A stretch of 63,149 nt of DNA, the filler included, from Chrysochromulina tobinii (taxonomy: Eukaryota): the NCBI GenBank assembly GCA_001275005.1. It is 8 parts of 8 records of this genome, joined end to end, with 100 filler letters (N's around TTAATTAATTAA, not from the genome) between each part and the next. Parts side by side here need not be neighbours in the genome. Positions count along the whole stretch, not along the records: positions 1 to 6,564 come from JWZX01000214.1; positions 6,665 to 9,800 come from JWZX01000215.1; positions 9,901 to 25,161 come from JWZX01000217.1; positions 25,262 to 38,668 come from JWZX01000218.1; positions 38,769 to 46,212 come from JWZX01000219.1; positions 46,313 to 56,190 come from JWZX01000220.1; positions 56,291 to 61,850 come from JWZX01000223.1; 1 more part is not named here. The stretch is one strand, 5' to 3'. The first letter of the stretch is position 1. Each line of letters begins with the position of its first letter. Under the pieces are notes generated by a model that saw nothing but the letters and a program-made list of their open reading frames with translations, ran no database searches and was not told the DNA's origin. The position numbers were made by a program, and so were the translations under genes. This document shows, piece by piece, positions 1-63,149 of this stretch.

Positions 1-3000
1 GAGAGGGGATCGTCAGTGAGGGATTAGCTGGGGTCTTTCTTTGGGTCAAGCGCGGGGCTGCCTGGCAGCTTGCCACCTGCTGCTTGTTTAAGTCCTCGAG
101 CAGCGTGTCAAGGGATCTGGCATAAGCCTCGATCTTTGCCCGAGCGGATTCACGTAACTCCTCATGTTGTGCTTCCGTGGCGTCCTTCTTGTATGCAAGC
201 AGAGCGGAGGTGATGGCGGCGTTGCCCGCGACCTGCAGGTCGGGTAGTTGTGCACTCAAGATAGCCTCAGAGACATGTTTAGTCAGCCGAACCGCCTTCT
301 TGAGCGCCGCACAAGCCGAGCCGGTGCGATGCGCGAGCATCGTGAGCAGCTGCAGTGCCTCGTCCACTGCCGCCACTCCGCCTTCTTGCGGCGTGCGGGC
401 GGTCTGACCGGCGCCGCTCAGCACGGTCGACTCCATAGCCTCTCGCATAGCTTTCTCTAAAGCATCTCGCATAGCTTTCTCAATAGCCTCTCGCATAGCT
501 TTCATCGCGCCACCTATCGATTCAGGCCCAAGTATCTGTACGAGTTTCTCGACCTCTTTTTCGAGCATTTGAATGAGTTCGTTGGCCTCGGCTATGGACG
601 CCTCCGACTTGTCAACACCTTGGGTCATGAAATTGGCCACATTGTTGAGCAGCCGCATCGCGCCACCTACCGATTCAGGCCCAAGTATCTGTACGAGTTC
701 CTTGACCTCTTTATCGAGCATTTGAATGAGTTCGTTGGCCTCGGCTATGGACGACTTGTCAACACCTTGGGTAATGAAATTGGCCACATCGTTGAGCAGC
801 CGCACCGCGTCATTTACACTTGGCGGCTCAGCGCCCTCCGTTGAGTCGCCATCGAAGGACACGATCTTGAGTGCGTCATTTACACATGGTGGCTCAGCGC
901 CCTCCGTTGAGTCGCCATCTGCGCCGTCTTTGGAGGGCGTCGGCACGGCGGGCGTGGCCTCGAGGGCCTCGAGCAGGCGTTCTTGGAGCTCCTTCCTCTT
1001 TCCGTCGGTGCTCAGCCCACGCTGGGCGAGCGCCTCGCGCAGAGCACCCACCTTCATCTCCGCCACCTTGGAGCAATCCACCGGAACGACGAAGAACACG
1101 ATCTTGACGACGATCTGCTGCAGGGCGCCACGTAACTTCTCGCCCACGGCACGCAAAATCTTGCCCATCTCGCTCTGCAGTCCTGTGTCGCCTCCGGCCA
1201 TGCAGCCGAAGATGGCCATCTCGAAACCCTTGCGTAGCGCACCCAGTGAGCTCAGGGCCTTGGCGTAGTGCAGCAGCTTCTCCACCACCGTCTTGACGGT
1301 CGGCAGCGCCCCGATCTCGGCGATCTCGGCGATCTCGGCGCATTTGCGTTGCAGTCGCTCCTCAATCTCGGCGCATTTGCGTTGCAGTCGCTCGATGGCC
1401 CAGAGCAGCGCGCGCTCGGCAAGCTGCCCGACGAGCTGCTTGGGCGAGGCGAGGGCCTTGAGCATGTGATGGATCTGAGAGCGTGGGCGCACAGCAACAA
1501 CAAATCCGGTCAGAGGATCAGTGCCACAGAAACGGCAGTCGGGCATGGGAAAGGGAGCGTGGAGAGCACAGCCAAGCGAGTAGTCGCGCGTGCCACCCAA
1601 TTGATCAGCCATGGGGCGAGAAGTGAGGTGGCAGTGGCGCACCTTTTCAAGAAAGCGACCAAGCTTCTCGAGGCCTTCCTTCGCCGATGCCAGCGCCGGC
1701 GATGCCTCCTGCAGCAAGCCGAGCGCGGCACGACTGACCCCATCCACCTTGCTCAGAGCGGATGGATCGCTCTCTTCTGTCAGCAGCCTAGCGACCTTCT
1801 CAGCAACCTTCTCGCACGGACCTTGAAGGGTGCGCTCAAGCTGGTGCTCGATACCCGAGAGCACCTCGGTGCAGGCGTTGCTCGCGTACTTCGTGAGGCT
1901 CTCGATGTACTCGCTCATCGCGCACTCCTCCGTCAAGAGCGACACGGCCAGCTGCGTTACCGCCGTGCACGCAGCCGCAAAAGGCGAAACCACCGCCTTC
2001 ATGTCAGAGCCGTACGACATCCAGCCACGCAGCCCAAGAAAAGCCTGGGTTGGGCCAAAGAGTGATGCGCCATCCTGGCCTTCCCACAACCACCTGATCA
2101 TCTTCAGCCGAGCCTCGGCAGCCGATGGAGTTGTCTGCAAGTGTCGCGTCTGCAAGTGTCGCGTCTGCACGAGGGCCGCGGCGCCAACGGCATGTGCAAA
2201 GCCGGCCGCGCCATGCCACCGCCCGCTCTCGAAGACTACACGCTGCACCTGCAGCATCATCACGTGCAAGTCGTCTTGCGTCGCTTGAAGGCGCGCGGCA
2301 GTCAGGTAAACGTAATCGCACGCGCGGCCGAGTAAGGCGAGTTGTGTTGCGAGATGCCGCTGCAGCTCGTCGCCTGCAACACAAGGGTGCACGCGGGGGA
2401 GAGTGAGACTCAGAGCGAGAGTGCAGATTGGCGAGTGTGGGTGACGTCGCGTTACCTGCTAATTGCACGCAATCCTGGAGCGAGGTGAGCAGGTTGGGAT
2501 CGATGCTCATTGTCGCGGCCGACTTGGCGATGCTGACCGTGAGTCTCAGCACCGCTTTGGCCGCCTTGTATTGATCACCACTCGGGCGCGGCAGGGTTCG
2601 GACAGCCGCCTCAGCCATCGCGATGTGCATCCCCTGCTCTGCTGGCGAGCTGCCTCCACGCACCTGCACAAGAGCAGCGCGACCGGCTGGCTTCTTGAGC
2701 GCTGCAACGAGCGCGCCGCATTGTTTCCAGAGGTTCTCGCCCTTGGCGCGCGGGCCAGCACCGACACCGAGCACGAGGAAGCGAAGGATTTCCAGCAGAG
2801 TGTTGGTATCCCCCTCGAACTCAGGCTTGCCCACCAGAGGGCCAAGCGCCTTGACGACCGATACGATCGGAGTCTCAAAGGTCGACTGGCTGCACCATAC
2901 GGCGCTGTGCGCTGTGAGCCGCACAGCGTCGCAATGGTTGATGTTGATGTTGCTCGCCATTTCATGCGATGGCAAATGGAGGAGCGTTTGCATAGCTTTC

Positions 3001-3344
3001 TTCGACGAGCCGTCCAACTTGTCGGCAGCTCCGCTCAGCTTGATGTTTGTGGACTCCTGCACCGGCTGAGATGCCTTCGTCGTGAGTGCCGAGACGTCCG
3101 CCGTCGCTGGCGCAGCCAGTCCCGTCGCTCGTTTGGCCACCGGCGCTCCGGCCATCTCTTGCGCGGCTACTGTGTCCCCCACGCGTGCCCTTTTGGCGAG
3201 AAAGACCTCCTGACGCTCGTGCTGCTGCTGCGCGGCCGAAGGCAAGCCTGCACTTATGGCGGCGTTCTTGTCATAGGAATGCACTTCGCTGTCTTTGCTG
3301 GCACCGCAGCCACCGCCGCGCAGGTTCAAGCATTTACTTTCCAT
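1..3344 (-). CDS. Large multi-exon helical protein with a SAP domain; 3' end runs off the window
   Basis: GT-AG introns at 2455-2374 and 1642-1475 join the frames into one ORF that stays open to position 1. SAP-like segment KVAEMKVGALREALAQRGLSTDGKRKELQERLLEAL at about 1070-965; internal ~50-aa duplication at about 500-820. Start is uncertain (ATG 3344 or further upstream in ORF 2004..4121). Confidence 0.65.
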
Positions 3345-4586
3345 TCCCGAGCCCAAGACGGCGGAACTCGAGACGTTGGAACCAGAGACGGTGGAACGTG
3401 AGACGGTAACGGTAACCGAGCCCGTAACGGTAACGGTAACGGAGCCCGAGGCACGCGCGCCGTGTGCGCGGAGCTCTGCGACTGCGGCGGGGCCCTCGAT
3501 GCTCGTGGAGGTGGAGACGGAGTTGGCGGCGATGACGGCGGCGGAGGTAGCGCTGCAGGTGGTGACGGAGAAAGGTGTGATGGCGGTGGAGGCCGCATTT
3601 GTGGCGACGGAGGTGGCGATGAGGGTGGCGGCGCCGCTCGTGGAGGGTGTAACGAAGGTGGGAGAGATGACGGCCTCACTTTTGAGGACGGCCCCCGAAA
3701 CACTGCCAAAGTCGGTGCCACCGGCTCGATCCACGGCCAGGGCGACACGATCACATGAATCGTGTCCGCCAGGATCGTAGTCTTGTGCGCGACCTCCAAA
3801 GAGAACTCGCGGCTCGTGGCTCGGCTGCAGTGGTGCCGTCGGCAGTACGAGATTGTGGTGGTTCGCACCGGCGTGGTCCGAGGCCTCTGTGGCCCGCACC
3901 TCCGTGCCACCGCCCTCGCCGCCGCCGCCCTGGCCACCGCCGCCCTCGCCCTCGGCTCCTCCGCCCTTGCTCCCGCTCTCGCCGCCCGCACGAAGGAGCC
4001 CAACAACGTAGCCACTCATGTCACCGTTGCGCACGCCCCTGCCGCTTGTTGTCATTGCACCTTTCGTCATCGTGAGGTCTCCACACTCTGACCACATTTG
4101 GGCCCAACAAGTACTGTACATATGCCCGTGTGTCGCGGGTCATCTGGGCACAGAGCAGACCTTTTTATCTGTGAATCGAGAAATTCCGGGCATCGGGGCC
4201 CTCTCAGGGTCGAGGGCTGGGCCAGAGGTCGTATGAATTCATACCTCAAACATCACCTTTAAACGCATCCCACTGTGATCCTGCGTGCCGATCTGCTTAT
4301 CTCGTCTGCCACAAAGCGGGTTGCGGGTTGGATGCGCGGTGCTTGGGAGATGGTTTCGGGTACATAGATGTAGGAAAGTTTGCTTTTGGTGACCGGACCA
4401 TACCTTTACACGCACGCACCCTAGGGCCTGACGAACATAACCCGAACGAGATGTGGGGCAACGAGCACGGCACGACGGCCACGTCGCGCGGCATGAACGC
4501 GTCAGGATGCCCCTTCAGGATGCCCTTCAGAGGTCTCTCAACATCAGAGGTCCTCAGAGGTCCTCTGCGGTCATCATCATGATCCC

Positions 4587-6564
4587 TCAGCAGCCCTTTT
4601 TCATCAGGCGCTTGCGAGCCACCGTTGGCGCGGCGAAGGCCTCCTCCGTGAAGATGTCATCCACGTCATCGCCCGACGCCATCGCCGCCTTTGGTGCCAG
4701 TGCTGTGGCACCGGGCGCCGTGACGGGCGCCTCGGCCGCCCGCTGTGCCGCATCGCCATCGCCGTCCTTCCCAGCACCTCTGTCCGTTCCCACTGCCTCC
4801 TCCTCTTCAGACATCCCGTCGTCGTCGTCGTCGTCGTCGTCGTCGCTGCCGTCGTCGCTGCCGTCGTCGACATACTCGCTGCCGTCGCTCACCTCGTCAC
4901 TCGAGCTCGTAACCTCGCTCGAGCTCGCTTCGTCACTCGAAGATTCGTCACTCCCCTTGATCCACCCGTCCGTGTTGTCCGAACTTGCCTCGTCCTCACT
5001 CGCCTTCTCACCCTTGACGAGCCGCCGCGCCGCCGCGCTCACGCCCCGCCCACTACCGCGCCCACTGCCCCGGCCGCTGCCGCGCCCACCACGGCGCCCA
5101 TGCCCACCGCGTCCACCGAACGCGCTCCTGACACCAGCGCCGTCACGGGCGCCTCCAACGCCAGCGCCGTCGCGGGCACCGCCAACGCCAGCGCCGTCGC
5201 GGGCACCGCCATCACCAGCGCCGCCAGCACGATGAACGCCGCCCCGAGCATCGCGCGCGCCGTCCCGAGCACCCACATTGGGCGAGTTCTCCTTGTCATC
5301 ACGCGCGCCGTCCCGAGCACCCACATTGGGCGAGTTCTCCTTGCCATCGATATCGTCGACGCCGCCACCCTTACGCGACAGTACGTCATCGACACCACGA
5401 CGGCGCGCGAGAGACGGAGGGCAAGGCGAAGATGAAGGGACCTTAAGCCCGTCCTCAATCCCGTCCTCCTGCCCTTCCTCAATCCCGTCCTCCTGCACGT
5501 CCTCGTGCCCGTCCTCATATCCCGCTGCGCGGATAGGCGGCGCGAGCAGCACATCAACCACGTCGCCTTCGGTCATACCCGCCTGTGAACGCGCCGTATA
5601 CGAGCGTCAGTCAATCAGCATGCAATCAGCACGTACTCAGGATCATTCTCGCACGTAATCAGCATGCACTCCGCATGCACTCAGCGTGTAATCAGCATGC
5701 ACTCACCTCGACAGGCGTCGTATTGAGCGCGAGCGGCGCGCCTCGGAAGCGCAGCGCCGTCGCGGGCGCCGCGAGTCCGAATTGCTTGCAGAAGGCCGCC
5801 TGCAGCTTGTGAAGTCTCGTCGTGGTGCGGCATTTGACCTGCAGCTCGCGTCCATCGGATGCGGGAGGCAATAAGGGCATGCAATGAGGGAGGCAATCAG
5901 CATGCAAGCATTTGACCTGCAGCTCGCGTCCATCGGATGCGGGAGGCAATAAGGGCATGCAATGAGGGAGGCAATCAGCATGCAAGCATTTGACCTGCAG
6001 CTCGCGTCCATCGGATGCTAGCAGATGAACGTTGATGACGCCGTTGATGACGCCCCTAGGCACACTGTGCGTTGGGACGGGTAAGGCTGACGGCACTGCA
6101 CGCTCCGCCTCCGCCCAACACAGCGCCTCCGCCTCCTCTGCCCGTGCATTCGTCCTGCTCGCCGTGGCCCAAGACGACGCGTCGCTCGCCGCTGCCGTCT
6201 TCCTCCCCTTGGGCCTCGGCGCCGTGGCGGGCGCTTCCGCCGAGGCCAGCGCCATCGCACCCAACGCGTCGGCGAGCGACGCGTCGTCTTGGGCGTCATC
6301 GGTCGGCGCTCGGGACGGCGCTGCCCCCTTTTTGGGCGCCGGCTTGCGCTTGCGCGGCGCACGCGTGGATCCCGGAGGCGCTGCATCGGGCGCTGCCTCG
6401 TCCTCGCCGCCACCATTGGCGTCGTGTTGGGCAGCGGCGATGGCGGCCTCGTCCTCGCTCTCGGAGAGGACGGCCTCGGCAGCGAGCGCCGCCTCCGCCG
6501 CCTCCTCCGCCGCGAGCGCCGTCTTGAGCGCCGCTTCGTCCTTTGGAGTCCCCCCCGCCCCCCC
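4587..6564 (-). CDS. SUMO-like (Rad60-SLD type) domain protein with acidic/RGG tail; 5' partial
   Basis: Removing introns 5994-5839 and 5706-5583 gives INVHLLASDGRELQVKCRTTTRLHKLQAAFCKQFGLAAPATALRFRGAPLALNTTPVEAGMTEGDVVDVLL, a typical SUMO/ubiquitin-like fold pattern. Confidence 0.7.
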
Positions 6565-6664
6565 NNNNNNNNNNNNNNNNNNNNNNNNNNNNNNNNNNNN
6601 NNNNNNNNTTAATTAATTAANNNNNNNNNNNNNNNNNNNNNNNNNNNNNNNNNNNNNNNNNNNN
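6565..6664. other. Artificial contig linker
   Basis: 44 N + TTAATTAATTAA (stops in all six frames) + 44 N. Confidence 0.99.
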
Positions 6665-6771
6665 GGCAATCAGAGGTGAATATCCAACGGTGCCAAAAGA
6701 GGTCATCAGAGGCAATCAGAGGCAATCAGAGGTGAATATCCAACGGTGCCATTAGAGGTCATCAGAGGTCA

Positions 6772-7665
6772 TCAGGGGCAATCAGTGGTGAATATCCAAC
6801 GGTGCACACCCGCGAACGCGGCCGCCTGCCCCGAGCCGTGTAAGCCAAGCGATGCCGCGACCTTTGCTGCCCGGCGTGGCGAGAGCTCATCCGCGAGGGA
6901 CGTGCTGGCCTCGCTGGCCTCGCGCATCGAAACGCCGGCGCTGCGCGTGCGCCGATGGCCACGCACGCGTGGTGCTGGCTCCTTATTAGGCAACAAAGGC
7001 TCCTTGAGCAGCACAGCCGCTGCCGCCGACAAGGGAGAAGGGGGCTCGATGGTCGCGCTGTGCCCTGGGGCGGGGTGAAGCGGAGGGGAAGCAAGACGCT
7101 CCTCGCGCCCGGCACGACGCTCCACGCGCCCGCACCGTCCTTTCTCGGCGCTGCCCGCCGCGCCCGCAGCTGCTCCGCCCGAGACCCTAATTAGGAAGCC
7201 AACCTCACCTTCCTCATAAGGAAGGTCTGGGTCCATTCGAATGCGCCGTGGAGAGAGCTCGTCGTCGTCGGCGGTGGCGGGTAGGACGACGAGACCGTCC
7301 ACCAGCTGGCTCGCGTGTGTGAGTCTCGTGAGGTGTTGGGGCGGTACGGTGAGGTACACGACGCCCCGCAGCCACGTGTTGCGAGCGCACTTCTCCGCAT
7401 GGTCCGGATGGATCTTGAGCTCGCTCCCGAGCAGCGTCTCTTGGAAGAGAGCCACAGCCGAGAGGCAGGCGATCGGTGCGTGGAAGAGCGCAGCGAGTGG
7501 CAGCGCGCAGCCCGCATCGCGTGCCGCCGGCAGCCACAGCCCAAGCCACGCGCGAGGGAGCAGCCAGAGGCGGCGAGAAAGGCCAGCAGCGTGCAGCCAG
7601 ACGCAAGCGGCCACGCCCGCCGCATGAAGCCACTGCAGATGGCGGAGGAGCTCGAGGAGGCGGAC
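6772..7665 (-). CDS. Internal exon of an uncharacterised protein
   Basis: Open frame begins right after an acceptor-like GAGTGCCTCCCTCATCAG (7683-7666) and ends in a decamer-repeat tract at about 6800. No recognised domain. Confidence 0.35.
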   Translation of the reverse strand, partial: VRLLELLRHLQWLHAAGVAACVWLHAAGLSRRLWLLPRAWLGLWLPAARDAGCALPLAALFHAPIACLSAVALFQETLLGSELKIHPDHAEKCARNTWLRGVVYLTVPPQHLTRLTHASQLVDGLVVLPATADDDELSPRRIRMDPDLPYEEGEVGFLIRVSGGAAAGAAGSAEKGRCGRVERRAGREERLASPPLHPAPGHSATIEPPSPLSAAAAVLLKEPLLPNKEPAPRVRGHRRTRSAGVSMREASEASTSLADELSPRRAAKVAASLGLHGSGQAAAFAGVHRWIFTTDCP

Positions 7666-7836
7666 CTGATGAGGGAGGCACTCGATATATGATCAAGATC
7701 CCATCACTATGCAGTCAATATGCAGTCAATATGCAGGTTCAGAATGGATCATCTACCACCGCGGGCATGGGCGTGCGCGCGCGCTTACACACACCGGGAG
7801 ACCGCCGCGCTGGCTCGCATCCGGCCTCCTCACGAG

Positions 7837-7936
7837 ACACTCTCCTCACAAGTGAACCTGGTCTCGGACTCGCCATCTTGCGCTTGGGAGCGCGATTGGA
7901 CCGGCTGTCGTCATCTGGCACATGCGAAGAGAGCAC
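7837..7936 (-). promoter_or_regulatory. SECIS element (type II) in the 3' UTR of the selenoprotein gene
   Basis: Helix I CTCTCTTCGCATGTG/CACTTGTGAGGAGAG; core ATGAC (7914-7910) opposite CGAG (7866-7863); imperfect helix II GACAGCCGGTC/GATGGCGAGTC; unpaired AA; apical mini-stem GCGCT-CCCA-AGCGC. Confidence 0.8.
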
Positions 7937-7968
7937 ACGAGGTGATCCCTGTTGCGGGCCACTCGCTT

Positions 7969-8481
7969 TTACTTGCTCTCCTCGGCGAGTTTTTGGAGCA
8001 AGCCGGACCCCTTCGACTCAACTTTCTTGGGGGCACGGCGCTGCTCACAAGCCGCCTTCACAGCCGCGCTGAAATCCCCTGACTCCGTCGAAGTCAGCAT
8101 GTCGATCAGATCGCAAATGCCGCGCATATCCTCTTCGGCGGTCGGTCCGGCAAGCCGAAGATCGCCGTTGAATTTGGACCACAGCAGCGTGCCCACTTTC
8201 GGCGAATAATTCTTCTCCGCCACTGGCGGGGGCGGCCACGACGAAACTCCGGGAAGGGCGACCGACACCTCAAAGCAGCCATTCGTCGTGGGCGCTTTGA
8301 GGCATGAGAATGCCACGCTGTCACCAAATCGCCCGGCCACGTATTCCTCGAGAGCTGTCGCCTGCTTCTTGTACCCTCACCCGCCTCAGAACTCGACGTG
8401 CAGAAGGGCTTTGGGCGAGGATAGCTGCAGCGCACTCGCCGAGCTCGCGAGGAGGAACGCAAGAACGCTGCGCTTCACCAT
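7969..8481 (-). CDS. SelW/Rdx-family selenoprotein with UxxU motif and signal peptide (about 170 aa)
   Basis: One frame reads MVKRSVLAFLLASSASALQLSSPKALLHVEF-TGA-GG-TGA-GYKKQATALEEYVAGRF...GCFEVSV...LLWSKFNGD. This matches SelW hallmarks (CxxUGY, GxFEV, LxHSKxxGD). UGA codons at 8388-8386 and 8379-8377; SECIS downstream. Confidence 0.85.
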
Positions 8482-8659
8482 CGCGATGCTCATGAAGGGT
8501 CCAGATTTGCCTGACGAATCTTGAGTTAGGGTCAGTTGAATCGAAGTGTGAAGAGAGAGAGTGTGTGAACTTACTAAGCTACCTACACATTGGCAGGACC
8601 CCCTGAAGTGTGAAGAGGGTTGCGTCCGCAAAACCCACCCTCTCTCTCTCAACCACTAG

Positions 8660-9172
8660 AAGCCACAGCGGCCCATACTCATTGCACCACAGGACTCTCT
8701 CCAGGACCGCCTAGCCACAGCGGTCCGCGCTCACTCCACCGATACCGTACTCTCTCTCAACGGACCACCACTAGCCACAGCGGCCCATACTCATTGCACC
8801 AGTACTCTCTCCAGACCGCCTAGCCACAGCGGTCTGCGCTCACTCCACCGATACTCTCTCACCCTCAACGGACCACCAAGGCCACAGCGGCCCATACTCA
8901 ATGCACCAGTACTCTCTCCAGACCGCCTAGCCACAGCGGTCTGCGCTCACTCCACCGATACTCTCTCACCCTCAACGGACCACCAAGGCCACAGCGGCCC
9001 ATACTCATTGCACCAGTACTCTCTCCAGACCGCCTAGCCACAGCGGTCCGCGCTCACTCCACCAAGACTCTCTCTCCCTCAACGTAGAACGTACCACCAC
9101 TAGCCACAGCGGCCCATAACTCACTGCACAAGTATTCTCTCTCCAGACCGCCTAGCCACAGCGGTCCGCGCT
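8660..9172. repeat. Minisatellite, about 4.5 copies of a ~107-115 bp unit made of two related halves
   Basis: GCCACAGCGGCCC recurs at about 8662, 8774, 8881, 8988 and 9103, alternating with CTAGCCACAGCGGTC. Confidence 0.9.
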
Positions 9173-9220
9173 CAGGTCTCGGCGCCCGCTTGTTTGTCTG
9201 CTTGTCCTGTCGGCGGCAGC

Positions 9221-9800
9221 CTATATGTGCTCGGTCTCGAGGCGGGGAACGTGGCCATCCGTGCTGGGCGTGCTCGTGCTGGCGTCTCCACCTGAGGACT
9301 CCACCTGCGGTGCCTCTGCGGTGACGGAGACGACGTGGAGCTCGCGGGTGAGGAAGGCGTGCCGCGAGGTGGAGTCGTGCTTCTCGCTGTGCTGCTTCCA
9401 CTTGGCACGTATCTTCGACTTCGCCTCAACTTGTCCACTTGCGCCGACGAGCTTAACGTGGCGCCGGAAGGCCAGGATCCACTGGCCAGCTGGGCCGACC
9501 TTGCCCTCACCATCGGGCTCGGTGAAGCGACGCAGGTACTTAAGCAGCGACATTTCGAAGAGGACGGTGAGGATCACGGGTACGGCGAGGAGCGCTGGGA
9601 GCAAGGCCGACATTATCGGATCGTTGGGGTAGGCGTTGGTCACCAAGGAGCTGACCAACGAGAAGAAGATGACGACCTGCGCCACCTGTGCAAGGATGTC
9701 GTCCTCATTTTTTACGTAGGGAGCGCAGACGCAGTAGGCGCCATACGACAGGAAGCAGATGATGAGCCCAAATATGAGCTGGGCCGGCGACCCCGCCGGG
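9221..9800 (-). CDS. C-terminal part of a multi-pass membrane protein; 5' partial
   Basis: Hydrophobic helices QLIFGLIICFLSYGAYCVCAPY, LAQVAQVVIFFSLVSSLV and LLPALLAVPVILTVLF; frame open from the contig edge. Confidence 0.65.
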
Positions 9801-9900
9801 NNNNNNNNNNNNNNNNNNNNNNNNNNNNNNNNNNNNNNNNNNNNTTAATTAATTAANNNNNNNNNNNNNNNNNNNNNNNNNNNNNNNNNNNNNNNNNNNN
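9801..9900. other. Artificial contig linker
   Basis: N44-TTAATTAATTAA-N44. Confidence 0.99.
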
Positions 9901-10810
9901 CCTTGTTGCTTTGGATGGCCTCGCAGACTGCGTTTACGCCCTCATCCTTGAGGCTGTTGGACGACAAATTCAGGGCCGTCAGCCCGCCTGTGACAACGGC
10001 CTGTGACAGGTCCGAAGCCAGCAGGATCACATCGGGCAGATTGAGGCTCTGCTTGGAGAAGTCAGCGGTGGTCTGATCGCGCCGGATGCCGCAAAGCGAG
10101 ACGCCCTTCTGCTTGGCGACTTCAGCAAGCATCTTGGCGGCCTCTGCATCAAGCTTATTGTACAGGAGGTCAATCACCGTCAGCCCGCCTGTGACGGCCG
10201 CCATGGCGGCCACAGACTTTGCTCCCACAGGACCGATGCTGTTGGCGCCCATGTTGAGCGACTCGAGCTTGGTCTCCTTGTTGCTCAGGATGGCCTCGCA
10301 GACTGCGCTTACGCCCTCATCCTTGAGGTCGTTGGACGACAAATCCAGGGCCATCAGCCCGCCCATGACGGGTATCAGACCCGCAACGACCATGCCTCCC
10401 TCGACTCCGACGTCCTTCCCCTTCAGGTCCAGCTCCGTGAGCGAGTTGGCGCGCATCTCTTTGATTGGGATTTCGTTGAAAAAATTGATGTTGAGGTTGC
10501 CAAGGACAGCAACTGCAAGCTGCACAGCGCCGTCGCCCGCAATGCTGTTTTGGCGGACGTCGATGCTTGTCAGCCCGCCCATGACAGGCACGAGGTATGC
10601 AAGAAGCATGCCACCCTGAACGCCGATATTTTGCTCACACAGGTTGAGCTCAGAGACGGAGTCGTCGCGCATCATCTGCACTGGAATGCCGCGCACCTCG
10701 CCAGAGCCGGCACAGGCAACAGCTGCAAGCAGGAGCTCGAGCGGCGGCTCGCCCTCTCCCTCGATGCAGCTGATGAGAGCAGTTTTGGCAGGGCCTCCAA
10801 GGAATGGCCT

Positions 10811-10843
<33 letters not shown>

Positions 10844-11668
10844 ATCCCTCTCGTCCAGATCCACCTCGCGGACCGCGGCCACACTCACCGTGAAGCCCTC
10901 CCAGCGCAGTCGGGCCAGGCTCGTCAGCATCCTCCCCGTCGCCGCCGCCTCCCATGGCCGGCCCGCGTCGACGAGGACCTTGATGTTGAGATCGGTGATC
11001 TCAGCCAGCTGAGTCGGCGCGGGCTGACCCTCGCAGCGGCTGAGGCGGGAGCAGAGCACGCGCCGCGCGAGCGCCAACCACGATTGGCTCACGCCCTTGA
11101 GCTCGGCCAGCGTGCCCACGTCGAGCATGCCCAGCGCCACCTCCCTGGCATCGTATGTGACTGCCATCCCCGACAGCGAGGGCTGTGGCAGCAGCGCGGG
11201 TGGCCCCGCCGCAGAGCCCGTCGTGGCTACTGATAGCTGCCCCTCCGGCGAGAACGCCGGCTCGGCGAGTGCCGCCACACGTTCCTCCGCACTGCCAAAG
11301 TCATCCGTTGCGCCGAGCAGCTCTCTGAGCTCATCGGCACGTTTGCCGTTGAGGCGTGTGGCGAGGGCGCACTGCGCGTGATTGAGCGCCCCGGGGGCGT
11401 CGAGGAAGCTGGCGCCCTCGATGAGCCTGAAGAGCTCCGAGATCGAGCACTGCTCGAGTCTCGCCGGCATGGAGTCGGCCTCGCACATCTCCCGGAGCAC
11501 TCCCAGCTCTGCCGCCGCAATCGTCGGCACCGGGTAGACGCCATCTTCGGTTGGAGCGTCGTCCATCATGTCTTTGAGCGTGCCTGCTCGCTGGGCCACC
11601 CGGCGCGTCCACTCGACAGCCTCGCCCTCGCGCGCCCGCAAGCGCACGCGCTCCTTGCCATCAGACAT
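9901..11668 (-). CDS. SKP1-like + F-box-like + RI-type LRR (NLRC3-like) protein; 3' partial
   Basis: N-terminus VRLRAREGEAV...TLKDMMDD...LFRLIEGASFLDAPGALN...LNGKRADELRELLGATDDF (SKP1); LDVGTLAELKGVSQSWLALAR (F-box-like); repeated LxxLDLSSNxLKDEGVxAVCEAI LRRs. Confidence 0.8.
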
Positions 11669-11994
11669 GATAGCGACTTGATGCGTCGCGTTGTGTCGTG
11701 CGCGACGCAACTTGTCGACTTTTTGACACGCTATTGAAAATCCTCCGGAGGTACATTTTTGATGTACTAAAAATCGGCGGAGGATCAGTCCAGATTCTGG
11801 ATAAGCGGAACCGCCCAGGTGTAAAATTTAGCGACGCTCAAGAGGCTCGTTAGAACTCTTTAGAAAGAAACCATACCGGTCTCTAGCTAAGGCAACATGT
11901 CATCTATGCCGAACAGCCTTCCTCTGGCACAAGCGCGTTGTGTTGAGCAGCATCTTTCGTTCGGCTTCGTCGGTCGGCGACGTCACCACGCAGA

Positions 11995-14900
11995 ATGGCC
12001 GTCCCGACGCCGCCGCTGCTCGTGCCCTACCGCGCCGTTGGCCTCGTGAGCGACGGCGTGCCCTTCGCCATCGAGCAGCTCGGCACCGAGACCTTTGTGA
12101 CCACCGCCATCGGCCGTACGTTCCAGGTCTTCTCCTTGGCCAAGCTGCGCCTCGCGTTCATCGGCGCGCAGCTGCCACGTGCCGTGACCGCGCTGTGCGC
12201 GGCGGGCGAGCGCACGATCGTCGCGTGCGGCACGGATGTGCACGTCTATCGGCGTGCCGAGCGCGAGCTGCTCCTCGATGGAGAGCACACGGCGCGCGTG
12301 CGTCACCTCCTCGTGCTCGGCGAGACGCTGCTTACCGTGTGCGAGAGCGGCGTGGTGATCGTGTGGGCGCTGGCCAACGGCGAGGTGCTGCGCCGGCTGC
12401 ACGCCGGCTTCGTGCCGAGTGCACTCTCGCACCCGGCCACCTACCTCAACAAGGTGCTGCTCGGTGCACCCGATGGCCGTCTGCAGCTGCTCAACGTGCG
12501 CTCCGGACAGCGGATCTACGAGTTCAAGGGGTGGGGCGCGCCCGTGCGATGCCTCGAGCAGTCTCCGGCGCTGGACGTGGTGGGCATCGGGCACGCCGAC
12601 GGGCGCATCGTGCTGCACAATCTGCGCGCCGATGCGAGCGTCCTCACGCTCGCGCACGAGAGTGGCGATGCATGCAACGCGCTCGCCTTTCGGACCGACG
12701 GCCGGGCGCACCTTGTGTCGGCGAGCTCGCTCGGCTCGTTGCATGTCTGGGACCTCGAGAAGCGCGTGCGGCTCACGTCGATTCCGCTCGCGCACGCGGG
12801 CGGAGTGCTCTGCGCCCATTTTGTGCGTGGTACGGCGGAGCTGCTCACCCTCGGCGAGGCCGAGAATGCTCTCAAGGTGTGGCTCTTCGATCAGCCTACG
12901 GGTGGTGCGCGGCTACTGCGCTCACGCTCGGGGCACTCGGCGCCGCCCTCGCTGGTGCGCTTCCATCGGGACGCGATTTTGGCCGGAGGGGCCCCTGCTG
13001 GGCAGGCTTACCTCCTCTCGGGAGGCGCCGACCGAACGCTCCGCCAGGCGGCAATCTGGACGACGCAGCAGGACGCCGAGTTTAGTCAGAAGCGCGAGAC
13101 GAGCAAGGCAAGCATGCATGTGACGGACATGGAGGCGCGCCGGCTGCCCCCGCTCACGGGCCTCGCCTCCTCACAAGTGCGCGAAACGGAGTGGGCCAAT
13201 GTCCTCACGTGCCATCAAGGTTCGGCCGCCGCGTACACGTGGCAGACGACTCGCCGAGCCCTCGCGCCGCACACGCTCCATTTGGGTTCGGGCCGACCCG
13301 TTACATCTGTGGCCATCTCGCCCTGCGGCAACTTTGGCTACTTGGGCGGCGAGGACGGCGCGCTCGAGAAGTTCAACTTGCAGTCGGGGCAGCGGCGCGC
13401 GGCCGTAAAGATCGGATCACGCCACCGCGGCGCTGTGCGTGGGCTCGCGACGGAGGCCCTCTCCAAGTGCGTCAGTGCATGCTGAGTGCCTCCCTCATTG
13501 CATGCTGAGTGCCTCCCTCATTGCATGCTGAGGGCCTCCCTCATCGCATGCTGAGTGCCTAAGGCACTCTCCCTCCAAGTGCTTCACCTTGATCGCCATC
13601 TGATGGCCATCTTGATGCCTCTCTGAGTGCCCTCTGAGTGCCCTCTGAGTGCCCTCTGAGTGCTCTCTGAGTATAGGTGCGTCTTCTCGGGCTCGTACGA
13701 CGGCACCATTTGCACGTGGCGGCCCGCCGACCTTCACTGCCTGGCGAGCCTTGATGCGGGCGCGCCGGTGGCCGCGCTGCGCCAGCATCGCGACTCCACC
13801 CTCCTCGCGGCTGCGTGCGATGACCATTGCATCCGTGTCTTCGATACACTCGTCGGGCGCGTCGTGCGCGAGCTGCGCGGCCATCGCAATACCATCACGG
13901 ATCTCGCCTGGTCCGCGGACGGCCGCTGGATCTTATCCACGTCACTCGATTCGACCATCCGCATCGTCGATGTGCCCTCCGGCGTGGCGATTGGATGGTC
14001 AGTGCCCTGCCCTTCTCCGCTGCCCTGTCCTTTGCCGCTGCCCTGTCCTTTGCCGCTGCCCTGTCCTTTCTCCGCTGCCCTGCCTTTCTCCGCTGCCCTG
14101 CCCTTCTCCGCTGCCCTGTCGTTTGCCGCTGCCCTGTCCTTTGCCGCTGCCCTGTCCTTTGCCCTCCGCCCTCCTCTGCCCCGCCCTCTGCCTGCCTCTG
14201 CCCTCTGTCTTTGTCTTGCCCTCTGCTCTGGGCCTCTCCCAGCACGCATACTAGGCCGGGCGGCTCTCCCCCCGTGAGCCGTCCGTCTTCCTTAGCCGTG
14301 CGACAGCGCCGTTGCGGGCTGCCCGCTGCCGCAAGGTGGAGGGTAGCCTGCGGCGAGGCTCAGCAAAGGGGGTGGCACCGCGTCACCATCGTGAGCGCCG
14401 CCGGGAACTGCGGGTCGCACACGCCGCATGAGGCAGCGGTCTCTGATCGGGGCCCTCTCCTCCTCCCCCTCTCTCCCCGCCACTGCTCACGTCGCTGCTC
14501 ACGTTGCATGCTCGGCCCTTTTCACGTTGCATGCTTGGCCCTTTTCACGTTGCATGCTCGGCCCTTATCTCGCAGGTATCTCGTGGCCGAGCCGCCCACC
14601 TCGATCACCGTCTCGCCCAACGGGGAGTACATCGCGACCGCGCACGCATCGACGAATGCGCTCTGCGTGTGGGCAAACCGCGCCTTCTTCTCGTCAGTGC
14701 TGCTCACACCCGCCTCGGATTCGCCGACGGCGCTCGAGATGCCAGTGGCCGCTAAGGGGGGCGAGGCTGAGGAGGAGGAGAGTGAGGCGGACGATGAGGA
14801 GGGCGCTCGGGACGGCGCGCCGACGAAGGCTGTGGCCGACGACGACGAGGACGACGACGAGGACGAGGAGGACGAGGAGGACGAGGGTGCGGCAACGTCG

Positions 14901-15572
14901 GCACGGCTGCTTGAGGGCCGCGACGTGCCTCAGATGGCGACGTGCATCACGCTCTCTTCACTGCCCGCCTCGCACATGCGAACCATCCTCCATCTGGACA
15001 CGATCCAGCAGCGCAACCTGCCCAAACAGCCACCAAAGGCGCCCGAACGAGCGCCGTTTTTCTTGCCGACTACCGTCGGAGTGGAGCGCGCCTTCGCCCC
15101 GTTGCCCGGCGCGGGCGCGGCCGCCGCCGGTCGGGGCGCCGTGTCGAGCGGAGTGGGCAAGGCGGCAACCCACGTACCTAAGGACGGACCTAAGGACGGG
15201 CCTATGGACGGGTGGATCGAGGCAGCCGACGAGAATGCTGCAGATCAGGCAGCCGACGAGAACGATGAGTGGGCGGCAGCCGCGGCGGCGGCGGGTAGGG
15301 ATGAGACGACTGAGAATGAGGAAGAGCTGACCTCTGCGTCCAATGGGCTTAGTGTGAATGGGCCCTCTGTGAAGCGGCCGCGCACGTCGCGCCTGCTGAG
15401 CTCGCGGGGTCGGCCAGACCTGTCGCCACTCCAGACGCTCGTACGCGCGGCCGACGAGGCACACGACAAGGCCGCCGCCGCTGCCTCGGCCGCCGCGACC
15501 AGCAGCAAAACAAAGGGGCGCAAGTCAGGGGCAGCGGCGGCGACGGTGTCGGCGGCGGCGGACGATGCGGCA

Positions 15573-15603
<31 letters not shown>

Positions 15604-16016
15604 ACGAGGCTGTGGTGAGCCATCTGCTCCACCTCAACCCCTCGGCCCTCGACCTCGAGCTGCGCGGCCTGGGCGGGAGCGGCGGCCTGCTCACAACGGC
15701 GCTCCGCCTCGTGCCGGGACAAGGCGGGGGAGCATCCCACGGGGGAGCCTCCCAGGGAACAGAGGGGCTCTCCGAGCTCCGAGCTGTCCTCCACTGTTTT
15801 GGTCGCGCGCTCTCGACGGGTAGAGACTTCGAGCTGCTGCAGACCGTGCTTGCCGTCTTCTTACGCATGCATCAAGAGACCCTCGCTGCCGCACCGGAGC
15901 TGCTGCCTGCGCTGCGGGCACTGCACGCATCCCAGGGCAGCCGCTGGGGCACCCTGCGCGAGCAGCTTCATGGCAACTTGTGCCTGCTCTCCTTCCTGTG
16001 CCGCACCCGCACCTGA
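11995..16016 (+). CDS. WDR36: WD repeat protein 36 / U3 snoRNP protein Utp21 (exons 11995-13466, 13677-13997, 14576-16016)
   Basis: PYRAVGLVSDGVPF, HPATYLNKVLLG, LEQSPALDVVGIG, LLRSRSGHSAPP; Utp21 C-terminal HLDTIQQRNLPKQPPKAPERAPFFLPT; two GT-AG introns restore the frame. Confidence 0.93.
14003..14165 (+). repeat. 18-bp tandem repeat within WDR36 intron 2
   Basis: Repeated CCGCTGCCCTGTCCTTTG-like units. Confidence 0.85.
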
Positions 16017-16683
16017 GCGTACACGCCGGAGAGCCCGGGAGAGCTAAGAGCAGGGGCGGGAGGTATCAGGTAAGAGCTGGATTGAGGTTGATAAATTATT
16101 TTATGCTTGAGGAAATATAGCGACGTAGTCGAGTGAGTCGAGTTCGGAGTTGACAAGCTCTTGGCCACGCCACTGGCGTGGTCGGCACCCGGCCCGACGA
16201 CGGCGCGCCGAAGCGCCGCCGCAGGCGCACCGCAACGCCCGGCCGGAACGGACATCCTGCCGCAGCGTCCTAGGCTAGATCGTAGATGCCGAGGAGCTAC
16301 TCGCGAGATGCATCGACCATCGCATCGTGTACTTGTGTTGACCGAGTCATGACCGAGGGGAGCGGAGCGCCGGAGCCGTCCTCTATGAGACGGTGTGCAC
16401 TTACCTCCCCTGGAGCCTTCGTGAGAAGTTGCTGTGAGACGGTGCGGAGCCGTCCTTTGAGACGGTGAAGACACCGGGGGAGCCGGGACACACACGGGAC
16501 ACACACGGTCCGCGGTAGCTTTCCGCGATACACGATGGTGTATCGTGCGGAATCTCGATCGAGAAACGGCTTCGCCGGCCCAGGAAGCGACCACAAATTC
16601 GGGTCACGCTTCCCCCCGGAGGTTTTCTGCTGGATCTATTGGGTCACTGCGCGCTCCCCGTCCGACCAGACCCTCGACTAAAG

Positions 16684-17289
16684 TCACTGCGGGAGCATAA
16701 GGTAGCGCATGGTATCGTAATCGGCCCCTTTCTCCTTGATGGCGACTGCGGCGCCACGAACAGTGCCGAAAGAGGTGCGATCTGTCCACGCTGATTTCAT
16801 CTCGGTCTTCTTGAGCTGCTGCTTGAGGGCTTCACCTCGGTTGAAGCCGCGGTAGAGTGAGAGATGGAGCTGCTTTCGGTAGCTGTCCGTCGTTTTTAGG
16901 GGCGCGGGGTCGAGCTTTCGGACCAAATCTGCGATTGTTTGCTGTGCGGCCTCGCTCAAGCTCAAGTATAGGCCCGCACCCCATGGCTGCGGCTTGGCAA
17001 GCACGAGCTCTAGCGGGAGCATTGGCGCCGAGCTGAAGCGGATACGCTCAGCTTCGTCCTCTGTCAACTGTGCCAGAGTGACATGCCGCGTTCCATTTTT
17101 CATGAAGCAGTGCTCGTGAACCGTGGCGTCGCACGAGTTTTTGAGGAGCGTTAGGAACGACTCGTGATCTGCGTCGCCAACTGCCTCGACCATGAGAAGC
17201 AGCACATAGTCACGCTTCGCCTTGCGCTTCGTCCCGCGGGTAGCCGCCGGCTTTTCACGTGGGTCATGCGTAGAGCTGGCGTCGCCCAT
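16684..17289 (-). CDS. 2H phosphoesterase superfamily (LigT-like) protein
   Basis: Two HxT/S motifs (RHVTL, LHLSLY) about 70 aa apart; basic N-terminal stretch KRKAKR. Confidence 0.6.
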   Translation of the reverse strand: MGDASSTHDPREKPAATRGTKRKAKRDYVLLLMVEAVGDADHESFLTLLKNSCDATVHEHCFMKNGTRHVTLAQLTEDEAERIRFSSAPMLPLELVLAKPQPWGAGLYLSLSEAAQQTIADLVRKLDPAPLKTTDSYRKQLHLSLYRGFNRGEALKQQLKKTEMKSAWTDRTSFGTVRGAAVAIKEKGADYDTMRYLMLPQ

Positions 17290-17506
17290 CCTTGTCAGCT
17301 TCGTCCCACAGCACACTTTCACAAAAAGGTGTGCGGTCGCGGGAATGCATGCAACTTTGGCAGGCGCGCAGTCCCCAGACGCTGGACCGCGACAAAACTG
17401 ACTGACTGACTGGCATCGGAGACGCGTCTGGAAAAGTCAAAACGCCAGTCCTCCAACGAGGTGCCCACAATGGCGCGCGGGAGTGTTTGTGGGAGATTCT
17501 TTGGTA

Positions 17507-17791
17507 ATGCTGACGTGCGGGGGAGACGGCGCGTCGAGCAGTGGCTGCCCCAAGTACGCGACGTGCCGCCTCGTCCCCGGCTGCATCCTCGAGGAGAAGC
17601 ACATTGGCATTTGCATCTTCCCCTTCGTCGAGCGTGGCGATAGGTCACGGAAGCCTGTCCCCGTAATAGAGGCGTGCACGGCAAAGCAGCACCTGACACG
17701 CCCTCCCGCTACCAAAGCCACCACCACCGAGGACGAGGACGAGGACGAGGTCGAGGACGAGGTCGACGACGAGGACTATGACGAGGACTAT

Positions 17792-17833
<42 letters not shown>

Positions 17834-20800
17834 CCCATACTTGCTCGACAGAGCAAATCTGCGCAGAGCAAATCGACCAAGTATGATGCACAGCTGGTCG
17901 GCACGCCGATCGCCCTGCGCTGGCTCGCCGAGCCCGGGCAGCCGTGGTTTTATGGAGTGGTGGCTGCATACAAGGACGGCCGCCACCTCGTCAAGTACAC
18001 CGATGGCGACTCGCGCTGGCACATCATCAGTGATTACGAGAGGGACGGCACCGTGCGTTGGCCCGCGGGCACTACGCATAGAGGAACTCCTGATCGCATG
18101 CTCAGGATGATGGGCGGCAGGATGATGGGCGGCGCTGGCTCCTCGAGCTCCACGGGCGACGGGCGGCCCGTGCCGGTGCCCGTGGGCACGATGCCCGTGG
18201 GCACGAACGCGGCTGTGGGCGACCGGCTGGAGGCGCGAGACACGCGAGGCAAGTGGGCCGAGGCGCGCGTCCTCGAGGTACGCGAGAACACCGAGTCGGC
18301 GCTGCTCAGGGAGATCAAGGTGCACTATTCTGATGACCTCTGATGACCTCTGATGACCTCTGATGACCTCTGATTGCCTCTGATGACCTCTGATTGCCTC
18401 TGATTGCCTGCCTCATCAGGTGCACTATTCCGGGTTCAACTCGCGCTTTGACGAGTGGATCACCGTGAACGAGGGGCGGCTGCGCAATTGGCGTGGAGGC
18501 CGCGGACGAAGGAGGGCGGAGGAGTTGGCTGCGGCATTGCTGGGTATGCCTACGCCCGCGCCTAGGCTCGAGCAGCCACAACCTGGAGTGGCCGCCATAG
18601 ACCGCAAGGCTCTACTGCGCCTGCTGCCCCGCGAGCCGCCTTTGTTACGCGGCGCGAGCTCGGCCCTCAGCTCGGACAGCGGCAGCACCAAGGCGGCAGC
18701 AGCGAACAAGGTGGAGACGAACGACGAAGGAAAGCAGCGCTACCGCGGCTCCTTCACGACGCCGGAGGAGGCGGCCTTGTGCAACGCGAGGCATATTGGG
18801 GCGGAGCGAGCGGCGGCAGAGGCGGCGGAGGCGCGTGGCGAAGGGCCGCAGCCGCTTACAGCGGAAGAGGCCTGGGCGGCTGCGGCGGCCGAGGGGCTCG
18901 AGCTGGTGCCGTCGTTGAGCAATGAGACGGGCTTCAAGTGTGTGAGCAAGGATAGAGACAAGTACGTGGCGCAGCTCAGAGAGAATGGCAAGACCTGCTA
19001 CCTCGGCGCCTTCGCGACGCCGGAGGAGGCGGCCTTGTGGTACGCGAGGCATGTTGGGGCGGAGCGAGCGGCGGCAGAGGCGGCGGAGGCGAGGGGCGAA
19101 GGGCCGCAGCCGCTCACGGCGGACGAGGCCTGGGCGGCTGCGGCGGCCGAGGGGCTCGAGCTGATCACGTCGTCGGGCAATGAGACGGGCTTCAAGGGCG
19201 TGCGCAAGGATAGAGACAAGTACCGGGTGCAGATCCGGGAGGAAGGCAGAGCGATCTGCCTCGGCAGCTTCGCGACGCCGGAGGAGGCAGCCTTACACTT
19301 TGCGAGGTACCTAGGAGCGGAGCGAGCGGCGGCAGAGGCGGCGGAGGTGAAGAGCAAACAGGCACAGATCGAGCAGTCCCTCACGGCGGATGAGGTGAGG
19401 GCGATCGCAGCGGCCGAGGGGCTCGAGCTCATCCTCTCGAAGAATGAGACGGGCTTCAAGGGCGTGAGCAGGCAGACCTCTTTGAGAGGCGGGGAAACCA
19501 AATACAAGGCGGAGGTTTGGATGAATGGCAAGAATCATTGCCTTGGCATCTTCTCAACGGCAGAAGAGGGGGCTCTATGCTACGCGAGGTACGTCGGAGC
19601 CAAGCAAGCGACGGCCAAGGCGGCGAATACGAGTATATACGTCGGAGCCAAGCAAGCGATGGCCAAGGCGACGGCGACGGCTCGCTCGGTCCCTTCCTCA
19701 GATGAGGCGGCAGCTTCAGCGGCAGTGAAGAGGGAAACGCTTAGCGACGAGGCGGGTGCAGGCTCGTCGTCTGCCTCCGTGAAGTCCAACGTGGCGCGCA
19801 CCTCGTGCAGTGAGCCTGGGCCCTTCAAGCGGCAGCGGCCGAGCGGTGCCGAAGCTCTCGAGGAGAGATCCAATCTCGGGGCGAGGTCCGATCTCCCCGA
19901 GCGATCGAGATCCAATCTCGGGGCGAGGTCCGATGTCCCCGAGCGATCGGAGCTCGAGGCAGCGGCGCTTCTCGAGACCGCCCTGGCGCGCGTGGCAGCC
20001 TCCACGAAGGCCGCGGAGGTGGCGAGGGCACAGGCGGCGGCGGCGACCACCGCTGCAGAAGCGGCAGCAGCAGCCTTGGCTGCAAAGGAGCAGGAGACGG
20101 AGGCTACTTTGGCCGCAAAGGAAGCTGAGAGCGCAGCCCTGCGCCTCAAGGCAGCCCTCAAGGAGCAGGAGGCGGCGGCAGCCTTGGCTGCAAAGGAGGC
20201 GGAGAGTGAAGCCCTGCGCCAACTCGCGGCCGAAAAGGCGCAGGAGGCGGCGGCAGCCTTGGCTGCAAAGGAGGAGGAGAGCGCGGCTCTGCGCCACCAG
20301 CTGAGTGTCCTCTCTAACGGCATTGCCGCGAGCCACGGCCGCCACGGTAGCTACGGTGCCGGCAGCAGCGCGGACGGAGCCTCCGAGGTCACCGAAGCCG
20401 CCGCGCGTCTCGAAGATTGGAAATGGACGGCGAGCGGCGCGCTCATTGGAGCGGTGTACGGCCGAAAGGGCTACAAGGACGGCGAGGTGATGACGACGAG
20501 TGTAGTGCCGCCGTGTGGCCGCTACGAAGGGCATGTGACGACCTCGACGGGCACCACGTACCTTTTAGGTCAGCCGGCCGCCGCTGAAGGCGAGGCGGCC
20601 GGTCGACTGGCGAGTGTTGCCACCCGAACGGGCGCCAAACGGAAAAAGATGGACTTGCCTAATATGGAGCATTGGGAGGGGCAGATCCTTGCCTCGTGCC
20701 GCCAAAAACCAGGGGACGAGCCCTCACACGTGACTGGGCGTGACAGCCCGGATTCGTTGCCTTCGGATGCGCAAGGAGCCTGTGCCCAAGGTATCCTGGC

Positions 20801-21008
20801 CCGGCTGCAATGTGCCATCTGCCTGCAGACGCTCAATAACCCGCACTCGCTGCCATGTACGCACACCTTCTGTTACGACTGCATCAACCAGTGGGCCCGG
20901 CAAGCACAGTCCACGCACTGCCCACTGTGCAAGCAGCCCTTTTTCCGGCGGAGCATCGTTCGCAACCATACGATTGCAGAGATCATCGCGGCTGCGTCCT
21001 TTGCGTAG
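17507..21008 (+). CDS. Tudor + chromo-barrel + AP2-repeat + RING finger protein (exons 17507-18319, 18420-21008)
   Basis: Tudor WFYGVVAAYKDGRHLVKYTDGD; chromo-barrel KWAEARVLEV...IKVHYSGFNSRFDEWI rebuilt across the intron; three full and one partial AP2-like repeats (ETGFKGV...LGxFATPEEAALxYAR); C3HC4 RING CAIC...CTHTFCYDC...CPLC. Confidence 0.85.
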
Positions 21009-21865
21009 TGTAGTGGAGTACTGCGGATGATCGAACCGTTCGGCGAGTCGCATGGTCTAGTCGTTCTCGCGAAGTTCAGAGCACATGGTCCAGATATGGT
21101 CACAGGGACAAGTCGACGGAGGGCAACCTCGAGATTGACGAGGACGGTTACATCGAGATTGACGAGATTGACGAGGACGGTTACATGGACGCGTCGCAGC
21201 CGTGCTCAGTGCTCTTGCGCAGTACCTGAAGGTGCTCTGGGCGCAGACTCTGGGGTGCACGACGACGAACGGAAATCGTAGCGAGATGTACGCCGATCTG
21301 TGCAAGCTACCAGGCCTTTCAAGCTCGATGACGAGGTCATCATGTAGGAGCAAGCGTCGGTCGGCTCATGCTGTCATGCACCATGCAGCTCGTGGGGGGG
21401 GACCGCCATCGAAACGGTAGCGCGCACGTCGCGTGAGATCTGTGCGTTCTTTGAGTTTGACTGAAATTGAAAACTAAGCCAACATGACGTGAATTTCTAC
21501 CTCGGCTTCACACACATGTTCACACAGCTACATGCACAGCTACGACACTGCACACTCGACTGCACACCACCGATTCGAGACTTTTTACTTCGCCACGTTG
21601 ACGCTGTCCTGTTCGCTGTTTGGAAATTCAGTCTTCCCCTCCGTGGGGGCTGGGGTGGTTCAAAAGCGTACGTGGACACTCAGGACACCAGATGTTACAT
21701 GTTTGTGGCCTTGATCTCCCCTCGGACCGGAGTAGCGGACTATTGGCCTTGCCGAGCGGCTCCGTGGCTCCGCGCCATCTTGCAAGATTGCAATCTCGTA
21801 GCAAGATTTCAATCTCGCATCAATCGCGCCATCTCGCAAGATTGCAATCTCAGCAGGAAGCAGAA

Positions 21866-23132
21866 TCAGCCCCTGCCACCCCCACGACCGCCACCTCTCC
21901 TCCGATCGCCGCCACCTCCCCGACCCCCGACACCATCCGTCGCCGTCTCGATGGTCACAACCCGCTCGCTTGTCGCTCCACCCTCATCACCGCCGCCGCC
22001 GCCGCCGCCTCTTCCGCCGCCTCCTCCGCCTCCTCCTCCGCCTCCACCACCTCCACGTCCGTCTGCTCCGCCTCCGCTGCCTCCGCCCTTGCCGCCGCCT
22101 CGCGCCTTGCCGCCCTTGCCGCCCTTGCCGCCGCTGCCGCCGCCCCCTGCCGCCCCTGTCGTCCCTGCCGCCCCTGCCGCCCCTGTCGTCCGTGCCGTCC
22201 ATGTGCCCCTCCCCCGCCGCCGCTCCCTCACTTTCCTGCTCCATGTACCGGTACGTCTGCGGAGCGACGGGCATCTGAGCCGACACCCGGCCGCCGCGAT
22301 CGGGCACGTTGCCGATGCGCACCTTTTTGACAAAGTCGGCGCACGAAAGGGACGGCGCGCGCTGCAGCTCGAGCAGCGAGCGGTCGGCACGCAAGGCCGA
22401 CTCGACGCTAATGACCAACGGCGGCGGGAGCGCGGCGCGAGCCTTCGCCACCGCGGCCGCCATCTCGTCTGCGCGCGCCTTGGCACGCTCGGACCAACCA
22501 AAGGTTTGGATGAGCACGTCGAGGCGCTTGAGCAGCATCTCGCGCCGTGTCGCATAGTCGCGCTGTAGCCCGTCTGCCACCTGCGCCAGCACAGCGCGCT
22601 CCTCGGCGCTCAACGCCGCCGCGCTCGCTGCGCTCACCAGCGCCTCCAACGTGCTAGTCGGTTGTGCAGCAGCGACTTCCACGGGGCATACGTTGGCCGT
22701 CGCATTGGACTCGGCGGCTCCGAGGCTCTCCGCGGCCGCGCGCAGCCGCGCGAGCGTCACAAGTGGCTCCTCACCCGACGCTATCCGATCGACACGCAGA
22801 GCTGCACAGCACGCAGCCAGCGCACCTCGCAGGCGCGCGGCCCCGCCATCCGACGGCTCCGGCTGTTGAACGGCTGCCCTGCGGCCAGCGATGATGCGCC
22901 GCGCCTGCGCTTCGCCCACGAGCGTGTACACAGTTTCGACGCGCTCAGCCACCGTCGACTGAGGCAAGGATGCCGCCGACATGTCGAGCGCGTGCGCCCA
23001 ATCGTTCGCAAGCGAGGCAAATGGCGCGCCACCTTCCATGGCGATGTCTGGTAAGCTTTCGATACCCTTGCCGAGCTTCAGCGTCGGCGGTAGCGTCAGT
23101 TCGGCAAGGTACTTGGCAGCATTGGGCATCAT
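21866..23132 (-). CDS. FAM98: FAM98-family protein with Gly/RGG tail (probable 1-bp frameshift near 22145)
   Basis: DYATRREMLLKRLDVLIQTFGWSERAK and KVRIGNVPDRGGRV are FAM98 hallmarks; the Gly-rich tail continues in the adjacent frame to 21866. Confidence 0.8.
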
Positions 23133-23263
23133 TGCGGCGTGAAAACAGAAGAAAATGCCTCCCTCACAACTTCAACCTCGAAACCTCGCCCACTGTCACA
23201 CGACCCTTGCTGCGGCACCCTCGGCCAAAGTTCTCCGAAGGGAAAGTTGTGTTTCGTCACTGT

Positions 23264-24577
23264 ATGTCATCTCCTTCAATGAGTGGGAGTGACGATAAAC
23301 ATGTCGCCCCCACCGCCGTCCGCCTGGAGCAGACGTGGCGCTGGTACGGCCCGAACGACCCGGTCACGCTCAAGCACGTGAAGCAGGCCGGGGCAACGGG
23401 CGTTGTCACCGCGCTGCACCACGTGCCGATCGGCCAGGTCTGGACTGTCGAGGCCATCAAGCAGCGGATCGCCGAGGTGGAGAAGGAGGGCCTGACCTGG
23501 AGCGTCGTGGAGAGCGTGCCCGTGCACGAGTCGATCAAGCAGGGCCTTCCCGACCGCGACAAGTACATCGCCGCGTACCAGCAGTCCGTCAGGAACCTCG
23601 GTGCGTGCGGCTGCAACATCCTGTGCTACAACTTCATGCCGGTCATCGACTGGACCCGCACGGACCTCGAGTACGAGTGGTTCGACGGCTCGAAGGCGCT
23701 CGCATTCGACGCCAAAGATTTCGCCGCCTTCGAGCTCTTCATCCTCAATCGGCCGGGCGCTGCGAAGACGTACGACGCCGCCGCGACCAAGCGCGCGAAG
23801 GCGCACTTCGACGCGATGAGCGCGGAGAAGCGCCAGAAGCTGCAGCAGAATATCGTCGCGGGGATGCCGGGCAAGATGACGGAAGCGCACACGCTCGAGT
23901 CCTTCCAGGGCGCGCTCGATGCGTACAAGACGCTCGACGCCAACGCGCTTCGCGCCAACCTCGCCTACTTTCTGCGTGCGGTGGTGCCCGTGGCCGAAGA
24001 GGCGGGCGTGTACATGGCCATCCATCCAGACGACCCTCCATGCCCGCTGCTCGGGCTGCCGCGCGTGGTCTCGACGGACGCCGATGTGTGCGCGCTCCTC
24101 GCCGCCGCGCCCTCGACGCACAACGGCCTCACATTCTGCGTGGGCAGCTACGCATCGTCTCCGCTGAATGATGTCGAGGCGATGGCGGCGAATCATGCGG
24201 ACAAAGTCTTCTTTGTCCACCTGCGAAACGTGAGGCGCTCGGGGGAGGGTGCGCTGTGCAACTTTGTCGAGTCGGATCACCTCGATGGCGAGGTCGACAT
24301 GTACCAGATCCTCAAGACGTTCACGAAGGAGGCCGCACGTCGACGAAACCTTCAAATGGCCGAGGCGGTGTGCCGGATGCCCTTTCGACCCGACCACGGG
24401 CACCAGATGCTTGACGACCTCGATGAGGGCAAGAAGACGAACCCGGGGTACACGGCCATCGGCCGGCTGCGTGGGCTCGCCGAACTCCGTGGCCTGCAGG
24501 AGGCGATCGTGCGCCATGAAGAGGAGAAGCAACAGCTCGAGGCTGCCCCCATGCCCAAAAAGTCTCGTCGCAAGTGA
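23264..24577 (+). CDS. uxuA: Mannonate dehydratase
   Basis: EQTWRWYGPNDPV, WSVVESVPVHESIK, CYNFMPVIDWTRT, AIHPDDPP, FVHLRNV, RPDHGH, NPGYTAIGRLRGLAELRG. Confidence 0.95.
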   Translation: MSSPSMSGSDDKHVAPTAVRLEQTWRWYGPNDPVTLKHVKQAGATGVVTALHHVPIGQVWTVEAIKQRIAEVEKEGLTWSVVESVPVHESIKQGLPDRDKYIAAYQQSVRNLGACGCNILCYNFMPVIDWTRTDLEYEWFDGSKALAFDAKDFAAFELFILNRPGAAKTYDAAATKRAKAHFDAMSAEKRQKLQQNIVAGMPGKMTEAHTLESFQGALDAYKTLDANALRANLAYFLRAVVPVAEEAGVYMAIHPDDPPCPLLGLPRVVSTDADVCALLAAAPSTHNGLTFCVGSYASSPLNDVEAMAANHADKVFFVHLRNVRRSGEGALCNFVESDHLDGEVDMYQILKTFTKEAARRRNLQMAEAVCRMPFRPDHGHQMLDDLDEGKKTNPGYTAIGRLRGLAELRGLQEAIVRHEEEKQQLEAAPMPKKSRRK

Positions 24578-24735
24578 GCGCCATGGTGAGCATTCCCGCG
24601 GCGTGGAGTTAGCTCAGGGGGGTGATGTCTGTTTAGAGAGTAGAGTGTTCAGTTCGGCTGGGGGTGGTACAGCGATTGTCTTCACACTGTTCACGAAGAT
24701 GATTCACGAATAGGCTCTTTTAGGAACCAACTTCA

Positions 24736-25161
24736 ATGCCGCCATCCACCGCCCCTGGCGCACACGACGCCGGCATCGATTACGGCGAGATCGCTGCGGA
24801 TATCGCGGCCGACAACATGGCAGCTCACATCGCTGCCATGGCGGACCAAGAGATGGCGGCCTATCAACCCGCGTCGGAGATCCACAGGAGGCCAACGAAG
24901 TTCTGCAGTGGAGTTCCGCACAAGGGGGAACCTTGGCTCATGTCCTCACCTGTACCTCACTGGCAGCGCGGCGTGGTGGCAATTGGTGTGCGGAAGAGCC
25001 TTGCACCCGATGATAATGCTCTCATTGGTAGCGGCTGGATAGTTGATCTGGATCGTGGGCTCTTGTGCACCTGCGCCCACGTCGCTATCGATTGTTTCCA
25101 CGCATCGCCTTTGGACCCGAAGGATTACGGCCTTGCCATTGGCGTCGGCATCGGTGAGAGT
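24736..25161 (+). CDS. Trypsin-like serine peptidase domain protein; 3' partial
   Basis: IGSGWIVDLDRGLLCTCAHV (GSG plus catalytic-His TxAHV motif). Confidence 0.6.
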
Positions 25162-25261
25162 NNNNNNNNNNNNNNNNNNNNNNNNNNNNNNNNNNNNNNN
25201 NNNNNTTAATTAATTAANNNNNNNNNNNNNNNNNNNNNNNNNNNNNNNNNNNNNNNNNNNN
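25162..25261. other. Artificial contig linker
   Basis: N44-TTAATTAATTAA-N44. Confidence 0.99.
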
Positions 25262-25939
25262 TCACCGCTCCCACCGCTCCGCTTGCGTCACTTGCACTTC
25301 TCGCCCCCGCCCCGTCCACCTACAGAGCCACCACCACCGCAGCCGCCACGGTACCCGCCGCTCTCGCCCCCTCCGCCACGGCCCCCGCCGCGCTCGCCCC
25401 CGAGTCCCGATCCGCCGCTACCCTCGCCTCCACCACCCGCGCTGCCACCGGCGCTTCCCCCTAGGAGGCCGCCACCACCCTCATTGCCGCCGCCGTCGCC
25501 CACACAGCCACCACCATCACCGCCGCCACCGCCATCGCCCACACCACCACCACCGTCGATGCCTCCGCTAAGACCGCCGCCGTTATCGCCGCCACCGTCG
25601 TCGCCGCCTTCTCCTGAGCCATCGCCGCCTCCACCGCCGTTGCCCTCTCGACCGCCACCTCCGTCACCCTTGCCACCTGAACCATCTCCACCTCCATCCT
25701 CGCCGCCCGAGCCCCCCGTCATAGTGTGGACAGCCGTCTTCCTGCTGGTCGGCAGCCTGGGCGCCCTCATCACCGTGCTCTTCTTGGCACCTTTAAGTCA
25801 AGCGGCAATTGTCCTGCGGCGCTTTGCACTGCGTTATTTCCTATGCATCCCACAAGCGAAGACGTTCTCAGTCGAGGATGCATACCACGACCCACGGGCA
25901 GCAACGCCAACCAAGGTCACAGCAAAGTATATGATGTGA
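25262..25939 (+). CDS. C-terminal part of a Pro-rich (SPPP) membrane-anchored protein; 5' partial
   Basis: Long SPPP/PPP tract followed by the hydrophobic helix IVWTAVFLLVGSLGALITVLFLAPL. Confidence 0.55.
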   Translation, partial: SPLPPLRLRHLHFSPPPRPPTEPPPPQPPRYPPLSPPPPRPPPRSPPSPDPPLPSPPPPALPPALPPRRPPPPSLPPPSPTQPPPSPPPPPSPTPPPPSMPPLRPPPLSPPPSSPPSPEPSPPPPPLPSRPPPPSPLPPEPSPPPSSPPEPPVIVWTAVFLLVGSLGALITVLFLAPLSQAAIVLRRFALRYFLCIPQAKTFSVEDAYHDPRAATPTKVTAKYMM

Positions 25940-26366
25940 AGCTCGCCCACAGCGCGCTTTCTAGAACCAGTATGCAGTAAGCGCACAGGTCAATGCCGTG
26001 TGAATGCCCGGCCGCCCGCGGCACAAACGCCCAACCCGTACAAGAACCCGCTTTACATTTCGACAATAATTTAGTAAAATCAGCGCGAGCGCCTCTTACG
26101 ATCACGTCCAATTTGACCGCTTAAGGCTCTGGCTCTCCCTCACGCCTCAGAACTCCCTCAGTCTGCCCTCTCTCACCGAGTCCGCACAGTCGCGTGCCCC
26201 ACGCGTCGATAATCATCTCCAACCACAGTGTAGCACAAGCTCCATACGAGTACAGACTCCCGCAGACCACGCCCCGCGTGCCCCTCTCGGGTGGCATGAC
26301 CTCTGCACAGATCGGTCGTTGGCCCTCGGAACCCCCCACCCCACGCTCTTCGTCAGTCGACTCACA

Positions 26367-29300
26367 TCAATAGACGATGTGATGTACGCCCGAGTCGCCG
26401 CTCACTCCGATGGACGCAAGCCGGACGACCCAGACTTGATCGGCAGCCCACTCGATGGAAGGCGTCGCGCCTTCGTTCGACAGTGCGTCCATCGCGCTCA
26501 CGGTGGGGCGGCGTTGGCCGTCCGAGATGGTGCCGGGCAGGTAGAGCCACACAAGAGGCGCCGTGACGGCGCGGCCCGTGCCAAGGGCAAACTCGAGGAC
26601 GGAGGAGGAGGACGCGGCGGTGCTGGAAGTTTGGTGCCAGATGCGCACCTCGAGGCCGCACGAGCAGTGCACGTTACTCCCTATGTACTGTGCGCCAGCG
26701 CCGTCGGGCATGACGCGACGGATGGCGAGCAGCGAGCAGCATCGCGGCGGCACGGGCGGCGGCTGCAGCATCGCTGTCGCGTCATTATCGGAGAGGCGCG
26801 AGTAACTTCCCTCCCAGAAGTTGAAGACGTGCCACGTGGCGGCCGCTGCGGCCGGAATGGCTGGCTTGCGTACCGATACGGGCAGAGGCGCGTCGGTCGA
26901 CTCGGCAGCCTCGAGCAGAAAGCCCAGTGCCGCGCCGCCCGAACCGGGCACCGCCTGCTGATTAGACCAGTTGAAGAATGCCACGAGCCACCACTCGCCT
27001 AGGGTCGTGCACCCGGGGAGGGGCAGGTCGGCTTGCGTGAGCGGCAGCACGAGCTGTGTGGGAACCTCGTGAAGAAGCAGGTCAGCGGCGACGGCGGCGC
27101 GTGGCAGCGGCGGCAGGAGCGCTTGCAGGATCGCAAGGCGCGCGCCGGTCAGGTCCTCAGGCCGGTCTGAGAAGATAAGCGCGCCCGCCGAGAGCACGGC
27201 CATCGTCGAGAGCGCCTGCGCCTGCCCCGTGGTGAAGTCGGCGCCCGCGTCGCGTAAGATCAGGCAATCGGGGTCATTGCGCCATAGCCGGCCGCCCAAT
27301 TGCATGCGCACGGCCACGTTGCGCACCATGTTGCGCGCGGCGGGCATGTTGGTGCGGTCCGAGGTAAAGAGCGAGCGCACGAGGGGGAGGTCAGACACAC
27401 GAGGATACCAATGCGGCGCGGCGTCGGCGGAGACTCGCATTGCGTCCACATGCCCGATGCATGGGCCGAGGGGAGCGCCGCACCCGAGGATGAAGACGTG
27501 CTCACCCACCTCGGCGCGGATCGCCGCCATGAGGCGCCCGAGCAACTCCGCGCGCGAGGTGCTCGGATCGTGGCGCACGCCGCCCGGCATGGCCGCTGCA
27601 TGGAGGAAGTCCAACTTAAGGTACTCAAACCCCCATTCCCGAGTCGCGATCCCGACGACGCGCCGCACGTGCGCAAGGGCCCCTGGATGGGACACGTCGA
27701 GGGCGTGAAGCCAGATGCCCGGTGCGGTGTAGCCGCAGCGCAACGGTTTGGCGTTCGAATCCATGAGCACCCACTCCGGATGCTCCGCTAATAGTCGCGA
27801 GTCTGCTGTGAGGGCGGCAGGAGCCATCCATAGCCCGGGGGACATGCCAGCGGCCTTGATGGCCGCCGCAATCGGTGTGAGGCCATTGGGAAAGCGCTTC
27901 GAGTGTGGAAGGTCCCAATCGCCCCAGCACGACTGCCAGCCGTCATCGAGCTGCACGAGGTCGAGTGGTAGGGATCCGCTCGCTTTGGCTGCGCGCAGCT
28001 GAGCGACCGTATCGAGCATAAGGGAAGCACTCACGTTGGGCCCGTGGCAATACCACGAGCACCAGCCGCTCGGGGGGCGCCGAGGTGCAACGTAGGGCGG
28101 CAGAAGCGAGGTGGGGCGGCTGCCAAGACGGCTGAGGCGGCCGGCGGCACTCGCGCCGCTCCGAGCGGCGCTCACTCCGGAGAGCGCGGAGAGCGTGTCG
28201 AGGTACACCGCGCACTGGCGCAGGCCGATTAGGTGCGACGGATGCGCTTCGGACCCTTTAAAGGGCAGTATCATCGCCCAGTCGCTCGTGATGGTCGCAC
28301 TGGCCTTCGTGCCGTCGCCGGCGCCGCCGCTACGTGAAGTGACCAACACGGCGCGGTGCTCGGAAAAGAGCTCGGCGCGGGGCGGGAGAGAGTGCACTGC
28401 GCGCACGCCGCCCGCTCCGCGCCGCGCGGTGACGAAGCCGAGCAGCACTCCCGTCCCCTTGCCATGCCGAGGCATCACCACGCTGTACAAGTCGCTCACG
28501 AGCTCGTTCCCACCGCCCTGCTGCGGCGGTGGCGGCGGCGTCGCGCCGGTGTGGAAGGCGGCTGAGAAGTACGGAAGAGGCGTGCGTGGTTGCGCTTCGA
28601 GCCCTGCAAGCGCGCCGCTAAACGAAAAGGTTTGCCAGCCATTGATGAGCACAGTGGTGAGGCTCTCGCACGACCGGCTCCGCCACCATAGCCCTCCCAT
28701 CGCCGCGGAGAGTGCCGCGAGCGCCGTCGGCGCACGCGCGCACAGCGCAGCCACGCTGGAGACGGTCGGCGAGAGCTCTGCAAACGCGACGAGTCGCGCG
28801 AGGGCGGCCGGTGCGATGGCACCGGTGAGTGCCGCTGTCGCGGTCGACAGGGTGGCGAGGGCGAGGGCGGTGCGCACACTGGTGGTGGCGGGTTTGGTAG
28901 CTGGGGATGCGCCTGCCGCCGCGGCCGCAGCGGCGATGCAGTCGTCGAGGTCAACAGAGGCCAAAGAAAGGTGCTCAAGCACTGCGCCACTCTCCGCCGC
29001 CGCCGCCTCCGCCGCCGCGCCGCCGCCGCCGCCCACCCCTAATGGCGTCAGCTGCAGCTGTAACAGCGCGCCGCGCGCATACGGCACGATCAGCAGCACC
29101 CACTCTAGTGGCGGGCAGCCTCCCTCCGACGCGCCCAAACCCACTGTGCCACTGAGCGCAAGCGCAGCAGCCTCTTGGGAGGTGCTCCTGGTACTCGTGC
29201 TGCTGGTGCCCCCGGTGCTGCTGCCCCCGGCGAGCTCACCCGGGAGCTCAACGAGCCGCTCCTCCTGCTTCGCGGTGGCCAGCGACAGCCGGAGCGCCCA

Positions 29301-30185
29301 CACCTTGCCGCGCGTCGTGCCGTGCAGCACGGGCGCGCGCACGAGGACAATGCCGCCCGAGTGCTTGAGGGTCCACGCGTCGTCCCGAGCGCCAACGCGC
29401 GACGAAACTCGAAGACCGAGATCGCGATCTCGCCCGGCCTCGAGGCCGAGATCGGGCTCCACTTTCTCGAGATCCACCACCGCGAGCGCGACGTCAAGAT
29501 CCTCCTCCTCCTCCTCCTTCTCGAATTGGCCCAGGACCAAGAAGTCGTGCGCCACCACCCCGTCAGGTATCCGTCCCGGTGGACTCGCACCGGAAGGCAT
29601 CCGTCCGGGCATCCGCGTGCCACTGCCACTGCGGCTGAGCTTGCTGCGGCCGCCGGCCGCGACAACACGCGTGCTTTCCGGCTCGGGCATCGCCGCCACC
29701 GCTACCGCATCTGCCACCGTTGCGGGCTTGCCCACACTTGCCGCCGCGCCAGCTGTCCCCTGCTCGAGCATCTCCTTGATGAGGCCTGCCTCGGGAGTGC
29801 GCGGTGGTGCCAAGGAGGCGACGACCGACATGAAGCCCTTGCCGAACCTCTCCACTTCCTTGCCGATGCTGTCGCCCGCGACGGCCAGGCCCTTGTCGAA
29901 GCCCTTGCCGAGCTTCTCCACTTCCTTGCCTAGCTTCTCCACCTCCTTGCCAATACCGCCCCCTGCGTCGGTCAGGCCCTTGTCAATCATATCGATGCCC
30001 TTCTCCACGGCATCGACCTGGCCGCGCACTCCTCTGGCCATCTCACGCAGCAAGTTGGCCATCGGGTCGGGGTCAACGTCCCAGGTCACCATGTCACCGT
30101 TGGCCCTTTTTTTGAGGCCAACGCTCTTGTAGTAATCGGCGGGAAGGAGGCTACCGTATGCGCCCTCCAGTCCAAAGTCTGCCAT
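26367..30185 (-). CDS. Alpha-galactosidase, GH36 family, with long N-terminal extension
   Basis: PSGWCSWY, VQLDDGWQ, GLWMAP, YLKLDF (nucleophile), RVSAD (acid/base), WRNDPDCL. Confidence 0.88.
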   Translation of the reverse strand: MADFGLEGAYGSLLPADYYKSVGLKKRANGDMVTWDVDPDPMANLLREMARGVRGQVDAVEKGIDMIDKGLTDAGGGIGKEVEKLGKEVEKLGKGFDKGLAVAGDSIGKEVERFGKGFMSVVASLAPPRTPEAGLIKEMLEQGTAGAAASVGKPATVADAVAVAAMPEPESTRVVAAGGRSKLSRSGSGTRMPGRMPSGASPPGRIPDGVVAHDFLVLGQFEKEEEEEDLDVALAVVDLEKVEPDLGLEAGRDRDLGLRVSSRVGARDDAWTLKHSGGIVLVRAPVLHGTTRGKVWALRLSLATAKQEERLVELPGELAGGSSTGGTSSTSTRSTSQEAAALALSGTVGLGASEGGCPPLEWVLLIVPYARGALLQLQLTPLGVGGGGGAAAEAAAAESGAVLEHLSLASVDLDDCIAAAAAAAGASPATKPATTSVRTALALATLSTATAALTGAIAPAALARLVAFAELSPTVSSVAALCARAPTALAALSAAMGGLWWRSRSCESLTTVLINGWQTFSFSGALAGLEAQPRTPLPYFSAAFHTGATPPPPPQQGGGNELVSDLYSVVMPRHGKGTGVLLGFVTARRGAGGVRAVHSLPPRAELFSEHRAVLVTSRSGGAGDGTKASATITSDWAMILPFKGSEAHPSHLIGLRQCAVYLDTLSALSGVSAARSGASAAGRLSRLGSRPTSLLPPYVAPRRPPSGWCSWYCHGPNVSASLMLDTVAQLRAAKASGSLPLDLVQLDDGWQSCWGDWDLPHSKRFPNGLTPIAAAIKAAGMSPGLWMAPAALTADSRLLAEHPEWVLMDSNAKPLRCGYTAPGIWLHALDVSHPGALAHVRRVVGIATREWGFEYLKLDFLHAAAMPGGVRHDPSTSRAELLGRLMAAIRAEVGEHVFILGCGAPLGPCIGHVDAMRVSADAAPHWYPRVSDLPLVRSLFTSDRTNMPAARNMVRNVAVRMQLGGRLWRNDPDCLILRDAGADFTTGQAQALSTMAVLSAGALIFSDRPEDLTGARLAILQALLPPLPRAAVAADLLLHEVPTQLVLPLTQADLPLPGCTTLGEWWLVAFFNWSNQQAVPGSGGAALGFLLEAAESTDAPLPVSVRKPAIPAAAAATWHVFNFWEGSYSRLSDNDATAMLQPPPVPPRCCSLLAIRRVMPDGAGAQYIGSNVHCSCGLEVRIWHQTSSTAASSSSVLEFALGTGRAVTAPLVWLYLPGTISDGQRRPTVSAMDALSNEGATPSIEWAADQVWVVRLASIGVSGDSGVHHIVY

Positions 30186-30481
30186 AATGCGGTGCGGTGC
30201 TGTGCGGTGAGGATGGTCCGAGCAAGAAAAGGTGTGCTGGTCGCGTTCGTGTGCTCTCTGACGTGAGTCCTGGCACCGCGCGAGGCTCACAAACTCGCGG
30301 GCCTCCTGGTGACCCTTTGTTGAGAGGTCTGCAGCGATCGCCTGCCAAATTTGGTCAGACAGTCGCTCACCACAAAGTTCAAGTCAAGTGAAGTCGTTGT
30401 ATCAAGTGACTTGAACGTCCCGAAGGACGGCTCCGCCCCCGGTCTACTCAAGTACGGAGTTTGGTGCTCCTGTTTGCCGTG

Positions 30482-31096
30482 TCAAACCTCTTCACATTTT
30501 GCGGGCAACCCCCTTTGCGGGCAAACCCCATACAGAAGCAGCACGCACGCAAGCGCCGAGGCGAGCACGTGCACGCAAAGCAGATGCACCCAAACGGCCC
30601 GGGTGTAAGCCCAGCGCCGCGCAGCCGTCCCCGCCTTGGTCGGGGCCAAGCACCCGGACGAGCTCTCCGACAAAGGGCTGCTCTCAGAGTTGCTCATCAT
30701 GCCACCCGTCGGCGTTCGCTGTAGCTGAAAATAGTACAGCGTCTCGTTCGTCGTAAAGATGATGCCGATCACAGCAAGTCCACCAAAGTACGTGACCGTC
30801 CATTCTGGGCTGCGCGTGGACACGATTGCCATCCAGCTGCCAATGGCAACTACAGAGGCTACGGCAGAGTAGTCGGCCTTGCGCCTCCACGAGGAGAATC
30901 GTGGCGAGTACCAGTGTAGCAGCGACGTGATCCAGCAAAAGATGGCGGCTCCGCCGAGTGGCCATGCGCCACGTGTAAAGGCGAGAGCCGCGGTTCCAAT
31001 CATTAGATTCGACGAGACCAGCAGCGGCCGTGCGATGCTGTCAGGGATGATCACGTCGGGATCATCTTCCACATGGAGATGAAACAGCGGGATCAT
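30482..31096 (-). CDS. Small multi-pass membrane protein
   Basis: ATG-started 204-aa ORF with about 5 hydrophobic segments and an SLLHW...RKADY motif. Confidence 0.6.
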   Translation of the reverse strand: MIPLFHLHVEDDPDVIIPDSIARPLLVSSNLMIGTAALAFTRGAWPLGGAAIFCWITSLLHWYSPRFSSWRRKADYSAVASVVAIGSWMAIVSTRSPEWTVTYFGGLAVIGIIFTTNETLYYFQLQRTPTGGMMSNSESSPLSESSSGCLAPTKAGTAARRWAYTRAVWVHLLCVHVLASALACVLLLYGVCPQRGLPAKCEEV

Positions 31097-31492
31097 CCTC
31101 CACCACGAAGCGCGAGGTATCAGGAATCAGCACACCGAAGCGTCGGCACTAAACGTTGCGATCCCACAGGGGTGTTAACAGGGTGTGAGGGCACTATGCA
31201 AGTCAAGTCAAGTCAAGTCAAGTTTTGACACGCAGAGAGGGCCGTTTCAGAACTTGTTGAGGAATCCTATAAAGACTTCGCGTGTTCGATCTTAGAATCT
31301 AAGTCTTAGTTCGATCGAGGTACCCAGGGTCCCCGTCGAGTACTTTGCCCGGCATCCGGCCTAGCACCGGCACCCCACAGCGCGGCGCTCCGGCGGCCCC
31401 CGTCACGGCGGGGGGCCCGTCGCGTACATTGTCGTTACATTGACACGACTGCATGTGATCTTTCTTGGATTTTAACTTGGATTGTGATCTTT

Positions 31493-32701
31493 TCAACGAA
31501 CAGAAATGCGAGCCTTAGATTCGACGCTCTTGTGGGGCTCAGCACCGTCCACGGCATGCAGCAGCCTGTCCAGCCAGAAGGGCAGATAGATCCTCGTCCA
31601 CTCCAAGTTCGCATCGAGGTGTAGGCGCACCCACTCGGTCTCGAGGAAGGCGGGCGTTACATTGGCCCAGTCGCGCACGCGCACGACGGGCAGAGTCTCC
31701 CACATTTGTTCGAGCTCCGCGTGGTAGTCAACGAGCGGAACCGCGCCCGCCAGCAGCGCCTCCCAGTCTCGGTGATTGTTCATGCCCATGCCCTGTGGCG
31801 AGAAGACGAATTTGGACTCCAGCAGCCGGTCCATGTAGGCGGTCCGGGTGTTGCCGCACTCCTTGGCGTGCGTTTTGCATTCGAAGCCCTTCTGCGCAAG
31901 AAGGTCCATCTTTCGCTGCCGCCCCGGGCGCCGCGGGTGGAAGCACATGCACATCAGCAGCTGCGGCCGCTCTCTTCGGAGCTGCCGCATGCTGTTCCTC
32001 AGCACCTGCCACCAGCGCGGCGTGTTTTGAACTCCTCGAGGATAGGCGTGCACCTTCGGGTGCTGGATTCGTGGATTGTTCACGAACCAGGCGGCCACGG
32101 TGCCAGGCTGGTCGAGCACTGGGGTCGCCTTCGTCGTTGGCAGCGGCACATCCCCTACCTCGACGACTGTCATCGGCACGCGCAGCGACGACTTCGACTG
32201 TGCAAGCAGCGACAAGAGGGGAGGCTCTTGCTTGCCGTTGCCATGTAGCACCGCGAGCGTTGGACGCTGCGAGCCGCTCGTCGCTGCTGGCGTTGGCGGC
32301 GGAGTCTCGAGCGCCTCGCGGCCATGGAGCATTCCGACATCCGCAAACTGGAGATCCGTGTTGGCGCTGAGCAGCACGCCGGGCTCGGTCTCCAAGCCCA
32401 GTACCATTTCTTGCGACGAGTTCTTCATTTGCTCACGCCACCACTCGCTGCGTGTCGCTCGGCTGCTCCACGTTGCCTCCATGCAGCACCGGAAGCAGCC
32501 TTGGACCTGTTCGTGCGTGCTGGTCCACGCAGGCACTCTGCTGCGCAGACAGCCCGACCGGCGCCAGTGCGCAGCATGGCTTGCGGAGCAATCAGCCGGC
32601 GCGGTGAGCTCGCCACGAAGGCAGGCTTCAATCGCCGTCGTCGCGTGCACCACAGTCCTGACGGCCGGCGAGAGATTTGGCGCCATGCGACATCGCTTCA
32701 C
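31493..32701 (-). CDS. Exostosin/GT47-like domain protein
   Basis: SKFVFSPQGMGMNNHRDWEALLAGAVP and LPVVRVRDW resemble the exostosin-family C-terminus; start uncertain. Confidence 0.65.
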   Translation of the reverse strand: MKRCRMAPNLSPAVRTVVHATTAIEACLRGELTAPADCSASHAAHWRRSGCLRSRVPAWTSTHEQVQGCFRCCMEATWSSRATRSEWWREQMKNSSQEMVLGLETEPGVLLSANTDLQFADVGMLHGREALETPPPTPAATSGSQRPTLAVLHGNGKQEPPLLSLLAQSKSSLRVPMTVVEVGDVPLPTTKATPVLDQPGTVAAWFVNNPRIQHPKVHAYPRGVQNTPRWWQVLRNSMRQLRRERPQLLMCMCFHPRRPGRQRKMDLLAQKGFECKTHAKECGNTRTAYMDRLLESKFVFSPQGMGMNNHRDWEALLAGAVPLVDYHAELEQMWETLPVVRVRDWANVTPAFLETEWVRLHLDANLEWTRIYLPFWLDRLLHAVDGAEPHKSVESKARISVR

Positions 32702-32860
32702 ACAGGGCGAACTTTCGGGTTTGCCCCGACGTCGTTCTGGCTTTCAATTTTACCAGAGACAAACAGTTAAGGCCTAGAGTAGGGAGCCAGCGGGTGCAGG
32801 GAGCGCGCGCGCCTTAGGAGAACTATGCAGGGCGTTTAGGGAATGATGATTGTATAGAAG

Positions 32861-32887
32861 GGGTGGTGTTAAAAAACACCGGGTTTT
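32861..32887 (-). promoter_or_regulatory. Histone mRNA 3' stem-loop
   Basis: AAAACCC-GGTGTT-TTTT-AACACC-ACCC about 33 nt after the H3 stop: 6-bp stem, 4-nt U loop, ACCC tail. Confidence 0.75.
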
Positions 32888-32913
32888 GGTTGAAGCCACA
32901 GAAGTGGGCATGC

Positions 32914-33369
<456 letters not shown>

Positions 33370-33467
33370 CTACCAAACCGCCGCCCACCCCCTCCTGGAC
33401 TCCGCAAAACACACACCGAACGCTGGCTCGGCGAGCCTCCCTCGTCTGCCTTTGCCCCCCTCCTCCC

Positions 33468-35417
33468 ATGCCTCGCCTCGACACCACGCTGCTCGTCGCG
33501 CTCGCGGCCCTTGGCGCGCGCGGCTGGCAATGGCGCATGGTGTCATCCGCGCCCTTTGACCGCTCCGTGGCCAACTTCTCCTCGTGTGGCGCCTCACCTC
33601 CTCCTGCGGCCGAGCGCACGGCCGACAGAACCTATCCCGTGTCGCCGCCTCCACTCTCGCCGAAGCCGCCTGCCCCGCCGCCGCCCGCTGCGAGCAGCGG
33701 TGGCGACCTCGTCGTCAGCTTCCAAACGCTTGCCACCGATGACGCTGAGCTCGTCCCCTCGCTCCGTGGTGGCAGGCGTGGCGCCGACGGCTGCCACGCC
33801 ACGTTCACATGGATCGAGGAGCAACGCTGGACGGACGGTCTGCGCGCGCGGCTCGACATCGGCGGCGACGGCATCATCGAGGGGTACCTGCTGCAGCTAG
33901 TCTTCGCCCCCGAGGTCGCCGCGCGCCTGCGCGTCAAGAAGCTCGTCGCCGGCGCGGTCGTCTCGGCCGAGTTTGCTCCCGAGACGCTCGTGCAGCCGAG
34001 GCTCGCCTCCGGGCTAGGCACCATGATGTTCACGCTCGCGCTCGGTGGCGACGGCGGACGGGCCGGGCGCGTGCGCGCGCCCAAGCTCGCGTGCGTGCGC
34101 GCCCCGGCTCACATGCTCGTCGCGCAGCACGCCGCCGCCGACGGCGACGCGTGGCTTGCGACGGCCCACTCGGACTTTCTTTGGATGGCTGAGGAGTTCA
34201 ACCGTCAGTACATCGTGTCGCACGGCAAGCCGCATCCCGAGTACGCGCCCTCGGCGGCCGACGACCCGCTCCAGATGCATTACCTCAACGGCCGCCTCTG
34301 GTGCTTCATGGGCGCCGTAAGCAACGCGACTCGCTCCCTGGAGGAAGCTACCAAGATCAACCCGCACCACGTGTACTCTCACTTGCTACTGGCCAAGATC
34401 CGGATCGGGCAGGGGCTGCACGAGAAGGCGCTCAAACCGCTCGACGAAGCGGCGCGTATCCAGCCGTCGCATTGGCAGACGCACCTGATGCGCCTCCATT
34501 GCTTGCGTGCGCTTGGGCGTCTCGAGGAGCCCTCCGCGGTCGTGTCGCACGAGTGGGTCTGTCGAAACCTCAAAGAGGCATGCTACGACGCGGGCCGGCC
34601 GCAGGCGTACCCGTACCTGTGCGACATGCGCGGGCGTGGCGGCACAGCGCGCGTGCGCCTGCTCGACGACGGCACTGCCTATGGTGGCGCCGAGCTGCCG
34701 GCACCGCCAGAGGCGGCGGGGACGAAGCCCAAGAAGCCAAAGCGTGGCGGCGGCAAGGGCGGCGCGAGCGCAGCCCTTGTCTCGGCGGACGACGAGCCCA
34801 CGCCAGAGCCTGCGGGGCGCAGCCTGTACGGCACACACCTGCACTCAGCCGCGGCGCGTCGCAAGCTGCATGACGACCGATACGTCGTGCTACGCAACCT
34901 GCTGCCAGAGGCGTTGATCCAGCTGCTGAAGGGCTGGTACCTTCATCTGGACAAGACGGTGGAGAAGAACGCGGTCTTCCAGGAGAAGACGCAGCGGCAC
35001 GAGTACCTGCCCGAGGTCCTTTCAACGTACCTCAACCTTGCACTCGTTCCCTTCGCCTCGTCCATGAGTTCAACGGTCGTGGCGCCAACCTACCCCTTTC
35101 CAATTACGTACATACCGGGCGGCAGCATCCATCCTCACCTCGATGTCTCTGACAATGAGCTCTCGCTCACGTTCCAGGTCCACCTGCGCGACGACCGCGC
35201 GGGCGACGGCTGGCCGCTCACCTTCCTCGATCCGCGTGGCCAGGAGCTCTCCAACCTGAACGCGTCCTACGCCAAGGAAGTGACGCTCAGCGACAACGAC
35301 GGCGTGCTCTATTACGGGCCGGACATCGTGCACTGGCGCGAGCCGCTCGACGCGACGCTCACGCAGATCGTCTTCGCCTTCCGCGAGGAGGACGTCGCGC
35401 ACTGCAACAACCAGTAG
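33468..35417 (+). CDS. Secreted protein with TPR repeats and a C-terminal 2OG-Fe(II) oxygenase-like domain
   Basis: Signal peptide [19 protein letters not shown]; TPRs ([22 protein letters not shown]); HxD...H..R motif IHPHLD...[16 protein letters not shown]. Confidence 0.75.
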
Positions 35418-36153
35418 CTGGCATCCTACCTCATGCCGCGCCCATCGCAATGCCGCACGCAAAGACGCGATTCCGTCGGCGGTGACCCTGTCGCGTTCTG
35501 GTCGCGTTCTCGAGCGGATTGTTGCGACGCGATCGTCTGAGACTGTCCTGTAGTCTGCTGGCATCCGATCCTGGCGACGCACACACCGTCATTCGCAGCT
35601 CCACGACCGATAAGCCACGACGGGCGCGACCCGGCCGACGCGTTCGGCCTTCTCAACTTTCCGTACGGTAGAACGGTACGCGTCCCGGACCGCGCATGCG
35701 GAAAGTCATAGTGTAGAAACCCCTTAGCCCAAGCCCTTTTGATACTGTACATTATACCGTTACTGCGCTGCGCTACCGTACCGACACGCTCCAGGCGGAA
35801 GCTCCCGTGTTGAGCCGGCCACGGCAGCGACCAGCCGCAGTCTCGAGTCTCGAGGTCGGGTCGAGCGGGCCGGGGCGGTGACGGCGGACTCACACAGTGC
35901 CAGACTGCGGGTCAGACTCGCCCGGGCGGTGCCGAGACCTCGTGCCCTGCGCTAAGATGCCCCTCTTATTACATAGTATGACACGTCGAGTGTACCGAAC
36001 ACGCGCCACGGCTCGGCTCGGCGCGGCACCTTGAACTTTCTTGGATCTCCTTCGCCTGCGCTCTGCAGTTCTGGATGCGATGTGTGCGTGCAAGAAGGGA
36101 TGCTGGGCCGTTTGCTCATCGGATGTGGCCTTCTCTCAGGCAAACGCTGGAGC

Positions 36154-36439
36154 TCAACGTGGTGACGCTGGGACCGAGCTCCGTCGAGAGGCCGACGCTG
36201 ACGCTGGAGCTGGAGCTGCCGCTGGCGCGGCGGGGAGATCGACGGCAGCGCCTCCATCAGCGCCGGCTGCACCCGGCCCAACCTCGGGAATGCCGCCATC
36301 GCTTGCCGCCACCTCCCCCGCGCCGTCGGCCTCCACCAGCGGCTGCCCATCCTCCATGTGCTCCGGCGAGATCGTCGAGCTCGGTTGCAACAGCTCACGG
36401 ATCGGCTGCAGGATCGCATTCCCGAGGCTGTCCACGGCT

Positions 36440-36471
<32 letters not shown>

Positions 36472-38668
36472 TGCCGCCGCCGCTGCTTCCTCGTCCTGGG
36501 TGCGCAGCAGCTCCGCAAGGCCTTCGGCGCCCTCGGCGGCACGCCGCTGCTGCTCCACCTGCAGGCTCGCCGAGCGCTCTTCGGCCTCGAGATCCTGAGC
36601 CACTACAGACGCCACGCCCGCGAATTCGGTCGCTGGCGGGGCGGCGGGGCTGGCCTGAGTCGCTTGGGTCGCCGTAGCTGAGGGGATGGCGTCGCCGAGC
36701 TCGTCGAGGGCGCTGGCGGTGATCTCCTCGACACGCTCCTCTAATTGGCGTAATTGCAAGCCATCAAGGAGCTGCGCGAGCATCCCATCCGTCGCGCTGA
36801 GCCCAAGCGCCGCGCCGAGCGCCGCGTTGGCGCCCGAGCCCGCCGACGCCATGCTGGGCAGCGGATAGCCGCCTGCAAATGGTCCGTTCGAGCCCCACGA
36901 GCCACCAAAGCCCTCGGCCGCGAGTCGTCCCTCGCGCGTGTCGCGCTCGTCGTCGGCGGCGCCCGAGGCGAGCACAGCCTCGAGCTGCGCCACCAGCCGC
37001 CGCTCGGCTCGCAGCTCGGCATACAGGGTCTGCATGACCCGAGCCTGCTCGAGCTGATGCTCGGGCTCGCACACCTCACGGAGCTCACGCAGCTCATCCT
37101 GCAGCCGAGCGACCAGCAGCTGCTGACCGCCGCCGAACCCGTCGCCGCCGCCGCCGCCCAGTAGCCCGCCGCCGCCGAGGAGCCCCGCGCGGTGCTGCTG
37201 CTGGTACTGGAGCACCAGCTGCTGCTGCTCGCGCAGCTCGATGGTCTGCTCGTGGCTTTGCCTCTCGAGCGCCTCGTTTCGCTCGCGAGCGGCCTTGAGC
37301 CGCTCGACGACGAATTCGGCGGCCTTGGCGCGTGCAGAGGCCTCGTCGGCTGTGCCGAGGCGCGCGAGCTCTCCCAGCCGCGCCTCGAGCTTCGCCCGCT
37401 CCTCATCAGCCACGCGCTTGCGTGCAAACGCCTCTTCGTTCGCCTGGCTCACGAGGCGCTTGGACGCGTCGGTCGCCTGACGAAGCACATCGACCTCGCG
37501 CCGGAGCGTGTCGCGCTCGCGCTCGAGGCTCGTCCATTGACGCTCTGCCGCCTGCACGCCTCGCGTCAGTCGGCCGAGCTGCTCCTTGAGCGTGGCAGTC
37601 TCGCGCGCTTTGTCGGCCACAAACTTGGCCAGGTCGGCCGGCAGCGACGAGAAGGAGGCAGGGGCGTCGCCCGTCCTCACCATGTCGTGGAGCAGCGCGG
37701 TGGCTCCCGCCATGCCGCCCGCGCCGCCGCCGTAGCTGCCGCTGCCGTAGCTGCCGCCGCCGAGGCTGCCGCCGCCGCCGTATAGGCTGAGCAGCCCGCC
37801 GCCGCCGCTGCCGCCGTCGAAGCGGCCGCCAAGTCGATCACGCGCGGCCCTATTGGCCGCTGTGAACTCGAGGGCGAGCAGCGAGCGTTGCAGCTCCTCG
37901 ACTTCCGCCGCCTTGGCGCGGGCGTCCGTCTGCGCCGCCGCCGCCTCGTGCTCAGCCAAGATGAGAGCCTTGCCACCATCCCGCCCGCTCATCGCGAGCA
38001 GCTGGCGGTCGCGACGCGCGAGCCGAAGGCGCAGCGCCGCGTTTTGTTGCTGCTGCAGCCGGGCGAGGCGGGCGAGCTTCAACGAGCGGTTGGTGGCGGC
38101 GGTGGCCTGGTCTTTGAGCGCGTCACTCTCGCGCACCTGCCGCTGCTGGTCGAGCCGCTGCCGGCGCTCCTGCTCATAGGCGGCCGCCTTCGCCGTCTCG
38201 CCCTCTAGCAGCTCGTCGCACTCGCGCAACGTAGCGAGCACCTGCGTGGCCAGCCCCAACACACTCGCATCTTCGCCGCCCACCTTCGAGTCGAGCGCCC
38301 ACGTCACCCCCGTCGGCGACGGCGTGCCAGTAGTGTCGCCGCTCCCGCCCGCCGCCCCTCGACCGAGCCGACTGTGCAGGCCACTCAGCACGCGCCTGGC
38401 CGTGGCGCGCGCCGTGCTGAGCAGCTTGTGCACGCCTCTCCCGCCTTCACTGTCCGCCCTCGCGTCGGGCGAGCGTGAGCGCGAGCTCGAGCTCAGCGGC
38501 GAGCGCGAGCCCGAACGACCGGTACGTGTCGGCGACGGCGACTTTTTTCGGGTGAGGCGGCCGCGGTGGTGGGCTTGTACTCGCGTAGCTGCCTTGTCCT
38601 CCGCAGACATCGGGGGGGTCGAGCGCGCGCGCGACGACGCCGGCGGCGACGACGGCGGCGACAACGGC
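36154..38668 (-). CDS. Coiled-coil protein with IQ motif; 5' partial
   Basis: AATRVQAHHRGRLTRK (IQ motif); long heptad-rich segments; 836-aa ORF from the contig edge. Confidence 0.7.
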
Positions 38669-38768
38669 NNNNNNNNNNNNNNNNNNNNNNNNNNNNNNNN
38701 NNNNNNNNNNNNTTAATTAATTAANNNNNNNNNNNNNNNNNNNNNNNNNNNNNNNNNNNNNNNNNNNN
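38669..38768. other. Artificial contig linker
   Basis: N44-TTAATTAATTAA-N44. Confidence 0.99.
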
Positions 38769-39935
38769 GCGGAGGCTGCGCACAAGCAGCAGGCGCACAC
38801 GAAGAAAGCGAGCAAGAAAGCCAAAGCCAAGCAGCCAGGGGCGAGCGAGGCGAGAGCGCCAGCAGCGAGTGAGTCAGCGGCCGCGAGTGGCAGCGCCGAG
38901 GCGGACAGCGAGGTGTCTGCGGCGGCTGGCGACGAGGACGGCGTGTGTCCTGCTCCTTCTGCCGCCGCCGACGAGGCGCTGCGTGTGGCCATGGCGGCCG
39001 CGCAGTACGAGGGCCTGGTCGGTGCGATCGAGGAGCACCACGCACTCGCGAGCAAGGGTGTGTTGACGGAGGCGAGGGCAGTGCGCGAGCGCTTGCACAA
39101 GAAGCGCAAGCAGGAGAGCCAGAAGCTGCGTCGCAAGCACGCTGCGGAGATGGAGATGCAAGCCAGCCTGTCGAAGCTGTCACTGCTCGAGGTCACACAG
39201 TCGCCGCCTGCCGCAGGCCCAGCATCCGTAGAAGCGGCGTCTGCATCAGAGGCCCCTGAGGCTGAGAATGACGCGGAGGCGACAGCGGCGACAGAGGCGG
39301 CCGTAGCGGAGGCCGAGATGGACGCGGCGGCCGCTGTCGCGGCGGCTGAGCAAGCGGCAAAGGAGGCCGAGAAGGCGGCGGTACGGGTAGCAGCGCTCAA
39401 GGCCGCCAAGGCGGAGGCCACGCGGGCAGCCAGGGCTCGGGCGGAGGCTGAGGTGATTAGGCAAGCAGCGGAGGCGGAGAGGGCGGAGGCGGAGAGGGCG
39501 GAGGCGGAGAGGGCGGCGATGGAGAGGGCGGAGGTGGAGAGGGCGGCGGCGGCCGTGGCCGTGGCAGAGAGCGCTGGCCGCGGCAGGCGAGGGGGGCGTG
39601 GAGGGCGTGGCAGGCGTGGTCCAACTGCCGCACATTCATCGCCCCGTGCCCCTGCGCCACCATCGGCCCCAGCACCGGCTGAAGGTTTGATGCCAGCTTT
39701 GAGGCCTCTGACGCTCGCCGACGTGGGCAACATCACCGGCCGTGTGCACGACGAGGCGCCCGAATCGACCATCGGCGGCCAGACCACGTGCATCGTGTGC
39801 ATGGTGGGGCCCAAGTCGCACCTTGCGGTGCCGTGCGGCCATCAGCTCGCGTGCGAGCGCTGCGCGGCCAACATGAAGATTTGTCCATACTGCCGCGAGC
39901 CCGTACAGCAATGGGTGATGGCGCGGGTGGTGTAG
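38769..39935 (+). CDS. RING finger (C3HC4_3 type) protein; 5' partial
   Basis: C-terminal CIVCMVGPKSHLAVPCGHQLACERCAANMKICPYCR after an Ala/Glu-rich helix. Confidence 0.85.
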   Translation, partial: AEAAHKQQAHTKKASKKAKAKQPGASEARAPAASESAAASGSAEADSEVSAAAGDEDGVCPAPSAAADEALRVAMAAAQYEGLVGAIEEHHALASKGVLTEARAVRERLHKKRKQESQKLRRKHAAEMEMQASLSKLSLLEVTQSPPAAGPASVEAASASEAPEAENDAEATAATEAAVAEAEMDAAAAVAAAEQAAKEAEKAAVRVAALKAAKAEATRAARARAEAEVIRQAAEAERAEAERAEAERAAMERAEVERAAAAVAVAESAGRGRRGGRGGRGRRGPTAAHSSPRAPAPPSAPAPAEGLMPALRPLTLADVGNITGRVHDEAPESTIGGQTTCIVCMVGPKSHLAVPCGHQLACERCAANMKICPYCREPVQQWVMARVV

Positions 39936-40324
39936 CCCGACCCTTGCGCTTGGGGCGAAATACATGGCCACTGGCGGAAAGAGTGTCGTACCGTACCACA
40001 GGAATCCTAATTGTTCCTCCGTTACAACTTTCGTCTGTTGGTAAAGATTGTCATAGTGTCAAGAACTCTCGACTGTCATGCACCGCCTCGACCCTCGTGT
40101 ACCCCCGAAGAACACGTCAAGAACATACTGGCCGGCCCCGCGTCGAGGAGTAAGCTACTTTATCGACACCCACCCAGACACGCACGCCGCAGCGGAAGAC
40201 CCACATCACTCCCCTCATCCACGCTACAGGCCGGGGCATGAAGTCCATGCATGGCCTATAGAAAGGTGTCTGTATGCGGACTGCTCCATGCAACATCCCC
40301 AAATTGTCGGCCAGCAGGGTTTTG

Positions 40325-42571
40325 TCACCTGTAGAAGGCGTGCGGGCCGAGCAGCCTGCATCGGGCCTGGTGGTCAACATTGCTTCTCGCGCAGCAGAGT
40401 TCGTGGAGGTGATCGACGCAGTAATTGAGGCACTCCTCCTGTGCAGCTCTATCCGTATGGATGGCGCAGCAGGGGTTCTTCGTCGGCCCCACCGAGTCGC
40501 AGTAATACCCATCTCCCCACAGTGGCGTATGGGGACCGTCATTGGGGTTGGGTGCAGGGTTCGGCGGGGGCGGTTTGGGCGAATTAGGCGGGCTAGCATG
40601 AGAAGGCTCGCCATGGGTAGGCTCGACATTAGGTTCGTCATGAAGAGGTTCGCCGTGAGGAGGCTCACCGTGAGGAGGCTCGCCATGAGGTTCGCCATGA
40701 GAAGGTTCGCCGTGAGGAGGCTCACCGTGAGGAGGCTCGCCATGAGGTTCGCCATGAGAAGGTTCGCCGTGAGGAGGCTCACCGTGAGGAGGCTCGACAT
40801 TAGGTTCGCCATGAGGAGGTTCGCCGTGAGGAGGCTCACCGTGAGGAGGCTCGACATTAGGTTCGCCATGAGGAGGTTCGCCGTGAGGAGGCTCACCGTG
40901 AGGAGGCTCATCTTGGTGATTAGGTTCGCCATGAGGCGGCTCGCCGTGAGGAGGCTCACCGTGAGGAGGCTCATCTTGGTGGGGCGACTCCTTAGGCAGT
41001 TCCCCAGTTGGCATCCCTCTGGCCGGCGGCTCCCCCAGCGGCTCCCCCAGTGGCTCCCCCAGCGGCGGCTTCCCCGTCGGCGGGTCACCTTGGAGCGGCT
41101 CCCCGAAGTCATCCTCTTCCTCAAAAGTAGGGACCCATCCCTCCTCATTGGGAAATACCTCCTCAGTAGCCGGCTCATCGACGTAACGCGTTCCCCACGG
41201 AGGGCCACCGTGGGGCGGTCCACCGCCCGGCGGTCCACCGCCCGGTGGTCCACCGCCTGGCGGCCCACCATGCGGGCAAAAGTGGGCAATGACCTCTAGC
41301 TTGATGCTGTCTGGGCAAGATCTGGCGCAGCCACCCATGGCCATCATGGCCTCTTCGCAATCCTCAGGCTCGTGCATGCAATTCCTTGCGCACTTCGATG
41401 TGCAAAAGGTGAGCATGTGATCCTGTGGTACCTTCCCACCACAGCCAGTTATGGGCGAGCTGGAACCGGAGCCAGAGCCGGGGCCTGAGCCTGAGGTGGG
41501 GCCTTCTTCTTCGGGCTGGCCCACAGAGTGCTCAGGCGGCGAGTGATGCGGCGTCGGCGAGCGAACGAGCGGCGACGGCGGTGGCGAGTGGCGATGCGGC
41601 GGCGGCGAGCGGATGCGCGGTGGCGGTGGTGAGTGGCTCGGTTTTGGCAAGGAAACCGGCGACGGCGACAGCGAGTGGATCGGTGTCGAGGCAGGCGACG
41701 GCGACGGCGAGTGGCTCGGTTTCGAGGCAGGCGACGTCGACGGCGAGTGGCTCGGTTTCGAAGCAGGCGATGGCGACGGCGAGTGGCTCGGTTTCGAAGC
41801 AGGCGATGGCGACGGCGAGCGGCTCGGTTTCGAGGCAGGCGACGGTGACGGCGTGCGCCTCGGTTTCGAGGAAGGCGATGGCGACGGCGAGCGGCTCGGT
41901 TTCGAGGCAGGCGACGGCGACGGCGAGTGGCTCGGTTTCGAGGCAGGCGATGGCGACGGCGAGTGGCGGCCCGCGGAGCCCGAAGAGCCCGAAGACGAAC
42001 CATGACCCGAGGACGACCCGCCGGAGGAGCCGTGACTGGCAGATGCACCGGAGGAGCCTGAGGTCGAAGAGCCCGATGAGCCCGAAGACGAGCCATGACC
42101 CGAGGACGACCCGCCGGAAGAGCCACCGGAGTTTTCACCGGAGGAGCCACCGGCAGAGCCGCCGGAGTTTCCACCGTTTGAGCCACCGTGAGAGCCACCG
42201 TTAGAGCCACTGGACGCGCCCGCGGACCCGTGCGAGCCCTGGTCATCGGCCGCGGGTGCATGTGTTGGCTCGAACCCTGGTCGGTCCTCATCGCCCGGCC
42301 AGTGTTCAAGGCGGCATGCTGCCTGACAGCCACAATGATTCCGCATCGAGGGTTTCGTGCACTCGTCTGCAACCTGGCACTTGCAGTCTAGAGAGACCGT
42401 GCGATTGATGTCGGGCGCCAGGATGCTCGCTAGCTCCATTCCGCTCGCGATTTCCATGTCGCTGGCTGGCTCCGTGCCCATTGAGTCAGCGTGCAGCACG
42501 TAATCCTGATTTAATCCTACACCCATGGCTACGGCGGGCGCGCAGCACAAGACCAGGAAGCGCGCCACCAT
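40325..42571 (-). CDS. Secreted repetitive Pro/Ser/His-rich protein with Cys-rich modules
   Basis: Signal peptide MVARFLVLCCAPAVAMG; GS-rich linker; about 9 x HSPSPSPASKPS; about 20 x GEPPH; three Cys clusters. Confidence 0.75.
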   Translation of the reverse strand: MVARFLVLCCAPAVAMGVGLNQDYVLHADSMGTEPASDMEIASGMELASILAPDINRTVSLDCKCQVADECTKPSMRNHCGCQAACRLEHWPGDEDRPGFEPTHAPAADDQGSHGSAGASSGSNGGSHGGSNGGNSGGSAGGSSGENSGGSSGGSSSGHGSSSGSSGSSTSGSSGASASHGSSGGSSSGHGSSSGSSGSAGRHSPSPSPASKPSHSPSPSPASKPSRSPSPSPSSKPRRTPSPSPASKPSRSPSPSPASKPSHSPSPSPASKPSHSPSTSPASKPSHSPSPSPASTPIHSLSPSPVSLPKPSHSPPPPRIRSPPPHRHSPPPSPLVRSPTPHHSPPEHSVGQPEEEGPTSGSGPGSGSGSSSPITGCGGKVPQDHMLTFCTSKCARNCMHEPEDCEEAMMAMGGCARSCPDSIKLEVIAHFCPHGGPPGGGPPGGGPPGGGPPHGGPPWGTRYVDEPATEEVFPNEEGWVPTFEEEDDFGEPLQGDPPTGKPPLGEPLGEPLGEPPARGMPTGELPKESPHQDEPPHGEPPHGEPPHGEPNHQDEPPHGEPPHGEPPHGEPNVEPPHGEPPHGEPPHGEPNVEPPHGEPPHGEPSHGEPHGEPPHGEPPHGEPSHGEPHGEPPHGEPPHGEPLHDEPNVEPTHGEPSHASPPNSPKPPPPNPAPNPNDGPHTPLWGDGYYCDSVGPTKNPCCAIHTDRAAQEECLNYCVDHLHELCCARSNVDHQARCRLLGPHAFYR

Positions 42572-42640
42572 TTTAGGCCTAAAATGGGACGAGTCGGAGA
42601 CGCACCAAAAATGGAAGAAGGCGCCGTCTTCGGTCGTCCA

Positions 42641-43756
42641 TCAGCTCGGAACGACGCTACGCATGCAAGTGTGGGAAGAGGGGGAAAGGGGGGACATGGG
42701 GGGATTCATCTTGGTGTGCGAGATCGATCCGTACGAGCCCACGCCGTCCGCGCCGCCTCCACCACCGCTCTCTTTGCACGTATTGTTGATGGTCCCGAGC
42801 GCGTCCGTCGGGCGCAGGGTGAGCAGCGTTACACCGTCCTTGCGGCAACGTACGCACGTGACGATGGCGGCGTTGTGGCTGTCCCATCGGCCGGCATGTT
42901 TAGCTGGCCCCCATCGGGCCCATCGTCCACATCCTTGAGTTCTGGATGTACCCGTCTCTAGCGGTCTAGGAGACCCTGGGGAACCCATGCCACCTCCGTA
43001 CCCACTTTCCACTGGTACAGTGCTGGCATGTGGCGGCTGACGCGGTTTTCGATTATTTGCTGACCGCTGCGATTTCTGCCGCTTTTGCGACCCTTTTGGC
43101 CATTGCTGCCTCTGCTGGCCGTCTGAACGGCTTCGCATCGCGGACGACGTGGAGTAGGACGAGGATGAGCCGGACGACGCGGGTGACCACGATGAGGTGG
43201 ACGACCTTGAGGACGAGGAGTAGGACGAGGATAAATTGAAGGAGGGAGATAATGATGATGAAGAGGAGGATGAGGAGGATGACGAGGGTGACGAGGGTGA
43301 TGACGTAAAGTGACAGTCGTATGAGGGGTCGTGGGGTTCGTTCTCGTCGAATTCGACCCAACAGCCACTGCTCGTGTTGCTCTCGTCGCTTTCGTCGCCG
43401 TCCTCGTCGGCGTTGCTCTCTTCGACACTGCTGCCGTAACTGTCCTGGGCGCTTTCGTCGCTGTCCTCGTCGCTTTCGTCGCTGTTGGGGTCGCTGTCCT
43501 CGTCGCTTTCCTCCTCGAGGTGCAAAAGACGATCGAAGGCCTCCTCTTCGTTGTACACCGGCTTCTTTGACCCCTTATATCTTGCCGATTTGCGCCTTGG
43601 TTTGAGGTCCGAAGGGATGTCATGCGGGCGCTTCTTGGAGGTCTGCTGTTGCGGCGCCGTTCTAAGTGGCTCGAGCCCAAGAGCAGCGAGAAATTCATTG
43701 TTGCGCTTGATGTTCTCCAGTCTTTCCCTTTCGTACGTGCTCAAGGTACGCAGCAT
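42641..43756 (-). CDS. Low-complexity acidic/Ser-rich protein, possibly degenerate
   Basis: Starts MLRTLSTYERERLENIKRNNEFLAALGL (helical motif typical of nuclear proteins), then basic and acidic tracts; the tail may be frameshifted. Confidence 0.45.
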   Translation of the reverse strand: MLRTLSTYERERLENIKRNNEFLAALGLEPLRTAPQQQTSKKRPHDIPSDLKPRRKSARYKGSKKPVYNEEEAFDRLLHLEEESDEDSDPNSDESDEDSDESAQDSYGSSVEESNADEDGDESDESNTSSGCWVEFDENEPHDPSYDCHFTSSPSSPSSSSSSSSSSSLSPSFNLSSSYSSSSRSSTSSWSPASSGSSSSYSTSSAMRSRSDGQQRQQWPKGSQKRQKSQRSANNRKPRQPPHASTVPVESGYGGGMGSPGSPRPLETGTSRTQGCGRWARWGPAKHAGRWDSHNAAIVTCVRCRKDGVTLLTLRPTDALGTINNTCKESGGGGGADGVGSYGSISHTKMNPPMSPLSPSSHTCMRSVVPS

Positions 43757-44434
43757 TGTTGGAACTTGGAAGAACCTACTCGACGCCGGTACAGGCCGCC
43801 CTGTGCTACGCAAGATATATCGGAGCAGACCAAGTTGCGGCAGAAACCGCGAAGCACAAAAAGCAAATCGGTGCACGCGCCGTCATGGGCGCTTCAACAG
43901 TGCGGTGCACGCCTGATCCTGCCCCCGCAAAGCACTTCCAAGCAGAAGAGGTGAAGGATAGAGGCCGAGCGGCTAAGAAAGATTCTTCAACGGCTTCGCC
44001 CTCGGCGCCGTTTTGGTCGATGCGAACGTACATAATGAGGGCTGCACTGGTGCGGCTCGTACAAGCATGCTTGCTTGCTTGCGGCTCGTACGCACGCGCT
44101 CCTATTCCCGTCGCGTGAGTATACAATACCTCATACGAAAACGGACCGATACCGCGGACAAGAAACGCGAACGAGAGTCGAGACCGCCCCGTTGTATATC
44201 GAGCCGTAGTCCGTACACAGATCATGTGTACCCTGACCCCTCATGTCAAGTTGTGCTCAGCACCACAACTTTCCACACTGGAATCATTTGAACATGCCAC
44301 ATACACACACGGAGGGTGTTCCACACGGCAGAGGGACGGCGTCGCAGGAAGGCATTAGAGACGGCATGCAGGAAGGGCACAGCGGATCACACGAACACGT
44401 GACAATCCAGGACACCTCGCAGACAGCCAGACAC

Positions 44435-46027
44435 TCAATTCGGTCGCGCTGAGGGAGCAACGGACGGCAGGCTCATAGTCTGGCTCCTAGCGGACGCCTG
44501 CAGAGTCGCGGGCTGGCTCTCCGGATGGCTCTTGAGCAAGTTCGCCCTGCTGAGGTTGGCGAGGCGCGCTGAGACATCCCGAGCAGTCTCCATCTCGGCT
44601 GAGCTCGCAGTGGCCGGCTGGCTCTTGAGCTGTGCCTCAGGGCTCGCCTTCATCTGCGGATCGGCGGCGGGGGGGGCGACCAACGCTTCCTTGGGGGGGT
44701 CGACAAAAGGGACGTTCATGACGAGCGCCGGCAGCTCGCTCAGTAATTGGCGCGCGACCGTATGATTCCACAGCCCGATCATAGTCATACGCTCCCGGAG
44801 AGCATTCGGATGGCTCATGTTCGCACGGTAGTTGTCCCAGTCTTGGCGCACCAGCCGGCCAGCGGGTGTGTTGATCGTGAGAAGGTCCGCCTCGCCGACG
44901 ACATGGCGGTACTGCGCACGCGTGGTCGCGTTCCACTCAATGAGCGCATCGAGGCACGCCTGCTCCGCTCCCCTCGAGGTCGCCATCGAGGGGTTGCACA
45001 CGCCCGTGAGCGGCGCCCTCCACCAATCCTCGAGGAGCTCCGGCAGCTTCGGGTGCTCCGCGTTGAACAGGAGCACGCCGACGTTGAAGCGGCAGTTGCC
45101 TAATTTGGACGCACAGCGCCCTTCGTTCGCTTCAAGGATGCCCGGGACGACGCGCTCGACCGCCGCGGCCATGGCGACCTCGGTGAGGCTCGTGGCGCGC
45201 ACAGTGGTCGCGTCGGCAGAGCTGACGCCTGTGGGGCTCGGCTCGGCGGGCGTGCTCATGCTCGGGGGCTCGTATTGGGGGCGCACCCAGAGTGGGAGGC
45301 TAGCAAAGCTGGCGGCGTAGTCGACATCGGGCTGGGAGAGAAAAGCGTCGTCCTCGATCCACGCAATGTACTTGCACGGCTTGCTGCCAGGTGCCATCGA
45401 CTTCCAGTCGTGGAGGAGCTTCTGCACGATCGAGATCTTGTACCAGGAGAGCAGGCGCCCTCCGAGCTTTCCGGGCACCAACCCGTCGTCGTCCACCTCG
45501 GGCGCCGGGATGAGTGTGAAGCGAATGTCCGGTGCGCGGCGCACGATCTCGTGATCGATGAGTGCCGACTGCACGGCGACCGGCAAGTTGAGTGGGTCCG
45601 AGCGCGTGTCAGCCGTGTCCCACAAGCCGGTTGACAGCAGAGAGGCATTGGCTCGCGTCTGGAGCAGGTCTACGTAAGATTGGAGTGCGGCCACCGAGTA
45701 CGCAGGAGACGATTTGACGATTTGCAGCGTGCAGGCACCCGTTTTGGCCACTGCGGGACTCTCAGCAGAGCCCAATCTGTACACCTTGGGACGTCGAACC
45801 GTTGTGAGAACGGTTGGATTCCAGTCGGGACTCGCGCGGTCCACTTCGCGAGAGCCCAATAATTTGTATCGAAGTTCTTCGCCTTGCACTGAGCCTTGGC
45901 CACTCATGGTCGCCGACGAGTGGCCATCTTCTGCTTGAAGGGCGTGCCCGGCTACGGTGTGCAAAGGTATGATGTCCGCCGCCTTGGCCTGGGAGTACGC
46001 GAGTAGCAATGCCAAAGGCCTCAGCAT
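44435..46027 (-). CDS. GT34 (GMA12/MNN10)-like glycosyltransferase
   Basis: Signal peptide MLRPLALLLAYSQAKA; SWYKI, YIAWIEDDAF (DxD-position variant), FNVGVLLF, LLEDWW, EQACL. Confidence 0.65.
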   Translation of the reverse strand: MLRPLALLLAYSQAKAADIIPLHTVAGHALQAEDGHSSATMSGQGSVQGEELRYKLLGSREVDRASPDWNPTVLTTVRRPKVYRLGSAESPAVAKTGACTLQIVKSSPAYSVAALQSYVDLLQTRANASLLSTGLWDTADTRSDPLNLPVAVQSALIDHEIVRRAPDIRFTLIPAPEVDDDGLVPGKLGGRLLSWYKISIVQKLLHDWKSMAPGSKPCKYIAWIEDDAFLSQPDVDYAASFASLPLWVRPQYEPPSMSTPAEPSPTGVSSADATTVRATSLTEVAMAAAVERVVPGILEANEGRCASKLGNCRFNVGVLLFNAEHPKLPELLEDWWRAPLTGVCNPSMATSRGAEQACLDALIEWNATTRAQYRHVVGEADLLTINTPAGRLVRQDWDNYRANMSHPNALRERMTMIGLWNHTVARQLLSELPALVMNVPFVDPPKEALVAPPAADPQMKASPEAQLKSQPATASSAEMETARDVSARLANLSRANLLKSHPESQPATLQASARSQTMSLPSVAPSARPN

Positions 46028-46212
46028 TTTCAGCCAGTTTCCTATTTCGGGCACAGAAGGACTCACAGAAGCGTAAACCGGCTTTTTTTCCGTAGTGTGG
46101 GGCGGAAAAGAAAAAAAAGAAAAAGGCGCCGCAGGCGCCCCAGGGCGCCAGGGAAGACTAAAGGAGACTTGGGATGATACTGTCGATACCTGGTAACACT
46201 TCGGGACCAAGG

Positions 46213-46312
46213 NNNNNNNNNNNNNNNNNNNNNNNNNNNNNNNNNNNNNNNNNNNNTTAATTAATTAANNNNNNNNNNNNNNNNNNNNNNNNNNNNNNNN
46301 NNNNNNNNNNNN
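46213..46312. other. Artificial contig linker
   Basis: N44-TTAATTAATTAA-N44. Confidence 0.99.
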
Positions 46313-46501
46313 ATGGCCGCTGAACCCGGCCGACGACCACATCCTGCGCACGTCGAACACTCAAGCAGCCTGCTTGGCTCGCGCTGGGGCGCTTGCTTCC
46401 CCACCCACCCACTACCTTGGAGCACACGCAGACCCTCCCCCACACCCCCACTTACGGGCTCTTGGCATTGAGACACCATACCGGGCAGATGGTGGCCGGG
46501 C

Positions 46502-48259
46502 TCACGCCATATGCGCATGCGAATAAGCGCACCAGGATGCCTTCTGGCACCCCCTCCGCGTGCACCTCGGCGCATCATCGTACCCCCCCTTCTGCGCCTT
46601 GCGCTTCACCGAGGCCCCGTCCACCTCGTACTCGGCCTCGTACTCGCGCCTCTTCCGGCTCCTCTCGTCTGCGGCCCTCCTCTTGTCGTCCGCGCTAAGG
46701 CTCAGGCCGCCACCCAGCTTGGGAATTAGGCCTGCCAAACCTGTCGTAATCGCGGCGGTGATGGCTTCGGCAATGCGATCCTCGGATTGCGCGCCTGCTG
46801 CCTTCGCAGCCGCCGGCGTGGACAGCTCCGCACTCGAACTCCCCCCCGCCCCGCCCGTCTCCAGCAGGGTTATCAGGTGGACCTCAGCGCGCTTCTTGAG
46901 TTCCCCAAAGTTGGCCCGGAGGGCCCGGGTGAAACTCACTCGCGCGCCGGAGCGCGTGTTGGCGGCGGCGGCGACGTCTCTCAGCGTCAGCTCCACAACC
47001 GACCGCACAACCTTCAGGCTCGCCTTCCCCAGACCGTCGAGGAATCCGAGCCACTCGTTGCAGGCCAGGAAGGAGCAGAAGTCTTCGCTCTCGCACCCCG
47101 GGATATGATGGGGCGGCTTGTCGCACTTCACGCCATACAGCATCACGGCCAGTGACACGAACAGGATGCGCACCTTCGCCAGATACTCCTCCGTGCTCTT
47201 TGGGGGGGCCGCCGTGGGATCGCGGCTTGCATCCTCGACATTTCCCGACTTCGGGTTCAGCATCAACGCCGGGATGTCGGTGGTGTTGAAGACCCCGAGG
47301 GAGTTCGCGAATGGTGCCATCGCGCTCGGGGCCGTCTGCTCCCCTTGGGGCCACACGCCGTTTGCGACGGCGCTCTCATACAGATGAGCGAACACAGTCC
47401 GATTGGCGACATCGCTCAGGGTGACCACGGACTCGGCGTTGGGGCGCTGGTTGAACGCCTCGACTAAGCCGAGTATCCGCGTCACGCTCATCCTCTCCGC
47501 CGCCTGCTTTGACGGTGGCGGCAGGCCCGAAAGGGCGGCGCCGAGCGCATTCGCCATCGCTGCACCGATGGCAGCCGCGGCCGCGCCTGAATCGTGCGGA
47601 ACCATCGCTGTGACAGCCGATGATGCACCACCACTTGGTGAGGCCGTGATCGGCGGCGCGCCGCTGCTGGGCACGGTACACAGCTCGAGCAGCTCGCGCA
47701 ACGCCCCGAGCAGACTGTGGGCGTCGTACACGCCGCCATGCGGGTCGAACGCCGCGTCCTCGGCCACGAGCTCTAAGAACAACAGGCCGCCCAACCGGCG
47801 AAACTCGGCGAGATCGGCCTGGCCTTCTCCCATGACGGTCCGAAGGCGCACATACACATCCGCGCCCGCCGTGACATCCTTCACCTCGAGGTTCTTCACG
47901 TAGGATCGCTGGAGAGGGCACTGATGGCGAGCCTGGGCCATTGCCTGCAGGATTCGCGGGCCGAGCTCTGGGTTCGCCGCCACACCGATCGCGGCCAGCT
48001 CGTCTGAGACGCCTGGGATGGGCGCCGCTCCCACTCCATGCGCCCATGCACCGCCTGCTGCGGCGGGCGCCCCGGCGCTGCCCAGACCTCTAGCTGCAGC
48101 ACCTCTAGCTGCGGGCGGGAGCGGCGATGACCCCCTTGATGACTGCTGGCTGCCGGTGCTCGATGCAGCACCCCCGCCCAAGAGGCCGCCTCCCGCGGCC
48201 GCTACAGCGGCGGCAATCATCGCGAGCCCTCGCTCACCATCGGCCAACGCATTCGCCAT
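46502..48259 (-). CDS. Uncharacterised intronless protein ending in a CCCH-type motif; possibly a retroelement gag-like ORF
   Basis: About 585 aa; C-terminal CTRRGCQKASWCAYSH after a basic stretch. Confidence 0.55.
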   Translation of the reverse strand: MANALADGERGLAMIAAAVAAAGGGLLGGGAASSTGSQQSSRGSSPLPPAARGAAARGLGSAGAPAAAGGAWAHGVGAAPIPGVSDELAAIGVAANPELGPRILQAMAQARHQCPLQRSYVKNLEVKDVTAGADVYVRLRTVMGEGQADLAEFRRLGGLLFLELVAEDAAFDPHGGVYDAHSLLGALRELLELCTVPSSGAPPITASPSGGASSAVTAMVPHDSGAAAAAIGAAMANALGAALSGLPPPSKQAAERMSVTRILGLVEAFNQRPNAESVVTLSDVANRTVFAHLYESAVANGVWPQGEQTAPSAMAPFANSLGVFNTTDIPALMLNPKSGNVEDASRDPTAAPPKSTEEYLAKVRILFVSLAVMLYGVKCDKPPHHIPGCESEDFCSFLACNEWLGFLDGLGKASLKVVRSVVELTLRDVAAAANTRSGARVSFTRALRANFGELKKRAEVHLITLLETGGAGGSSSAELSTPAAAKAAGAQSEDRIAEAITAAITTGLAGLIPKLGGGLSLSADDKRRAADERSRKRREYEAEYEVDGASVKRKAQKGGYDDAPRCTRRGCQKASWCAYSHAHMA

Positions 48260-48967
48260 ACGCGAATCGCGAAATGCAGCGTAAACGGCGGCTGCGGGCA
48301 AGTTTGGCTGTCTCCAGACAAGTCAAGTCAAGTCACCAGTTGACCTCACCTTGCCATTTCACGCACACCGGGCGTCGGTACAGGCGGCACAGCCCAGCAG
48401 CGTACGCCTCCGCACGCGATACCTGTGGCCGCCACCTGTAGTTTGCACATTCATGGCTGCCGGGAGGCACCCATTTACCTGGGCGGAGGGCCCCTGGAGC
48501 CCGTCGGCGCCTAGCGCTGACCGGTGGCCGGGAACCTGTCCGACGCCCGGAGAGGGAGACGGATGATGACCGGGACCTATCACTTGATAACCCCCGGCCC
48601 GTCCATTAGAGTGTATGCGGTCGCCCCCCTTTGGCGCTCCGCTGCGATTCGCGCACTCTCATACTCCCGCATTAGCAACGGTCCTACCATAAGCGTTAGC
48701 AGAGCCCATAGAAGCTCATCTTAACGCTTATATTGATGTCGAGAGCCCAATGAGATTTGGAGGGAGGCCCAAAGAAGTTGCCTCGAACGCTTCATAAGGG
48801 GCTGGCGAGTTTCTCTTTGCGCTTTTCCCTGCGCACCTGACCCGTTCTCAGGAAAGCGTCAGCTCAGCATGCAATTGAAATGTAGGGGGGGGAAGGGGGG
48901 GAAGGGTTTTGTGTGTGGGAAGGTGCAGGATTGAAGATCTGCCCGCCCACCTCGATGAGGAGAGTTC

Positions 48968-51770
48968 ATGCGCGCCCATCGAGGCGTTCAGGTTGTCGTC
49001 GGTGTCAAAGAGGATGCCAGCGTATCACTTGCGCCGCAGCTCGCTCTGCCGAAAGTGCCACGCGTAGCGGCATTCCAGCTTAAGAGTTGCATAGCCGCCC
49101 GCCATCACGTTGAGCGCGAGCAGGCCGCCATAGTAGCAGCCTGCCGCTGCCACGACGGCCGTGAGCACCGCGGTCTCGAAGGCTTGGAACTGGAGGCCGC
49201 CCCAGAAGAGCGCTCGCTCAAGCTCGAGGACCGTCAGGCCGTTGTAGCGTCGGCCGTCTGTTTGCTTGAGCGCAAAGAGCAGCTTCTGCATGCACTGTTG
49301 GCGCTCCAACGTTCGCAGCAGCAGCAGAGGCCGCTTGGAGCTGCTGGGCAATGGCCTGGAGGGCCTGCAGCGGCGCTGGAGGTGGCAACGGTGCAAAAGG
49401 CGCTGGAGGTGGCAATGGTGCTGGAGGTGGCAGTGGCGGGGGAGGAGATGGCGATGGTGGTGCTGAGGGAGGTGGTGGTGATGGTGCCGGCACGTCCTCA
49501 AACTCAAACTCAAACTCATAGTCTGAGTCATCCGAGTGATGTTCTGCGTCTGAATCGCGTGGGCAGCGGCAGCCAGGTCAGGGTTAGTGGGGCAGCCATT
49601 GTTGGGCTTCTGGCGCTGACGTGCAACATAGGCGCGTTGATTACGATCATCATTTGATGATGGCGGTGGCGGTGGCATCGTGGGCATCGGCTGTGGAGGT
49701 GGTGGTGGTGGTGCCGTAGGACGACCACAGTCGTGGTGCATTGTCATGTGGCCCCCGGGAGAGTACACCAACACCCGTCGGATGGTGGCCCCGGCCTCAA
49801 GCAAGATGTTGCTGAGAAGCCCTTGCCCCAGCTTGGAGTGCTCATGTACCTTCGCATCTAGTGAAAGGTATGTATTGGCGGTGGAGTTCTTCCGTCCCGT
49901 TTGAAGCTCGTCTCATCTTTACCTCCTGTCTCGCAGCGCCCACCACCCGTCATATCGTCTACCGTGGCTTCGAAGTTCTGCATGCACTGTTGTCGACGTT
50001 GACGACGTAGAGGTATCGTATTCCCGCAAAGGCCGCCATGAAGCCAAGCCACTCGATTGATACCCACTCGCCATCACCATGAAGCCAAGCCACTCAATTG
50101 ATACCCACTCGCCATCATCATTTTTGGTCGTCATCTTCGCAATCTGGTGCACAATGTCCGGACCGAAGCAATTGGCGGCCCGCACGAACCCAGGCCCATC
50201 ATTTCCACCCTCATAGTGCTCTTTCACGATCCCGCAAGCGCCAGAGCGTAGCTGCAGATCGATGCACCTATCCTTCGCCGGCACCTTTGTCACCGTTGCT
50301 GTGAGTTTATCGTCCGACGGTGCACAGGCAGCCACGAGCGCTGCTGCGGGGTGCGGGCGGGCCAGGCGCTGCGGCCGCTGCGGCCGCTGTGGGGCCCATG
50401 GCATACCAGAACATGTCATAATGGTGATTTGGGAATGAGTGCTTCTCGACGGCTTTGGCCCCCAGCATGAGCATGACGTCGAGTGCGATGGCTTTGCCCA
50501 GATTCCCGATCGCCGTGTTGTCGGCGCCCGCGGCGCCCGGAAACAGCGCCCCCCCAAGAAGCCCAACTCGCCGCGCCAGAGGCTGATCGTGTCGGCCGGG
50601 ATGCGGATCTCGATCTTGAGCTCGCGCGTCGAGTTGGGCTTCTTGGGGGGGCGCGCCCGGTCCTCGTGGGCCTTGATGCCGGCCACCTTGACGTCCAGAC
50701 CTCGACCTCATCGAACCCGCCGTCGCCGTTCGGGTTGGGTACTGGACCAGGATGTCGTACGGGTTGGGGTACTGGACCAGGATGTCGTACGGCCGGCCCA
50801 TCTCAAAGTCCTTGTTCAGCCACTTGATGACCGCCGTCGGGCCCAGCTCAGCGCGGAGGCGGCACACCTCGAGGAACTCGCCGATCTCTTGATCTTGGAC
50901 TTCCTTAGTTTTCCTCTCTGGAGTGCCTTCCCCAGTATCACACGTTGTTGCGTTTTGTTTGTGATCAACTCTTTCCAGGCCTCGGCTATAGGAACAGTGT
51001 TCTTTGCTGGTCTGCATGAGCAGACGCAGCGCCGACCGCATCGGGCCGAGACCTGATCCTGTGGCAGCGCTTCGTACATGTAATTGTTCATGAGCCCAGA
51101 AGAAGTGGCGCCGAGCACCTTGGACCTGACCGGGTCAAAGAGCTCCGCGTGCCCTGGAAAAAGCTCGTCCATATCATCCCGCTGCACATTGGCAGCGGTG
51201 ATGGCATTGAATTTTGTGAGGAATAAGAGGAAGTCGTCTCCAATCAGGAATACCCGGCTTATTGAAGATTTTGGCCCGCGTGCTCAGGAATTTGCGGCTG
51301 TTCACAAGCTTAGAATTGCCATCCTTTGTGCCGGAGTCCGGTTATCTACAGTTTACTTGACGTTGGGGTCCAAAGTAGAACGCACCAGGCACGTCGATCG
51401 GTATTACATCTTACATGTATTCGTTCTCCTGCTTCCCTATCCCTTCAGTCAGGATGCAGGTGCACCACCGCCACGGGGGAGTTTCGCACCAAGTTTCCAT
51501 GTGCTCCGTCCAAGCTTGAATAGCCTCCATGGAGCGGTGGCGCCTCTGGCGACCTCGGGAGCTGGAATCTATGCCAAATCCGATGATCCGCTCGCAGGTG
51601 CGGTGGAACGTCGGATACAGTTGGTCGGATATTCCGTCGCGGCTCGTGCGGGGTTGCTGGCTCAAGACCTTCTCCTTTGAACGTGTTATTTTCCATGACG
51701 AGCTGTGGATCGCATTTGTGCATGAAAACGAGCTGCTCAACTGCACATCTCCGCCTTGCTTTGTCACGCC
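48968..51770 (-). pseudogene. Degraded, frameshifted coding fragments, including DUF3883 (NO VEIN C-terminal)-like and 2OG-Fe(II)-like pieces
   Basis: IGEF...VIKWLNKDFEMGRPYDILV at about 50740-50890; YSPGGHMTMHHD at about 49730-49770; several frame changes and short tandem duplications. Confidence 0.45.
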
Positions 51771-52011
51771 TGGGTGTACCGTACGCGTACCCCCTGGTGA
51801 GCCCGGCCCAGCGGCCCTCGCCCCACGTGAGACGACAGACGTGTGCGCCGCTCGCCTGTCAGGCGTGTTTTACTTACTTACTTACTTGTGGGTCGGGGAC
51901 CCCGAGCGGGACATGTCTGTTACGGCCGCCGCGCCTGTCCGCTCGCCTTCGAGGCGAATACGCTCCCAGTGCGCCGCCGTGCCACACCTCCTCGATCGTG
52001 ATGGCGGCCAG

Positions 52012-53646
52012 CTAGACGGCGGCGGGTGGCACCGTCACCTGCAGGGTGTGGCTCTTCTTAAGGAACTTGGCCTTGGCGGCGTCGGCGTCCATCGGGCGCG
52101 GCCAGCTCAGCTCGAGACGGTATGCATTCGGCGCGACGAGCCGGAAATGGTCCTCGGAGATATCGACCTCGACACCCTCGAGGGACTCGAGCGCGGGCAA
52201 GCTCACTTTGAGGACCACTGGCTCATCGACGCCACTGTCGAGCAGCTCGTGCTCGGGACGGCGCTCGTCGCTCCGCGCGCTGGCGCTCGCCGCGCCGCCG
52301 CCGCCGCTGCTGTGGCCGCTGTAGCCAGTCTCGTAGTGCTGACGGAGTGACTCCCGTTTGGCGGCATGGACGGGGCCTTCCCCGCTGAAGAGATCCCCGC
52401 TGGTGAGGCCGCCGAGGCCGCCGGCGTCGCTCGGGGGCCATGCTGACGGCCCCCCCGAGCTGCCGAGCCCTAGGAGCGAGGCCATCCCGGAGAGCTCCTT
52501 GAGGAACGTGTCCGAATCTGTCTCGGAAGCAATGCGCTCCAGCTCGGCCGTCGAGGGGATCAGTTCGTTGAGGGCAGCCTCCGCGCTTGGCTTGCCTCCG
52601 CCGGACTCGGCAGACCCGTTCGGGTAGAGGGAGCCGCCCGCGCCGTTGAGAAAGCCCTTGTTGAGATTTCCCGCGCCGCCGCCGCCGCCGCCGCCGCCCT
52701 TGGTGCTATTGGCGGCGCCCGCTGTGGCACTCGGCCGCCTGGGTCCCGATCCGTTGGCATAGTCCTCCATCATTTGCTGCTGCTGTTCAGGGGTGGTGGT
52801 GGCGGGGTCGACGACCTTGACGCGGCTGCGCAGCCCCTTGGGCAGGTACCCGAGCGGGTCGCCCGCCACCTTGACGTCGCCGTACAGCATGCCCTCCTCC
52901 GAGCCGTTAGGATAGAGATGGCGTCCCTTGGCCGATTGCGCGCTGAGGAAGCCCTTCTTAATCAGAGGCTGCTGCCTGCGCTCCTCTAGCCGATCGTCCT
53001 CAAACGAGGCGAGCTCCTCGATCTTGGCGCGCGTCGTCTGGCCCGCCGCCTCGCGCTTCGATTTCCAAGGGCCCGCCGCCGCGTGCTGCTGCGCCTGCAG
53101 CTCCGCCACCTCCTGGGCCGAGATGAGGTTGCGCAGCGCCTGGCACGGCACCGGCTGGCGCCCGCCGCCGACACCGCCCTTGTAGGATGCGTTCTTGGGC
53201 AGCGTGTACGCGCGGCCGAGCTTGTACCCGAGGTCCTGCTCCGCGTGCGACAGCGCCAGCTCCACGAGGCGCATGCGCACCATCTTGCTGAGCGCGGGGT
53301 CGATGCCATGCGCCGCTGCCGCGCTGTTGGCGTCCTCGGAAGCGCCGCCCGGGAGCGCGACGTCGAGCACGGCGCTGTTGAACATGACGTCGAAGCACAC
53401 GGCCTCCTCGTCGTCGTCGCCGCCGAGCGCCACCGTGCGCACCGGCGAGAGGAGCAACGGCACCCGCAGGTTGTCGATGCCGCGCGTGCGGAGCACGCCG
53501 TCCTCGACCTCCTGGTCGGCGGGATTGAGCGGCCGCTGGATGGCGGGATGCGAGCAGATGTTGGCGTAGTGCCGCGTGCCGTCCGGCGCCTTCAGCTTCA
53601 CCACGAAGCCGGCGGTCGGCGTGGCGGAAGCAGAAGGCGAGGGCAT
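52012..53646 (-). CDS. PIH1-domain protein with C-terminal CS domain (kintoun/DNAAF2-like family)
   Basis: PTAGFVVK...YANICSHPAI...RVPLLLSP...CFDVMFNSAVL; CS-like VVLKVSLPALES...DADAAKAKFLKKSHTLQVTVP. Confidence 0.8.
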   Translation of the reverse strand: MPSPSASATPTAGFVVKLKAPDGTRHYANICSHPAIQRPLNPADQEVEDGVLRTRGIDNLRVPLLLSPVRTVALGGDDDEEAVCFDVMFNSAVLDVALPGGASEDANSAAAAHGIDPALSKMVRMRLVELALSHAEQDLGYKLGRAYTLPKNASYKGGVGGGRQPVPCQALRNLISAQEVAELQAQQHAAAGPWKSKREAAGQTTRAKIEELASFEDDRLEERRQQPLIKKGFLSAQSAKGRHLYPNGSEEGMLYGDVKVAGDPLGYLPKGLRSRVKVVDPATTTPEQQQQMMEDYANGSGPRRPSATAGAANSTKGGGGGGGGAGNLNKGFLNGAGGSLYPNGSAESGGGKPSAEAALNELIPSTAELERIASETDSDTFLKELSGMASLLGLGSSGGPSAWPPSDAGGLGGLTSGDLFSGEGPVHAAKRESLRQHYETGYSGHSSGGGGAASASARSDERRPEHELLDSGVDEPVVLKVSLPALESLEGVEVDISEDHFRLVAPNAYRLELSWPRPMDADAAKAKFLKKSHTLQVTVPPAAV

Positions 53647-54207
53647 CGGGACGGCCGTTGTCTGCTTCTTTTCCACGCAGCGCGACGAGAAAGCGAGCTC
53701 GAACACGGTCACAACGCGAAAGAAGCGGCGACTCCAATTCGACCCCGATTCGATTCGACACTCCGTCGGAGTAACGCTTGGCTTTCACAGGAAAATTGGT
53801 CAGTGAACGCTAGCGCTTCCTTCTTCACACAATCGATCGGCGCCGTATGTAGGAAGGTGTGACACGAAACTGAGTCGCGGCGGGTAAGTGAGTCGCGCGG
53901 GGATCCCCCGCGAGTCGCGACGCGGGATCGGTCCGTTTCCGCGCGCGATCTCGCGCGCGGGCCGCGACGCGATCTCGCGCGCGGGCCGCGTCGCGAGATC
54001 GCGCGCGATATCGCGCGACTTTGCTCGCGATATCGCGCGCGATGTCGCGTGCATTCTCGCGTGCAGCCTCGCGGCGCGGCCTCGCACGCGTTCTCGGGCG
54101 CAATAGCGCACGCGGCCTCACGCGCGGCCTCACACGCGATCTCGCACACGTTCTCGCACTTGTTCCCGCTCGCGGGCCGCCCCGCGAGCCGCGCCCCCCT
54201 GCCAGCG

Positions 54208-54480
54208 ATGCCTCCGGCCAAGCGTTCGGCGGCCGCAATGGTCTCCTCTCCCCCCGTGGTGAGCGCGGCGTCTCTGACGACCTTGCACCACGTCCCCAGC
54301 CGCTTCCTCGAGCCGTGCCCGCTGCAGGCACGTCCGCCGAGTGCGCCGCCAAGCTCTACTGGCACCCCTTTCGTCGACACGCTGGCGTGGATCGTGGGGG
54401 AGCTGCCTGCAGCGGGCGGAGGCGATCGACGGGGCGAAGGACAGCGGGGCCGTACTACGACATGTCCGAGGCCGTGTGCT
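54208..54480 (+). pseudogene. Degenerate upstream copy of the 5' end of the gene at 55270
   Basis: Shares CTCCTCTCCCCCCGTGGTGAGCGCGGCGTCTCTGACGAC and downstream sequence with 55270-55460, but with indels. Confidence 0.7.
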
Positions 54481-55269
54481 CCTACGACGCCCTACGCCTT
54501 GGGCTGGACGCGTTCGGGATACTAGTCCGTGGACCGAGCCGCCTGGGAAAGCGTGGGCGCGTGGTAGGCAGCATCGCAGCTCGTCGGCAGCACGGCCCGG
54601 AATGCCTACTTCCAAGGGGAAGCGCAGCGGCTGTGCGTTGCGCACCGTGTGTGCCCGCCGCAGTGCCTGGTTGTGTTGCTTCATCAGGGCAGCTTCGTAC
54701 GGCTGCTGCCTGCTTATCCTGTAAGCACGCAGCAGCCGTCTTTGCGTCACCCGGCCTCTCGGGCTGCCCTCCCAGTGGGTGGGCGGCTCGAGGGGGCCTC
54801 CAAACTCCTTTGGGGCGCCCACGCAGGTGTGCGGCAGCCCTCTCGAGTGCTATCCTCTCATGGGCCGGAACGGGCGCCGGTTCTGCGCGTGTATTCGTTT
54901 GGGTGAGAGGGCGTTTCGTGCAGACGCCTTCTCTTTTTAAGGTGTGCCGGAAGGCGTTACGCAAGCATCATCTCGCGCGCTCAGCTCGGTTGGTGTTAGT
55001 TTGGCTACTGTGCAAACTTTTACTTTAGATTCCGCTTTCAATCGCAGAGATTACGTGTTCCCATTGTTAATACGCCTGTGGGTGTTATGGCGGGCGCGGC
55101 ACGTTCTAAGCACGTTCTATCGTGTATTATATCAAAGTGACACGGCAAAAGGGGCGGTTGGTCCAGACCAGATTTTTGCGTTTGGGAAATTAGGATGCAT
55201 GCAAAAGGTACGAAAAAGACTCTTCTTATTGTAACGGGACAGGCACGACGTGAAACTCTAGTCGCAGCG

Positions 55270-56190
55270 ATGCCTCCCAAACGAAAGGCGGCCGCGATGG
55301 AGGGCTCCTCTCCCCCCGTGGTGAGCGCGGCGTCTCTGACGACGCTGCACCAAGTCCTCAGCTGCTTCCTCGAGCCGTGCTCGCAGGGCACGTCCCCCGT
55401 GGGCGCTGCCAAGGTCTACTGGCACCAAATCGTCGACACTCTGGCTTTGATTATGGGGGAGCCTGCATTGGATTTCCTTAAACCACATCGTGGGACGAAA
55501 GACGGTCGCGCTCGCGATCGCTACATGCGGGATGCGATGCTCGCCGATACGCGCATCCAATCGCTGCTAGAGTCCCATGGGACTGGCGGCTCTTGGTTCA
55601 ACGAGGGACGTGCGATTAGGGCCGATGATGGGAACGGGAAGCTCGTGCCTTCCCATAAGTTTCTGCAATGGCGCTTGGCCACCGACACGGGGGAGGTCGT
55701 CGCTGGCGAGGCTTCGGACGTTACAGGTGCGCGCATTTCATGGCGCGCAGCCGACGCTGGTTCTTCGCGTGAAACGGTGCGCCTTTATCTGGCGTCGCTC
55801 GCAGCGGAGCTTGGCCACCGAGACGTGATCGCCGCTGCAGGGGGACGCCTTCAACGTCCTTCAGAGTGGGATGGCTCGGTCGTGGCATTCTTTTATGTCG
55901 TTGATCAGCTCCTCTCCGACCCAGGTGCGTGCGCGCGCCGCCGCCATTGACGCGCGTGCCTCCGCTCACATCTGTTCGTGTTGCCGCGCCCGCAGACTCG
56001 GGCCAGCTGCAGATCAAGGAGGTGCTCCCGATCCCATACACCGTGTACATGAACGTGGATCGCAATCAGGCGCGCATCTTCCTGTTCGGCATCGGCACCA
56101 AGGACACGGTAGTGGTCGAGACGTCCGGCTACTCGGAGCTCATCATCGGCGTGCTCAAGAAGCAGCACGACTCGTCCAGGAAGGAGAAGC
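55270..56190 (+). CDS. Uncharacterised protein (exons 55270-55924, 55996-56190); 3' partial
   Basis: MPPKRKAAA start; GT-AG intron 55925-55995 joins two open frames. Confidence 0.55.
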
Positions 56191-56290
56191 NNNNNNNNNN
56201 NNNNNNNNNNNNNNNNNNNNNNNNNNNNNNNNNNTTAATTAATTAANNNNNNNNNNNNNNNNNNNNNNNNNNNNNNNNNNNNNNNNNNNN
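56191..56290. other. Artificial contig linker
   Basis: N44-TTAATTAATTAA-N44. Confidence 0.99.
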
Positions 56291-56351
56291 CCGCCGCCGC
56301 CGCCGTCGGCCGCCGGCCGCCCGAGCTGCTGACGTTCTCAACGGGGAAGAC

Positions 56352-57584
56352 ATGGATGACGAACTCCGAGCAATCATTGCCTTTTCGCTCGAGACCGCAG
56401 CGGCAGAGGAGGAGCTCCGTCAAGCTCTTGCTCTCAGTGCTGGTGAACGAGGACGTCCGACGCTTCATCACGTACCTTTCCAAGCACGGTTTCGGTGGCT
56501 GCGGCAGCAAGTTCCTCGACCCATGGGCCGTCGCGCTCCTGCAGACGGCGGTGCGCTGCCACGTGCTGGAGGCGCTGCTTCGGTTGCCCTGCATCCAGAG
56601 GAAGACGATGCGATGATGGAAGCTCAACCCGCTGCTTTCAGGGCGGAAGAAGAGGAGAGGGTGGCGATGCTGCCTGCGCCTCGGCATCCTCCGCATGGAA
56701 CGCCGCAGCCACCCGTTGAGCGCGATTGGCTTCAGGGGTCACTCCAAGCGTTCCAAGAACTCTCCCAAAGGTTCATTCCTCACATCGATTTCTTGAGGCA
56801 GAGGGGCGGGAGCCTTGAGGTAGACCCTCGGTCTGCACCCGGTGATCGAGAGCTGGCCATGGGCCTGGTGTTTCCGACGGAGTTCGCGCTCGAAAGGCTC
56901 GAGAGGCGTGCTCACGAGTGCCGACTTTACGAGTCAGAAGTGTGTGCACGACTTGAGGAAGCGGCCAGGGGCACAGCAGAGCAGCGTAGTAGGGAGCGAG
57001 GACGATTGGAAACGGATCTGCTCAGGCTGCAAGGTGCGGCAGAGGCTGCGATGCGGGAGGCGGAAGCAGCCCGCCAGCGCGAGCGCGCGGCGCGGGAAGA
57101 GCAGGCACGCCGAGCAGAGGAGCAGAGGCGCCAAGAAGAGCAGGCACGCTTGCGACGAGAGCGTGAAGAAGCCGAGCGGCAGAAGCGGGAACGGGACCTT
57201 GTCCGTGCACGGAACGACGTGGCGGCGCTGCTCGACCCCAAGTGCCCACGTTGCCAGGCCGTGTTTGACGGCTTCGATGGCTGCGCCGCTCTCTACTGCA
57301 GGAACTGCCCGTGCAAGTTTTGCGCCCTCTGCTTAAAGGACTGCGGCGATGATGCGCATCAGCACGTGCGCGCATGCCCGCAGAGGGGAAACGCGATGAG
57401 GGACGACTACTTCTTGAAGGCGCCCGAGATGCAGGTGTGGCAGAGTGTGTTGGTGCCGCAGCGACGCGCCAAGCTAGAACAGTTCTGGGCCGGCTTGGAC
57501 CCCGCGATGCGGGTGCAGTGCAGCTCGGACGCCTTCATCAAGGGTACATACCGTGACCACCGGCTTGCGCATTTGCTAGCGTAA
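56352..57584 (+). CDS. IBR/RING2 (RBR-type) zinc finger protein with UIM-like motifs; possibly 5' partial
   Basis: KCPRCQAVFDGFDGCAALYCRNCPCKFCALCLKDCGDDAHQHVRACP; EEELRQALALS. Confidence 0.75.
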   Translation: MDDELRAIIAFSLETAAAEEELRQALALSAGERGRPTLHHVPFQARFRWLRQQVPRPMGRRAPADGGALPRAGGAASVALHPEEDDAMMEAQPAAFRAEEEERVAMLPAPRHPPHGTPQPPVERDWLQGSLQAFQELSQRFIPHIDFLRQRGGSLEVDPRSAPGDRELAMGLVFPTEFALERLERRAHECRLYESEVCARLEEAARGTAEQRSRERGRLETDLLRLQGAAEAAMREAEAARQRERAAREEQARRAEEQRRQEEQARLRREREEAERQKRERDLVRARNDVAALLDPKCPRCQAVFDGFDGCAALYCRNCPCKFCALCLKDCGDDAHQHVRACPQRGNAMRDDYFLKAPEMQVWQSVLVPQRRAKLEQFWAGLDPAMRVQCSSDAFIKGTYRDHRLAHLLA

Positions 57585-57722
57585 CTCGACAACGACATGC
57601 GACGTACAGCTGCCGTGCGTTTACACTAATTTTGACTCCGTCTCTCCTCCCTCGCACCTCTGCGCTACACACAGCACCGCTACACCGCGACAGCGCGACT
57701 CAACACCGCTAGCGCTACACGC

Positions 57723-60306
57723 TCAGCACTCGTGCTTGCTCATCACCTGGGTGAGCACCGAAGTTTTGGTCGCCTGGAGCATCGTCATGAACTCGTGGTA
57801 CTGTAGGAAGCCGTCCTTGTCCTTATCGAAGTACGCGAGAATATTGGCCGCCTCGTCCTCCGTGATCGTATTGTCGCGCTGCCGATCGAGCCCGCGGAAG
57901 CCATTGCCGTTGACGGCGACGCCCGCGCGCTGCATCGCGTTCATGAACTCCTCGATGGAAACGTACCTGAGGAGGGAGGCAATCAGAGGCCCATCAGAGG
58001 CTCATCAGAGGCTCATCAGTGCCAATCATCCCACGTGGAGACGTCCTGAGGAGGGGCGCAATCATCGGCCATCCGAAGTCCATCAGTGGCAGTCAGCGGC
58101 CATGAGCGGCCGTCAGGGGCCGTCAGTAGTCATCAGCGGCTGTGAGCGGCCATCCGAGGGGCCATCAGTGGTCATCAGTAGTCATCAGCGTACCCGTTGC
58201 CATCGGGATCGCAACGCTCGTACATCTTCTTCATCTGCGAGTGTTGCTCGAAGAGGAACTCACGCAGCCGCGTGAGCAGTTTCTTCTCTCGATCGCTCAG
58301 CCGTTCCACAGAGCGCCCGAGCACCGGGTTCGGCTTCACTAGCTGAGCACCGCGCCCGTCTCCACCGCCAAAGAGCATGAGGAAGCGAGGGACGGAGATG
58401 ATGGGGAGAGCCCCCGAGATGGCCGAGAGGAGCTTGGCGGTGCGCACATCGCTGAGGTGGTAGAGCAGCTGTGCAGCGAATGCTTGGAAGACGGCCGTGT
58501 CCACCCCGTGCGATGCATAGGCCTCGGGCTGAGTCGCTAGGCGCGGCTCGCGCACGCACGCAGCCAGGGCCTGCTCGGGCGTCGCGTGCACATACTTTAG
58601 ACGCTTCTTGATCGCGTCGATGATCTCCGCATCGCTCAGCGAGTCGGGCAGGTTGCCCGCCGTCCACGCGTACACACCCTTTTCAAAGATCTCGGTCTCG
58701 GAGGTGGACTGTGGGAATTGGGTGAGGCCGGAGGCGCTCAGGTTGACCCGCGCCCCCTTCATCGCCTCCTCGTGCTCGCGCTGCTGGTTCTTGAGCTCTT
58801 GCAGCTCCGCCGCCATCCGCTCCTTTTCGAGACGCTCCGCCTCCACCTGAATGCAATGAGGGAGGCAATCAGATTCAATCAGATGCAATCAGATGCAATC
58901 AGATGCAATCAGATGCAATCAGCCACCGCTCCTTTTCGAGACGCTCCTGTCATCAAATGCAATCAAAGGCCATCAAGAGGCCATCAAGAGGCCATCAAGA
59001 GGCCATCAAGAGGCCATCAAGAGGCCATCACCTGCTCCGCGAGAGCGTCCGCCTGAGCTTGGGCCTGGGCGGCGAGGGCCTGTGCTTGGCGACTCATTCC
59101 CTCAAAACGCTTGCGCTCGGCGAGGGCTGCCTCGCGTGCGGCCGCCTCCGCCTCCGCGCGGCGCTGAAGCTCCGCCTTACGCTGCGTGTCCGCGAGCATC
59201 TGCCTGCGCCGCATCTCCTCCTCCCTAGCTGCTTGTTGCTGCGCGGCGAGATGCGCGCTGCGCTCGGCACCATGCGCCTCGAGTGCCGCCTGCTGCCGGG
59301 CGAGCGCCTCCTGCTGCCGAGCGATCATGGCCATGGCCTCCTGCTCACGACGGCGCGCTTCGGCCGCGGCCGCCCGCGCCTCAGCCGCCTCCCTCTCCGC
59401 CTGCTGCCGAGCCGTTTCCATTTGTTGACGAGACTTGTCTTGCATGCGCTTGGCCGTGGCGCTGCTCACGCCCCCGCCTCCCCCGCCTCCCCCGCCTCTG
59501 GACGTCAGACGGTTCGGGCCCCCACCAATCACGTCCGCGGGCGGCCCGGGCAGCTTGCGCCCGTCCGGGCTGTCGCCGCCGCCACCACGCCCAGTGTTGT
59601 GTCCGAGCACCGGTCCTTGATCTCCGTTGAGCTCGGCCTCGAAGGCGCCAAGCGTGCGCACAAACTCCCAGCAGGCGAGCTTGCCGTCGCCGTCGACGTC
59701 GAAGGCCTTGAAGACGTGGCGTGCGTCCGCGAGGTCCATCGAGAAGCCGAGCGAGTTCATCGCGGACACGAACTCGGACACATCGAGCTTGCCAGAGCCG
59801 TCGCGGTCCCAGGTCTTGAACGCCGAGCGGATGTTGATCTCCTTGTTGAAGACGACCTCGGCGACGCGGCGCACGGCCTGCTGGACCCCGTCTTCGGTAT
59901 CGTCCGCAACCTCGAGCGCCTCGCGATTCTCGGCCAACCGCATCAGGTGCTCCACGTGCGCCGCCTTCTGCGCCTCTGCGTGCGACTTGATCACCGGGCA
60001 CATGAAGTCCACCACCTCATGGTAATCGATGGTGCCGCCTCCGTCACGGTCAAACTTCTTGAAGGCGTAGTACAGCTCCTCCTCCGAGACGCCAATGTTG
60101 AGCGCGGCTGCCGTGCTGCAGAATTCGTTAAAGTCGATCTCTCCGCTCCCGTCGGCGTCTGAGGCACGGAACGCTGCTTCGAGCACGGCACGGTGGTTCT
60201 GCCTGTCGCCGATGGCCAGGTGGAGCTTCACGGCGATCTCAGCGCGCACGCGCTCCTCGGCGAGCGCCTTGCCGACGCCGCGGTTCACACTGCCGCCCTG
60301 ACCCAT
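57723..60306 (-). CDS. Multi-EF-hand calcium-binding protein (exons 60306-59032, 58846-58194, 57966-57723)
   Basis: EF loops DADGSGEIDFNEF, DRDGGGTIDYHEV, DRDGSGKLDVSEF, DVDGDGKLACWEF, DPDGNGYVSIEEF (across an intron) and DKDKDGFLQYHEF; MGQGGS myristoylation-like start. Confidence 0.88.
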
Positions 60307-60826
60307 GTCGTCGCGACCGTGCTAGAAAGGGCCGCCAACTTCGTGCGCCTTTGGCGAAAGTCTGGGAAAGTCAAGTCAAGTCAAGTCAAGGCAAGTCAAG
60401 ACCAACCGCCAAACCACCGCTTAAGACGGTCTCCAAGTCGGTGGACAGGCTGGCCCGACTTTCCTGACTACTTTCAAAATGCGAGACGTCGGTTGTTTCA
60501 GTTGCGTCCCAAAACGTGTTTCCAAAACGACTCTACAACGCCGCCGCCAAAAACCGCTTCCTGCAACTCCATCCAGGTCGCCATGCTCTCCCGCCCGACC
60601 CTGCGGCCTGCCCTGGCGCGACAGGCGGCCACTTCTGCCGCTTCACACGCGCACAGCTTCCCTCCGCACTACCCCTGGCCTGGCCCTGAGCGCTGGCGCG
60701 CATGATCATCGCGCGCTCCCATGCCCAGTGCGCGCGCGCCTCGGCCGCCTCCCATCCGGCACCCTCGCGTGCGCGCTCTGGACCAACGAGCGCGTATCGC
60801 TGCTGTGGTCCGCGATGGCGACGTAG

Positions 60827-61850
<1,024 letters not shown>

Positions 61851-61950
61851 NNNNNNNNNNNNNNNNNNNNNNNNNNNNNNNNNNNNNNNNNNNNTTAATT
61901 AATTAANNNNNNNNNNNNNNNNNNNNNNNNNNNNNNNNNNNNNNNNNNNN
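61851..61950. other. Artificial contig linker
   Basis: N44-TTAATTAATTAA-N44. Confidence 0.99.
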
Positions 61951-63149
61951 ACACAAGCGATTACCAAGGATGGAAGCCACTTCTCCCCGCGATCCAGCAC
62001 TGTGTCAACCAACGATTATCGCGCGACACGCAAGTACCTTTCGTGTCCCTTTTCGGCTATCCTCCACCGACGCTTGCAGCTTTAGAGCAACCATACTTAC
62101 TCCCCACCGCCAGCCCGGAGGAACGCACTATCCAGGAGTTCGGGTTGCGAATGAGGCGAATGCACCTGAGACTCACGAGAGAGCTTGACGATCTCAAGGA
62201 CGCAGAGACACGACTGATGCCCTCCTCGAAGCCACTCCGGACAGTACTACCGGGAGATAAAGTGTGGCTGAAGTACAGCGATTCGGAGAAGTCGCGCTAC
62301 ATACGTAAGCACGGCAAGGGACTCGCCTGGAGGCACGCGTTCACGGTACTCGCGGTCAAGCCCCATGCCGTATTACTCGAGGTGCCATCGGACGGATCAG
62401 TTCCGGATGTGCTCCCCTGGCAGTCCCTCAGAAAGTGCAGTTTCGCTGCCCCTTTCTTCCACGACCCCGAGCTTGTGTTGCCCGATGTTGATGAGCATGC
62501 CCTGCCGATGACCCCGGAACCGGACGCCTTGGCGTCACCCATCAACACCCCCACGATCGTTGATAATTTACCTGCGCTGCCGATCGACGATGCGCCAGAT
62601 GAGTGGCACGCGTGGCGTGAGGATAAACTCTACGACATCGAAAGCATCGTTAGCGCTGAACCATCCGGTCGTGGATGGAAGCTAAGGATCAAGTGGGAGG
62701 GTCACCCCACGGTCACCACCGAGAGACTGTCATCCATCGTGAGTCGGGTAACCGACCGGCGTATACTGGAAGAGATCGACCTCCGCAAGGCGGAGTACCA
62801 GAGCCGATATGCCACCGTGCCGTCGCCATCTGAGACGGCTACCGTAGTAGCAATGGCGCCTACTAGGGTGCAGCCCGCCAGGTTTAGTCGAGCTCATCCA
62901 GTGTTCTTACTGTCAACCGATGATAGAAGAGCCGACGCTACGCTATTCGAGTTTGCTTGCTCGGTACTGCACGTTGAGTCAGGGAAGAAGACGCAATCCC
63001 TGCACCAGCTGGAAGACGTACTCTGATGAGCTCTCGTACTACTGCGAGCTCGAGGGGGTGATGATACGTCTCCACCCTCCCTACACTACACCCCGGGGAC
63101 TCCCACCCTCGTTTCGGGTCACTCGAAACGGTACACCGGAACGGCGCGC
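61951..63149 (+). mobile_element. 3' end of a Ty3/Gypsy-like LTR retrotransposon (integrase C-terminus + chromodomain, PPT, start of 3' LTR)
   Basis: Frame open from the contig edge: WKPLLPAIQHCVNQ...PFVSLFG (integrase end), PGDKVWL, chromodomain YDIESIVSAEPSGRGWKLRIKWEGH; stop at 63026; purine tract GAGGGGG at about 63052 followed by TG. Confidence 0.75.

What the first reader, a model, noticed from the sequence alone, without database searches (positions are those of the whole stretch)
5583..59031. Family of decamer-repeat introns carrying copies of their own flanking exons: possible intron-generating mechanism
Seen: introns in unrelated genes on different contigs (5583-5706, 5839-5994, 13467-13676, 18320-18419, 57967-58193, 58847-59031) are built from TGATTGCCTC/TGATGACCTC/TGAGTGCCTC/TGATTGCATC units. 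The units are always on the sense strand and often include TGCCTCCCTCAT(TGCA). Several intron starts copy the next exon start: GTGCACTATTC (18320 vs 18420), GTGCGTC (13467 vs 13677), GTACG (58193 vs 57966), GTCAAATGC (5994 vs 5838). Known: CTGAY fits the branch-point consensus; introner transposons create introns in some algae, but as discrete elements of consistent sequence. Inference: variable repeat number plus captured local exon sequence fits templated repeat addition with template switching at AG|GT proto-splice sites better than a fixed element.
Basis: partly seen in the sequence, partly recalled or inferred. Interest (0 to 1): 0.8.

Follow-up and report, generated by a model that had tools for sequence, protein, structure and literature searches.

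The report
Introns born by copying their target
In the freshwater alga Chrysochromulina, many introns are a short run of shared splice-signal repeats sitting between two copies (10-55 bases) of the gene's own sequence, and at least one appears to be missing from some strains, so new introns are likely being made by a repair-type copying error that borrows DNA from existing introns rather than by a fixed transposon.

Summary
Real and widespread in this genome. The window is Chrysochromulina tobinii/parva DNA. All six introns and all four exon copies are at the stated places. One (13467-13676) is spliced in two RNA studies. In 749 kb of related contigs, 65 of 173 repeat-type acceptors have a copy of the next exon's start just ahead of the repeats (control 0.2). 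The 54 at the donor are 10-55 nt long and 17 are perfect. Exon starts look like donors even without a copy. Mirror-image and spanning duplications also occur. Joins show microhomology, and one whole intron was copied 2.9 kb within a gene. Read-through ORFs suggest intron 13467 is absent in a close relative, and that a 26-nt-copy intron is polymorphic within the species. Best model: microhomology-guided templated insertion with target duplication (55%); RNA-primed insertion 22%. It is not a classic Introner: no fixed length or fixed duplication, and a published survey lists none for C. tobinii. This scan reported the same footprint earlier on another piece of this genome (e1-2577349).

The parts
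5583..5706 (-). Intron of 11-mer units in a SUMO-like (Rad60-SLD) gene; no exon copy
   Evidence: splicing inferred from frame
5839..5994 (-). Two tandem 78-nt units; each is a repeat insert between copies of a 33-nt target spanning CAG|GT (24 nt of exon 1 + 9 nt of exon 2)
   Evidence: in frame and stop-free, splicing inferred from the split Rad60-SLD domain, no RNA test
6665..6810 (-). Partial repeat array cut by the contig end; three copies of a 19-nt non-unit segment alternate with decamers
   Evidence: intron status not tested
13467..13676 (+). RNA-confirmed intron in a Utp21/WDR36-like gene; 7-nt exon-2 copy at the donor; internal 9-nt copy of the exon junction at 13573
   Evidence: read through by the ORF of a close relative, P0002
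13998..14575 (+). RNA-confirmed second intron of the same gene; other repeat units, no long exon copy
   Evidence: P0002 diverges at this site as if it also has an intron there
18320..18419 (+). Cleanest example: 11-nt exon-2 copy, eight decamers and the acceptor end, in a Tudor-knot domain
   Evidence: not among the RNA joints shown
57967..58193 (-). Intron in an EF-hand gene; 5-nt donor match only; internal acceptor near 58046 followed by a diverged exon-2 copy; position shared with a distant haptophyte
   Evidence: spliced model matches C. tobinii KOO53445.1
58847..59031 (-). Intron in the same gene; internal CAG plus an exact 22-nt copy of exon-2 bases 9-30 at 58947-58926
   Evidence: site read through by P0132 and P0136

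Best explanation
These are spliced introns whose insert of branch-site repeats lies between two copies of 10-55 nt of the host gene, and they likely arise when a DNA strand being repaired or replicated switches template, by short homology, onto an existing intron and then rejoins its own gene a little upstream. Inferred steps: (1) synthesis runs through an AG|GT-like site and some way into what becomes exon 2; (2) the strand end anneals by 1-5 nt to a CTGAT-type unit of an existing intron, of which there are thousands; (3) it copies units and the constant acceptor end; (4) it rejoins its own template at the GT, so the target is duplicated, the first copy supplies the donor and the insert supplies branch site and acceptor. 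Other switch points give the mirror form (insert brings the donor, an exon-1 copy brings the AG) and the spanning form. Selection would keep only sense-strand inserts at donor-like sites. Afterwards slippage changes the unit number, unequal exchange doubles whole units, the same copying rewrites old intron bodies, and the copies decay. Shown: structure, splicing, strand, variable duplication, microhomology, one cis-copied intron. Inferred: gain, DNA template, repair pathway.
For: Exon-2 copy just ahead of the first unit in 65 of 173 acceptors, control 0.2. Of these, 54 are at a donor, 10-55 nt long, median 22.5, 17 perfect, mean identity 94%. In 16 RNA-defined introns, 3 score 8 or more against 2 of 240 mismatched pairs; permutation 2 of 200,000. 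Exon starts are donor-like even with no copy: GY in 71 of 82, GTR in 51 of 57 against a 55% background, p 1.5e-8. Flanking direct repeats in 78 of 329 arrays (control 2), in three geometries: 36 start at the donor, 11 end at the acceptor, 16 span AG|GY. Junction overlap averages 2.27 nt against 1.10 in 33 of 54 testable cases; 0 of 200 shuffles reach it. L036 introns 7644 and 10512 are 97 of 101 identical at non-homologous sites; the first carries the second's exon copy, and both flanks share short homology, pointing to a template that included exon flanks. P0168 (6 contigs, longest 17,966 bp) and P0172 (8,770 bp) start in one intron, end in the next, and read through the site of L036 intron 8306, while P0167 (50 contigs) stops after a copy. 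More distant ORFs ending in intron-like sequence lack 6 and 7 of the L036 sites. Short tandem duplications cover 9.8% of the window.
Against: No intron-less DNA allele was seen directly: 0 of 54 junctions in the loci, and none in DNA run X7 among the joints shown. Absence rests on ORF read-through, and the collection also holds partly spliced transcripts (P0130, P0164); assembly collapse of the duplication is not excluded. Most acceptors (108 of 173) have no detectable long copy. Sites 57967 and probably L036 8637 are shared with other haptophytes. Neighbouring introns are not more alike in common k-mers (13 of 97 pairs against 18.9%), only in rare ones (6 of 97 against 163 of 8,215). Loci were picked by a 19-nt acceptor motif, which favours the donor-copy class. 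Some rows of the minor classes are low-complexity or cut off. No enzyme was identified.
Confidence: 0.55

Rival explanations
1. Target-primed reverse transcription: a non-LTR retrotransposon RT copies excised-intron RNA or pre-mRNA into a staggered nick, giving a fixed 3' end, a truncated 5' end with microhomology and a variable target duplication.
For: Constant 19-nt 3' end, which is about the branch-site-to-AG tail; variable insert of 28-231 nt and variable duplication; 5' microhomology; strict sense polarity, 427 against 9. A Pavlovales introner family is classed non-LTR with the same splice geometry (PMC12130899 supplement row).
Against: The mirror class has the opposite polarity (11 of 78). 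No A-tail in the examples read. The cis-copied intron has homology in both exon flanks, which an excised intron would not need. No partner RT was seen, though none was properly searched for.
Confidence: 0.22
2. No net gain: old introns are remodelled. A tandem duplication across a splice site, followed by deletion between the two AG|GT sites, leaves an intron that starts with an exon-2 copy or ends with an exon-1 copy. The repeats are a selected splice signal expanded by slippage.
For: Intermediates exist: 11 of 65 copies follow an internal acceptor, and donor-spanning duplications are visible in L036. Alleles with one donor carry different bodies. Site 57967 is old. Unit number varies between alleles. 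Loss by recombination between the copies could give intron-less alleles.
Against: It does not explain donor-like exon starts out to +3 in introns without a copy, the absence of most L036 sites in relatives, or a whole intron at a new site.
Confidence: 0.13
3. A conventional non-autonomous DNA-transposon Introner whose copies have been scrambled by minisatellite turnover.
For: Donor taken from a target duplication and acceptor carried, as in Symbiodinium and Polarella classes. Marine Chrysochromulina MAGs have Introners. The unit start and the acceptor end are complementary over 5-7 nt (sequence).
Against: Duplication length is not fixed (10-55 nt) even among perfect copies; no shared full-length element, and only one near-identical pair among the top 30 alignments read. 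The 2025 survey lists 0 families for C. tobinii.
Confidence: 0.07

Closest known systems
Intron gain by staggered double-strand-break repair in Daphnia pulex (PMC4202315, passages; review PMC3443670, passages)
   Same: A direct repeat of the adjacent exon at the far end of the new intron, variable length, polymorphic and parallel gains, later internal duplications.
   Different: Daphnia repeats are 4-12 bp (33 cases); here 10-55 bp. Here the filler is a genome-wide family of branch-site repeats with a ready-made acceptor, apparently copied from other introns.
Introners that co-opt the 5' site from a target duplication: Symbiodinium and Polarella classes 4/5 and 6/8/10 (bioRxiv 10.1101/2020.10.14.339549, passages); Chrysochromulina sp. 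MAG families (bioRxiv 10.1101/2022.06.06.494994, passages)
   Same: One splice site carried, the other from the duplicated target; downstream exons start like donors.
   Different: Those have fixed 4- or 8-nt duplications and a conserved element; the Chrysochromulina example carries the 5' site with a 4-bp duplication. Here there is neither a fixed size nor a fixed body.
Emiliania huxleyi introner family 24 (PMC12130899, supplement row)
   Same: Haptophyte; co-opts 5', carries 3'; noted as '10bp terminal direct repeats'; mechanism unknown.
   Different: Five copies, 2-nt duplication called; sequence not seen by me. The same survey lists no family for C. tobinii.
Tandem genomic duplication model and intron transposition (PMC3443670, passages)
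   Same: Duplication of an AG|GT segment gives both splice sites (5839-5994, spanning class); a whole intron copied to a new site in its own gene (L036).
   Different: Pure duplication has no foreign filler, and the reverse-splicing form of transposition makes no long target copy.
10-11-bp strand-biased intron repeats of E. huxleyi (Read et al. 2013, Nature; recalled, not held)
   Same: Decamer/11-mer repeats in introns near the 3' site, strand-biased.
   Different: As I recall, read there as a splicing motif; I recall no link to exon copies or intron birth. Unverified.

Membership tests
Introner, DNA-transposon/MITE type | Many near-identical full-length introns at unrelated sites | tested here: not met
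   Only units and the 19-nt end are shared; lengths 54-242; one 97/101 pair within a gene
Introner, DNA-transposon/MITE type | Target-site duplication of fixed length | tested here: not met
   10-55 nt in 54 cases
Introner, DNA-transposon/MITE type | Terminal inverted repeats | tested here: inconclusive
   5-7 nt complementarity between unit start and acceptor end; two introns folded only
Introner, DNA-transposon/MITE type | One splice site carried, the other co-opted from the target | tested here: met
Introner, DNA-transposon/MITE type | Absent at the orthologous site in close relatives | tested here: met
   Indirect, by ORF read-through, for 13467 and L036 8306; not met for 57967
Introner, DNA-transposon/MITE type | Autonomous partner (transposase) | not tested
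   No whole genome held
Non-LTR (TPRT) insertion | Variable target duplication, fixed 3' end, truncated 5' end with microhomology | tested here: met
   For the donor-copy class; the mirror class has the opposite polarity
Non-LTR (TPRT) insertion | 3' tail shared with a LINE partner; RT/endonuclease present | not tested
   No genome-wide search possible; no A-tail in examples read
Break-repair intron gain (Daphnia type) | Direct repeat of the adjacent exon at the opposite intron end, variable length | tested here: met
Break-repair intron gain (Daphnia type) | Origin at a DNA break, dependent on end-joining enzymes | not testable with these tools
   Needs genetics
Tandem genomic duplication | Both splice sites from a duplicated AG|GT segment with no foreign filler | tested here: not met
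   Both sites come from the duplication in the spanning class, but a repeat filler lies between

The most novel reading that the evidence does not exclude
A self-feeding, transposase-free intron factory: existing introns serve as copy templates, so every intron supplies the branch site and acceptor for new ones. Most introns of this lineage were born this way, it still runs, and surveys that look for look-alike introns miss it. In its boldest form the template is spliceosome-held intron RNA read by a reverse transcriptase or an RNA-templated repair polymerase.
Probability: 0.35. Interest if true: 0.85.

Novelty: new variant of a known kind. Interest (0 to 1): 0.67.

Why it matters
Where new spliceosomal introns come from is a long-standing question. 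The 2025 survey calls Introners the only mechanism able to explain bursts of gain and lists none for C. tobinii. Here is a cultured alga with a sequenced genome in which 38% of one large intron class keeps a readable birth scar, scars run from perfect to decayed, one gene has 24 introns that are mostly missing in relatives, and at least one site appears polymorphic. That makes the break-repair and template-switch models of intron gain testable at genome scale and in the lab. It also warns that short-read assemblies and gene models of haptophytes break or err at these arrays.

Tried and rejected
No whole genome is held, so there are no genome-wide counts or RT/transposase search. Two viral-contig scans found 0 matches. 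The 50%-cluster protein search never ran, so wider orthologue sampling is open. Intron-less junctions: 0 of 54 in the loci. Only two locus pairs from different samples overlapped; they showed unit-number change and no presence/absence. A first microhomology count was biased and was replaced by the shuffle test. Exon-1-end copies inside donor-copy introns: 0 of 54 at 8 nt or more. General similarity of neighbouring introns was not elevated. Mismatches by codon position (13/320, 24/316, 29/332; 28 synonymous, 38 not; 5 cases dropped for unclear frame) fit drift of both copies and do not point to a coding history for the copy. The read-through list is wrong for P0167, P0159 and the last site of P0164 (alignment forced through copy or intron), so those were read by eye. 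The multi-copy segment at 9974-11676 is a leucine-rich-repeat-type gene by eye, not an RT. Zero-length exons were rejected as the cause of donor-like exon starts, because RNA shows those bases are exonic in L036. Not found in print: nine searches gave no paper describing these exon copies in haptophytes. The Nature E. huxleyi paper and its supplement are not held, 2 of 14 supplement files of PMC12130899 were not searched, and the 2022 supplement was cut, with about 32 of 214 Chrysochromulina places seen.
Full report
Source. The window is eight contigs joined by N-spacers. The spliced model of the EF-hand gene matches, by eye, Chrysochromulina tobinii KOO53445.1, and the same cluster holds a C. 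parva protein. No whole genome was held, so I scanned metagenome contigs for the 19-nt acceptor motif. That gave 140 stretches, 134 loci and 809 kb, with about 3,000 stretches estimated in the collection. Eight overlapping loci were dropped, leaving 749 kb with the window. These loci were selected by the motif, so the fractions below describe that class.

Observation. The exact start matches are 1, 9, 7, 11, 5 and 3 nt. They lie in four genes: SUMO-like, Utp21-like, Tudor-knot and EF-hand. Units are on the sense strand, 49 to 3 in the six introns and 427 to 9 upstream of 179 acceptors. RNA contigs skip 13467-13676 in 2 of 3 RNA runs and 13998-14575 in 3 of 3; the DNA run skips neither. 18320-18419 was not among the joints shown. 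5839-5994 is in frame without stops, so its splicing is inferred from the domain it splits.

Anatomy. The common form is exon 1, then GT plus a copy of the start of exon 2, then 10-12-nt units with a TGAT/TGAG core, then a nearly constant end of 19 nt, then exon 2. A copy scoring 10 or more lies just ahead of the first unit in 65 of 173 acceptors, against 0.2 in random pairings. Eleven of these follow an internal acceptor (doubled units). The other 54 are at a likely donor: 10-55 nt, median 22.5, 17 perfect, mean identity 94%, with inserts of 28-231 nt. To avoid defining donors by the copy, I laid RNA on an AAA-ATPase gene in L036. Twelve joints and two split contigs define 14 GT/GC..AG introns, none skipped in the DNA run. 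Removing 24 introns, 10 of them placed by frame, opens about 1,600 codons. In the 16 RNA-defined introns (14 plus 2 from the window), 3 have copies scoring 8 or more against 2 of 240 mismatched pairs; permutation 2 of 200,000. So long copies mark a minority of all introns, roughly a fifth to a third, but are far above chance.

The copy is a target duplication, not only an exon-2 copy. Across 329 arrays, 78 have a flanking direct repeat scoring 12 or more (control 2): 36 start at the donor, 11 end at the acceptor, 16 span AG|GY, 14 hold no splice pair and 1 is a unit duplication. Some rows in the minor classes are low-complexity or cut off. Window intron 5839-5994 is the spanning type, with 33 nt. 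Even where no copy is left, exon 2 starts like a donor: GY in 71 of 82, and a purine after GT in 51 of 57 against a 55% background. This is what is expected if the donor was taken from the target at birth; the same signature is reported for dinoflagellate introner-like elements (bioRxiv 10.1101/2020.10.14.339549, passages).

Gain. The evidence is indirect, from ORFs called on unspliced sequence. P0002 (95% identical over exon 2; NCBI source, 5,455-bp contig) reads across the site of 13467 and then diverges at the site of 13998. P0041 lacks both sites and has intron-like breaks at three others. For the EF-hand gene, P0132 and P0136 read across the 58847 site, but P0132 (68%) breaks exactly at the 57967 site, so that position is old or was gained twice. 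In L036, intron 8306-8383 has a 26-nt copy. P0168 (6 contigs, longest 17,966 bp), P0172 (8,770 bp) and P0159 begin in the upstream intron, end in the downstream one and read straight through this site, while P0167 (50 contigs) stops after a slightly longer copy. P0162 and P0163, which end in intron-like sequence, lack 6 and 7 L036 sites, so absence looks ancestral. Cautions: partly spliced transcripts are in the collection (P0130, P0164), an assembler could collapse a 26-30-nt duplication, and I saw no intron-less allele in DNA directly.

Mechanism. The join between copy and insert overlaps by 2.27 nt on average against 1.10 expected (33 of 54 testable; 0 of 200 shuffles). L036 introns 7644-7744 and 10512-10612 are 97 of 101 identical, 2.9 kb apart, at different places in the protein. 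The first carries the second's exon copy, and short homology extends into both exon flanks. That is an intron copied whole to a new site from a template that seems to have included its exons. Alleles sharing the first 14 nt or so of intron 8513 continue either into decamers or into a second repeat family, so the same copying rewrites old introns. Unit number differs by 8 between two alleles. Short tandem duplications are common here: 9.8% of the window, 91 of 121 rows with periods divisible by three. I therefore favour microhomology-guided template switching during DNA repair or replication, with existing introns as the source and selection keeping spliceable products (0.55). Target-primed reverse transcription of intron RNA explains the fixed 3' end and polarity equally well but fits the mirror class and flank homology less well (0.22). 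Remodelling alone (0.13) and a decayed DNA-transposon Introner (0.07) fit worse. No enzyme was identified.

Known systems. It works like the Daphnia staggered-break introns (repeats of 4-12 bp; PMC4202315, passages) in its duplication, and like donor-co-opting Introners in its splice geometry. It fails Introner membership on fixed duplication length and on a conserved element. Marine Chrysochromulina MAGs have Introners, the figured one with a 4-bp duplication. The 2025 survey lists 0 families for C. tobinii and a five-copy E. huxleyi family of unknown mechanism with the same geometry (supplement rows). The C. tobinii genome paper gives about one intron per gene and, in the passages seen, says nothing on intron repeats. 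Strand-biased 10-11-bp intron repeats in E. huxleyi are, as I recall, already published (not held), so the repeats as such are probably not new. Nine searches found no paper on the exon copies. It came after my own counts and is not independent support.

Verdict. A real feature and a new variant of known intron-gain mechanisms: long, variable target duplication plus splice-ready filler shared across the genome. Interest 0.67. The open points are direct proof of gain in DNA reads and whether the template is DNA or RNA.

Noticed in passing
L036:7644-7744 and L036:10512-10612: Whole-intron copy within one gene (97 of 101 identical), GC donors; the first is RNA-confirmed and carries the other site's exon copy.
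   Followed up: partly
L036:8513-8588, 8846-8999, 9354-9438, 9715-9791: Second intron repeat family (CATGCAAGTGCTCACC core; 51 hits in 22 loci); two of these four also start with a decayed exon-2 copy.
   Followed up: partly
L036:3200-11000: Multi-domain AAA ATPase (SpoVK/CbbX-like by a source's name) with 24 introns in 7.8 kb, 17 in phase 0, in a genome reported at about one intron per gene.
   Followed up: partly
window 57967-58193: The C. parva gene model has four extra residues (YVST before YVSI) at this junction, probably from the internal exon-2 copy being read as exon.
   Followed up: no
P0136, P0041 (unnamed haptophyte-like ORFs): Intron read-through translates to repeats consistent with CTGAT/CTGAC units, so related repeat introns probably occur in other haptophytes at other positions.
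   Followed up: no
decamer units generally: The unit start CTGATGA is the reverse complement of the acceptor end TCATCAG, and it also resembles box C/D motifs (recalled); meaning unknown.
   Followed up: partly
window 7665-7790 (minus strand): Another acceptor of the family preceded by 11-mer units; donor and gene not worked out.
   Followed up: no
window 9845-11827 (minus strand): Multi-copy gene, leucine-rich-repeat-like by eye, with 84-92% matches in L017 and L020.
   Followed up: no
window 8652-9174, 18739-19470, 40597-40972: Long tandem repeats with periods of 107, 258 and 57 nt, part of a general high load of local duplications.
   Followed up: no
window spacers: Contigs are joined by N44-TTAATTAATTAA-N44, an assembly artefact.
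   Followed up: yes
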